In this document: in pieces, positions 1 to 64,000 of the stretch
Numbering within the stretch: position 1 is the stretch's first letter
How the letters are laid out: each line of letters opens with the position of its first letter
Assembly: GCF_032444005.1 (NCBI RefSeq)
Contig: NC_091282.1
Location: 273,420,001 to 273,484,000, forward strand
Length of the DNA stretch: 64,000 nucleotides
Source: Ranitomeya imitator
Taxonomy: Eukaryota
Reading direction: 5' to 3'
Translations under genes and position numbers: made by a program
The notes under the pieces: generated by a model
What the model saw: the letters and a program-made list of their open reading frames with translations, nothing else
The model's database searches: none
What the model was told of the DNA's origin: nothing

Positions 1-1328
1 TACCTGTAGTAATGGCACCTGTTTAAACTTGTTATCAGTATAAAAAGACACCTGTGCACACCCTCAAACAGTCTGACTCCAAACTCCACTATGGTGAAGA
101 CCAAAGAGCTGTCAAAGGACACCAGAAACAAAATTGTAGCCCTGCACCAGGCTGGGAAAACTGAATCTGCAATAGCCAACCAGCTTGGAGTGAAGAAATC
201 AACAGTGGGAGCAATAATTAGAAAATGGAAGACATACAAGACCACTGATAATCTCCCTCGATCTGGGGCTCCACGCAAAATCCCACCCCGTGGGGTCAGA
301 ATGATCACAAGAACGGTGAGCAAAAATCCCAGAACCACGCGGGGGGACCTAGTGAATGAACTGCAGAGAGCTGGGACCAATGTAACAAGGCCTACCATAA
401 GTAACACACTACGCCACCATGGACTTAGATCCTGCAGTGCCAGACGTGTCCCACTGCTTAAGCCAGTACATGTCTGGGCCCATCTGAAGTTTGCTAGAGA
501 GCATTTGGATGATCCAGAGGAGTTTTGGGAGAATGTCCTATGGTCTGATGAAACCAAACTGGAACTGTTTGGTAGAAACACAACTTGTCGTGTTTGGAGG
601 AAAAAGAATACCGAGTTGCATCCATCAAACACCATACCTACTGTAAAGCATGGTGGTGGAAACATCATGCTTTGGGGCTGTTTCTCTGCAAAGCGGCCAG
701 GACGACTGATCCGGGTACATGAAAGAATGAATGGGGCCATGTATCGTGAGATTTTGAGTGCAAACCTCCTTCCATCAGCAAGGGCATTGAAGATGAAACG
801 TGGCTGGGTCTTTCAACATGACAATGATCCAAAGCACACCGCCAGGGCAACGAAGGAGTGGCTTCGTAAGAAGCATTTCAAGGTCCTGGAGTGGCCTAGC
901 CAGTCTCCAGATCTCAACCCTATAGAAAACCTTTGGAGGGAGTTGAAAGTCCGTGTTGCCAAGCGAAAAGCCAAAAACATCACTGCTCTAGAGGAGATCT
1001 GCATGGAGGAATGGGCCAACATACCAACAACAGTGTGTGGCAACCTTGTGAAGACTTACAGAAAACGTTTGACCTCTGTCATTGCCAAAAAAGGATATAT
1101 TACAAAGTATTGAGATGAAATTTTGTTTCTGACCAAATACTTATTTTCCACCATAATATGCAAATAAAATGTTAAAAAAACCGACAATGTGATTTTCTGG
1201 ATTTTTTTTCTCAGTTTGTCTCCCATAGTTGAGGTCTACCTATGATGTAAATTACAGACGCCTCTCATCTTTTTAAGTGGTGGAACTTGCACTATTGCTG
1301 ACTGACTAAATACTTTTTTGCCCCACTG
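1..1328 (+). mobile_element. Tc1/mariner DNA transposon, IR/DR type, copy 1 (left end outside window)
   Basis: Transposase ORF 91-1113; right terminal inverted repeat of about 205 bp ending ...TTTTTTGCCCCACTG followed by TA (1329-1330); near-identical to the complete copy at 42654-44257. Confidence 0.97.
91..1113 (+). CDS. Tc1-family DD34E transposase, 340 aa, intact ORF
   Basis: N-terminal paired-like HTH region, [14 protein letters not shown] and [11 protein letters not shown] motifs; 34 residues counted between the second D and the E. Confidence 0.96.
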
Positions 1329-1330
1329 TA

Positions 1331-3332
1331 TATACTGTACAGTTGCTAAGGTGGGGCCCTGACATGGGATACTCACCACACACGGGGATATGAACACACA
1401 CACAAAATGTGCCACACACTACCAATTGCTTGAACACATATACCACCCTCAGCACACATTTCACCACACATACACCAACCTTGCCACATAAAGTGTCGAA
1501 ACACAAAAGTCGACACTCAAAACTCGCCACATGCAAAACTTGCCACATCCAAACCTAGGCTCACGCAACACTCGCCACACGTGCAAAACTGACCTCATGG
1601 AAAACTCTCCACACACAAAACTTGCACACGCGGAAATATTGCCACATGCACAAAAGTTGCAACACATGCAAAAGTTGCCTCACACAAAACTTGTCCATAC
1701 TCAAAACGCACCACACATAAAACTCGCCATGTAAAAAACTCACCATGCACAAAACTTGCTGCACACAACTTGCTACACTAACCTGTCACATGCAACTCGA
1801 CACACAAAAAGTTGCTACATGAATGTTGCCACACAAAACTCATCTCAAAAAAGTCGCTACATGCATGTCACCATACGCAACTAAACACACACAACTTGAC
1901 ACATGAAACTCGCCCCAAAACATACACAAGTCTGGTATTATCCTTGAAAAATAAAAATCTGATTAATAAGCAGACAAACTACAAGAGCAACAAATGTACC
2001 ATATAGGAAATATGGCAGTGGCAGTCACATGACCTGTCTATTATGTGTATGTGTGAGCTAATATATACTGCCAGGGGGGAGGGCTTCCTGTTGGCTGGGG
2101 ATTTATCAGGCTGCCAATTTAGCTTACAAATACTGAGGTAAAAACACTGAGCAAATAACGTGTGAACGAGGTCTAATACAGGAGGAGATGACACACAGAT
2201 ATATACTATATACAGGAGGAATTGACATACAGGTACATACTATATGCAGGGGAGATGACACACAGGTATATACTATATACAGGAGGAGATGACATACAGG
2301 TATACACTATATAAAAAAGGAGATGACACATAGATATATACAGGAGGAGGTGACATACAGTAGGTATATACTATATACAGGGGAGATGACATACAGGTAT
2401 ATACCATAAACAGGAGGAGATGACTTACAGGTATATACTATACACAGGAGGAGATGACACACAGGTATATACTATATACAGGAGGAGATGACACAGGTAT
2501 ATACTATATACAGGAGGAGATGACATACAGGTATACACTATATAAAAAAGGAGATGACACATTGATATATATAGGAGGAGATGACATACAGCAGGTATAT
2601 ACTATATACAGGGGAGATGACATACAGGTATATACTATATACAGAAGAGATGACACATAGGTATATACAATATACAGGAGGAGATGACATACAGCAGGTA
2701 TATACTATTTACAGGGGAGATGACATACAGGTACTGTATATACTATATGCAGGGGAGATCACATACAGGTATATACTATATACAGGAGATGACATACAGG
2801 TATATACTATATGCAGGAGGAGATGACACATGGGTATATACAATATACAGGAGGAGATGACATACAGCAGGTATATACTATTTACAGGGGAGATGACATA
2901 CAGGTATATAATATATACAGGGGAGATGGCATACAGATATACTATATACAGGAGATGACATACAGGTGTATACTATATTTAAGGGAGATGACAAATATGT
3001 AAATACTGAGGGGAAAATGAGAGGTGTGAGGTGAAAATGAGAGGTGTGAGGTGAAAATGAGAGGTGTGAGGTGAAGATGAAAAGGTGTGAGTGCAAAATG
3101 AGAGGAGTGAGGGAAAATAGTGGCGTGATCGGAAAATGACAGAAGTGAGGTCGAAATGACAAGTGTTAAGGGGGAAATGAGAGGTGTGAGGGAGAAAATA
3201 AGAGATGTGAGGGGGAAAATGAAAGATGTGAGGGGGAAAATGAGAGGCGTGATGGGAAAATGAGAGAAGTGAGGTGTTATAACTAACCACAGATATTTAC
3301 TATGCCCACGCAACGCCGGGCTCTTCAGCTAG
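1331..3332 (+). mobile_element. Non-autonomous Helitron-like element rich in minisatellites (3' part; interrupted on the left by Tc1 copy 1)
   Basis: Ends with GC-rich hairpin GCCCACGCAACGCCGGGC (3304-3321), a 7-nt spacer, CTAG (3329-3332) and then T, the canonical Helitron 3' end. Same modules occur inverted at 56926-62104. Confidence 0.7.
2175..3000. repeat. About 34-bp minisatellite (TATATACTATATACAGGAGGAGATGACATACAGG-like) inside the Helitron-like element
   Basis: Tandem degenerate copies visible directly. Confidence 0.9.
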
Positions 3333-4050
3333 TATTGAAATATAGGTAAAGGTGTGAACGAGTGTAGTGTAATATTTGTATGCAGGTGAAAAGTGGGCCC
3401 CCACCATAGTCAATGTTACTGGTGGGCCCTTGGCACCCCTGTCCCACACTGGATACCACTACAATGTAGTATTCTATGATTGCTCTACCCTCTAGTGCGC
3501 TCTCCTCCTTATACCTACCTAAAACAGTTGGAGTCTCTTGAAACGCATATGCAAAATGCCTCTTCAGAGAGGAAGAGAACTTGAACTCTAGTTAAAAAAC
3601 ATTATGATTACCTCATCCAGGACCTCATCTGTCCCTCAACACCATCCTTTCTGCAGGTAGTGATGATATAACAGGGTGATCTGCACCATAGCGTCGCGAG
3701 AGGCCTAGCCATTGACAGTGGCTTGGCCTCATGTGATATCATAACATGAGTTACCTCACGATGTCATGACGTTGCATGAGGCCTAGTGAGTGCTGGTGGC
3801 CCTGAAGTTTACTGTGGACATGGATGACCTGACAGGGGACTAGTTATTCCGAGGGAACTGGATAGGGAGCTGCGTGGGACAGGTGAGGACCAAGGCAAAG
3901 AGAGCATAATTTTCTTTCAAACCAAAGTTTGTGCTCTGGGGTCTGGAGAAACCTCAGAAAATACTGTCATAAAGGCACAGTCAATTCATATAAAATAAAT
4001 TTTACACAAATCAAACTGTCTGGCCAAATTTGAGCAAATCTGTTGAATTA

Positions 4051-4787
4051 AGGTACCGTCACACTAAGCGACGCTGCAGCGATACCGACAATGATGTCGA
4101 TTGCTGCAGCGTCACTGTTTGGTCGCTGGAGAGCTGTCACACAGACAGCTCTCCAGCGACCAACGATCCCGAGGTCCCCGGTAACCAGGGTATACATCGG
4201 GTTACTAAGCGCAGGGCCGAGCTTAGTAACCCGATGTTTACCATGGTTACCAGCGTAAACGTTAAAAAAACAAACACTACATACTTACCTTCAGCTGTCT
4301 GTCCTCCGGCGCTGTGCTTTCCTCTGCACTGTGTAAGCACAGCGGCCGGAAAGCAGAGCGGTGATGTCACCGCTGTGCTTTCCGGCTGGCCGGCGCTGAC
4401 ACAGGATGCAGGAAGAGTGCAGAGAAGCAGAGCGCCGGGGACAGACAGCTGAAGGTAAGTATGTAATGTTTGTTTTTTTAACGTTTACGCTGGTAACCAG
4501 GGTAAACATCGGGTTACTAAGTGCGGCCCTGCGCTTAGTAACCCGATGTTTACCCTGGTTACCAGTGAAGACATCGCTGGATCGGCGTCACACACGCCGA
4601 TCCAGCGATGTCAGCGGGAAGTCCAGCGACGAAATAAAGTTCTGGACTTTCCACAGCGACCAACGATCTCCCAGCAGGGGCCTGATCGTTGGTCGCTGTC
4701 ACACATAACGATTTCCTTAACGATATCGTTGCTACTTCACAAAAAGCAACGATATCGTTAACGATATCGTTATGTGTGACGGTACCT
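4051..4787. mobile_element. PIF/Harbinger-like foldback MITE
   Basis: TIRs AGGTACCGTCACAC / GTGTGACGGTACCT; TTA on both flanks (4048-4050, 4788-4790); large internal inverted repeat plus two internal hairpins. Confidence 0.8.
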
Positions 4788-5663
4788 TTAGAATTTTCAC
4801 AGATTTGCTAATCTCATTCATTATCAGATCAGTGTACATGCCAGGTGACAAATCTCCATTAATCTAACATTGATGACAAATCCTAAGGTATTGCAGATCA
4901 GTTCCTATATGGATGAAAAGGAGCTGATCTGCGATTACATAATAATAATAATTTTTCTTTCTATTGCATCAACATATTCCGAAGCTCTTTGCATTTTATT
5001 ACCTGAGAGCAGTCTCTAAGTAATGCACTGGGCAGCGGATTCCAGCTGATTTCTAAGGGTGCTTGTTGTCGGACCCCACTGATCCAATATTGATGACCTA
5101 TCTATTAAGTTTACATATCCTTTTAAGCCTTATTTATGTAAGACTTAGATAACCCTTTTAAGACACATAGATTTTTCTTGCTGAACTGTTATATTGTTAA
5201 TGTGGAAAAAGGCAACATTATCAGATCATAAATTCATTTTTTATCAATACTATTTATTATTACGGGAAGTTAAGGGGGTTTTACCCTATTGATATGCTAC
5301 CCTTAGGATAAGCGATAGACATAAATATAAGATTGGTGGAGGTTCAACATCTGGTGCCACCGCCCACCACTGATCAGTCAATGGACTGGGTGTGACTGGA
5401 CAGTGAGCTCTGCATTCTCACCATTGTATACCAGGCACAACTCTGTATTTTTGGTAGTGCCTGTTATTCCACCCAGGCTTATGCCTTCTGAGGGTCATCC
5501 CTTTAATCAAAGGCAGTCACATATATGTTTTTGAAGAGTATGTATTTATACTTATTTTTTATTCTATGTGTATTATAAGTCATGTTCTCTATATTTGATA
5601 TTATTGATCTTCTATTACAGTTCATGTCTTGTAATTTGTAATTCTTTTTTATTTCAATACAAG

Positions 5664-5894
5664 GTGTGTCATTCTCATTTTTTTGGAAAATCCAGGACCA
5701 AGAACAAAAGAAACAACAGGATACCTATGCCCACAATAACTATCATACACCTTCTCAGCATGGAGGCCATAAGGCCTTTGGAAAAAAAGTAACTTCTTAT
5801 GGTTTTGAAATCTATTCAGATGAACATGATGGTTATGTGGAGGTTTACACACGTGGTAACTCCAAGGTCTGGAAAGCCAGCATTAAATCTCCAG
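5664..5894 (+). CDS. ADGRD1: ADGRD1 coding exon (pentraxin/laminin-G-like domain, part 1); phase 1 to 1
   Basis: AG at 5662-5663, GT at 5895-5896; translates (G)VSFSFFWK...GFEIYSDEHDGYVEVYTRGNSKVWKASIKSP, matching recalled human GVTFSFFWK...[21 protein letters not shown]. Confidence 0.9.
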
Positions 5895-7539
5895 GTATTG
5901 GTCACCCTTAGTCTTATAATTTTCATAAATTGGCCTGAGTGTGTTCAAACGTACTTGTACTTCAGCGTTCTGCTATGAGACCCCACTGGAGATTGGAGAT
6001 CCAACTATAGTTGGATGTACAACCTTATTCAGTAGATGGTGGGCACCTATGCAGGGTTTGAAAATAAGACTGAAGATCCAACCCAAAGATCATAGAAAGT
6101 AGACTTAGATAAATTTCTCCTCTGCCAGTTGGCTTGGTGTGTGGTGGCTTCAATCAATACTAGAAGGACAACCCTGTTTTAACCTTTGCCATGGGTCCCA
6201 TGTTCCAATATATGTGTAATATAATAATTATCACATACCTGTATTTCAGATGTTCTACAATCAGGATAGTTTTGTGGTTATGCTATATGCTTTCTTTACT
6301 GCTGCCATACCTTTCAATGTAATAGACACACAAACCTTTCAGCAAAGTTTTTCCAGCCACAAAATAAATCTAATAGTCCAAAAATATAGTAAGTTGTGAA
6401 TTAAAAATAGTCATTGTGATTAGTCATGAACCAGAAGAGCTTCCAAAGCTGGAAATTGCACCGTATTCTCTCTTCTCGATTTTATTCCTCTGAGACTTGA
6501 CATTTAAAATAAAAAAATCATGTAGGTTATTATTCCAAGTTTGGGGCATTGTAAATGTGGGTTGAATTGACAATTATATTAAATCTATTCTCTCTTTTAA
6601 TAAAAGGAGATTTATATGCAGTGAACCACAGTGGGATACTCAATGCTTTCCATCCAAATACATTTTATTAAAATAATAATGGTAGCAGCAGATTGCACAA
6701 CACATTGTTTCTTTTATAGTGATTTCTACCTAGTTGTCAGTCACATCACAGTTGCTCTGAATTTTGCTCATTTGCAGTGAAGGTGAGGATATACGTTTAG
6801 TATTAGATGCTAATAATGGCAAAACTTGGTGCCCACATAACTACCACAGCAGCATCAGCTTGTTGACTATTCTATTCCAAAACCTTTTGCTTGAAAAGGA
6901 GTTTCTCAAGTGCAACTTTTATTTAGCCCAAAGGCTCTCTCTGGGTAAAGATAACATCGGCATAACTGCTAGGCTTAGTGATTGACTGCAGTGGTCTATT
7001 GCTGTTGTCATGATATCTCCGCTGCAGCTATATCAGTGAAGATCAGGACCAGCAATGGAGAGGCAGCACTGGTTAAGCCTCTCCACTTGATGTGAAGGTC
7101 TGGCTCACAATCGTTGTTTGAGTTTATACCATAGGTGTTTGATGGGGTTCAGTTAAGTTCAGGGTTTAGTGTAGCCATTGTTCATCCTCACCAAACACAT
7201 CACCACACCATGTCTTCATTGACCTTGCTCTGTGCAAAGGGGCTTAGCCATAGTCATATTTATAGCATACATTTGTCTAAAATATTCTTGTATGCTGTAA
7301 CTTTGCCTTTTACTAAAAAATGGGGTTCTGGCCCAAACAGTGAAAAACAATATTATTCCTCCTTCACCAAATTTTACCATAGGTGCTGTAAATTCTAGGA
7401 GGATGGCTTTTTATTGGATATTCAGGAAATCCAGAATCATCCATCAGACTTTCAGATGGTCTATTGGTGGCATAATTTACTGTACATTCCTCCAGCTGAT
7501 GTTTGCCATTGCACAAAGTCTTGGTTTCCCCATAACTAA

Positions 7540-7924
7540 AGGTACCTTCACACTGAACAACTTTCCAACGAGAACGACAGCGATCCGTGACGTTGCAGCG
7601 TCCTGGATAGCGATATCGTTGTGTTTGACACGCAGCAGCGATCAGGATCCCGCTGTGACATCGCTGGTCGTAGCTAGAAGTCCGGAACTTTATTTGGTCG
7701 TCAGGTCGGCGTGTATCATCATGTTTGACAGCAAAAGCAACGATGCCTGCAATGTTTTTTCATGGAGCTAACAACCAGCGAGAACAATAAGTACGTCACT
7801 GGATCGCTCCTGTATCGCTCTGCTGTTGCCGGTGTTTGGCGTCTCCTAGCGACCTAAACAGCGACGCTGCAGCGATCGGCTCGTTGTCTATATCGCTGCA
7901 GCGTCGCTTAGTGTAACGGTACCT
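7540..7924. mobile_element. PIF/Harbinger-like MITE related to 4051-4787
   Basis: TIRs AGGTACCTTCACAC / GTGTAACGGTACCT; TAA on both flanks (7537-7539, 7925-7927). Confidence 0.8.
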
Positions 7925-8181
7925 TAAGAGCTCATGTGCCAATGTACAAAGTCTATCTATGAGACTGTTCATAGATGAATAGTGCAATGACCTTATCGCA
8001 ATCATAAGCATGAATTACAAATAACACATTGTGTTAATTATAGCTGCAGTAAAAGATATCCTTGACGCTGCTACATCTGGTAGTAGTTTGCCACACAAAG
8101 TTGATCAATCTTTCTACAACTGTGCATGTGTTTGCTTTTATACTTATATAAAAATATACATAATTTATATACTGGCATATT

Positions 8182-9595
8182 CAGGACTGTGCAAATGTTT
8201 TGGGCAGATGTGGAAAAAATTATTCAAAATAAGAACGCTTTCACACATAGAAGTATTACAGCCTACTTAACAAAATGCAAAGTGAATGAACAAAAGAGAA
8301 ATCTAAATCAAATCAATATTTGGTTTGACTACCTTTGCCTTTAAAACAGCATCAAAGCATCAACTCTTCTGGGTAGACTTGCACACACTTTTTGCCGGGA
8401 CTCGGCAGGGAGGTTGTTCCAAACATCTTGGAGAACTAACCACAGATCTTCTGAGGATGTAGGCTTGTACAAATCCTTCTGTCTCCTCGTGTCATCCCAG
8501 ACAGACTAGATGATGTTTGTTGTGAATTCTGTGGCAGAGTTCACTCCTGTGGTCACAAGTGGTACTTCGGCTGATTCTCTCTGGGAGCTTCCGTTTGTGG
8601 AGGAAAGTGGTACTGCAGCTTCTGAGTTTCCTCCCTCAGGTGATCTGGTGAGGTCGTTAGCTGCTTCTCTACTTAACTCCACTTGATGCTTTGATCCTGG
8701 CTTCCTGTCAATGTTCCAGTGTTGGACTTGTGTTTCTCTGGATCATTCCTGTGGCCTGCTGCTCTGCATAGCTAAGTGCTTCTTTGCTATTTGTTGCTAT
8801 TTTTTCTGTCCAGCTTGTCTATTTGTTTTGCTGGAAGCTCTGGGACGCAGAGGGTGTACCTCCGTGCCGTTAGTTCGGTACGGAGGGTCTTTTTGCCCCC
8901 TTTGCGTGGTTTTCTTTAGGGTTTTGTGTAGACCGCAAAGTTATCTTTCCTATCCTCGTTCTGTCTAGAATATCGGGCCTCACTTTGCTGAATCTATTTC
9001 ATCCCTACGTTTGTCTTTTCATCTTACTCACAGTCATTATATGTGGGGGGCTGCCTTTTCCTTTGGGGTATTTCTCTGAGGCAAGGTAGGCTTATTTTTC
9101 TATCTTCAGGCTAGTTAGTTTCTCAGGCTGTGCCGAGTTGCATAGGGAGCGTTAGGCGCAATCCACAGCTGCCTCTAGTTGTGTTTGGAGAGGATCAGGA
9201 ATTGCGGTCTACAGAGTTTCCACGTCTCAGAGCTCGTTCTATTATTTTGGGTTATTGTCAGATCACTGTATGTGCTCTGATCGCTATGTACATTGTGTTA
9301 CTGAATTGCCTGTCATAACAGATGTTGAGATCAGGGCTCTTTTTGAGCCAAATCATCACTTAAAGGACTCCTCATTCTTCTTTGTGCTTAAGGTAGTTCT
9401 TAGTGGTATTAGATGTAGGTTTCAGCTCAAAACTAGCAGCAATCAGTGGGTCCAGCTACACCCACATTCAACATGGAAACAAGACTAATCGACTGAACTA
9501 TGCACAAAAAAGAATAGGAACTGGGGTGGAGAAAAATTGCAGATGGTGTTATGGACTGATGAGCCCATATCTGCCTAAAACTTTTGCTCAGCATT
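8182..9595. mobile_element. Degenerate non-autonomous Tc1-like element interrupted by a solo LTR
   Basis: Terminal inverted matches GTGCAAATGTTTTGGGCAG / CTGCCTAAAACTTTTGCTCA; sequence reads through the LTR insertion as ...GACTAGATGATGTTGAGATCAGGG. Confidence 0.6.
8518..9320 (+). mobile_element. Solo LTR, Gypsy family related to element A
   Basis: TGTTGTGAATTC...TCATAACA termini; clear similarity to LTRs at 31892 and 36898; GATGTT duplicated on both sides. Confidence 0.93.
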
Positions 9596-9882
9596 TTATA
9601 TGCATTATTATACTACCCATTGTATTGAATGGTTATAAAGCATAAAACTTTTTTGGTGAGTACCCTTACTCATCTATTTCCCGATATTGCATTTCTGAAT
9701 ATTGGCTTCAGTTTAGCATCTGAGGTTGCCTACAGAATAGGTGTACTTTAGAAAAGTACTTTTATGTTCAGTGCCGAAGGGATCAAGTATCTTAGAATAA
9801 CAATATCTGTCTGATATTATTTTACCCAATGAGCACATTACTAAGATGTTTTTCTGTTTTTTTTGTCTGTTTTGTCTTTAAG

Positions 9883-10137
9883 GTCCCTACTGGACACATG
9901 TCCTATTTACTTGGACTTCCAGTGAAGGACTGAAGGTTTTCGTAAATGGAACATTCAATGCGAGTGATTCTACAGGTCAGGTGTCCCAAAGTTATGGGGA
10001 TAATAATGACAACTTGGTCGTTGGAACAAGCAGTGATCATTCCAAACATTATATGAATGGAGCATTTGATGAATTCATCATATGGGAGAGAGCGCTGAAT
10101 CCACATGAAATCCACCACTATTTTACAGCAGCCATTG
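9883..10137 (+). CDS. ADGRD1: ADGRD1 coding exon (pentraxin-like domain, part 2); phase 1 to 1
   Basis: Polypyrimidine tract and AG at 9881-9882, GT at 10138; translates [23 protein letters not shown]...[27 protein letters not shown], very close to recalled human [23 protein letters not shown]...[27 protein letters not shown]. Confidence 0.96.
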
Positions 10138-10619
10138 GTATGTTATTTTGGTAAGCAACATCAGTGTATGTCGCTTCTTGATTACATGTATATTCATGCA
10201 TAAAATTTAGCTTAGTCAAATATTTATTTATGCAACTTCATTTAGATGAAAATGTTTATATGGCATTATCTATAATTGATCTGATTGGGACATCATCATA
10301 ACATGAGAATGAACAGCCTTAATTTGCAAGATTTTGTAATCAATGTTTAAAAACCGTACCATTGGCAAAACAAATTTGGTAGAATGTTATGGCATAACTC
10401 TGTTATGACTCTGAAAAACTGTAATGGTCTTGGAAGCTAATCCCCACAGATTGATAAGTGATGGTAAATTCTAGCAATGGTGGAAAAACCTTTGTAATGA
10501 AGATCCAACTTCACCCACATGAGAAGATTTCCTTAAATGCTGAAAAATAGAAAATGCTGTTCAAATGTAGACATCTTATTGCATACTTTTTAACAATTAT
10601 GATTTACCCACGACGATCT

Positions 10620-10790
10620 TAATAATAATAATAATAATAATAATAATTTTATTTATATGGCACCAACATATATTCTGCGGCACTTTACAATTAAGACAAT
10701 AAAGACATGACAAAGTAACACATTACAGACAGTTACAGAGGGAGTAAGAGCCTTGCTTGCAAGTTTTTAATCTATAAGGAAATACATTTG
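10620..10790 (-). mobile_element. Short 3' end of an L2-like LINE with a (TAA)n tail
   Basis: (AAT)n run followed by TTTATTTATATGGCACCAACATATATTCTGCGGCACTTTACA, the same 3' end as the longer L2 at 16511. Confidence 0.7.
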
Positions 10791-10929
10791 TCACCCAGAC
10801 ATGGCTTTTGTCCAGCCAGGTCTCCATAACACCCACCACATTGTAATCTGTGGCTGACATAAGAGTCTCCAATTCATTCATTTTGTTTGTAAGACTTCTT
10901 GCATTTGTCAGCAGACATTCAATACTATT

Positions 10930-13920
10930 AGCACATTTATTACTTCTACTCCCCTCCCTTCTTTCCTTTCATATCCCAGCCCCTAAATCCCCATTAACCC
11001 CTATTGTCTCACTCTGTCTATCTACTCTATCTATCTTCATATTTACACAAGTACCCTCCCTCCCTCCTTCAGATTCTAGTTTAAAAGTTCCTCCAGCCTT
11101 GTGACCATTGTTTCCCCAGCACAGCTGCACCCTCCCCATTGAGGTGCAGCCCATCCCTATCATAGAACCTGTAGCCAACACAGAAGGCAGCCCAGTTCTC
11201 CAAGAACTCAAACCCTCCCTTCCCGCACCAATTTCTAAACCACTTATTTATTTCCCTAAGCTCCCACTTTGTTTCTAGTGATGCTCATGGCACTGGCAGT
11301 AGTTCTGAAAACATCACCTTGGAGGTCCTGGCCTTCAGGTTCTCTCCTAGTTCACTGTAATCATTCTTAAGGATCTTCCACATCTCTCTAACTTTGTCAT
11401 TGGTACTGATGTGTACCATGACCTCTGGGTTTACCCCAGCCCCTCCCAGCGATCTGTTTATCCCTATTCGATCTGCAATATGCCGAACCCAAGCACCCAA
11501 CAGACAACACACTGTTCGGCATTCATGGTCTCGATGGCAAATGACCCTATCTGTCTACCTAAGAGTCCCCTATCACCAACATCTGTCTGACCTTTGCTGC
11601 ACTACTATTTCCCTCCTTCCTACAGCAGTCATTTTCCTGGTTGTTATAAGTAACTGTCATGCTGCTGCAGTGCAGTATAACGCAACCTCCACCAGAGGGA
11701 GCTTGAGAGGCAAGTGAGACTGTGTACACAGAGAAGCACCACAAAGCAGCAGCACAGGCGCCACCAAGTGACGAGAGAGTGGTCAGACAAGTTGAGTCAA
11801 AATACAATCAGAGGCAGAAGTACCAAAAGGGATAGGCAGTAAACGTGGTCAGGAACAAGCCAGGAGGTTCAGCAGTGGTCAGAAGCGGATAAGACAAAGT
11901 CAGAAGGCAGAAGCGAGTCCGAATACGAGCCAAGTCAGGAACCAGAGACAGAGGGAGTCAACAGACACAGAGCAAGTCATGGATCACAGCAGGATAAATC
12001 AAGAGCTACCAGAGTCAGGTTCACATTCCGAAGGCAGAGCTATAGGTAACATTGCCAGCAGAATACATGGGAGCCAGATACCAAACCTGAACCCAGAATG
12101 AGGCAGAGAAAAGTTAACCCTTGACCTGATCCACCCAGAAAAAGGACAGTCAGGATTAAACCCTGGAATGGATCATGACAATACCCTCCTCTCAAGGAGG
12201 GGCCACCAGACCCCAGGTTTCCTAGGATAACGTGCGTGAAATGCTCAGATCAATCGATCAGCATGGACAGATCACGCCGGCACCCAAGATCGATCCTCAG
12301 GACTGTAACCCCTCCAATAGACCAAATACTGAAGTGAACTACGGACCATGTGGGAATCCACAATCCATTTCCACTTCATACTTGGTCTGACCATCGACAG
12401 AGACAGGAGGTGGAGGAGATGGAGGCCCAGCAGAGGATGGTGCAAATGACTTAAGAAGGGACTTATGGAACACATTGGGGATCCGAAGCGACGAGGAAGC
12501 CATAAGCGAAAGGCAACTGGATTGACCACCTCAATGATCTCGTAAGGACCAATAAACCTGGGACCTAGCTTAGCAGAAGAAACCTTAAGATGAATGTTCC
12601 TAGTAGACAACCACACTTTATCTCCTTCCAGGAATATAGGTCCTACAGTATGTCACTTATCCGCAAAAAGTTTATGTTTTCCCTGAGCCTCCCCAGTGTT
12701 CTTCTGGACCTCCCTCCACACCTCCCCAAATTGTTGCATTGTCGTATCAGCCTCTGGACATCCTGAATCCAGCCTAGAAAATTTGTCAAAATGGGGGTGA
12801 AAACCATAGTTACAGAAGAATGGAGATGTGCCAGTGGACTGGTTAATCTGATTGTTAAATGCAAACTCAGCCACGGGCAATGAAGAACACCAATCATCCT
12901 GCTGAGACATAGCAAGACACCTCAAAATCTGTTCAAGTGATTGATTGGTCCTCTCCGTCTGACCGTTGGTCTCAGGATGGTAAGCAGAGGAGAAGGTCAG
13001 CTATAATGTCATGCTGCTGCTGTGCAGTATAATGCAACCTCCACCAAAGGAAGCTTCAGAGGGAAGTGAGATTGCGTACACAGAGAAGCACCACAGAGCA
13101 GCAGCACAGGCACCACCAAGTGGAGAGAAAGTGGTCAGACAAGCCAAGTCAAAATACAATCAGAGGCAGAAGTACCAAAAGGGATAAGCAGTAAACATGG
13201 TCATGGAACAAACCAGGAGATTCAGCAGCGGTCAGAAGCGGATAAGACAAAGTCAGAAGGAAGAAGCAAGTCCAAAAACGAGCCAAGTCAGGAACCAGAG
13301 AATCAAACAGACAAACAGGGAAATGCTGGGAAAAGGGCAGACAGAGGGAGTCAACAGACATGAGGCAAGTCAGGGATCACAGCAGGACAAATCAAGAGCT
13401 ACCAGAGTCAGGTTCACTCGCCGAAGGCAGGCCTATAGCTGACACCGCCAGCAGGATGCATGGGAGCTAAATAGCAAACCTGACCCAGAATGAGGCAGAG
13501 CAAAGTTAACCCTTGACCTGATCCACCCAGAAAAAGGCAGACAGGATTAAACCCTGGAATGGATCATGACAGCAACATTCTGTAGTGCTGTAGTGATCCT
13601 AGTCCTGGGCCTGCATTCCTAATATCAGCCAAACAGGCTGACACTGTTCCCCCTACCCCTTCTTAATGTCATCCACCTACCTACTTCTGGGTCCTGATCT
13701 TCCCCTCATCCACCCTCATCCATATCACTGGCCCCATCCAGGGCAAGCTCAGCGTGCTCTAAACTCCTCTCCAGATTTGCAATGCTCCTGAGTGGTGCAA
13801 GCTGCATATTTAGATCCATTGCCTGGGCTTCCAAACATGTAACTCAGACATTTTTATCCTCAAATGGCATGCATACCTCTCACAAGTTGCACATCTAGTA
13901 GCATTGCCCATGGAGCACAT
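10930..13920 (-). mobile_element. Degenerate CR1 LINE ORF1 region (zinc-knuckle/coiled-coil plus SGNH esterase), interrupted by Gypsy element D
   Basis: Minus-strand frames give LVIGDS and VMVHISTNDKVR...LKARTSKVMFSELLPVP (esterase-like), and a CATCERYA...LEAQAMDL-like N-terminal segment right of element D. Confidence 0.7.
11655..13571 (-). mobile_element. Internally deleted Ty3/Gypsy element D: LTRs 11655-12180 and 13007-13571, with an integrase/chromodomain remnant between them
   Basis: Two TGTCATG...CATGACA direct repeats; interior encodes [20 protein letters not shown] and [17 protein letters not shown] fragments; flanks GTAAC/GCAAC. Confidence 0.9.
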
Positions 13921-14039
13921 AGTAAAAGGGAATAAACACTGCAGATAAAAGCAGAAAAACAATGGAAAGCCAGTAAGAAAAACACCAAACTATGCTCTTT
14001 TGTTAAACTATGATATTGTGTTTAACTATGCACTATCTG

Positions 14040-14990
14040 CAGCCCCTGCTCCACTCAGCAGCAATCACTTGGTCACTGGAACTTGTAGTTCTCTAACCAG
14101 CAATGGCATGTAGATTTCTGGATGTGTGACAAGTGGAGGAGTCCTGGGTGTGAGAAAATTGTTGAAAGAGCAGGAAAGAAGGTTGGGATCAGAGAGTTGG
14201 AGAGGGGAGTTAGTAAAATCATACCAGCCGGGGGAAGATCAGGCCCAGAATTTTCCCATCTTCATGTGTAAGAGAGTTAGTAATCTTTGAAAAGCAGAAG
14301 GATGAAGTTAAATAAGATGAGTGGCAGATGTGGAGAGCGAATCATCAATGGGGATGTTAAGGTAAGCCATGAAGAAAGTGGGGATGTCACAACATAGAAA
14401 ATGTGGAAGCCAGGAAGTAAAGTAAAGCAGGACCTGGTTGGATTTGCCTGGAGGGTGATACACCACTGCCACTCACAGGGAGAAGGGTTTGAAGAATCTG
14501 ATCATGTGGACTTCAAAGGAGGGAAGCATAAGTGAAGGTACTGGGGAGACAACTTTTAAAGCACATTGTGATTACAGGAGCAGAATAACACCTCCACCTT
14601 TTCGGCTCTCAGGTCTGAGATTATGTGAAAATTGTAGTCTACAATACAAGAGAACAGCAGTAGCGGTGGTGGTGTCTGACTGCTGGATCCAGATTTCAGT
14701 GACAGACGGAAGGTTACAGGAAATAGAAAGGAAGAAGTTGTGAATGTAGGGGAGTTTGCTGCATGCTGACTGTGAGTTACAGAGAGCACAATTAAATGAC
14801 ACAGTTGAAGGTGAGCACTGAGTGCTGATGAGATGTTAATACTAGTGGAAAGAGGCCCAAGATTAGGTGAGGTGTCGCCAGGAGCTAGGAGACAAAAGAG
14901 AGAGTGTGCAGAATGTGTAAAAGGGCGGCAGATATGCAAGAAAGTAGCAGCTAGATATTGATGAAACAAAGAGATAGGGAAAAAAATAAT
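14040..14990 (-). mobile_element. Degenerate L2-clade LINE ORF2 fragment (apurinic endonuclease region)
   Basis: Frame 14572-14802 gives NCALCNSQS..KLPYIHNFFLS..VTEIWIQQ..RKGGGVILLL, typical of a LINE endonuclease N-terminus. Confidence 0.7.
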
Positions 14991-16510
14991 GTAGTGCAAC
15001 TGAACAAAAAGTCTCCTGTCCTCTCAAACTGCCATGTTTAACTGCATGCATTTGAAAAAATATTGCACTTAGAAAGATATTGTACAAGTGCCCCCCAGCA
15101 CAAGTGCTATCTCTAAGTCAGATATGAATAGATAGGAAGTATCTTCTTATCTTCTAGGATCTAGCACCAATTTAACTTGTTAAATAATTAAGAAGTTAAC
15201 AAGAGATGAGAGCACCTATTATTATTCAAGATAAACACGAAAGTTGGACAGAACAGACCATAAAACATCAAGTTATGGATAAATCTTTGAACATTTATAG
15301 ACACATGGAGAATTAGAATTGGACTGCATGACTGATTTGGGTTAGCAAAAACACACCCAAATGTGGTTATTTTTTGAGGTGTTCCAAAATAGTACAGGTA
15401 GGGGTAGGGCTTAACTCCTTAGTGACAGAGCCAATTTTGTCAATTATGACCATTGTCACTTTATGAGGTTATAGCTCTGGAATGCTTCAATAGTGAAGAT
15501 GATGTGATGTAAAGCTGTGAGAAATAACAGGATTGAGAGATTTGCATTTCTTTCTTTTAGTTATTACAGAACAGGATTAATGTCAGTTATACTTTATGTG
15601 TGCAATAGTTACAACTAGGTGGAACATGAAAGAAACCATTCAGCATTTAGATAAACCGTCTATGTTCCCTTTTAAAGGCAGTATGAACGTAGCATCTATG
15701 CTGCTGCACTTCTGCAGATGTCTCTCTGCAGCTGGAGAACTGTTCAGCCAGCGCAGGATTCAGGAATTTCCGCACTGCTCTCCTGTTGGCACTTATTAAA
15801 CATGCACGAGAACGATTATTCTTTGTGCTAATTTTAACCTTTGTAGCACCAGCATTTTTATAGTCCAGAACAGCGCAGAGTAACAGCACATGTTGTTTTT
15901 TTTATTCTTCTTAGAACATTCTTAAAGAGAACCTGTCACTTTTCTTTGAGCCTCTAAACCCCCTCTATCTGGTCCTGTATTAGATTATTTCCACCCTTAA
16001 TTTACCATATTTTCTGGACAGTTAATGCTTAATTCACACAGAAGTTGCTGTCTTACACTTCGGTGAATCATACTGTTTCGTAAAGATTATGGGCCCAATT
16101 AATCAAGACCATTGATGGTCATGCCGGTGTTTATGAGGGGGTGGTGGAGTTATAGGCGCATCTTAAAAGTGACTAGAGTAAAATTTGTAGTGTAAGGTAC
16201 ATCACAATCGTTCATGAACTAGACGAAACGCTCTCTCCCGCCCTAGTTCCACCGATTGTGGCAGACCTGGCCAAAACTGGCTTGAAAGTGCCAAAAGTAG
16301 CAACATTTTTGCAGAACTTCGTACTGTGCAAACATGTAGCAACTTTTCAAAGCATTTTACCTCAGATTTCACTTTGATAAATCGAGCCTATTAGTGAAAT
16401 ACAGAGTGGTTTTTGGAGAAGACCTGTCATTTGCACAGGAGCAAAATAAAAACAATGTAAAATTCAGGAAAATAATGGATTTTACACCAGGTAAAAAAAT
16501 CTGGCAAGTG

Positions 16511-17400
16511 ATAATAATAATAATAATAATAATAACCTTTATTTATATAGCGCCAACATATTCCGCAGCACTTTACAGTTTAACAGTTTGAAACACAACA
16601 GTCATAAATAACAATGTTAACAATACAATAAAGCAACACAAGACGACCCTGCTCGTGAGAGCTTACAATCTACAATGAGGTGGGGGAGATACAAAGCACA
16701 GGTGTGTATTTACTATGATGTATTTACAATGATGGTCCAGCCATCTTCAGGGGGTGGAGGATAGATGGAGATAGTGAATGGGCTACACACACAAACATAA
16801 CATGACTTTGATTACTGAATGTGATAGGCTGCTCTGAACAAATGTGTTTTGAGCGAGCGCCTAAAAGTATGCAAATTGTGAATGGACCTAATATCTTGGG
16901 GTAGAGCATTCCAGAGGATTGGCGCAGCACGGGAGAAGTCTTGGAGTCGGGATTGGGAGGTACGGATTAGTGCAGAGGTTAGTCGGAAGACATTTGCAGA
17001 GCACAGAGGTCAGTTAGGCCGATAGACAGAAATGAGGGAGGAGATGTAAGGGGGTACCACACTGTGGAGAGCTTTGTGGGTGAGAACAAGTACTTTGAAT
17101 TGGATTCTATAATGAACGGGCAGCCAGTGTAACGACTGGCGAAGAGCAGACGTGTCCGAGTAACGATTAGCTAGATAGACAACCCTGCATTAAGGATAGG
17201 CTGGAGAGGGGAAAGTTGAGTAAGGGGGAGGCCAATTAATAGAGCATTGCAGTAGTCCAGGCGGGAGTGGATCAGGGCAACAGTGAGGGTTTTTGTTGTT
17301 TCCATAGTGAGAAAAGGGCAGATTCTAGAGATGTTTTTTAGGTGTAAGTGGCACGAGCGGGCAAGAGATTGTATATGGGATGTGAAGGAGAGATCGGAGT
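16511..17400 (-). mobile_element. 5'-truncated L2-clade LINE (RT C-terminus, 3' UTR, (TAA)n tail)
   Basis: Frame 17171-17470 contains DSDLSFTSHIQ..RSCHLHLKNISRICPFL..LIHSRLDYCNALLIGLP; (AAT)n tail at 16511-16544. Confidence 0.88.
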
Positions 17401-17697
17401 CCCTCTTTAAGGCAGAATTTCGTGTAAAAGTTATAATTGGTGCTAGCTTCTCCAAGTTAACAGAGACCATATTTTATTATATTGGACTCTCCACAAATGT
17501 ATGGATGGTTGGCAGCCATAAGTATATTAGTTATAATGTGTAATACAATGTCCTTATATTATTAAGCCTTTCAGATGTGGTATAGTTCTGGTGGTGCGTT
17601 GTCGGTGTAATCTCTCATGTATGAGAGTATCACTTTAAATATATAAAATGCTTGACATCCCATGTGTTTAAGTTCCTGTGCTAATACGTGCCATTAA

Positions 17698-18142
17698 AGG
17701 GATTGTACATTGCTAGGACAACCCCTACTTAAACGAAATGTTCAGCTCCGATAAATAATAAAGCTTATACTCACCTCCCGGCTCCCTTCCAACAGTGTCG
17801 CCACTCGCGGTCCTGGGACTGTGATGCGGTGGAATGACACGTGATGCCTAATCAGCGTTGGCATCACTGTCTCCACCTTCGGACAAACTGAACACGAAGA
17901 GGTAGTCCGGGATGAGCTGTTGCCCTGGCTTCCTGTTCATGTTCAGTGACAGAGACAGTGACCCCAGTTCTGATTTAGCACCAGCGTCACATGTCATTCC
18001 ACCAAATCACAGCTAAGGGTAGAGTGAGTGCCGAGACCGCGTGAATGGTGCCGGCAAGGTAAGGGTGAGTATAGGCTTTATTAATTTATGGGGGCCGAAC
18101 ATTTAGTTTAAGAAGAGGTTGTCCTAGTAGTGGACAACCCTT
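17698..18142. mobile_element. Kolobok/T2-like MITE
   Basis: TTAA at both flanks (17694-17697, 18143-18146); AGGG...CCCTT termini; subterminal inverted repeats (CTTATACTCACC / GGTGAGTATAGG). Confidence 0.7.
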
Positions 18143-18230
18143 TTAAATGATGCTCAACTGTGCCCTGACTAGTTACACTGCTTGTTCTGAATGTAGAATG
18201 CTCCTATATTAATTGTCAGTTTCTTGTCAG

Positions 18231-18289
18231 GGGATGAATCATTTCCCACCGCAACAATATCCAGTGCTCCAGGAACATTACACCCCACG
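18231..18289 (+). CDS. ADGRD1: ADGRD1 short linker exon (59 bp); phase 1 to 0
   Basis: TTTCTTGTCAG acceptor and ACG|GTAAGA donor; translates (G)DESFPTATISSAPGTLHPT and supplies exactly the phase change needed between the flanking exons. Sequence similarity to human is weak. Confidence 0.72.
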
Positions 18290-19404
18290 GTAAGAAAAAT
18301 ATTGGTGATTTTAAGTTGATAAGGTTTGGTGGATTTCTTGAAGGCAGCTATCTGACTACTTGCCAGGTCCCATATATTTATTGCTCTGTTAATACCCTGC
18401 CTAAGAAGACATTTTTATTGTGCAATTTATTTCTGCATATGACAAAAAAATTATTTTATAACTACACTGTTAATGTGCTAATTAGTGGGCTACTAGTTGT
18501 GGGGGTGTATTGTTTCCCTGCAGTAATAGCTCAACTAACCATGTTATCACGTCCCTGTTATGTGAGTAATATAATTTGCAATAGCAGCGTCACTACCGCC
18601 TCTCTGCAAATCTCTGCCTCCATGAGCATGCACAGTAAGCTGGGTGTACGCACCCATCTTCATCAACATACTGCACATGCACAGGGAGGCAATGGTGGTG
18701 GAAATTATCCTACTCGCACCCGCAAGGGGCATGATAATATGATTAATGGGATGACTAGTCTCCGGAGAACAACACCCCCCCCCTTAACTAGTCAATTACT
18801 AATTAGCATATCTCCAACCTATTAATAATTTTATTTTTTGTCATATTCAGAAATTAATTAGGCAATAAGGCAGGATATTAACAGACCAATAAATACTGTA
18901 CATGTTGGCAGCTTGCAGACCTGGGAAAGTTGTTAGGTTCGCTTTAAAAATTAGCTATACTTTTATGTATTTGCTTGATACCCCTTGATGGCTTTGTACT
19001 GAGGTGACTTAAATAATGGAAATGCTTTACCAGATAAGTAACCCAAATGAGCATTAGACTTTTCCTGCATGCTATTGCCTCCATCCCAATGATAGAACTT
19101 CTACTACCATAACCTTCAGGCTCAGATTGTCCATATTAGATTGGCAGTCTAGGTTTGGCTTTAACATATTGTGTGCGGCTACCAGCTCAGGTTGCCCATG
19201 GTTAGCTAAGAACATTACAGTAATAGACCAACATTTTTTTTTACATCTTATTAAATGTCCACTGTATTTTGTACTTAAAACATTGATTTGTATAGAAAGT
19301 ATGAATATCAGATTGTAATGTACATTTCAGTAGTGAAATACCTTGCTTCAGGTTGCGGATGACTGATATTTTCATACTATCTTTCTTATGTTTGTTATTA
19401 CCAG

Positions 19405-19560
19405 GTCTCCACTGATACCTATGATCTCATTATAACAAATCTGACCCAAGACAGAAGACGATCTTCCCACTCACAGCCTGTCTTAGGCTACTTGGAAGAT
19501 GTCTCACAGATCCTGCCCAATATATCCTTAACAGAAGACACAGCCGGCAACTTGACTCAG
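19405..19560 (+). CDS. ADGRD1: ADGRD1 coding exon; phase 0 to 0
   Basis: CCAG acceptor and CAG|GTAACA donor; VSTDTYDLIITNLTQDRRR...LPNISLTEDTAGNLTQ matches recalled human PTDAYHPIITNLTEERK...LPSKSLSEQTALNLTK. Confidence 0.9.
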
Positions 19561-22500
19561 GTAACACTGCCTAGAATCTATACGGCTGACTCACCAGTCT
19601 GTATCTACATGCCCTTCTGTTGTGCCGGTTTCTACAGGACTGTTGGAGAGCTCAGTAGTATGCCAGAGTCTATGCATACTTTAGAGATAAATAATGGAAA
19701 TATGGGCATATCACAGTAAATTAGAACATAAATTAGATAACTGGCACATGAAGGGGGTGACTGACAGTAAAATATTGGTGAGTATGCCTCTTTTTATTAT
19801 TTTTAATTAATCCATGATGTAGCAATGTCAGGTAGGCTAAGATTAAGTCCTAGCTCTACAAGTTTTGAGTAGATCACTTGGCTAGCCCTGCATATAACCA
19901 GGCTAGCTGTTCTCCTTAGTCAGTCAGCTCTGGGAAGATGACCAGACTGGATGTGTCATGGAGCTTGAGAGAGAAATAGGCCAGCATACCCCTCTAGGAA
20001 GAGACTGCACAGGCCATATGCAGAGAACCACAAGTATCAGTGAAAAAAATTATTTCACTGTCGAACAACCATATAAGTACTAGAGTACAGTTCATTTCAG
20101 TTTCTAACATTTATATGAACAATACATTATAAATATTACTAATATTACTATAGGTTTTCCAGTGCAAAATAATTACCTCGAATATGTTTAACTAAATAAG
20201 TTATTCAACTTACTAATATACTTCATGTAGTGCGAGATCCCTTTTCAATTTGTGCCTGACGCACTACAGCATTCCTGTGTCAGCACGCACTAGTTTGAAA
20301 ATGTTAAATGCTCATTCAATAGCTAAGCCAACCCCCTTCTCTTTTACAGTTGATGTATAGGCAGAAAAGAGGTCTGGCTTAAATAAAAAGTCAGCCAGAC
20401 CCCTCCATATAGCTTTGGTCACATGCCAATAAAGTAAATGTATCAGGCAGGAAAAGGAAGAGGATCTGCTGAGACAAGGAACTAAAGCTCATAGCTGAAG
20501 TCTGGGACACTTTTGAAACATGAAGTTTTTAAGTTACTAAATTAAATACTTTGGAGGACATCTTATTGCACTAGACAACCTCAATAAGAAAGCCTTTTTT
20601 TCTAACTGTAAAATTAAAAACTAAAAAATTTCTGCTCGTGTAACAATTTGCTTGTTATCAGAATTTTGGCTTTGACATTGGAGAACATTAAAGGAGCTGT
20701 CCGGCCTGTGGTGTGGTAGTGGTATGGAACCAGCTCACCAATGCTATGATCCTCGGCATAGAAGGAAGCCACTTCTGCTCAATGTGACACCATGTAAATC
20801 CAATAGAAAATAGAAAAACTCCTCCAGCCCTGATTCCTGGTAAAATTGGAATTTTATTCCGGTAAGGTTACAAAAATGACATTCTCAGGTATATCCAAGG
20901 GTATGGAAATTCACATACTACACTTTGATGTACCTGAGGACTTCATCTTGTTATTATTACCAGAATAAGGTTCCTTTTTTACCTGTAACCTAAGGGATTT
21001 TTATCTATTGGAGAAGATGGAGAAATCTGGTTCTCAGTCTTTTCCTCACCTGTGATACGATTCTCTCATGCGAGAGAGAATCAGACTACACTAAGGTGAC
21101 ACTCGGCTCAAACTCGGCATAATGCATAATGGGCCCGATTTTCTCGAATGATGGAATCTACGCTAGTGTGAGAGTACCCTTTATGTGAGCATTATGTGGT
21201 CAGGTATTTCATATTTGAAGGGCTAGTCCGAAACCCAAAAGTAAATATCAGTTAATAAATCTTTAAAAACAAGTATCTTTTGTTCTCCAAGTCATGGTAA
21301 AATTCTCTGTCATTCAATCTGTACTGAACATAGGGTTCTGATTGTATTACCTACTTAATTCGATTCGTTTGAGAATCCTTAGTGCATGATGGGATACTCA
21401 AACAAATCGTCATCTGCTGGCAGAAACTGCTGTCACTTCCCTTTCCACCCTGAAACAAAGCGTCAGCAGGGGGGCAGGGGCATCCTGACACTCCCCATGC
21501 TTCATTTGCCGCCCTGAAATGAAGCATCATAAGTGACGGGGGCTGGTCCCTGCTCTGTCCCTGAGTGTCTTCCTTGTACAGGTCTCCCCCAATTCACAGT
21601 CTTCCCCTCTGCCGTATGCGCAGCCTCTGGTCTGCTGTCTGCTTAGCTGAATAGTAATAAACCATCAGCAGAGAGGTGTCACTATTCCCAACAGAGACCG
21701 GTGAGGTCACCTGCGGGGTTGGCACTAGCCCTCCTGCTTGCTGGATATAGTGACACTGATCTGCTGAAATATATAATTTCTTTAGGTTCACCAGTGTCGG
21801 GTTTTTCCATTATTTTCTGCATTCTACATAAACATAAGAACAGATTATACAGTATTTTTCCACTTATCATTATTAAGCTGTTGATCTATGCATAGGTCAT
21901 CGATATCAGATCAGTGGGCGTCTGACTCCCGCCACCCATGCCGATCAGCTGATCAGCGGGACTACAGTTGCTGGACATGGCACAGCTCCATACATTGTGT
22001 TGTGGCCATGATTGGTACTACAAGCTATCTCCCATACAAGTGAATTGGAGAAGCTTGCAGCACCATACACATTGTATGAAGAGGTGTCACTTTGACATTC
22101 ATATTAAAGCCCAAGAAAACATCTTTATTACTCATGATTTGATGTAATAACAATCATGCTATTCCACAATGTAAATTATAGCTTCCATTATGATTTATTG
22201 TGTAGGTATAAAGCCACCTCCAAAACCATGGGTCTGAAATTGAAGCAAATAAACATGGACTTTGTGCCACCATTTATTTTACTTCTCCTTTTACATAATG
22301 GAATAATCTCTTCCAATTTCCAGTCAAGGGATTGCAAATTACTTACACTTCTTTTTGTATTAAAAATCTACAGATTCTTTAATGCGACATAAAAAAATGA
22401 CTTTTCTCAATTTTGCAGTGTTGTGCATTTGGTATTGTAAAAGATTTATCTGTGAGCAGAGGCGATTCTGCAGAAGCGCAGTAAAATGCCACTACAACAA

Positions 22501-22749
22501 ATGCTAGATTCATTGGCCTATGTTATAGCCTAATTGAAGCACTGTATCATTCCCATGTATTTTTCCATTATAATTAATCGGTTAAGTAATATACCTATAA
22601 ACTAAGTAGGCATAAACCAGGAACTTTAATGCTGAGGATGCATGTATTTCCGGCAAGGCATTCGTTATGCTTCAGGATTAGTTTGCTGGGAAACATCTGT
22701 TGGGAATATGCATGAGTATAATCTGATTAATTGCATTGTATACTTTTAG

Positions 22750-22809
22750 GCCTTTCTCAAGACTGTGGGAGAAGTTCTTTCTTTACCTACCTGGGGTGAC
22801 ATGCCAATA
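22750..22809 (+). CDS. ADGRD1: ADGRD1 coding exon (60 bp); phase 0 to 0
   Basis: TTTTAG acceptor and GTAAGT donor; AFLKTVGEVLSLPTWGDMPI versus recalled human TFLKAVGEILLLPGWIALSE. Confidence 0.9.
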
Positions 22810-25800
22810 GTAAGTATAGTAGTGTTGTATCTTTAGCATTGTAGGCACGTTACTATGATTATTCCATCATTCTCTGTATTTCTTTTCCTTTTGTTGAACA
22901 CTCAATTATGGCTCAAGTTCGTCAAAGTTTCTACATCAATGTTCTAGCGTAAAACACTCTGAAAAATTGCTAAACTTTTGTGCAAAATGAAATTGCGTAA
23001 ACAGTTTGTGACTTTTGCCCAGCGCTGAGCAAGTGTGTGGATCTGTTTAAACGCCAGGGTTGTGCTGGGCATGGCTATGCCTACTTGTCAAAATCTTCAA
23101 AAGTGGTGGCTTTTCATATGTTAGGAGATTTCTGGTGAGGAGCATGAAGGCACCTGCCACTCAGAAGATGTGCCAAATTAATTAAGTGATTGAATTCCCT
23201 ACATACCCCTCATTAAGACTGACATATGAGACGCCAGGGAATCTGTCAGCAGGTTTTTGTTATATAATCTCAGGACACCATGAGGTAGGTTAAAACACAT
23301 AATTCAGTGATGTGTCACTTATTAGGCTGTGTTTACTTGCAATGAAGGTTTTATCACTGGGACATTATCACTGCCAGGTTTGTTGTACAGTACGACTCCG
23401 CCCCCTCATGTGATAAACAGCTCATTGTCTATAGCTATGTACATACAGAGCCTGGTTGGGGCGGGATTAGCGTTCTCTGCTCTGCTTCATGCTAAATCTA
23501 AAGCCTCTGATTGTGCCACAACTCTTGCCCCCAGTAAACTAAGTGATACATTGTGTCAGAACTTCCGAACCCCAAGAGTACCCCGTGACAGTACCCTTCC
23601 TCTTACTCCCCCCTTTTCTAAGACCAGACAGAAACCTGGATAAAATCTGAGGAGCTTGTATGCTATCACGGGGCTCCCAAGACCTCTCCTCGGGACAAAA
23701 ACCCTTCCAATCAACCAAAAAGAGAGTTTTACCTCTCAACTTTTTCATGGCAAGAATGTCTTTAACCTCAAAAACATCTGGATCAGAGACAGGTAAAGGA
23801 GTTTGAGCAGGAGAAACAAGGAACTGATTGAAGACAACTGGTTTCAAAAGAGAAACATGAAAAGAATTAGGTATGCGAAGAGAAGCAGGCAATTTCAGCT
23901 TGTAGGAAACATCATTGATACGAGACACAACCTCGAAAGGGCCAATGTACCATGGACCCAATTTATATGAGGGAATCTTAAGACGAATAAACCTGGAGGA
24001 CAACCACACTTTATCGCCTGACCGATATACAGGAGAATCCAGACGTCGTTTATTGGCATGTCTGTTAATCCTGGCCTGAGCCTGTTCCAGGGCGATTTTG
24101 GTCTCCTGCCAGACCCTGGAGAAATCCTCAGACAGAAGATCAGCCGCTGGCACACCCGAGACAGGGAGTACCGGCAGAGGGATACCAGGATGTTGCCCAT
24201 AGGCGGTGAAGAATGGAGACTTGGAAGAAGACTCATTGATGTGGTTATTGTAAGCGAAATCAGCCCACGGAAGCAAATCAGACCAGTTATCTTGATGAGC
24301 GTTGGAAAAATGATGAAGGTAAGTCATCAGTATTTGGTTTATGCACTCTGCTTGTCCGTTGGTCTGAGGATGATAAGCTGTAGAAAAATCCAGGGTAACA
24401 TTCATTAATTTACATAGAGCCCGCCAGAAACGAGAAGTGAACTGAACTCCTCTATCAGAAACTATGTGCAACGGAAAGCCATGAATCGGGAAGACATGAG
24501 AAATGAAGATTCTGACCAATTCAGGAGCGGAAGGCAATCCAGGCAAAGGGATGAAGTGAGCCATCTTTCAGAATCGATCCACAACAACAAAAATGACTGT
24601 ATGACCAGAGGACTGATGCAGATCAGTAATAAAGTCAATATGTTGCCACGGGACTGAAGGAACTGGAAGAGGATGTAGGAGACCGGAGGGCAGATGTCTG
24701 GGAACCTTGTTCCTAGCACAAGACGGACACGAAGCGACAAAACCCCGAACATCCGAAAGAAGGGATGGCCACCAATAATGATGCAAAATGAGAGAGCGTT
24801 TTCTTGTACCCGACATGGCCTGCCAGTCTTGAGGCATGGCCCCAACGTAGGACTCGAGACCTCTTGTTCACCCAGACAAGGGTTTTACCTGGTGGTAAGG
24901 AAGACAAGCTGACCGGAGCCACAAGAATAATTTTGCTGGGGTCCACGATGTGTGCTGGTTCCTCTACAACATCAGATGCAAGAAATTACCTGGCCAAAGC
25001 TTCAGCTTTAAAGTTCTTGTCGCCAGGACGGAAATGTAGTTCGAAGTCAAAACGGGCAAAGAATAACGACCATCTGGCTTGTCGGGGATTCAGTCTTTGC
25101 GCAGAGCGGATATATTCAAGGTTCTTGTGGTCTGTAAAGATCTTGAAAGGGTGAACAGCTCCCTCTAAGAGATAACGCCATTCCTCCAGCCCAAATTTTA
25201 TGGCCAATAGTTCCTTGTCACCAGTGGCGTAGTTCCTCTCCGAGGCGGAGAAGATTTTGGGAAAGAAACTACAAGTAGCCAATCGTCCGGAAGAAAATCT
25301 CTGGGAGAGTACTGCACCAGCTCCAATGGCAGAAGCGTCTACCTCAAGAATAAAGGGTTTGTTGATCTCAGGCCGACGGATTACAGGAGCCGAGGCAAAT
25401 GCATGTTTCAGAGACCGAAAAGCATCTTCAGCTTCAGAAGACCAGATGTGGGGATTGGACCCCTTGCGAGTCAAAGCAGAAATTGAGGCGACCAGAGTGG
25501 AGAAATGTGGAATAAACTGCCGGTAGTAATTGACGAACCCAAGAAAACGTTGAATTGCTTTCACTCCCTGAGGGCGTGGCCAGTTAAGCACAGCAGACAC
25601 TTTCCTCCGGGTCCATTTGCAAGCCAGAGTCAGAAATGATATAGCCAAGAACGGTAGCAAAGACTGCTCAAAAACACATTTCTCAAGTTGGGTGTAGAGA
25701 CGATTCTCTCTAAGACGGGAGAGCACTTGACGGACATCTCTTCTGTGAGAAGCCACACCACCACCACACAGGAGTAGAGTAGATCTCGGAAAACATCATT

Positions 25801-28800
25801 CACAAACTCCTGGAACACTGCTGGAGCATTACATAAGCTGAAAGGCATGACTAAATACTCATAGTGACCCTCCCGGGTGTTAAAAGCAGTTTTCCATTCG
25901 TCTCCTGAACGAATCGAACATCCAATTTCGTGAAAATTCGGGCTCCTCCCAGGCGATCAAATAACTCAGGTATGAGTGGTAGCGGGTACTTGTTCTTCAT
26001 TGTGAGATTGTTGAGGCCACGGTAGTCTATACACGGACGAAATGTCCCATCCATCTTCTTAACGAAGAAAAAACCCGCACCTGCAGGGGAGGAGGATTTG
26101 CGAATAAAACCTTTGGTTAAATTCTCCCGGACGTATTCAGTCATGGCTTGAGTCTCGGCAGGAGACAACAAGTAGATTCGACCTGGGGGAGGAGTAGAGC
26201 CCGGAACTAGATCAATTGGGCAGTCATAGGGTCGATGCGGAGGTAAGGTGTCAGCCTCTTTCTTATCGAAGACATCCAGAAAAGACAAATACGCGGTAGG
26301 TAAATTGGAGGACCCCAAGATAGGACAAGAAGATTCTCTTGGTAACACAGGAAGCAAACATTTATTCTGGCAGGAGTCCCCAACGCAGGATTTCGCCAGA
26401 CCGCCAGTCAATACAAGGCTCATGAGTTCTTAACCAAGGAAGTCCAAGAAGAAACGTGTGGGACAAAGATCGCAGCACATAGAAGACTATCTTCTCACGA
26501 TGCAGTATTCCAATTTGGAGTTCCAATTCTTCAGTAACCAATGTAATGGACTCCCGCAGAGGTTGGCTATCGACTGACGGAATCTGTCGAGGAGTCTCCA
26601 GGGATCTGACCGGAATCCGCAATCTCCTAACTGCCTCGAGTTGGATAAAGTTCCCGGCTGCCCCGGAATCTTTATAAGCAGAGTCAGAGAAACGTTTATT
26701 ACCCAGATGTAAAAGAACAGAAAGAGTGAGGGGTTGAGAGGGTTCTGGGATATCTAGGGAGACCTCTCTTACCTGTCCTAGGCGGAGGCGTTTCCCGGCC
26801 TCAAAGGACAGGAACGCAAGAGATGAGACGCACTGCCACAATAGAAACACAGAGACCTTGAGCAAGCCTCTCTTTCCAATGCTGATCCACAGGTTTAAGA
26901 CAGTCCACCTGCATGGGTACCGGGGCAGAGGTCGACTCAGACCGAGAACAGGAAGAATTAGGAGTAACTGGAGGGAGTCGAGGAAATCTCGTCTCTCTAG
27001 CGGATTCTCAAGAACCTTCCTGGAAATGTAAATCAATGCGTGTTGCCAAAGCGATAGGATCCTCCAAGGATGATGGAGTATCTTGACCCACCAACTCATC
27101 CTTGATTCGAGGAGAAAGCCCACGCCAGAAGGCTCCCACTAAAGCCTCATTATTACATCCTAATTCGGATGAAAGGGTGTGAAAGCAGATGGCGTATTGA
27201 CCCAGCGAAAGTGTACCTTGATGAAGGTTAAACAGAGACTCGGTGGTAGAGGCCAAACGACCCAGTTCATCAAATACTTTATGAAAAGTATCAACAAAGG
27301 AGGAGAGTTGGGAAACAAGGGGATCACCCCGCTCCCAAAAGGATTAACCCACGCCAAAGCCTCGCCCTGAAGGTGAGAGATTACAAAAGCCACTTTAGAA
27401 CGGTCAGTGGGATACTGCATGGGAAGTCACTCAAAATGAAGCTGGCATTGGTTTAAAAATCCTCTGCACAATTTAGGATCCCCACTATAGCGAGGAGGTT
27501 TAGCCAAACGGGGACGTGGATGAGGAGCCAAAGCCTGAAAGGGAATGGGAGCGGAAGACTGGAGGGCACGAAGGCCATAAAATTAAGAATATGAGCTTGA
27601 GTGTTACGCTGTTGGGCCAGCTCTTGTTGGAGACTTGCTAACTGAGAGGCGCTCCCAGGGTCGGAGGCCTGCATGGACCTCAAAAAGGACATAATCCTTG
27701 ACTGATTCTCCCGGAGGAATAATAATTCCTTCTGGCTAGGAGTAGGGGCACCAGCACGGTCCATGGCCTGTTTGTACTGTCAGAACTTCCGAACCCCAAG
27801 AGTGAACCCACAGTACCGTGACAACGAACCTCCCAAGGGTGAGCTTACCAGATGGACCACCCCCTATACAGGGAGCATTAGGGGCAGGCCTGTTATGATG
27901 CGGTGGTCTAGGAGCAACATGGAACGAGCTCTGAAGGAAGTGGTAACTGTACTGACCGCAGTCCCTAAGCTCAACACAACACTAGAAGCAGCTGTGGAAT
28001 GCTCCTAACTCTCCCTATGCATCTCGTCACAGCCTAAGAGCTAACTACCCCTAAAGACAGAAGCAGGAAAACTATCTTGCCTCAGAGAAAATCCCCAAAG
28101 GATAGATTAGCCCCCCACAAATAATGACTGTGAGTGGAGAGAGAAAAGACATACACAGAATGAAACCAGGATGAGCACAGGAGGCCAGTCTAGCTTGATA
28201 GATAGGACAGGATGGAATACTGTGCGGTCAGTATAAAACACTACAAAAATCGACGCAGAGTTTACTAAAAATCTCCACACCTGACTAAAGGTGTGGAGGG
28301 TAAATCTGCTTCCCAGAGCTTCCAGCAAGACAGAATTAATTCATACTGATAATGCTGGATAAACATAGAAAACACAGAACGGATAAGTCCACAATCTGTG
28401 AACAGAAAAAGAGCAAGCAAAAACTTAGCTTAGCTGAACTGGTCAGGATAACAGGGAAATCCAAAGAGATGTGAATCCAACCAGGAACCATTTACAAGTG
28501 GCACCAGCTGAAGGACAGAGCAGACACAAATAGCAGAGCAGAGACGATCGGTGGAAGCAGCTGAAGACAGCTAACTCCAAGGAGCAGCCACACCACTAGA
28601 AACCACAAGAGGGAGCCCAAGAGCAGAACTCACAAAAGTGCCACTTACAACCACCGGAGGGAGCCCAAGAGCGGAATTCACAACAGTACCCCCCCCCTTG
28701 AGGAGGGGTCACCGAACCCTCACCAGAGCCCCCAGGCCGATCAGGACGAGCCAAGTGAAAAGCACGAACCAAATCGGTGGCATGGACATCGGAGGCAACA

Positions 28801-31800
28801 ACCCAAGAATTATCCTCCTGGCTATAACCCTTCCACTTGACAAGATACTGAAGCCTCCGCCTCGAAAAAACGAGAATCCAAAATCTTCTCAACCTCATAT
28901 TCCAACTCTCCTTCAACCAACACTGGGGCAGGAGGGTCAACCGAGGGAACAACGGGCACCACATATCTCCGCAACAAAGATTTATGGAAAACATCATGAA
29001 TGGCAAAAGAGGCAGGAAGAGCCAAACGAAAAGACACCGGATTAATAATTTCAGAAATTTTATAAGGACCAATAAACCGAGGCTTAAACTTAGGAGAAGA
29101 AACCTTCATAGGAACATGACGAGAAGACAACCAAACCAAATCCCCCACACGAAGCCGGGGACCAACACGCCGACGGCGGTTAGCAAAACGTTGAGCCCTT
29201 TCCTGAGACAACGTCAAATTGTCCACCACATGAGTCCAAATCTGCTGCAGCCTGTCCACCACAGAATCAACACCAGGACAATCAGAAGGCTCAACCTGCC
29301 CAGAAGAAAAACGAGGATGAAAACCAAAATTACAAAAGAAAGGTGAAACCAAAGTAGCCGAACTAGCCCGATTATTAAGGGCAAACTCGGCCAACGGCAA
29401 GAAAGACACCCAATCATCCTGATCAGCAGACACAAAGCATCTCAAATAGGTCTCCAGTTCGCTCAGTTTGGCCATTAGTCTGAGAATGAAACGCCGAAGA
29501 AAAAGATAAGTCAATGCCCATCCTAGCACAAAAGGCCCGCCAAAATCTAGAGACAAACTGAGAGCCTCTGTCAGACACAATATTCTCCGGAATGCCATGC
29601 AAACGAATCACATGCTGAAAAAACAATGGAACCAGATCTGAGGAGGAAGGCAACTTAGGCAAAGGTACCAGATGGACCATTTTAGAGAACCGGTCACAAA
29701 CAACCCAGATAACAGACATCTTCTGGGAAACAGGAAGATCCGAAATAAAATCCATGGAAATATGCGTCCAGGGCCTCTCAGGGACCGGCAAAGGCAAAAG
29801 CAACCCACTAGCGCGGGAACAGCAAGGCTTAGCCCAGGCGCAAGTCCCACAGGACTGCACAAAAGCATGCACATCGCGAGACAAGAAAGGCCACCAAAAG
29901 GACCTAGCAACCAAATCTCTGGTACCAAAAATCCCAGGATGACCAGCCAGCACTGAACAATGAACCTCAGAAATTACCTTACTTGTCCATCTATCAGGAA
30001 CAAACAGCTTCCCCACTGGACAGCGGTCAGGCCTATCAGCCTGAAATTCCTGAAGCACCCGCCGCAAATCAGGGGAGATAGCAGAAAGTATCACCCCCTC
30101 CTTAAGAATGCCCACCGGCTCCAGGACTCCAGGAGAATCAGGCAAAAAACTCCTAGAGAGGGCATCAGCCTTAACATTCTTAGAGACCACAAAATCAAAA
30201 CGGGAGAAAAACAGGGACCATCGAGCCTGTCTAGGATTCAGCCGCTTGGCCGATTCGAGGTAAATCAGATTCTTATGATCGGTCAGGACCACAACACGGT
30301 GTTTAGCTCCCTCAAGCCAATGTCGCCACTCCTCAAATGCCCACTTCATAGCCAACAACTCCCGATTGCCGACATCATAATTACGTTCCGCAGGCGAAAA
30401 CTTTCTGGAAAAAAAAGCACATGGTTTCATCAAAGAACCATCAGACTCCCTCTGAGACAAAACGGCCCCTGCCCCAATCTCAGAAGCGTCGACCTCAACC
30501 TGAAAAGGAAGAGAAACATCCGGTTGACGCAACACAGGGGCAGAAGTAAATCGGCGTTTAAGCTCCTTAAAGGCCTCAACAGCCTCAGAGGACCAATTTG
30601 TCACATCAGCGCCTTTCTTCGTCAAATCAGTAAGGGGCTTAACCACACTGGAAAAGTTGGCAATGAAATGGCGATAGAAATTAGCATAGCCCAAAATTTT
30701 TTGAAGACCCTTCACAGATGTGGGTTGGATCCAGTCATGAATAGCTTGGACCTTAACAGGATCCATTTCCATAGACGAGGGAGAAAAAATAAAACCCAAA
30801 AAAAGACTTTCTGAACTTCGAATAGGCACTTAGACGCCTTCACAAATAAAGCATTATCACGAAGGATCTGGAACACCATCCTGACCTGCTTCACATGAGA
30901 CTCCCAATCATCGGAAAAAATCAAAATATCATCCAAATATACGACCATGAATTTATCAAGATAATTGCGGAAAATATCATGCATGAAAGACTGGAACACA
31001 GATGGAGCATTAGAGAGCCCAAATGGCATCACAAGGTACTCAAAATGGCCTTTGGGCACATTAAATGCAGTTTTCCATTCGTCACCCTGTTTAATACGAA
31101 CAAGATTATATGCCCCTCGGAGGTCAATCTTAGTAAACCAACTAGCCCCCTTAATCTGAGCAAACAAATCAGTAAGCAAAGGCAAGGGGTATTGGAATTT
31201 GACCGTGATCTTATTAAGAAGACGATAATCAATACAGGGTCTCAAGGAGCCATCCTTCTTAGCAACAAAAAAGAAACCCGCTCCCAATGGTGACGAAGAG
31301 GGCCAAATATGCCCCTTCTCCAAAGATTCCTTAACATAACTCCGCATGGCGGCATGCTCTGGCACAGACAGATTGAAAAGTCGGCCCTTAGGGAACTTAC
31401 AACCAGGAATCAAGTTAATAGCACAATCACAGTCCCTGTGCGGTGGAAGGGAACTGGACTTGGGCTCATCAAATACATCCTGGAAATCCGACAAAAACTC
31501 AGGGACCCCAGAAGAGGGGGAAGAGGAAATTGACATCAAAGGAACCTCACTATGTACCCCTTGACAACCCCAACTAGTCACAGACATAGTTTTCCAATCC
31601 AGCACCGGATTATGTTCATGTAACCATGGAAATCCCAGTACAACAACATCATGCAGGTTATGCAACACCAGAAAACGGCAATCTTCCTGATGTGCAGGAG
31701 CCATGTACATAGTCATCTGTCTCCAGTACTGAGGATTATCCTTGGCCAAGGGTGTAGCATCAATGCCCCTCAAAGGAATAGGGCTCTGCAAAGGCTGCAA

Positions 31801-32707
31801 GGAAAAACCACAGCGCCTGGCGAATTCTAAGTCCATTAAGTTCGAGGCAGCGCCTGAATCCACAAATGCCATGACAGAAAAGGACGACAATTGTTGTGAA
31901 TTCTGTGGCAGAGCTCCCTCCTGTGGTCACAAGTGGTACTTCGGCTGATTCTCTCTATGAGCTTCCGTTGGTGGAGGAAAGTGGTACTGCGGCTTCTGAG
32001 TTTCCTTCCTCAGGTGATGTGGTGAAATCGTTAGGTGCTGCTCTATTTAACTCCACCTAATGCTTTGATCCTGGCCTCCAGTCAATGTTCTAGTATTGGA
32101 CTTGCTTCCTCCTGGATCTTTCCTATGGCCTGCTGCTCTGCATAGCTAAGTTGCTCTTGTGTTATTTTTGTTTGCTGTTTTTTCTGTCCAGCTTGTTTAT
32201 TTGTTTTTCTTGCTCGCTGGAAGCTCTGGGACGCAGAGGGTGTACCTCCGTGCCGTTAGTCGGTACGGAGGGTCTTTTTGCCCCCTTTGCGTGATTGTTT
32301 GTAGGGTTTTGTGTTGACCGCAAAGTTACCTTTCCTATCCTCGCTCTGTTCAGAATGTCGGGCCTCACTTTTCTAAATCTATTTCATCTCTACATTTGTC
32401 TTTTCATCTTAACTCACAGTCATTATATGTGGGGGGCTGCCTTTTCCTTTGGGGTATTTCTCTGAGGCAAGGTAGGCTTATTTTCTATCTTCAGGCTAGC
32501 TAGTTTCTCAGGCTGTGCCGAGTTGCATAGGGAGCATTAGGCGCAATCCACGGCTGCCTCTAGTGTGGTTGGAGAGGATTAGGGATTGCGGTCAGCAGAG
32601 TTCCCACGTCTCAGAGCTCGTTCTATGTTTTTGGGTTATTGTCAGGTCACTGTATGTGCTCTGACTTCTATGTCCATTGTGGTACTGAATTACCTAATCA
32701 TAACAGT

Positions 32708-32718
32708 ACTGGAGGCCA
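32708..32718 (+). promoter_or_regulatory. Self-priming primer-binding site of element A
   Basis: ACTGGAGGCCA, 2 nt after the 5' LTR, is the exact reverse complement of LTR positions 32072-32082 (TGGCCTCCAGT), which start 28 nt after TATTTAA at 32044. Confidence 0.8.
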
Positions 32719-32727
32719 AAAGTACTA

Positions 32728-34719
32728 ATGATTCTCAATAGAGTGAAAAAAGAAGTTCTGAGACCATTTTTTTTTCTCTGCACTGTGTTTTGCCTTTTTT
32801 TTCCCCTAGACATTTGGGTGGTTCAGGACACAGGTGTAGCGATGGACATTAAAGGTCTGTCTTCATGTGTGGATCAGCTCACGGCAAGAGTACAAAATAT
32901 TCAAGACTTTGTGGTTCATAATTCTATGTTAGAACCAAGAATTCCTATTCCTGATTTGTTTTTTGGAGATAGAACTAAATTTCTGAGTTTCAAAAATAAT
33001 TGTAAACTATTTCTGGCTTTGAAACCTCGCTCCTCTGGTGACCCAGTTCAACAAGTCAGGATCATTATTTCTTTTTTACGTGGCGACCCTCAGGACTGGG
33101 CATTTTCTCTTGCGCCAGGAGATCCTGCATTATGTAATATTGATGCGTTTTTCCTGGTGCTCGGATTGCTGTACGATGAACCTAATTCAGTGGATCAGGC
33201 AGAGAAAAATTTACTGACTCTGTGTCAGGGTCAGGATGAGATAGAGGTATATTGTCAGAAATTTAGAAAGTGGTCCGTGCTCACTCAATGGAATGAAGGT
33301 GCGCTCGCAGCTATTTTCAGAAAGGGTCTCTCTGAAGCCCTTAAGGATGTCATGGTGGGATTTCCTATGCCTGCTGGTCTGAATGAGTCTATGTCTTTGG
33401 CCATTAAGATCGGTCGACGCTTGCGTGAGCGTAAATCTGTGCACCATTTGGCGGTATTATCTGAGCATAAACCTGAGCCTATGCAGTGTGATAGGACTTT
33501 GACCAGAGTTGAACGGAAAGAACACAGACGTCAGAATGGGCTGTGTTTCTACTGTGGTGATTCCACTCATGCTATCTCTGATTGTCCTAAGCGCACTAAG
33601 CGGTTCGCTAGGTCTGCCACCATTGGTACGGTACAGTCAAAATTTCTTTTGTCCGTTACCTTGATCTGTTCTTTGTCATCTTATTCTGTCATGGCATTTG
33701 TGGATTCAGGCGCTGCCCTGAATTTGATGGACTTGGAGTATGCTAGGCGTTGTGGGTTTTTCTTGGAGCCCTTGCAGTGTCCTATTCCATTGAGAGGAAT
33801 TGATGCTACACCTTTGGCCAAGAATAAGCCTCAGTATTGGACCCAGCTCACCATGTGCATGGCTCCTGCACATCAGGAGGTTATTCGCTTTCTGGTGTTG
33901 CATAATCTGCATGATGTGGTCGTGTTGGGGTTGCCATGGCTACAAGTCCATAATCCAGTATTAGATTGGAAATCCATGTCTGTGTCCAGCTGGGGTTGTC
34001 AGGGGGTACATGATGATGTCCCATTTCTGTCTATTTCGTCATCCACCCCTTCTGAGGTCCCAGAATTCTTGTCTGATTACCGGGATGTATTTGATGAGCA
34101 CAAGTCCGATACCCTACCTCCGCATAGGGATTGTGATTGTGCTATCGATTTGATTCCTGGTAGTAAATTCCCAAAAGGTCGACTGTTTAATTTATCTGTG
34201 CCTGAGCACGCCGCTATGCGGAGTTACGTGAAGGAGTCCTTGGAGAAGGGGCATATTCGCCCGTCTTCGTCGCCATTAGGAGCAGGGTTCTTTTTTGTAG
34301 CCAAGAAGGATGGTTCACTGAGACCTTGTATAGATTACCGCCTTCTAAATAAGATCACGGTTAAATTTCAGTACCCCTTGCCACTGTTATCTGATTTGTT
34401 TGCTCGGATTAAGGGGGCTAGTTGGTTCACCAAGATAGTTCTTCGTGGTGCATATAATCTTGTGCGTATTAAGCAAGGCGATGAATGGAAAACTGCATTT
34501 AATACACCCGAGGGCCATTTTGAGTACCTAGTAATGCCATTCGGACTTGCCAATGCTCCATCAGTGTTTCAGTCCTTTATGCATGACATCTTCCGAGAGT
34601 ACCTGGATAAATTCCTGATTGTATACTTGGATGATATTTTGGTCTTCTCGGATGATTGGGAGTCTCATGTGAAGCAGGTCAGAACGGTGTTTCAGGTCCT
34701 GCGTGCCAATTCTTTGTGA
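32728..34719 (+). pseudogene. Element A gag-protease-RT N-terminal part (likely start MDIKG near 32842); frame broken at about 34716
   Basis: CCHC knuckle CFYCGDSTHAISDC, protease [17 protein letters not shown] and YLDD; compared with element B (ALFVK) the frame is lost by an apparent 4-nt deletion. Confidence 0.9.
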
Positions 34720-34925
34720 AGGGATCAAAGTGTCTCTTTGGTGTTCAGAAGGTTTCATTTTTGGGGTTCATTTTTTCCCCTTCTACTATCGAGATGGACC
34801 CTGTTAAGGTCCAGGCCATCCATGATTAGACTGAGCCGACATCTCTGAAAAGTCTGCAAAAGTTCCTGGGCTTTGCTAATTTTTATCGTCGCTTCATCTG
34901 CAATTTTTCTAGTATTGCTAAACCA

Positions 34926-36905
34926 TTGACCGATTTGACCAAGAAGGGTGCTGATGTGGTCAATTGGTCTTCTGCTGCTGTGGAAGCTTTTCAAGAGTTG
35001 AAGCGTCGTTTTTCTTCTGCCCCTGTGTTGTGTCAGCCAGATGTTTCGCTTCCGTTCCAGGTCGAGGTTGATGCTTCTGAGATTGGAGCGGGGGCTGTTT
35101 TGTCGCAGAGAAGTTCTGATCGCTCGGTGATGAAACCATGCGCCTTCTTTTCCAGGAAGTTTTCGCCTGCTGAGCGAAATTATAATGTTGGTAATCGAGA
35201 GTTGCTGGCCATGAAGTGGGCATTCGAGGAGTGGCGTCATTGGCTTGAGGGAGCTAAGCATCGCGTGGTGGTCTTGACTGATCATAAGAACTTGACTTAT
35301 CTCGAGTCTGCCAAGCGGTTGAATCCTAGACAGGCTCGTTGGTCGCTGTTTTTCGCCCGTTTTGACTTTCTGATTTCGTATCTTCCGGGCTCTAAAAATG
35401 TGAAGGCGGATGCCCTGTCTAGGAGTTTTGTGCCCGACTCTCCGGGTTTGTCTGAGCCAGCGAGTATTCTCAAAGAGGGAGTAATTGTGTCTGCCATCTC
35501 CCCTGATTTGCGGCGGGTGCTGCAAAAATTTCAGGCTAATAAACCTGATCGTTGCCCAGCGGAGAAACTGTTTGTCCCTGATAGGTGGACGAATAAAGTT
35601 ATCTCTGAGGTTCATTGTTCGATGTTGGCTGGTCATCCTGGAATCTTTGGTACCAGAGAGTTAGTGGCTAGATCCTTTTGGTGGCCATCTCTGTCGCGGG
35701 ATGTGCGTTCTTTTGTGCAGTCCTGTGGGATTTGTGCTCGGGCTAAGCCCTGCTGTTCTCGTGCCAGTGGGTTGCTTTTGCCCTTGCCGGTCCCGAAGAG
35801 GCCTTGGACACATATCTCTATGGATTTTATTTCAGATCTTCCTGTCTCTCAAAAAATGTCGGTCATTTGGGTAGTTTGTGATCGCTTCTCTAAGATGGTC
35901 CATTTGGTACCCTTGTCTAAATTACCTTCCTCCTCTGATTTGGTGCCATTGTTCTTCCAGCATGTGGTTCGTTTACATGGCATTCCAGAGAATATCGTTT
36001 CTGACAGAGGTTCCCAGTTTGTTTCGAGGTTTTGGCGAGCCTTTTGTGCAAGGATGGGCATTGACTTGTCTTTTTCCTCGGCTTTCCATCCTCAGACTAA
36101 TGGCCAGACCGAACGAACCAATCAGACCTTGGAAACATATCTGAGATGCTTTGTTTCTGCTGATCAGGATGACTGGGTGTCCTTTTTGCCTTTGGCTGAG
36201 TTCGCCCTTAATAATCGGGCCAGCTCGGCTACCTTGGTTTCGCCGTTTTTCTGCAACTCTGGGTTCCATCCTCGTTTCTCTTCAGGGCAGGTTGAGTCTT
36301 CGGACTGTCCTAGTGTGGATACTGTGGTGGACAGGTTGAAGCAGATTTGGACTCATGTAGTGGACAATTTGACCTTGTCCCAGGAGAAGGCTCAACGTTT
36401 TGCTAATCGCAGACGCTGTGTGGGTCCCCGACTTCGTGTTGGGGATTTGGTTTGGTTGTCTTCTCGTCATATTCCTATGAAGGTTTCCTCTCCTAAATTT
36501 AAACCTCGTTTCATTGGTCCGTATAGGATTTCTGAGGTTCTTAATCCTGTGTCTTTTCGTTTGACCCTTCCAGATTCTTTTTCCATCCATAACGTATTCC
36601 ATAGGTCATTGTTGCGGAGATACGTGGCACCTATGGTTCCATCTGTTGATCCTCCTGCCCCGGTTTTGGTGGAGGGGGAGTTGGAGTATAGTGTGGAGAA
36701 GATTTTGGATTCTCGTGTTTCAAGACGGAAACTCCAGTATCTGGTTAAGTGGAAGGGTTATGCTCAGGAAGATAATTCCTGGGTCTTTGCCTCTGATGTC
36801 CATGCTCCCGATCTTGTTCGTGCCTTTCATGTGGCTCATCCTGGTCGTCCTGGGGACTCTGGTGAGGGTTCGATGACCCCTCCTCAAGGGGGGGTACTGT
36901 TGTGA
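34926..36905 (+). pseudogene. Element A RNase H-integrase-chromodomain part of pol
   Basis: VEVDASEIG, RQARWSLFF, HHCC zinc finger, FHPQTNGQTER, GPY motif, chromodomain [19 protein letters not shown]; stop codon lies inside the 3' LTR. Confidence 0.92.
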
Positions 36906-39579
36906 ATTCTGTGGCAGAGCTCCCTCCTGTGGTCACAAGTGGTACTTCGGCTGATTCTCTCTATGAGCTTCCGTTGGTGGAGGAAAGTGGTACTGCGGCT
37001 TCTGAGTTTCCTTCCTCAGGTGATGTGGTGAAGTCGTTAGGTGCTGCTCTATTTAACTCCACCTAGTGCTTTGATCCTGGCCTCCAGTCAATGTTCTAGT
37101 ATTGGACTTGCTTCCTCCTGGATCTTTCCTGTGGCCTGCTGCTCTGCATAGCTAAGTTGCTCTTGTGTTATTTTTGTTTGCTGTTTTTTCTGTCCAGCTT
37201 GTTTATTTGTTTTTCTTGCTCGCTGGAAGCTCTGGGACGCAGAGGGTGTACCTCCGTGCCGTTAGTCGGTACGGAGGGTCTTTTTGCCCCCTTTGCGTGG
37301 TTGTTTGTAGGGTTTTGTGTTGACCGCAAAGTTACCTTTCCTATCCTCGCTCTGTTCAGATAGTCGGGCCTCACTTTTCTAAATCTATTTCATCTCTACA
37401 TTTGTCTTTTCATCTTAACTCACAGTCATTATATGTGGGGGGCTGCCTTTTCCTTTGGGGTATTTCTCTGAGGCAAGGTAGGCTTATTTTCTATCTTCAG
37501 GCTAGCTAGTTTCTCAGGCTGTGCTGAGTTGCATAGGGAGTGTTAGGCGCAATTCACGGCTGCCTCTAGTGTGGTTGGAGAGGATTAGGGATTGCGGTCA
37601 GCAGAGTTCCCACGTCTCAGAGCTCGTTCTATGTTTTTGGGTTATTGTCAGGTCACTGTATGTGCTCTGACTTCTATGTCCATTGTGGTACTGAATTACC
37701 TAATCATAACAGACAATGAGCAAATCAGGGTCACAGATAAGAGAAATTTAGGCTGTATAGTACTAATGGTAACAGACCTAGCGACTCTCTTAGTACGCTT
37801 AGGGCAATCAGAGATAACATGAGCAGAATCACCACAGTAAAAACACAGCCTATTCTGATATCTGAATTCCTGCCGTTCTATTCTAGTCAAAATCCTATCA
37901 CATTGCATAGGTTCAGGACTATGCTCAGAGGATACTGCCATATGGTGCACAGCTTTGCGCTCGCGCAGACGCCGATCAATCTGAATGGCTAGAGACATAG
38001 ATTCGCTCAAACCGGCAGGCGTAAGAAAGCCCACCATAACATCTTTAAGGGTTTTAGAAAGACCTTTTCTGAAAATAGCAGCCAGAGCCTCTTCATTCCA
38101 TTTAGTGAGCACAGACCATTTTCTAAATTTCTGGCAGTATAACTCTGCCGCTTCCTGACCTTGACACAAGGCCAACAGGGTTTTTTCTGCATGATCCACA
38201 GAATAAGGTTCGTCATACAATAATCCGAGCACTTGAAAAAATGCATCTACATTCAATAATGCCGGATCCCCTGTTTCAAGAGAAAAAGCCCAGTCTTGAG
38301 GATCACCACGCAGCAAGGATATGATGATTTTCACCTGCTGAATGGGATCACCAGAAGAACGGGGTTTCAAAGCAAAAAACAATTTGCAGTTATTTTTAAA
38401 GTTCAAAAACTTGGATCTGTCCCCAAAAAACAAATCAGGAGTAGGAATTCTGGGCTCTAAAGCCGGAGTCTGGACAACATAGTCCTGGATATTCTGTACT
38501 CTTGCAGCAAGTTGATCCACACGAGAAAACAAACCCTGAACATCCATGCCAAAACATATATCCTGAACCACCCAGATATCAAGAGGAAAAAAAAGACAAA
38601 CCAAAGCACAGAATAAAAAATGGTTCAGAACTTTCTTTTCCTTCTTTTGAGCTGCATTTAATTCATTTTTGACCACTTGTACTGTTATGATGCGGTGGTC
38701 TAGGAGCAACATGGAACGAGCTCTGAAGGAAGTGATAACTGTACTGACCGCAGTCCCTAAGCTCAACACAACAGTAGAAGCAGCCGTGGAATGCTCCTAA
38801 CTCTCCCTATGCATCTCGTCACAGCCTAAGAGCTAACTACCCCTAAAGACAGAAGCAGGAAAACTATCTTGCCTCAGAGAAAATCCCCAAAGGATAGATT
38901 AGCCCCCCACAAATAATGACTGTGAGTGAAGAGGGAAAAGACATACGCAGAATGAAACCAGGATGAGCACAGGAGGCCAGTCTAGCTTGATAGATAGGAC
39001 AGGATGGAATACTGTACGGTCAGTATAAAACACTACAAAAATCCACGCAGAATTTACTAAAAATCTCCACACCTGACTAAAGGTGTGGAGGGTAAATCTG
39101 CTTCCCAGAGCTTCCAGCAAGACAGAATTAATTCATACTGATAATGCTGGATAAACATAGAAAACACAGAACGGATAAGTCCACAATCTGTGAACAGAAA
39201 AGAGCAAGCAAAAACTTAGCTTAGCTGAACTGGTCAGGATAACAGGGAAATCCAAAGAGATGTGAATCCAACCAGGAACCATTTACAAGTGGCACCAGCA
39301 GACATAAATAGCAGAGCAGAGACGATCAGTGGAAGCAGCTGAAGACAGCTAACTCCAAGGAGCAGCCACACCACTAGAAACCACAAGAGGGAGTCCAAGA
39401 GCAGAACTCACAAAAGTGCCACTTACAACCACCGGAGGGAGCCCAAGAGCGGAATTCACAACACAGGCCCGAGGGAAACTATTGCCGTGGAAGCTGATAC
39501 CGGGGAACAGGAAGCAGGAGAGGAAGGAAGCGGAAGTGGCTAAGGCGGAGACACAGGACTGAGTGACAGTAACTGAAAC

Positions 39580-39870
39580 ACAGAGTGGACTGGATATGGT
39601 AGACAACCAGGACAGACAGGGAATTGCGGAGACACAGGATGGACTGGATAGACACAGGCTGGACTGGATATAGCGGACGACCAGGACAGGCAGGGAATGG
39701 CGGAGACACAGGACGGACTGGACATGGTGGACGACCAGGACAGGCAGGGAATGGCAGAGACACAGGACAAACTGGATATGGCAGATGCCCAGGACAGGCA
39801 GGGAATGGCGGAGACAGGACGGACTGGATATGGCGGATGCCCAGGACTGGCAGGTTATGGCAGAGACACA
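39580..39870. repeat. About 54-bp tandem repeat inside the 5' LTR of element C
   Basis: Repeated CAGGACAGGCAGGGAATGGCGGAGACACAGGACGGACTGGA...; produces an 18-aa periodicity in the spurious ORFs over it. Confidence 0.85.
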
Positions 39871-40899
39871 GGACGGAGCAAGGAATAGAGAACCTGGGTT
39901 AAATGAGGACAATTGACAAACAGGCAAAGAGCAGAGGAAGGAATTACCTTATATACAAGACGTGCTGAAGGACTTCCGGGTCAGAGTCCTCCCAGGATCA
40001 TAGAGAAAAGGTATCGGGCGCCTGTAGTTCAGGAAAGTGAGGTGTACATGCGCAGAGAGGTGCTGGAGCGAGGAGTGCGCATGCGCACCCGCTGAGAACC
40101 AGGAAGAGGACGTGTGCCTGCAGGAGGAGCGCGCCGCCGTGGGTGAGAAGAAGCGGAGAAGACGGCGGCGGACCCGGCAGCTGGAGGAACAGGAGGAGCG
40201 TGCCGGAGCAGGTAAGTATGAGCTGAAGCGGGAAGACGAGTCCCATAATAGCTACCCTTACACTATGTCCATGGCATGGAGTAGACCCATTAAGAAAGAC
40301 TTTACAAACCAAGGCATATATAAATGACTCAGGGGCCTAGTAAGTGGCTTTCTGGTTTACAAGCAGAACCTAAACTGTATAACAAACATTTGGCCAACAG
40401 CTATTACTCCTACATCTTCTTACAAATCCATGCCCAGCTTTACCAAGAGTGCATGTATTTCAATTATTACCAAGGTGTAAACCACTGCCAGGCTCCACTA
40501 ACAATGGCTTATCCCAGGTGAGAACAAAAAGATCTGGCTTGAAATCTAAAAGGACTGACCCTTAAGCTTTTTATCCACATAAAATAGGTGGCATCTATAG
40601 GACTATCTTTCCTGACTATTTCTCACACATGAACTTTCAGCTAGGATGTTTCCAAAAGGGACAGTGGAAAAACCAGACACTGCTAGTAAGGGGGCTCATC
40701 ACCGAGGAGAACAAAAGGGTTGCTCCTTAAAATTCAAATGGGGGAAATTCAATAGGTTCTAGATTGTCGGACGATCCTAACAATATTGGTTCAGATGGCT
40801 AATGTCTAATGTGTATGGGGATCTTTAGATAGTTGTCAGGAATCCCAAATATTATATGGTTGATATGTTCTACAAAAGTTGGTTGGTTCTGCATCAGTT

Positions 40900-41780
40900 G
40901 TCTAATGGCCACCTTTAGGGATGATGCATTTCTAAAGTGAACTGTTGATGGTGTGTGAGGGATTGTTCAAAATATGAGGAGTGGAGGATCAGAAGTAGAA
41001 ATACATGAAATAATGTAGTGTCAGTATCATCAGCATTTGCTTCATCCGTAATAGAAGCCTGAAAGATCTTTCCAGCTACTTCAGACTTTGCTTCCCTCTC
41101 TGAGCCCACCCTGAAGAAAGCTTTGGTAGTGTTATTACAGATGGGTTGAACATCTCTTACTTTAATCTTTTGGGTTGGTTAGGTAGGTCTAAGGCAACAA
41201 TGAATCCAATTGTATACAGCATTTAACAGTAAATGATCTTGGTAAAAGGCCAAGCTCAAGGTTGTGAGTACAAAAGATTGAGATTTTGCAGTAGAGTTTT
41301 CTCAGATAAAATATTAAAGCATGATTGCACCAGATGAATTCACAATTTATATGGTCGACATCAACCTTATAGACACTCTTGTAATCCAGCCGAATGCAGA
41401 TGAAAGATACAAAGTCTTCCATACTCAGATATTTACATTAAATAGTATAGCATTATGTAATATTATCAGCTTTCTTATCAAAAGCGTAACTGAAGGTCAG
41501 GATAGCATAGGTCTTAGGTCACAATCTATCAGAAATTTTGATATATATGAAGCCTGTCCAGCAGCTTTTTCCTTATGGTAACTAAACATAAGGTCTGCAT
41601 CCCATTTACCCAGAACTGATGATAAAATATGCAGTAATATGAAGATATCATCTGCTAAAATTGCTTCCAGCTTTAAAATGTCTAAAACATTTAAGGAATT
41701 TTGCCGGGATGTCAGTTTAGGGTTGAATCATCATGGATCTTTCATGCCGTTATCAGGATGGTTGGTGTAAAAAGTATGAT
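40900..41780 (-). mobile_element. Highly degenerate L1/Tx1-like ORF2 3' fragment
   Basis: Coding-like minus-strand remnants such as ILSSVLGKWDADL; motifs are weak. Confidence 0.4.
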
Positions 41781-42003
41781 ATTATTGCTGTTTAATTGAC
41801 ATTCTGCCCTCCTCTCTCTGACATTCAGCCTTTCACTTTTCCAGCAGAATGACTTACTCTAACTGAAATTCTGCTTAAAACCAGTACACTATGTAAATGG
41901 ATTTCATGGTTTTAAAGGCTTATAAAATGCAAGCAAATAAAAGTAGCGCTACAGTATCAAATGCATTTCAAAACAGAATTTTATTTTATTTTATTTTTTG
42001 CAG

Positions 42004-42124
42004 GCTTCCCCAGATGTTGGAGGACTCATTGATACTGTTGATAAAGTTATGGGGCATATAACAAAAAACCTCTTCGAAAACCCATCTAGGATTGTTACAC
42101 TGGAAGGCAGTTCATCAGTAGCAG
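42004..42124 (+). CDS. ADGRD1: ADGRD1 coding exon; phase 0 to 1
   Basis: T-rich tract with TTGCAG acceptor, G|GTAATT donor; ASPDVGGLIDTVDKVMGHITKNL..VTLEGSSSVA versus recalled human LIDTIDTVMGHVSSNL..VTVEGSSAMA. Confidence 0.93.
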
Positions 42125-42267
42125 GTAATTGTCAGTTTCTATGGAACTTTATTACAATAATGGCACCAAAAGTATTCATGGCCTACAATCGGGCAGATAT
42201 TCAGTGTATCAAAAACATTTATTTTGGCATATTTCTGAGCATGCTACATCAGCATAACTTTTTGTAA

Positions 42268-42540
42268 GGCCGGGGTCACACTAGTGTATGGCATCCGATA
42301 CAAGAGCATTGGATGTGATATTCTAATGATTCTCAGCTCCTGCTCTGCTGTGATTGGGAGCCGACTGTCATGCGCCTGTGCTCCAAGCCTCTCGCACAGA
42401 CAGTATCGGAGCACAGCTGCGGAGGAGGCAGAGAAAGTAATCTCTCCATCTCCTCCACTGGCGGCGTCGGCGTATATCGCATCGCACTTGGATGATATCC
42501 GAGTGATATGCGCTGTGTCACTCGCACCCATAGACTGAGA
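42268..42540. mobile_element. Truncated Harbinger-like MITE
   Basis: Starts TAA|GGCCGGGGTCACACT, like the other GG..TCACAC-terminated MITEs; the second end was not found. Confidence 0.5.
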
Positions 42541-42653
42541 GTTTTCCAGGCATCTATTCTAGACATACAGGCTGAATGGTGTGAACAGAGCCTAAGCTAT
42601 GATATAGCAAAAATAGTGGAGGAACTATGATGGTCATCGGAGGGAGATATATA

Positions 42654-44257
42654 CAGTGGGGCAAAAAAGTATTTAGTCAGTCAGCAATAGTGCAAGTTCT
42701 ACCACTTAAAAAGATGAGAGGCGTCTGTAATTTACATCATAGGTAGACCTCAACTATGGGAGACAAATTGAGGAAAAAAAATCCAGAAAATCACATTGTC
42801 TGTTTTTTTATCATTTTATTTGCATATTATGGTGGAAAATAAGTATTTGGTCAGAAACAAACAATCAAGATTTCTGGCTCTCACAGACCTGTAACTTCTT
42901 CTTTAAGAGTCTCCTCTTTCCTCCACTCATTACCTGTAGTAATGGCACCTGTTTAAACTTGTTATCAGTATAAAAAGACACCTGTGCACACCCTCAAACA
43001 GTCTGACTCCAAACTCCACTATGGTGAAGACCAAAGAGCTGTCAAAGGACACCAGAAACAAAATTGTAGCCCTGCACCAGGCTGGGAAGACTGAATCTGC
43101 AATAGCCAACCAGCTTGGAGTGAAGAAATCAACAGTGGGAGCAATAATTAGAAAATGGAAGACATACAAGACCACTGATAATCTCCCTCGATCTGGGGCT
43201 CCACGCAAAATCCCACCCCGTGGGGTCAGAATGATCACAAGAACGGTGAGCAAAAATCCCAGAACCATGCGGGGGGACCTAGTGAATGAACTGCAGAGAG
43301 CTGGGACCAATGTAACAAGGCCTACCATAAGTAACACACTACGCCACCATGGACTCAGATCCTGCAGTGCCAGACGTGTCCCACTGCTTAAGCCAGTACA
43401 TGTCCGGGCCCGTCTGAAGTTTGCTAGAGAGCATTTGGATGATCCAGTGGAGTTTTGGGAGAATGTCCTATGGTCTGATGAAACCAAACTGGAACTGTTT
43501 GGTAGAAACACAACTTGTCATGTTTGGAGGAAAAAGAATACTGAGTTGCATGCATCAAACACCATACCTACTGTAAAGCATGGTGGTGGAAACATCATGC
43601 TTTGGGGCTGTTTCTCTGCAAAGGGGCCAGGACGACTGATCCGGGTACATGAAAGAATGAATGGGGCCATGTATCGTGAGATTTTGAGTGCAAACCTCCT
43701 TCCATCAGCAAGGGCATTGAAGATGAAACGTGGCTGGGTCTTTCAACATGACAATGATCCAAAGCACACCGCCAGGGCAACGAAGGAGTGGTTTCGTAAG
43801 AAGCATTTCAAGGTCCTGGAGTGGCCTAGCCAGTCTCCAGATCTCAACCCTATAGAAAACCTTTGGAGGGAGTTGAAAGTCCGTGTTGCCAATCGAAAAG
43901 CCAAAAACATCACTGCTCTAGAGGAGATCTGCATGGAGGAATGGGCCAACATACCAACAACAGTGTGTGGCAACCTTGTGAAGACTTACAGAAAACGTTT
44001 GACCTCTGTCATTGCCAACAAAGGATATATTACAAAGTATTGAGATGAAATTTTGTTTCTGACCAAATACTTATTTTCCACCATAATATGCAAATAAAAT
44101 GTTAAAAAACAGACAATGTGATTTTCTGGATTTTTTTTCTCAGTTTGTCTCCCATAGTTGAGGTCTACCTATGATGTAAATTACAGACGCCTCTCATCTT
44201 TTTAAGTGGTGGAACTTGCACTATTGCTGACTGACTAAATACTTTTTTGCCCCACTG
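42654..44257 (+). mobile_element. Tc1/mariner DNA transposon, IR/DR type, complete copy 2 (1604 bp)
   Basis: CAGTGGGGCAAAAAAGTATTTAG...CTAAATACTTTTTTGCCCCACTG; TIRs of about 205-210 bp, each with inner and outer AAGTATTT(A/G)GTCAG repeats; TA on both flanks. Confidence 0.98.
43021..44043 (+). CDS. Tc1-family DD34E transposase, 340 aa, intact ORF
   Basis: Same motifs as copy 1; 10 amino-acid differences from copy 1. Confidence 0.96.
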
Positions 44258-44620
44258 TATATAATTTCCAAATTGTTTAGAACCCCAAATAAACCTTCAA
44301 TAGAAGACCATAAAATGTAACTTTCATTTCTATTTATTAAAATAAAGAATATACAAAGGTTATAAAACGTTTTGTCCCTAATCTGTCTGAGAAGTCTGCA
44401 GTTATTTTATGCAGTATCCCTGCTAATTTATATTTATAAAGTGTATAGCACCCGGTATGTATGTAGCAGCACCATCAAGGGATGGGACATAGGTTTAAAG
44501 AAGCTATAATATGAACACATGTCACATGTAACAGTAAGTTATCAGGCCTTGCAAAGCTGAAGATCAAAATCAATTTGTTCTGTACAGATAATGAACTTTG
44601 GTGGTAAAGACAAATCATGG

Positions 44621-44829
44621 TTTGGACTGCGCTAACCGAAATCAAGATACTTGATCCACTAATATAAAGAAGTGCTTTTTACTCCACAACGCGTTTCCAT
44701 GCCGAACTGGCATCAGCCAACTGTACACTTGAGAAAGACTCTAGTCCAACACGGAAACGCGTTGTGGAATAAAAAACGCTTCTTTATGTTAATGGATCAA
44801 TGATTTTCATTTGGTTAGTGCAGCCCAAA
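44621..44829. repeat. Imperfect inverted repeat (arms of about 78 bp, 54-bp spacer)
   Basis: 44621-44698 is roughly 80% identical to the reverse complement of 44753-44829; both arms end in GGAAACGCGTTGTGG. Confidence 0.8.
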
Positions 44830-45809
44830 CTGTGAATTGTCTTTTTATTCAATCATCCCGGTGGAATTCATCCAACCATGGCGCAGCAGCAACCGTTATA
44901 CCGACACAACTCGTTCAGGTGGGCACATTACCTGGATCCAATATATCACCATATCACCCTATGGTCTAGTGTGCTTTGTTTCATAAAGTGACATTTTTCT
45001 CTGCCATAATGGTGGTAGATGGAGTGCCTATGATTATTACAGACGCCTGCATTTTTTTGTGTGCAGCCTTAAAATTTCTCTGGGAGTCACAGTATTCTTC
45101 CATGAGAGCAATTCTTTGTTTGATGTTTTTCAACAAAATTCTTTGCATTACTCTTGATATGCATCCTTCACGGTAGTCCAGAGCTGCTTACTAAATTTAG
45201 CAGGTTTCAGAGCTAAGATCTCTCAGCATTTCTCGCGAATGCTAAGTGTAACTCGTACAGTAATCTGATGTAGGGCTACTAAGGGTGCATTTACACTGGC
45301 AAGATTATTGTGAACAAGAGAGCTCGTTGCACAATAATTTTGCATACTAAACAGGCTGCCGAGCACCCGATTTGATGTATCGAGTGAAATGATCTTTTGT
45401 ATCATAGGAGGGGAGGATGAAGCTAAGCACAAAATGTGAATAAAAATCCAAAATGTATTAAGTGAAACACGCCAGGTTTTGTTTTTAATCATGGTTTTCA
45501 CTTAATAAATTTTGGATTTTTATTCACTGGACGTTTGTGCTGAGCTTCATCCTCCCCTTCTATTCTACATTGCCGCAATCACCGGCTGGACTAGCACCTT
45601 CAGGAACACATCGAACCAGGACTTCACACTGCACGGTGTGGTAAGCTGTTTTTTTCTCTTATTATTACTGACATTTTGTATATTCGTTCTCGGCAGCACA
45701 TCGGTCCATGTGAACAAGATCTGCGCATCCAAGAAGAATGGAAGCTTTTGCACGCTGAACAATGTATTGTGCGTCTGATGAACGGTCTGTCTTTGTGAAC
45801 AGGCTATAA

Positions 45810-46055
45810 GGCTATGTGCACGCGTTGCGGTTTAGCCTTAGGAATTTCTGGTGCGGATTCTGCATCTCTTGGCAGAAAACGCAGCTGCGGATTAGTCGCA
45901 TTTTTTATGCTGATCCGCAGCGGTTTTTGTGCGGTTTTGCTGCGGATTTTTTGCGGATTTTCAGCATTTTACCCCTGTGGATTTCTATAGTGGAATGGGT
46001 ACACCGCAAAAAACGCTGCGGATCCGCAGAGAATCCGCAATGTGTGCACATACCC
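45810..46055. mobile_element. Harbinger-like MITE with GCGGATTT-type internal repeats
   Basis: TIRs GGCTATGTGCAC / GTGCACATACCC; TAA and TTA flanks. Confidence 0.65.
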
Positions 46056-47844
46056 TTATACTGATATGTGGTTGTTTAATGCCGTAATTCGGGTGGTGTA
46101 AATCCACCTTACTCCCTCTCCTATTATCAGCGCTTAGCTAATCTTTAGAGGCGTGTGTCAGCCAACAAGCATTTTAATGTGTTATCAATCCCAAGAAGCA
46201 GAATTGTGAATACAGCTCAGGATAATACAACTGGCTGAGATAAGGAATGCGATGTGTAGACAAGGCTTCTCAAGTTTTATGTAGATTATATCTATGTTTA
46301 AGCTATAAAATGTTTTTAAAGGTCACATTTCTATTAAACGCATTATTCTTTATGGTTTGCGCACAACTGATTCATAGCAGAAGTCTGAAAATCCACTCCA
46401 TACATCTGAATGGATTCAGAGTAATAGCATAGTAAAAACAATTTCTGCAGGAAACCTGTCTTGTATGAATGTACCCTTAGGCATCTCAATTTTGATGTAG
46501 AGTTAATATTTTTTTTTACTGGAAACCAAGGAAAAATATCTTGTACACAATCATGTAGAACGCTGCTGCGAACACTTTCTCCAGCTTTAGCATTTCATCC
46601 TGGTTTACCAGAAGAATTTCCATTATCATTATTTAATTAAAATGAAAGTTTCATGTGAAGTTATATATGGCAGCATTCCACGGCTGGTAATGCTGTATGC
46701 ATACAAACATCTCCTTTGAAGTGTAATATATATCCAAAGTGATGTTTGATGTACGGACAAGCGGTATGCATGGCTATGTCATTCACAGTTCTGCCGTTGT
46801 GTGGGAACATAGAGATGCTGGAAGATAAATAGACTATGTTTGCTATTGCTGGTCATTTGCTATTATGCAATATAGAAGATACATTAGTTGAATTAGCTCT
46901 GGGGAGTGTTGCTTCTCATTGAAGAGATCTGGCTGTTGTATGGAAACTTAAATGGCAATTCTCCATGGGAAAGAGAGTATGCAAATTAGTCCTTCTCCAT
47001 TCGGAGGAAAACTCTGATATCAGCCAAGCAAATCACTCATCTGTGCCCAGCTGTTTCAGGGTCTTTTCCTGTGCCATAACTATAGTTGGTGCAGGGGTGA
47101 CCATCACGCTTGTACCTTGGAGCTAGAGAAAGCCTAAAAGATCCCATTGGTATATATGATTATTCCAATAATATTGAAGACTAACAGTATTGTGTGTCGG
47201 GTTGAAGTTTTTGCACAGTGAACAATGTTATGTTCTTGGTCCTTGCCCATTGTCAGCACAGAGCAGGGTACAACCCCCAAACTTAACCATCAGCTGATCT
47301 TCTTCATTTCCAACCTTTGTAACAAGAGATGTAGGTTAGAGGTCCCATTGCCATACCTGGGCCTCCCACAGCCCTGCTATATGCACAATAAAATGACATC
47401 CTGGCTACGACCGTAGATTCTCTCATCCAAGAGAATTAGTTCGATTGTTCTAATGACACTCCGATCAAACTCTATTTAGTAGTTGATCCATAAGTAGCAC
47501 CAGTAGAAGATCGTGATCAGGTCTGAATCAGACTTGAGAGACGATGCGGCTGTATAAGAGGACTGTTCATGTGGGCCGCTACTTCCAATGTAGACATACG
47601 GTTCAGTGTGTGGGCTGGGGCTGTGCTTCAGGGAATGGAGACTACCAGTGCGCCAAGCACACCGTATACCCGGTGACCAGCATATCAAGGACTTGCGGCT
47701 CAGTGGGAATTACCGGTAACTCCCGCTAGGGCCAGTGCAACAATCAGAGGTGTTTATAGAGACTACAATGCTGACGAGGCTAGTGCTAATAGTGACGCCT
47801 ATGAAGTTGAGACATAAAGGCATTAACCACTGTTTAATTGTTAA

Positions 47845-50533
47845 CCCCTTCCCGACCTTTGACGCCACGTAGGCGTCATGAAAGTCGGTGCCAATCCGAC
47901 CCATGACGCCTATGTGGCGTCATGGAAAGATCGCGTCCTTGCAGATCGGGTGAAAGGGTTAACTCCCATTTCACCCGATCTGCAGGCACAGGGGGAGTGG
48001 TAGTTTAGCCCAGGGGGGTGGCATCACCCCCCCGTGGCTACGATCGCTCTGATTGGCTGTTGAAAGTGAAACTGCCAATCAGAGCGATTTGTAATATTTC
48101 ACCTAAAAAACTGGTGAAATATTACAATCCAGCCATGGCCGATGCTGCAATATCATCGGCCATGGCTGGAAACACTGAAAAAGTCAAATGGTGCTCCCTC
48201 ACTTCCGAGCCCCGACGTGCGCCCAAACAGTGGTTTACCCCCACATATGGGGTACCAGCATACTCAGGACAAACTGCGCAACAATTACTGGGGTCCAATT
48301 TCTCCTGTTACCCTTGAGAAAATAAAAAATTGCTTGCTAAAACATCATTTTTGAGGAAAGAAAAATTATTTTTTTATTTTCACGGCTCTGCGTTGTAAAC
48401 GTCTGTGAAGCACTTGGGGGTTCAACGTGCTCACCACATATCTAGATAAGTTCCTTTCGGGGTCTAGTTTCCAAAATGGGGTCACTTGTGGGGGGTTTCT
48501 ACTGTTTAGCCACATCAGGGGCTCTGCAAACGCAACGTGATGCCCACAGAGCATTCCATCAAAGTCTGCATTTCAAAACATCACTACTTCACTTCCGAGC
48601 CCCGGCAAGTGCCCAAACAGTAGTTTACCCCCACATATGGGGTATCACCGTACTCAGGAGAAACTGGACAACAAATATTGGGGTCAAATTTCTCCTGTTA
48701 CCCTTGGGAAAATTAAAAAATTGTGGGCTAAAAAATTATTTTTGAGGAAAGAAAACGTATTTATTATTTTCACGGCTCTGTGTTATAAACTTCTGTGAAG
48801 CACTTGAGGGTTCAAAGTGCTCACCACACATCTAGATTAGTTGGGTCTAGTTTCCAAAATGGGGTCATTTTTGGGGGATCTCCAATGTTTAGGCACACAG
48901 GGGCTCTCCAAACGCGACATGGTGTTCGCTAATGATTGTAGCTAATTTTCCATTTAAAAAGCCAAATGGCGTGCCTTCCCTTCCAAGCCCTGCCGTGCGC
49001 CCAAACAGTGGTTTACCCCCACATATGGGGTATCCGCGTACTCAGGACAAACTGGCAACAACATTTGTGGTCCAATTTCTCCTATTACCCTTGGTAAAAT
49101 AGGAAATTCCAGGCTAAAAAATCATTTTTGAGGAAAGAAAAATTATTTTTTATTTTCATGGCTCTGCGTTATAAACTTCTGTGAAGCACCTGAGGGTTTA
49201 ATGTGCTCAATATGCATCTAGATAAGTTCCTTGGGGGGTCTAGTTTCCAAAATGTGGTCACTTGTGGGGGAGCTACAATGTTTAGGCACACAGGGTCTCT
49301 TCAAACGCGACATGGTGTCCGCTAACAATTGGAGCTAATTTTCCATTCAAAAAGTCAAAAGGCGCGCCTTCCTTTCCGAGCCCTGCCGTGTGCCCAAACA
49401 GTGGTTTACCCCCACATATGAGGTATCGGCGTACTCGGGAGAAATTGACCAACAAATTTTAGGATCTATTTTATCCTATTGCCCATGTAAAAATGAAAAA
49501 ATTGAGGCGAAAAGAAATTTTTTTGTGAAAAAAAAGTACTTTTTCATTTTTACGGATCAATTTGTGAAGCACCTGAGAGATTAAAGTGCTCACTATGCAT
49601 CTAGATAAGTTCCTTGGGACGTCTAGTTTCCAAAATGGGGTCACTTTTGGGTGAGCTCCAATTTTTAGGCACACGGGGGCTCTCCAAAATGGTGTCTGCT
49701 AAAGAGTGCAGCCAATTTTTCATTCAAAAAGTCAAATGGCGCTCCTTCCCTTCCAAGCCCTGCCTTGCGCCCAAACAGTGGTTTACCCCAACATATGAGG
49801 TATCATCGTGCTCAGGACAAATTGGACAACAATTTTGATGGTTCAGTTTCTCCTTTTACCATTGGGAAAATAAAAAAATTGTTGCTAAAAGATCATTTTT
49901 GTGACTAAAAAGTTAAATGTTCATTTTTTCCTTCGATGTTGCTTCTGCTGCTGTGAAGCACCTGAAGGGTTAATACACTTCTTGAATGTGGTTTTGTGCA
50001 CCTTGAGGGGTGCAGTTTTTAGAATGGAGTCAAATTTGGGTATTTTCAGCCATATAGACCCCTCAAACTGACTTCAAATGTGAGGTGGTCCCTAAAAAAA
50101 ATGGTTTTGTAAATTACGTTGTAAAAATGAGAAATCGCTGGTCAAATTTTAACCCTTATAACTTCCTAGCAAAAAAAATTTTGTTTCCAAAATTGTGCTG
50201 ATGTAAAGTAGACGTGTGGCAAATGTTATTTATTAACTATTTTGTGTCACATAACTCTCTGGTTTAACAGAATAAAAATTCAAAATGTGAAAATTGCGAA
50301 ATTTTCAAAATTTTTGCCAAATTTCCGTTTTTATCACAAATAAACGCAGAATTTATTGACCTAAATTTACCACTATCATGAATCCCAATATGTCATGAAA
50401 AAACAATCTCCTAGGATCTATAGCTAGGATCCATTGAAGCGTTCCTGAGTTATTACCCCATAAAGGGACATTGGTCAGAATTGCAAAAAACGGCCAGGTC
50501 ATTAAGGTCAAAATAGGCTGGGTCATGAAGGGA
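47845..50533. mobile_element. Non-autonomous piggyBac-like element with internal tandem repeats of about 390 bp
   Basis: TTAA at 47841-47844 and 50534-50537; CCCCTTCCCGACC / GGTCATGAAGGGA termini; motif ACATATG(G/A)GG recurs at 48243, 48633, 49021, 49414 and 49791. Confidence 0.7.
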
Positions 50534-50586
50534 TTAAATAACAAGTCATGTGTATGTAATAAAATGTTGCATAGATATTATATTTA

Positions 50587-52460
50587 CCGCTTTTTTTGGA
50601 CTATAAGATGCACTTTTTTCGCCCAAAAATTTGAAGGAAAATGGGGGTGTCTTATGGTCTGGATGTACCTGCTATGAATCATGTGGGGGTGGGGGAGCGG
50701 AGGACGATCTGGTCACAGGAGGCTGGAGCCAGCTGCTGTTGCAAACCGCTGGGGTCTGCTGTTTAAGAGAAATTAATATTCACCGTGCCCATAATCCCTC
50801 CCACCGAGAGAAGCCAGCACCGAGATGTGGGAAAGACTATGGGTTTGGGGAGCAGTCAGTATTCATTTCTCTTAAATAGTGGACACAGTGTTAGCTGCAG
50901 TCGCCGGGCGATCACGGGTGGCCGTTTTTAAAGTGAATGAATATTCACTGCTCGCCACACCCATCGGAGTGGAGAGCAGTGACTATTCATTCTCTTTAGT
51001 AGCGGGCAAACATGATCGCCTTGCCGTTGCAGGAAGCCGGCGGCTGCAGTTAAAACTGTTCCCACTATTAAAGAGAAATTAATATTCACTGCTCCACACT
51101 CCCATAGTCCCGAGTGTGGGGAGCAGTGAGTATTCCGGCAGCGCTCCTTGGCTTATAAGCAGCGAATGCCTTGCACATACAAGCATAAATCAGCTGCTGG
51201 CATCATAATAGGACTCCGTGAGGGAGTCCAGGGAAGGTAAGTAGAATGGCTTATTTTTTTGTGTTTTTTTGATGGGGGTCATGCATACCAGGATGGTGGC
51301 CATGTATACCAGGCTATGGATGAGGGAGCCAAGCATAGCAGGATAGAGATAAGGGGGCCATGCATACCAGGATAGGGATGAGGGCACCACATATACCAGG
51401 ATGGAGATGGGGGGACCATGTACACCAGGATGGAGATGAGGACACCATGTGTACCAGGATGGGGATGAGGGAGCCATGTATACCAGGATGGGGATGGTGG
51501 GACCATATATACAAGAATGGGGATGAGAGGGGCATGTATACCAGGATGAGGATGAGGGGGCCATGCATGCCAGAAAGGGGATGAGGAGACCGTTCATACC
51601 AGAATGGTGATGAGGGAACCATGCATACAAGGATGGGGATGAGGGTGCCATGCAAGCCAGAATGGGGTTGAGGGGACCATGCATGCCAGGATGGGGATGA
51701 GGGACCATGCATACCTGGATGGGGATAAGGGAACAATGCATACCAGAATGGAGATGAGGGGACATTGCATAGCAGGATGGGGATGAGGGGTGCATGCATA
51801 TTAGTATGGGGATGAGAGGACCATGCATACCAGGATGCAGATGAGGGGACCATGTATACCAGGATTGGGATGAGGAGACCACGTATACCAAGATGGGGAT
51901 GAGGTAGCCATGTATAATAGGATGAGGATGAGGGGACCATGTATACCAGGATGAGGATGAGGGACCATGTATACCAGGATGAAGATGAGGGACCATGTAT
52001 ACCAGGATGGGGATGAGGGGGCCATGTATTCCTGGATGCAGATGAGAGGGCCATGTATACCAGGATGTGGATGACGTAGCCATGTATCATAGGATGGGGA
52101 TGAGGGGGCCATGTATACCAGGATAAGGATGAGGGACCATTTATACCAGGATGGGGATGAGGAGACCACGTATACCAGGATGCGGATGAGGTAGCCATGC
52201 ATGATAAGATGGGGATGAGGGGGTTATGTATACCAGGATGAGGATGAGGGACCATGCATACCAGAATGAGGATGAGGGACCACATATACCTGGATGGGGA
52301 TGAGGGACCATGTATATCAGGATGGTGATGAGAGGATACGTGAATTGGGGACATATGTATACCAGGATAGGGCATATTAGTACAGAATTGACCACACTTT
52401 TTTGCTTCAATTTTTTTCTGTTTTCTTCCTCTAAAACTTTGGTGTGTCCGAAAAATATGG
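50587..52460. mobile_element. Tc1/mariner-pogo-like non-autonomous element with an internal minisatellite
   Basis: TA|CCGCTTTTTTTGGACTATAAGATGCAC left end and GTGTCCGAAAAATATGG|TA right end (degenerate TIRs, TA flanks). Confidence 0.6.
51280..52375. repeat. About 29-30-bp minisatellite (ATGTATACCAGGATGGGGATGAGGGGACC)
   Basis: Dozens of tandem degenerate copies visible directly. Confidence 0.93.
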
Positions 52461-52948
52461 TAGTTGTATTGCTAAGTCTAAATGACTTGGGGCCATAATG
52501 TCTGAAGTTCACTAACTGAAGGTTTTGCTATATAAAAAATAGCCAGAGCTGAAAATGAAATTTTGTACTAGCGCACTGTACTTCCAGAACCAGAACAATA
52601 GCTGTATTTTGCACATAGTTCCAGTATACATGAATTGAAGCAAGCTTTTGTTGGACATTGTGCTATTGTGCGGTTTTGCTTGTAGCTCTCAAGCGCAGGT
52701 TTGCGATGCTGACTCACATACTTTATTCTTTCTAGGTCAGAACATTGATGTAAGATGGCTTGCTTATACAAGCATCTTATGTCAGATTAGATAGACATCG
52801 ATTTACTGCACGGAAGCAATTGTTCCAAATGATGTTATTACTGTAATGTCAAGAAGTGTTTAGAGACATTTTCTCCACATTTGAACATTTAAGTTTGTCA
52901 CATATCTGTGCAAATGTGATTTATGGTCATTTTCTGTGATTCTTTCAG

Positions 52949-53056
52949 ATTATGCCATGGTGAAGGTGCCTCAGATGTTGAGCTTGCCTCACTACCGCTT
53001 TCCATCTGAAGGGCATTCATACATCTCTGTTCCCGGAGAAGCATTCATGAGCAAAT
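52949..53056 (+). CDS. ADGRD1: ADGRD1 coding exon; phase 1 to 1
   Basis: TCTTTCAG acceptor and T|GTAAGT donor; (D)YAMVKVPQMLSLPHYRFPSEGHSYISVPGEAFMSK versus recalled human [37 protein letters not shown]. Confidence 0.92.
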
Positions 53057-54368
53057 GTAAGTTCAGGTTACCCTGCTATCAGTTTATAAGAATGTCTTCT
53101 ATCTGCTGCTGATAATGGTAGAGAAAAGGATTGCTAAATAATAAATAAGAGTCTGTTTTCAGAAAATGCAATGTACTTGTAAATGGAGTGATGTCCCTTA
53201 ATGAGTCTTTTCGCATGTCAGTCTTTTTTCTTTAGATTGTATTGTAGTCCACAAGTTGACAATTTAATGTTACATCTTCAATGTCAGTGAAGCTGTAGAG
53301 ACCATACTCTCATTACATGGCAGCACCAGTGGCCTTAATTGTACAGATCAATCTTCACGTCATAGATGTTGAAGCCTGTGTCCATGATGAACACAATAAC
53401 GCGTGCTATTAGAGTGCTTCCTGGACATGACAGTATTCTGCTGCTGACATCATGGTCACTGTCTGCATTTCATACTGTACACAGTGGGAATCATGTGTAA
53501 AATACATTTATGAGGGACAATAGGGCTTACAATGTGAACAAATCAAGCAAATATTTCCATTGGGTATAACTCAGAACGTTATTTCTTATCTTCATGTTCA
53601 AGAAACCAGATAAATATATCCATCACAGTAGGGTCAATTTCACCCATCCAAGTGTCGCAAACTATGCATGCACTGTGATTTCCCAATGGACAGCCGTAAT
53701 CAATTGCTATTCTAGTAACTCTTTAAGCCCGCTGGATGCTGTAGCTTGTTTTACATAATCTGCAGCCACATCATAATCTGTAAGGTTGTTTCACACTGTG
53801 CTTTGTCCTACGTTTGTTGGTCCCATCAGAGCTTATATCCGAAAGCCTCGCAAAGAGGGATTTGAACGTATGTGCCAACAGGGCCATTGACTATAGTGGT
53901 GCACCATATCTGTCGTGCATCATTCTCGGTGTATATGCTTATTGGAGGCGGACACTCAGAAACAGTCTACAACGTCTTAGTGCCCACCTCCACTATGCCT
54001 ATACGCCCGAACACGATGCACGACAGAGCACATGGTGACTCCTTCAGCACCATTATAGTCAATAAAGAAATACCAGCTCACCCACGCCCTAGGCGGTTGG
54101 AGGTACGAGATCCATAAGACAAGATGCAATCACATGTGGATGAAAGGAGGGGTTGATCCAGCTTCCAGAAATTTTTGGCAATTTTTCTTTTATTTTATAG
54201 GAGAAGGTGCAAAAAAATATGTACAAAAATCAGTAAAAGGACAGCATGGCAGCAACGCGTTTCCGACGCACATGGTGTTCTTTGTCTTTCATCCACATGT
54301 GATTATAATCAATGGCTCTATCGGCGCAAGCACCCAAATTATTTTAAAATTTTTAGAAATAAGAATTA

Positions 54369-54798
54369 GGCTCGTTTCACACTAGCGTTTACCTGATCTG
54401 CGGCGGGCTGCGGACTTCCTCCGTGAAGCCCCGCCCTCCGCCGCACTTCCGCTGCTAGCTCTGCCTACATCTGCATGCGGCTTGCGTATCTATATTTAAC
54501 ATTAGGTACGCAGGTCGTGCGGCTGTATGCGGATTGTGCCGCATGCGTTGTTTTGATGATGCGGAAAAAAAAAATGCTACAGGCTGCGTCCTACGCTGGT
54601 CGCCGCATCGTCAAAACAACGCATGCGGCACCATCCGCATACAGCTGCGCGACCTGCGTACCTAATGTTAAATATAGGTATGCAGGCCGCATGCAGATGT
54701 AGGCGGAGCTAGCAGCGGAGGTGCAGCGGAGGGCGGGGCTTCACGGAGGAAGTCTGCTGCCTGCCGCAGATCAGGTAAACGCTAGTGTGAAACTAGCC
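54369..54798. mobile_element. Harbinger/Tourist-like MITE forming an almost complete 430-bp palindrome
   Basis: GGCTCGTTTCACACTAGCG / CGCTAGTGTGAAACTAGCC termini; TTA on both flanks; the arms pair nearly to the centre. Confidence 0.85.
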
Positions 54799-55489
54799 TT
54801 AAACAGTTTTCTAATTTTTTTTAGTTATTTGGTACATTTTCAGTAAAATTCATATTATATGTCTAGTAGCATAAACAATTGTCCTACTTTATCTCTCAGT
54901 ACATTATGTGATGATCTGGTACTTCCCAGCAGTGAAAAAGTAATTTCAATAATTTATATCTTCTTGCGCTTTAGCACTTGATATATCTTTTTCAAACCTA
55001 ACCTTTTCTTCATCAGAAGGGCAATGAACTTGTTAAAGGAAAAATTGACTCTTTTTTTTCTCCACTTTTCTTTAAATCATACCATGGCTTGTAGGCCACA
55101 GTAGCTGTGATGTATTTAATCTAAGGTGTCATTATGTTTGCATTTTCTGTTATATGTCCCTGATTAATGAGGGCTCTCTAGCACTTTATGTGAACTTAAA
55201 GCTTGTCATCCCACAATCACAAGACAGCTTCTATGTAAAACAGAATGGATAGATTTGTTAGTGGTGAAATGGGAGAAATGAAGCATAGCTCCTTCATAGT
55301 TGTGCTATTAATTCACATGGTGATGTGGATATAGATGGCAAAAAAAGCATGTTTTTGGCTGATCAAAAACGTGCCCTGTACTTTATCATTTAGCCTGCTT
55401 GCTAATATGTTAACCAAATTAGTAAAAATAGGAATTGACACAGGTTATAAAATTGTATATAACGATCTAGCTTTAAGAGGACCAGTTAA

Positions 55490-55630
55490 AGTGAACCTGT
55501 CACCATGTTTAGCCGATAAGAGATACGGCCACCACCTTTCAGGGCAGATGTACCACATTATAGAATGGATATCAGCCCTAAAAGGTGATGGCGTTATCTC
55601 TTATTGGCCAAACCTGGTGACAGGTTCCCT
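55490..55630. mobile_element. Small Kolobok/T2-like MITE
   Basis: TTAA|AGTGAACCTGTCACCA...TGGTGACAGGTTCCCT|TTAA. Confidence 0.75.
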
Positions 55631-55894
55631 TTAAGTGTTCAAAACATTGAGATTAATACCATGTAAAAATCTCTGACCTCCCCGATTCTGCTGTTTTTTT
55701 TCCATTTTGCATTGCATCTCTCCATTGCAGAGATATGTACATTTGCCTTTTTTGGAGCACAGCATGTGAAATCTCTGCTTACATTTCTTCAGAATTTTAT
55801 TTGGAGGTGTGCGCTTTCATCCCTCCCTCCCTCCTAGATGCTATCAATATCAGTTTGGCAGTTAATTTGACAGTTTACGTTCAGATTTTCAATA

Positions 55895-56048
55895 TTTGGT
55901 CAGTATTTTACATCAGTATTTGTAAGCCAAAACCAGGAGTGGAACAATTAGAGGAAAAGTATAATAGAAACATATGCACCACTTCTGGATTTATCACCCA
56001 CTCCTGGTTTTGGCTTACAGATACTGATGTGAAATGCTGACCAAATAC
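55895..56048. repeat. MITE-derived inverted repeat
   Basis: TTTGGTCAG..CATCAGTATTTGTAAGCCAAAACCAGGAGTGG pairs with CCACTCCTGGTTTTGGCTTACAGATACTGATG..CTGACCAAA. Confidence 0.75.
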
Positions 56049-56925
56049 TGCTAGTGTGAACGTGGTCTAACAGTCTCATATGTTGCTGAACTGTGATTGA
56101 CAGTGCCTGCTGGGTGAGGTGAAAGCACACACCTCCAGAATAGATGCTAAAGAAGCACACAGTTGGACTGCAAAGCACAGATTTCACATAATGCTCTCCA
56201 GAAGGAAGAAATGTGAATACCACTGCAGTGGAAAGACACTGTGCAGAAAAAGATAAGCTCAGGGTTGTTTACAAAGTATTTAATTCAATGTTTTGGAGCA
56301 AGTGACAGGTTTTCTTTAACTCTACGTCTCAAAACAAAGTATAATCTGTAACAAGACCCCCCATCTTCTTATGTGGCAGAAGGGCCTTTATATTCCCTTC
56401 AGTCATCAGATCCATGGTGATACTGCTAATAAGCTCTGTACCTCCTATCTTTATACTAAACCTGAGATATTAAGAATTCCACACATATGAGCTGACAAGA
56501 CACACAACACACGAGAAGAATAGATACTTATAAAGGTGATTGCCTGCTATCATGATTTTTTTTTACCATAAAACATAAAAACAAGCAGTGAGTACTCAGT
56601 GTTCACATGACTCTGACATTATTAAACCAATGCAGTCACAAAACATAGGCATCAAGAACTTCAGGCGCTGTGAACTGTAGCTGTAGGCACACCATGCTGA
56701 ACATGGGTAGCTGGGTTGACCAGCAGAACAAGAGTATTCTATAGTACATAAGTAAGCATAACAGTTATAAGATAAGTACAGTAAGTGCACATATTAAATG
56801 AAGGTTTGAGTCCAGGGCTAATATGAGAAGAGAATGGTATGAAACTATTAATGGTTTTCTTTAGAATGGTTCTTGTGTTTAGGAGTCCAATTGTATTTTG
56901 TTGTTTTGTACTTTTATATTTATAA

Positions 56926-59900
56926 CTAGCTGAAGAGCCCGGCGTTACCTGGGCATAGTAAATATCTGTGGTTAGTTATAGCACCTCACTTCTCTTATTT
57001 TCCCATCACGCCTCTCATTTAGCACCTCACTTCTCTCATTTTCCCATCATGCCTCTCATTTTCCCCCTCACATCTCTCATTTTCTCCCTCACACCTCTCA
57101 TTTTCCCCCTCACTCCTCTTATTTTCCCCCTCACTCCCCTCATTCCCCCCTCACTCCTCTCATTCCCCCCTAACACTTGTCATTTCAACCTCACATCTGT
57201 CATTTTCCGATCACTCCACTATTTTCCCTCACTTCTCTCATTTTGCACTCACACCTTTTCATTTTCACTTCACACCTCTCATTTTCACCTCACACCTCTC
57301 ATTTTCCCCTCGTATATACCTGTATGTCATCTCCCCTGTATATAGTATATACCTGTATGTCATCTCCATTGTAAATAGTATATACCTGCTGTATGTCATC
57401 TCCTCCTGTACATTGTATATACCTATGTGTCAACTCCTCCTGTATAGAGTATATACCTGTATGTCATCTCCATTGTAAATAGTATATACCTGCTGTATGT
57501 CATCTCCTCCTGTACATTGTATATACCTATGTGTCAACTCCTCCTGTATATAGTATATACCTGTATGTCATCTCTTCTGTATATGGTATATACCTGTATG
57601 TCATCTCCTCCTATATATAGTGTATACCTGTATGTCATCTCCTGTATATAGTATATACCTGTATGTTATCTCTCCTGTATATTGCATGTACCTGCTGTAT
57701 GTCATATCCTCCTCTATATACCTACGTGTCATCTCCTCTTTTATATAGTATATAGCTGTATGTCATCTCCTCCTGTATATAGTATATACCTGTATGTCAT
57801 CTCCTCCTGTATATAGTATATACCAGTGTGTCATCTCTTATATATAGTATATACCTGTATGTCATCTCCTCTTATATATAGTATATACCTGTATGTCATC
57901 TCCTCCTGTATATATCTGTGTGTCATCTCCTCTTTTATATAGTATATACCTGTATGTCATCTCCTCTTATATATAGTATATACCTGTATGTCATCTCCTC
58001 CTGTATATAGTATATACCTGTATGTCATCTCCTCCTGTATATAGTATATACCTGTGTGTTATCTCCTTTTATATATAGAATATACTTGTATGTGATCTCC
58101 TTCTGTACATAGTATATACCTGTAAGTCATCTCCTCCTGTATATAGTAGATACCTGTGTATCATCTCCTCCTGTATATAGTATAGACCTGTATGTCATCT
58201 CCTCATATATAGTATATACCTGTATGTCATCTCCTCTTAAATATAGTACTAGCTGAAGAGCCCGGCGTTGCCTCCGCATAGTAAATATCTGTGGTTAGTT
58301 ATAGCACCTCACTTCTCTTATTTTCCCATCACGCCTCTCATTTTCCCCCTCACATCTCTAATTTTCTCCCTTATACCTCTCATTTTCCCCCTCACTCCTC
58401 TTATTTTCCCCCTCACTCCTCTCATTTCCCCCTAACACTTGTCATTTCGACCTCACATCTGTCATTTTCCGATCACTCCACTATTTTACCTCACTCCTCT
58501 CATTTTGCACTCACACCTTTTCATTTTCACCTCACACCCCTCATTTTCACCTCACACCTCTCATTTTCCCCTCAGTATATACATGTTTGTCATCTCCCTT
58601 ATATATAGTGAGTTTTGCGCGTGGCGAGTTTTATGTGTGGTGCGTTTTAAGTATGTGCAAGTTTTGTGTGAGGCAACTTTTGCATGTGTTGCAACTTTTG
58701 TGCATGTGGCAATTTTTCCGCGTGTGGCGAGTTTTCCATGAGGTGAGTTTTGCACGTGTGGCGAGTTTTACGTGAGCCTAGTTTTGCATGTGGCGAGTTT
58801 TGCGCGTGGCGAGTTTTGAGCGGCGACTTTTGTGTTTTGACTTTTATGTGGCGAGGTTGGTGTATATGTGGTGAAATGTGCGCTGAGGGTGGTATATGTG
58901 TTCAAGCACGTGGTAGTCTGTGGCGCATTTTGTGTGTGTGTTCATATCCCCGTGTGTGGTGAGTATCCCATGTCGGGGCCCCACCTTAGCAACTGTACGG
59001 TATATACTCTTCGGCGCCATCGCTCTCATTCTTTAAGTCCCCCTTGTTCACATCTGCCTCTCATTTTCCCCCTCACATCTTTCATTTTCCCCCTCACATC
59101 TCTCATTTTCTCCCTCACACCTCTCATTTTCCCCCTCACTCCTCTTATTTTCCCCCTCACTCCTCTCATTCCCCCCTAACTCCTCTCATTCCCCCCTAAC
59201 ACTTGTCATTTCGACCTCACATCTGTCATTTTCCGATCACTCCACTATTTTCCCTCACTTCTCTCATTTTGCCCTCACACCTTTTCATTTTCACTTCACA
59301 CCTCTCATTTTCACCTCACACCTCTCATTTTCCCCTCGTATATACCTGTATGTCATCTCCCCTGTATATAGTATATACCTGTATGTCATCTCCATTGTAA
59401 ATAGTATATACCTGCTGTATGTCATCTCCTCCTGTACATTGTATATACCTATGTGTCAACTCCTTCTGTATAGAGTATATACCTGTATGTCATCTCCATT
59501 GTAAATAGTATATACCTGCTGTATGTCATCTCCTCCTGTACATTGTATATACCTATGTGTCAACTCCTCCTGTATATAGTATATACCTGTATGTCATCTC
59601 TTCTGTATATAGTATATACCTGTATGTCATCTCCTCCTATATATAGTGTATACCTGTATGTCATCTCCTCTTAAATATAGTACTAGCTGAAGAGCCCGGC
59701 GTTGCCTGGGCATAGTAAATATCTGTGGTTAGTTATAGCACCTCACTTCTCTTATTTTCCCATCACGCCTCTCATTTTCCCCCTCACATCTCTAATTTTC
59801 TCCCTTACACCTCTCATTTTCCCCCTCACTCCTCTTATTTTCCCCCTCACTCCTCTCATTCCCCCCTAACACTTGTCATTTCGACCTCACATCTGTCATT

Positions 59901-62104
59901 TTCCGATCACTCCACTATTTTACCTCACTCCTCTCATTTTGCACTCACACCTTTTCATTTTCACCTCACACCCCTCATTTTCACCTCACACCTCTCATTT
60001 TCCCCTCAGTATATACATGTTTGTCATCTCCCTTATATATAGTGAGTTTTGCGCGTGGCGAGTTTTATGTGTGGTGCGTTTTAAGTATGTGCAAGTTTTG
60101 TGTGAGGCAACTTTTGCATGTGTTGCAACTTTTGTGCATGTGGCAATTTTTCCGCGTGTGGCGAGTTTTCCATGAGGTGAGTTTTGCACGTGTGGCGAGT
60201 TTTACGTGAGCCTAGTTTTGCATGTGGCGAGTTTTGCGCGTGGCGAGTTTTGAGCGGCGACTTTTGTGTTTTGACTTTTATGTGGCGAGGTTGGTGTATA
60301 TGTGGTGAAATGTGCGCTGAGGGTGGTATATGTGTTCAAGCACGTGGTAGTCTGTGGCGCATTTTGTGTGTGTGTTCATATCCCCGTGTGTGGTGAGTAT
60401 CCCATGTCGGGGCCCCACCTTAGCAACTGTACGGTATATACTCTTCGGCGCCATCGCTCTCATTCTTTAAGTCCCCCTTGTTCACATCTGCCTCTCATTT
60501 TCCCCCTCACATCTTTCATTTTCCCCCTCACATCTCTCATTTTCTCCCTCACACCTCTCATTTTCCCCCTCACTCCTCTTATTTTCCCCCTCACTCCTCT
60601 CATTCCCCCCTAACTCCTCTCATTCCCCCCTAACACTTGTCATTTCGACCTCACATCTGTCATTTTCCGATCACTCCACTATTTTCCCTCACTTCTCTCA
60701 TTTTGCCCTCACACCTTTTCATTTTCACTTCACACCTCTCATTTTCACCTCACACCTCTCATTTTCCCCTCGTATATACCTGTATGTCATCTCCCCTGTA
60801 TATAGTATATACCTGTATGTCATCTCCATTGTAAATAGTATATACCTGCTGTATGTCATCTCCTCCTGTACATTGTATATACCTATGTGTCAACTCCTCC
60901 TGTATAGAGTATATACCTGTATGTCATCTCCATTGTAAATAGTATATACCTGCTGTATGTCATCTCCTCCTGTACATTGTATATACCTATGTGTCAACTC
61001 CTCCTGTATATAGTATATACCTGTATGTCATCTCTTCTGTATATAGTATATACCTGTATGTCATCTCCTCCTATATATAGTGTATACCTGTATGTCATCT
61101 CCTCTTAAATATAGTACTAGCTGAAGAGCCCGGCGTTGCCTGGGCATAGTAAATATCTGTGGTTAGTTATAGCACCTCACTTCTCTTATTTTCCCATCAC
61201 GCCTCTCATTTTCCCCCTCACATCTCTAATTTTCTCCCTTACACCTCTCATTTTCCCCCTCACTCCTCTTATTTTCCCCCTCACTCCTCTCATTCCCCCC
61301 TAACACTTGTCATTTCGACCTCACATCTGTCATTTTCCGATCACTCCACTATTTTACCTCACTCCTCTCATTTTGCACTCACACCTTTTCATTTTCACCT
61401 CACACCCCTCATTTTCACCTCACACCTCTCATTTTCCCCTCAGTATATACATGTTTGTCATCTCCCTTATATATAGTGAGTTTTGCGCGTGGCAAGTTTT
61501 ATGTGTGGTGCGTTTTAAGTATGTGCAAGTTTTGTGTGAGGCAACTTTTGCATGTGTTGCAACTTTTGTACACGTGGCAATTTTTCCGCGTGTCGCGAGT
61601 TTTCCATGAGGTGAGTTTTGCACGTGTGGCGAGTTTTGCGTGAACCTAGTTTTACATGTGGCGAGTTTTGCGCGTGGCGAGTTTTGAGCGGCGACTTTTG
61701 TGTTTCGACTTTTATGTGGCGAGGTTGGTGTATATGTGGTGAAATGTGCGCTGAGGGTGGTATATGTGTTCAAGCACGTGGTAGTCTGTGGCGCATTTTG
61801 TGTGTGTGTTCATATCCCCGTGTGTGGTGAGTTTCCCATGTCGGGGCCCCACCTTAGCAACTGTACGGTATATACTCTTCGGCGCCATCGCTCTCATTCT
61901 TTAAGTCCCCCTTGTTCACATCTGGCAGCTGTTAATTTGCCTCCAACACTTTTCCTTTCACTTTTTCCCCATTATGTAGATAGGGGCAAAATTGTTTGGT
62001 GAACTGGAACGCGCGGGGTTAAACTTTCATGTCACAACATAGTATATGACACTGTCGGGGTCCAGACACGTGACTGTGCAAAATTTTATGGCTGTAGCTG
62101 CGAC
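56926..62104 (-). mobile_element. Cluster of Helitron-like elements with four 3' ends and a 1434-bp tandem array
   Basis: CTAGCTGAAGAGCCCGGCGTT.. (reverse complement of hairpin plus CTAG) at 56926, 58249, 59683 and 61117; spacings 1323, 1434, 1434; same modules as 1331-3332. Confidence 0.75.
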
Positions 62105-64000
62105 TAGAGTTGAGCGACCTTGACCTTTTTAGAGTCGAGCCGGGTTTTGCGAAACCCGACTATGTCCAAAGTCGGGTCGAGTGAAATCGGCCGATTATGA
62201 CGTAAAGTCGGGATCGACCGAAACACGAAACCCAATGCAAGTCAATGGGGCAGCATAGTCGGCAGTGAGTGGGGGCCAGGAAAACACCTAGAGTGCCCAT
62301 TTTAATGTCAAAACCATCCATTCTTCTTAATGAAGCTTGTCAAGCGTAATTTACCTTATAATAATTGGAAGGCATTTGAAATTGGGGGTCATTTGGCTAA
62401 AGTTGTGGGGGGTAGGGCTGGTTCAAGTAATTAGTGGGCCCAGGAAATCTGGACCACGTCACGGCAGTGGAGCAGGGAGAGGTAAGTATTTCAACTTTGC
62501 AAGTGCTGTGAACCTGAGCAAGCAGGGGGGGCCCACTCGTTGGCATTGGCACTGGCACAGGGCCCCTCAAAGTACAGCGGTGTGTTTGCACGGCGGGGGC
62601 GCCTCCCACCGGCAGCAACACTTTTGCGTACTATGAGAGGCCCTGTGCCAGTGACGTCGCCAACTAGTATTCCTCCCCCCACCTGATGAAGGAACCTGCA
62701 CTTTCATCTGCACCTTCCTCTTTGTCCCCGTGTAAGGTGGTATGGTATGCGGGAAGAGCAACCTGACTTTCAGCAGGGTCACAATGTTGTTGTGTAGCGT
62801 GCACGGGGAATGTTGCGTTATGGGTCAATGTACCAGCAGACTCATCTATCACTGGCTGGGCAATGGGCACGATGAAGTGGAAACACAGATATAGGCCCAA
62901 AGAAGAAAGTGGGCTAAATGCAGTTCAAAATTGGTAACACAGGAATAACCAGGGGGCATTTCAGTGGAGGACAACTGGAATGAGAGGCTGACACAGAGAG
63001 TAGGGCCAAATCAGTAAGTAGTCGAAATGCAGTTCAAAATTGGCAACCGTAGTAAACAGGCGGCACAGCTTTGTTCAGTGGAGGAGAACAGCAAGGAGTG
63101 GCAGACACCGATAGTAGGCCCCAACCCAACTAGTAGGCCAAATGCAGTCTAACATTAACAACTACTTAACGAGAGGCTGAAAATGGTATTTCAGGACAGG
63201 AAACCAGGAGAACAGCAAGGAGTGGCAGACACCGATAGTAGGCCCCAAACCAACTAGTACGCCAAATGCAGTTGTTCCATTTAACCACAATTTAATGAGA
63301 GCCTGAAGATAGAAGCTCAGGAAAGGCAACCTGGGGAACACCTTGGAGTGTAACACACCATCTCTCTCCACCCCATACCCATTTTGTAGGCCTAATGCTG
63401 TGTACTTTTCTACAACTACTAAACGAGAGTCGGAAGACCGAAGCAATGGCAAGGAAACCTGGGGAACACCTTGGAGTGTAACACACCATCTCTCTCCACC
63501 CCATACCCAATTTGTAGGCCTAATGCAGCCTACTTTCCGACACCTACTAAACGAGAGCATGAAGATCGAAGCTCAGGAAAGGCAACCTGGGGAACACCTT
63601 GGAGTGTAACACACCATCTCTCTCCACCCCATACCCATTTTTTAGGCCTAATGCAGTGTACTTTTCTACAACTACTAAACGAGAGTCGGAAGACCGAAGC
63701 AATGGCAAGGAAACCTGGGGAACACCTTGGAGTGTAACACACCATCTCTCTCCACCCCATACCCAATTTGTAGGCCTAATGCAGCCTACTTTCCGACACC
63801 TACTAAACGAGAGCATGAAGATCGAAGCTCAGGAAAGGCAACCTGGGGAACACCTTGGAGTGTAACACACCATCTCTCTCCACCCCATACCCATTTTGTA
63901 GGCCTAATGCTGTGTACTTTTCTACAACTACTAAACGAGAGTCGGAAGACCGAAGCAATGGCAAGGAAACCTGGGGAACACCTTGGAGTGTAACACACCA
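62105..64000. mobile_element. Large DNA element, possibly hAT superfamily, running off the window end
   Basis: Abrupt start TAGAGTTGAGCGA resembling hAT-type termini, interrupting the Helitron-like sequence; no second end or TSD in the window. Confidence 0.45.
63300..64000. repeat. 128-bp tandem repeat arranged as alternating A/B units (256-bp higher-order period)
   Basis: GGAGTGTAACACACC recurs every 128 bp (spurious ORFs at 63343, 63471, 63599, 63727); alternate units are near-identical. Confidence 0.93.

What the first reader, a model, noticed from the sequence alone, without database searches (positions are those of the whole stretch)
11655..40250. Four Gypsy families each carry their own tRNA-independent self-primer/PBS pair (covariation)
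Seen: the sequence just after each 5' LTR differs between families: A ACTGGAGGCCA, B TACAAGTGGT, C ACAAACAGGC, D TATAGCTGAC. In each family the reverse complement lies inside the same LTR, starting 28-30 nt after the first T of a TATA-like box, where a Pol II start is expected. None has the TGG start of a tRNA-CCA primer site. Established: fission-yeast Tf1 primes reverse transcription by folding the first 11 nt of its RNA onto its PBS, and this has been proposed for vertebrate Tf1/sushi-group elements. Inference: four unrelated sequence pairs with the same geometry are a natural covariation proof that these amphibian elements self-prime, and that primer and PBS co-evolve as a family-specific lock and key.
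Basis: partly seen in the sequence, partly recalled or inferred. Interest (0 to 1): 0.88.

Follow-up and report, generated by a model that had tools for sequence, protein, structure and literature searches.

The report
Self-priming frog Gypsy retrotransposons, known type
Four decayed, partly nested jumping genes in a poison-frog genome each carry a short stretch right after their first repeat that pairs with the predicted start of their own RNA, the known signature of Tf1/sushi-type "self-priming", so this is a clean but ordinary example of an already described mechanism.

Summary
The window is from Ranitomeya imitator. It holds four chromodomain Ty3/Gypsy elements: A is inside B, B is inside the LTR of C, and D lies apart.

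- **Pairing.** The 9-11 nt that follow the 5' LTR (after CA plus 1-2 nt) are complementary to a site inside the LTR. A pairs over 11 nt, C and D over 10 nt. B pairs over 9 nt plus one G·U, not the exact 10-mer claimed.
- **TATA spacing.** The LTR site lies 28-30 nt after the only TATA-like box in A, C and D. In B the spacing is 30 nt in the 3' LTR and 17 nt in the 5' LTR, which has a 13-nt deletion.
- **Chance.** Shuffling gives p of about 6e-4 to 1.4e-2 per element, before the TATA spacing is counted.
- **Covariation.** Sister families A and B differ by three compensatory double changes in the duplex.
- **Outside relatives.** At least eight relatives in public contigs show the same geometry with different sequences.
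- **RNA start.** The duplex begins at a pyrimidine|purine step in 13 of 15 elements, as expected if it begins at the RNA 5' end.

Self-priming is the best reading. It is already described as a common feature of the Tf1/sushi group, vertebrates included (Butler 2001, cited in PMC10085805 and PMC6317226). No start site was mapped.

The scan's first readers flagged the same signature on many other pieces of this genome. Verdict: new members of a known kind, low to moderate interest.

The parts
31892..32705 (+). Element A 5' LTR (TG..CA)
   Evidence: 98.8% identical to 36898-37711; ends read
32044..32050 (+). A: the only TATA-like box in the LTR (TATTTAA)
   Evidence: a single match, 28 nt before the primer
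32072..32082 (+). A: self-primer TGGCCTCCAGT (predicted RNA 5' end)
   Evidence: exact reverse complement of the PBS; paired to the PBS in the MFE fold with probability 0.95
32708..32718 (+). A: PBS ACTGGAGGCCA, 2 nt (GT) after the LTR's CA; gag ATG at 32728
32728..36905 (+). A: gag-PR-RT / RH-IN-SH3-chromodomain, broken into two frames (32728-34719 and 34926-36905)
36898..37711 (+). A 3' LTR (primer copy at 37078-37088), preceded by the polypurine tract AAGGGGGGG + TAC
38683..39463 (-). Element B 5' LTR; TATTTAT at 39310..39304; primer GCCACTTGTA at 39293..39284
38672..38681 (-). B: PBS TACAAGTGGT, 1 nt (G) after CA; 9 Watson-Crick pairs + 1 G·U with the primer
27891..28685 (-). B 3' LTR (primer copy at 28502..28493, 30 nt after TATTTGT)
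39464..40250 (-). Element C 5' LTR, upstream part (U3, TATATAA at 39955..39949, primer, R-U5 with 54-nt tandem repeats); upstream edge unverified
39916..39925 (-). C: self-primer GCCTGTTTGT
27778..27889 (-). C 5' LTR, last 112 nt (separated from the rest by the B insertion), ends ..TCTGACA
   Evidence: the 26-nt end matches the 3' remnant
27766..27775 (-). C: PBS ACAAACAGGC, 2 nt (GT) after CA, followed at once by the gag ATG
23554..23590 (-). C: 37-nt remnant of the 3' LTR (TGTCACGG..TCTGACA) after the polypurine tract
13007..13571 (-). Element D 5' LTR; TATTTAG at 13473..13467; primer GTCAGCTATA at 13443..13434
12996..13005 (-). D: PBS TATAGCTGAC, 1 nt (T) after CA; its 3' half overlaps the start of integrase homology
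11655..12180 (-). D 3' LTR (primer copy decayed to GTTACCTATA at 12050..12041)
8517..9321 (+). Solo LTR of an A-like subfamily (90% identical); primer site reads TGGCTTCCTGT, TATA box mutated

Best explanation
**What they are.** These are four dead copies of chromodomain-bearing Ty3/Gypsy retrotransposons (chromoviruses of the Tf1/sushi kind) in the genome of the frog Ranitomeya imitator. When active, they most likely started reverse transcription by self-priming.

**Inferred steps.**
1. Pol II starts about 30 nt behind the LTR's TATA box.
2. The first 10-11 nt of the RNA fold back, or pair within the RNA dimer, onto the complementary PBS. The PBS sits 1-2 nt after the 5' LTR.
3. The element's RNase H cuts the RNA after the duplex.
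4. The freed 3' end primes minus-strand DNA through U5-R.

**Shown here.** The complementarity, its position, the TATA spacing, the covariation, and the same geometry in relatives.

**Taken from Tf1 work or inferred.** The start site, the RNase H cut and the priming itself.

**Why primer and PBS co-vary (my inference).** In Tf1 the primer stays attached to the minus strand. I know this only from the title of Atwood-Moore et al. in the reference list shown. If so, plus-strand strong-stop DNA would copy the primer and re-template the PBS in every cycle. By ordinary reverse-transcription logic, primer and PBS would then co-vary almost automatically.
For: **Family.** Pfam finds gag, protease, RT, RNase H, integrase (H2C2, rve, SH3_Tf2-1) and a chromodomain in A and, over several ORF pieces, in C. 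B shows all of these except a scored chromodomain. D keeps only the integrase C-terminus and chromodomain. The nearest solved structures are Ty3 Gag-Pol and Ty3 RT.

**Pairing.** Post-LTR 9-11-mers are complementary to one LTR site. Shuffle p-values are about 1.6e-3, 1.4e-2, 1e-2 and 6e-4.

**TATA spacing.** The site lies 28-30 nt behind the sole TATA-like box, and only 1.0-1.6% of LTR positions qualify.

**Covariation.** A versus B shows three compensatory double substitutions plus one change from G-C to G·U.

**Specificity.** Cognate duplexes score -12.7 to -21.2 kcal/mol. Non-cognate pairs are no better than -6.2.

**Outside relatives.**
- L001 shows the same signature.
- In the metagenome loci, strict criteria give 11 of 27 hits, against 1, 2 and 4 in three control searches.
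- The duplexes are sharply limited to 10-11 bp. In six of the convincing loci (and in A) the PBS follows ACAGT; L001 and L003 have ATAGT.

**RNA start.** The duplex's 5' edge is a pyrimidine|purine step in 13 of 15 elements, p about 9e-7.

**Literature.** Self-priming is stated to be a common feature of Tf1/sushi elements from fungi to vertebrates.
Against: - **No RNA data.** The public runs gave only short contigs of a very high-copy family and no start sites.
- **Folding.** The unconstrained fold pairs primer with PBS only in A. The pairing probability is 0.0-0.28 in B, C, D and L001 (B was folded one base out of register).
- **Pretzel arms.** The two flanking duplexes of Tf1's three-duplex "pretzel" were not detectable above shuffles.
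- **Distance.** Primer and PBS are 437-636 nt apart, against 137-261 nt in most metagenome relatives.
- **Poly(A) signal.** No AATAAA or ATTAAA lies in any R-U5, so R is undefined.
- **Weak spots by element.** B has only 9 Watson-Crick pairs, and its 5' LTR spacing is 17 nt. C's LTR is unpaired. D's PBS overlaps a deletion junction.
- **tRNAs.** The host tRNA set could not be screened. A contains TGG two nt into its PBS.
- **Decay.** All four copies are defective.
Confidence: 0.85

Rival explanations
1. The long-range complementarity is real and selected, but it serves another purpose: circularising the 5' leader for packaging, dimerisation or control of gag translation (the gag ATG follows the PBS within 4-20 nt). 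The true primer would be something else.
For: The gag ATG lies immediately after the PBS in A, B, C and L001. Priming itself was not observed. The pretzel arms were not found.
Against: The duplex always begins 1-2 nt after the LTR's terminal CA. That is the one place from which minus-strand synthesis yields correct LTR ends. Its length is fixed at 10-11 bp, like the Tf1 primer. No alternative PBS with a TGG start is present in B, C or D. The same architecture is experimentally tied to priming in Tf1.
Confidence: 0.08
2. The elements are primed by a host tRNA, a tRNA half or a tRNA fragment, and the matches to the LTR are incidental.
For: The host tRNA set could not be screened: the window has no tRNA gene and the genome's DNA could not be fetched. 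A's PBS contains TGGAGGCC two nt in. Half-tRNA priming exists in other LTR elements.
Against: Four of four matches to the element's own LTR have joint odds of about 1e-10 by chance. They sit at the TATA-defined start, co-vary between A and B and recur with other sequences in relatives. B, C and D have no TGG at the start. The PBSs differ between sister families, which a shared host tRNA would not allow.
Confidence: 0.03
3. Some of the four cases are artefacts of decay or mis-set boundaries. C's TATA/primer region may not belong to C's LTR, and D's "PBS" may be integrase sequence brought next to the LTR by the deletion. Fewer than four families would then support the claim.
For: C has no full 3' LTR, its 5' LTR start and target-site duplication were not found, and the same 37-46-nt motif ends both copies. 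In D, the integrase alignment reaches into the 10-mer: LTFSSAYHP starts at CTGACC.
Against: C's match is p of about 0.01 before counting a canonical TATATAA exactly 30 nt upstream, and its upstream region looks like a U3. For D, the 10-mer's complement sits 30 nt after the only TATA-like box (p about 6e-4 times 0.016). That is far less likely than a deletion that ended at a CTGAC microhomology just after the PBS. A, B and the outside relatives stand regardless.
Confidence: 0.1

Closest known systems
Tf1 / Tf2 of Schizosaccharomyces pombe (self-primed reverse transcription; Levin 1995, 1996; Lin & Levin 1997, 1998)
   Same: Chromodomain Ty3/Gypsy element. The PBS lies just after the 5' LTR and is complementary to the first ~11 nt of the element's own RNA. 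The duplex here is 10-11 bp, no tRNA-type PBS is present, and the primer lies at the TATA-predicted start.
   Different: Primer and PBS are 437-636 nt apart here. The two flanking "pretzel" duplexes were not detected. Nothing was tested experimentally. The host is a vertebrate.
Vertebrate Tf1/sushi-group elements (sushi-ichi and relatives; Butler et al. 2001, J Mol Evol 52:260)
   Same: Vertebrate chromoviruses for which self-priming was already proposed from primer/PBS complementarity, as cited. Gag of relatives L001 and L002 hits the RTL1-8/LDOC and PEG10 capsid families, which derive from sushi-like elements.
   Different: The paper itself is not held in the library. I could not check whether frog elements, or these families, were included. 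No reference sequences were available for a tree.
Tj1, Tosmo1-3 and Tcry1 of other fission yeasts, and plant Tcn1-clade chromoviruses
   Same: Further Tf1/sushi members in which different primer/PBS pairs with the same geometry were taken as evidence of self-priming. This is the same covariation argument as here.
   Different: Fungal or non-seed-plant hosts. Tj1 was shown to be active in a transposition assay.
Ty3 of Saccharomyces cerevisiae (tRNA-iMet primed)
   Same: Nearest relative with solved structures: Gag-Pol 7Q5B and RT 4OL8. Same pol domain order.
   Different: Ty3 uses a tRNA primer and lacks a chromodomain (my own knowledge, not tested here). The frog elements have no tRNA-type PBS start.

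Membership tests
Tf1/sushi group of chromoviruses (Metaviridae) | Ty3/Gypsy pol order PR-RT-RH-IN with gag upstream | tested here: met
   Pfam hits along A, B and C. tblastn maps all four elements.
Tf1/sushi group of chromoviruses (Metaviridae) | Chromodomain at the integrase C-terminus | tested here: met
   PF00385 in A and C. D aligns through the chromodomain. B aligns there at 57% but is degenerate.
Tf1/sushi group of chromoviruses (Metaviridae) | PBS just after the 5' LTR, complementary to the 5' end of the element's own RNA instead of a tRNA 3' end | tested here: met
   Complementarity, position and TATA spacing. That the site is the RNA 5' end is inferred from the TATA spacing and the pyrimidine|purine step, not mapped.
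Tf1/sushi group of chromoviruses (Metaviridae) | Three-duplex "pretzel" RNA structure around the primer/PBS duplex | tested here: inconclusive
   Best duplexes of the PBS-flanking segments with R-U5 are not better than shuffles, apart from a low-complexity CAG run in D.
Tf1/sushi group of chromoviruses (Metaviridae) | RNase H cut after nt ~11 that frees the primer; the primer found on minus-strand cDNA | not testable with these tools
   Needs cDNA or VLP biochemistry.
Tf1/sushi group of chromoviruses (Metaviridae) | Phylogenetic placement of RT-RH-IN with Tf1, sushi-ichi and other reference elements | not tested
   No reference sequences were obtainable. Indirect support only: the SH3_Tf2-1 domain, the RTL/PEG10-type capsid in relatives, and the statement that the Tf1/sushi group equals GyDB's "Fungi/Vertebrates cluster" of chromoviruses.
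tRNA-primed LTR retrotransposons | PBS that begins with TGG within a few nt of the LTR | tested here: not met
   After CA the sequences read GTACTGG (A), GTACAAG (B), GTACAAA (C) and TTATAGC (D). Only A has TGG, and it lies inside the self-complementary 11-mer.
tRNA-primed LTR retrotransposons | 10-18 nt of complementarity to a host tRNA 3' end or fragment | not testable with these tools
   No tRNA gene in the window. The host assembly's DNA could not be fetched.

The most novel reading that the evidence does not exclude
Priming without a tRNA may free these chromoviruses from any host defence that targets tRNA-type primer-binding sites, such as the 3'-tRNA-fragment silencing described for mammalian ERVs (abstract of PMC7472051). 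The primer also re-templates the PBS each cycle, so primer/PBS pairs could drift quickly between sister lineages, as in A versus B. Together these could help explain why Gypsy elements reached about 0.4-1 Gb in dendrobatid frog genomes. Nothing here tests this. Whether the expanded frog Gypsy families are mostly self-primed, and whether frogs use tRNA fragments against LTR elements, is unknown.
Probability: 0.1. Interest if true: 0.6.

Novelty: new member of a known kind. Interest (0 to 1): 0.25.

Why it matters
The finding documents, with statistics and outside controls, that several deep lineages of poison-frog chromoviruses carry the Tf1/sushi self-priming signature. It adds two supporting sequence arguments:
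- compensatory changes between sister families A and B;
- a pyrimidine|purine step exactly at the edge of the duplex.

This is useful for annotating the very repeat-rich dendrobatid genomes. PBS finders that rely on tRNAs will miss these elements, and the primer/PBS pair is a handy family marker.

It does not change what is known about the mechanism.

Tried and rejected
- **RNA evidence.** The look-up of sequencing runs found only Logan contigs, with RNA status guessed. Read laying returned thousands of ~100-nt pieces of a very high-copy family. It gave no starts or ends and no contig spanning the stretch, so no start site was mapped.
- **Other copies in the host genome.** Three look-ups in assembly GCA_958301615.1 returned no DNA because the file is too large. 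One ENA contig failed the same way. L002 has too little upstream sequence.
- **Unconstrained folding.** The fold supports the duplex only in A. This is not informative for 10-bp AU-rich long-range pairs.
- **Pretzel arms.** The search found nothing above shuffles.
- **Looser metagenome screen.** A plain inverted-repeat screen near gag had many false positives in AT-rich loci: 12 real hits against 4-8 in controls. I replaced it with the stricter screen. L029, L059 and L067 are not counted as support.
- **C's LTR edge.** I searched for the 5' LTR start (TGTCACGG) and a CAATG target-site duplication and found neither.
- **Papers.** Butler 2001, Lin & Levin 1997 and Lin & Levin 1998 are not held, so they are cited only through papers that cite them.
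- **tRNA screen.** Not possible: no tRNA genes were available. I did not use tRNA sequences from memory.

Full report
**Where and what**

The best protein matches, at 80-97% identity, are all unnamed products of Ranitomeya imitator. The window is therefore from this poison frog.

Self-alignment, reading of the ends and Pfam/tblastn give this anatomy:
- **A (+ strand).** LTRs at 31892-32705 and 36898-37711, 98.8% identical. A lies inverted inside B.
- **B (- strand).** LTRs at 38683-39463 and 27891-28685, 96.7% identical. B lies inside the 5' LTR of C.
- **C (- strand).** Internal region 23591-27765.
- **D (- strand).** Spans 11655-13571, with LTRs about 90% identical. It lies apart from the nest.

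A and C carry gag, protease, RT, RNase H, integrase with the SH3_Tf2-1 domain, and a chromodomain. B shows the same domains except that its chromodomain is degenerate and was not scored by Pfam. D keeps only the integrase C-terminus and chromodomain. All copies are defective:
- A's pol is split over two frames.
- B is interrupted by A.
- C is in many ORF pieces.
- D has lost everything between its PBS and mid-integrase.

A and B are sister families at about 87% protein identity. C, D and the outside relative L001 are each about 44-55% identical to the others. The nearest solved structures are Ty3 Gag-Pol and Ty3 RT.

**Checking the observation**

*Element A.* The 11-mer after ..ACA GT has its exact reverse complement once in each LTR. 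That site is 28 nt after the first T of the LTR's only TATA-like heptamer.

The LTR reads GCCACTTGTA, which gives 9 Watson-Crick pairs plus a terminal G·U. The TATA spacing is 17 nt in the 5' LTR, which has a 13-nt deletion relative to the 3' LTR. In the 3' LTR the spacing is 30 nt, but the box has mutated to TATTTGT.

*Element C.* C is on the minus strand.
- The 10-mer lies 2 nt after ..TCTGACA at 27778.
- Its complement lies at 39925..39916, 30 nt after a canonical TATATAA.
- After removing B, primer and PBS are 576 nt apart.
- C has no full second LTR. After the polypurine tract only a 37-nt piece is left (TGTCACGG..TCTGACA, 23590..23554). Its last 26 nt equal the end of the 5' LTR.
- I could not find the 5' LTR's start or a target-site duplication.

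*Element D.*
- The 10-mer lies 1 nt after ..CATGACA. Its complement lies 30 nt after TATTTAG in the 5' LTR.
- The 3' LTR copy has two changes.
- The integrase alignment ([17 protein letters not shown]) begins inside the 10-mer, at CTGACC. The internal deletion therefore ended at or just after the PBS, probably at a CTGAC microhomology.
- The alternative, that the 10-mer is pure integrase sequence, needs a coincidence of about 1e-5 and is unlikely.

*Chance.* I asked how often 5000 dinucleotide shuffles of each LTR give a complement as long as the observed one, for k-mers starting 0-4 nt after the LTR. The counts were 8, 69, 48 and 3 of 5000 for A-D. Independently, only 1.0-1.6% of positions in each LTR lie 26-34 nt behind a TATA-like box. 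The four cases together are far beyond chance.

**Covariation**

The LTRs and leaders of A and B can be aligned. The PBSs read ACTGGAGGCCA in A and ACAAGTGGTCA in B. The primers read TGGCCTCCAGT in A and TG-CCACTTGT in B.
- Three of the four PBS differences are matched by the complementary change about 600 nt upstream.
- The fourth turns a G-C pair into G·U.
- A 1-nt deletion in B's primer shifts the duplex by one position.

Cognate primer/PBS duplexes score -12.7 to -21.2 kcal/mol. All non-cognate combinations are no better than -6.2.

**Relatives elsewhere**

The host assembly's DNA could not be fetched.

L001, an ENA contig 43-50% identical to A in protein, has ..CTGATA GT ATAAACCAGC. Its complement lies 32 nt behind TATTTAA.

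A metagenome scan with an RT-containing alignment gave 80 chromovirus loci. I screened 27 loci: 26 of these with usable upstream sequence, plus L001. The screen required all of the following:
- a 9-mer or longer within 120 nt upstream of the gag ATG;
- the 9-mer preceded by A[CT]A plus 0-2 nt;
- its reverse complement upstream or in the 3' terminal region;
- a TATA-like box 26-36 nt before that site.

It found 11 of 27 loci, against 1, 2 and 4 when "reverse", "complement" or "direct" matches were sought instead. Leaving out three AT-rich loci, eight are convincing: L001, L003, L011, L019, L049, L057, L068 and L073. L004, L045 and L076 add 9-11-nt cases found through their LTR pairs.

All carry different sequences, apart from L049 and L057, which share one PBS (ATATTCGAACT). 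The duplex is sharply limited to 10-11 bp. In six of the eight the PBS follows ACAGT; L001 and L003 have ATAGT. L049 and L068 differ by compensatory changes.

**Is the site the RNA 5' end?**

No RNA data could settle this. The public runs are kept only as contigs. The family is so abundant and variable that only ~100-nt pieces were laid, with no starts or ends. Two sequence arguments support the start site:
- the TATA spacing of 28-35 nt;
- the base just before the duplex is a pyrimidine and the duplex's first base is a purine in 13 of 15 elements. This is the usual Pol II initiator step. The binomial p is about 9e-7 against a 25% expectation.

A is an exception by one base: C|T, then G.

**Mechanism**

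The best reading is Tf1-type self-priming. The first 10-11 nt of the RNA pair with the PBS, RNase H cuts behind the duplex, and the 3' end primes minus-strand DNA. This is taken from the Tf1 work as summarised in PMC10085805, PMC4600332 and PMC6317226. Here it is inferred, not shown.

*My inference on covariation.* A paper title listed says the Tf1 self primer is not removed during reverse transcription. If so, plus-strand strong-stop DNA copies it, as tRNA is copied in retroviruses, and the PBS is re-templated from the primer each cycle. A change in the first 11 nt of R would then be carried into the PBS without a separate compensatory mutation. That would explain easy drift of the pair between sister lineages. 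No "lock-and-key" selection is then needed, and none is shown.

*Points that do not fit neatly:*
- The unconstrained fold pairs primer and PBS only in A (probability 0.95; at most 0.28 in C, D and L001; B was folded one base out of register).
- The two extra duplexes of the Tf1 "pretzel" were not detectable.
- Primer and PBS are 437-636 nt apart, longer than in most relatives.
- No AATAAA or ATTAAA occurs in any R-U5.

**Rivals**

- *tRNA or tRNA-fragment priming.* It cannot be excluded by a direct screen, because no host tRNAs were available. It does not explain matches to the element's own LTR, their position or their covariation. Confidence about 0.03.
- *A non-priming role for the long-range pairing.* This is possible, but it does not explain why the duplex always starts 1-2 nt after the LTR's CA. 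Confidence about 0.08.
- *Boundary problems.* They could remove C or D as independent cases (about 0.1), without touching A, B or the outside relatives.

**Comparison with what is known**

[quoted passage not shown] 2001 and Goodwin & Poulter 2001. PMC6317226 says self-primers were described in the group "from yeast and vertebrates". PMC4600332 says "from fungi to vertebrates".

The covariation argument itself, different pairs with the same geometry, is how those papers extended the mechanism. The frog elements meet the tested membership features: domain order, chromodomain and self-complementary PBS. The pretzel test was inconclusive, and no tree with reference elements could be built. I file them as new members of a known kind.

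The scan's own notes show that first readers flagged the same signature on many other pieces of this genome. Those notes are unchecked and are not counted as evidence.

**Verdict**

The mechanism is already known, and the interest is low to moderate.

Noticed in passing
window 23554-40250: A three-level nest. A (LTRs 98.8% identical) is inverted inside B's pol. B (96.7%) is inside the U5 part of C's 5' LTR. LTR identities fall in the order of nesting. The flanks of A and B match over 6 bp (GACAAT, GGCCTG) if the LTR ends in CA, or over 5 bp if it ends in CAG. D's flanks match over 5 bp (GTTGC/GTTAC, one mismatch).
   Followed up: partly
window 12181-13006: D is an internal-deletion derivative. 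LTR and PBS are joined directly to the integrase C-terminal half and chromodomain, probably at a CTGAC microhomology. LTRs, PBS and polypurine tract are kept, as in a non-autonomous element. Whether it forms a family is unknown.
   Followed up: partly
window 23554-23620 and 27778-27823: C's 3' LTR is reduced to 37 nt (TGTCACGGGGTAC + the last 24 nt). A similar TGTCACGGTAC motif lies 46 nt before the end of the 5' LTR, so a deletion between short direct repeats is likely. C's flanks show no matching target-site duplication.
   Followed up: partly
window 40077-40086; L001 5220-5300: C's U3 holds an exact GCGCATGCGC palindrome (NRF1-site-like) about 125 nt upstream of its TATA box. L001's U3 is rich in similar GCGCATGCG motifs. 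This may be a shared promoter element of these LTRs.
   Followed up: no
window 39578-39877: About 4 tandem copies of a 54-nt unit (85% matches) lie inside the R-U5 part of C's LTR.
   Followed up: no
R-U5 of A, B, C, D and L001: No AATAAA or ATTAAA lies anywhere between the primer site and the LTR end in any element. The poly(A) signal and the R/U5 border are unknown.
   Followed up: partly
window 32719-32730, 27753-27765, 38650-38671; L001 830-844: The gag ATG follows the PBS within about 4-20 nt in A, B, C and L001, and within 6-46 nt in the metagenome relatives. The primer/PBS duplex would therefore sit right at the translation start.
   Followed up: no
window 8517-9321: A solo LTR 90% identical to A's. 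Its primer site differs at two positions (TGGCTTCCTGT) and its TATA box is changed (TACTTAA). Without a PBS it cannot be tested for covariation.
   Followed up: partly
window 1-1334 and 42931-44263: A 1334-bp direct repeat, 98.9% identical, brackets the whole region, about 42.9 kb apart. A 214-bp inverted copy of its end lies at 42648-42861. Its nature was not examined; the first copy is cut by the window edge.
   Followed up: no
window 2176-3276 and 56982-61442: Two compound satellite blocks in opposite orientation: 34-nt units (ATACAGGAGGAGATGACATACAGGTATATACTAT) next to 20/41-nt units. In the second block they are arranged in a higher-order repeat of about 1434 bp (57901-61924, 95-98% identical).
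   Followed up: no
window 48178-49901, 51299-52336, 63297-64000: Further tandem arrays: a 393-nt unit in 4.4 copies, a 29/58-nt unit in about 36 copies, and a 128/256-nt unit (98% matches) that runs off the window end.
   Followed up: no
window 31892-33400 (read laying): Family A is extremely abundant in public runs of this and related organisms. Between 402 and 2056 short contig pieces were laid per run, and summed depth is several-fold higher over the LTR than over gag, which suggests many solo LTRs. No variant is listed inside the primer or PBS, but 78 variants were not shown.
   Followed up: partly
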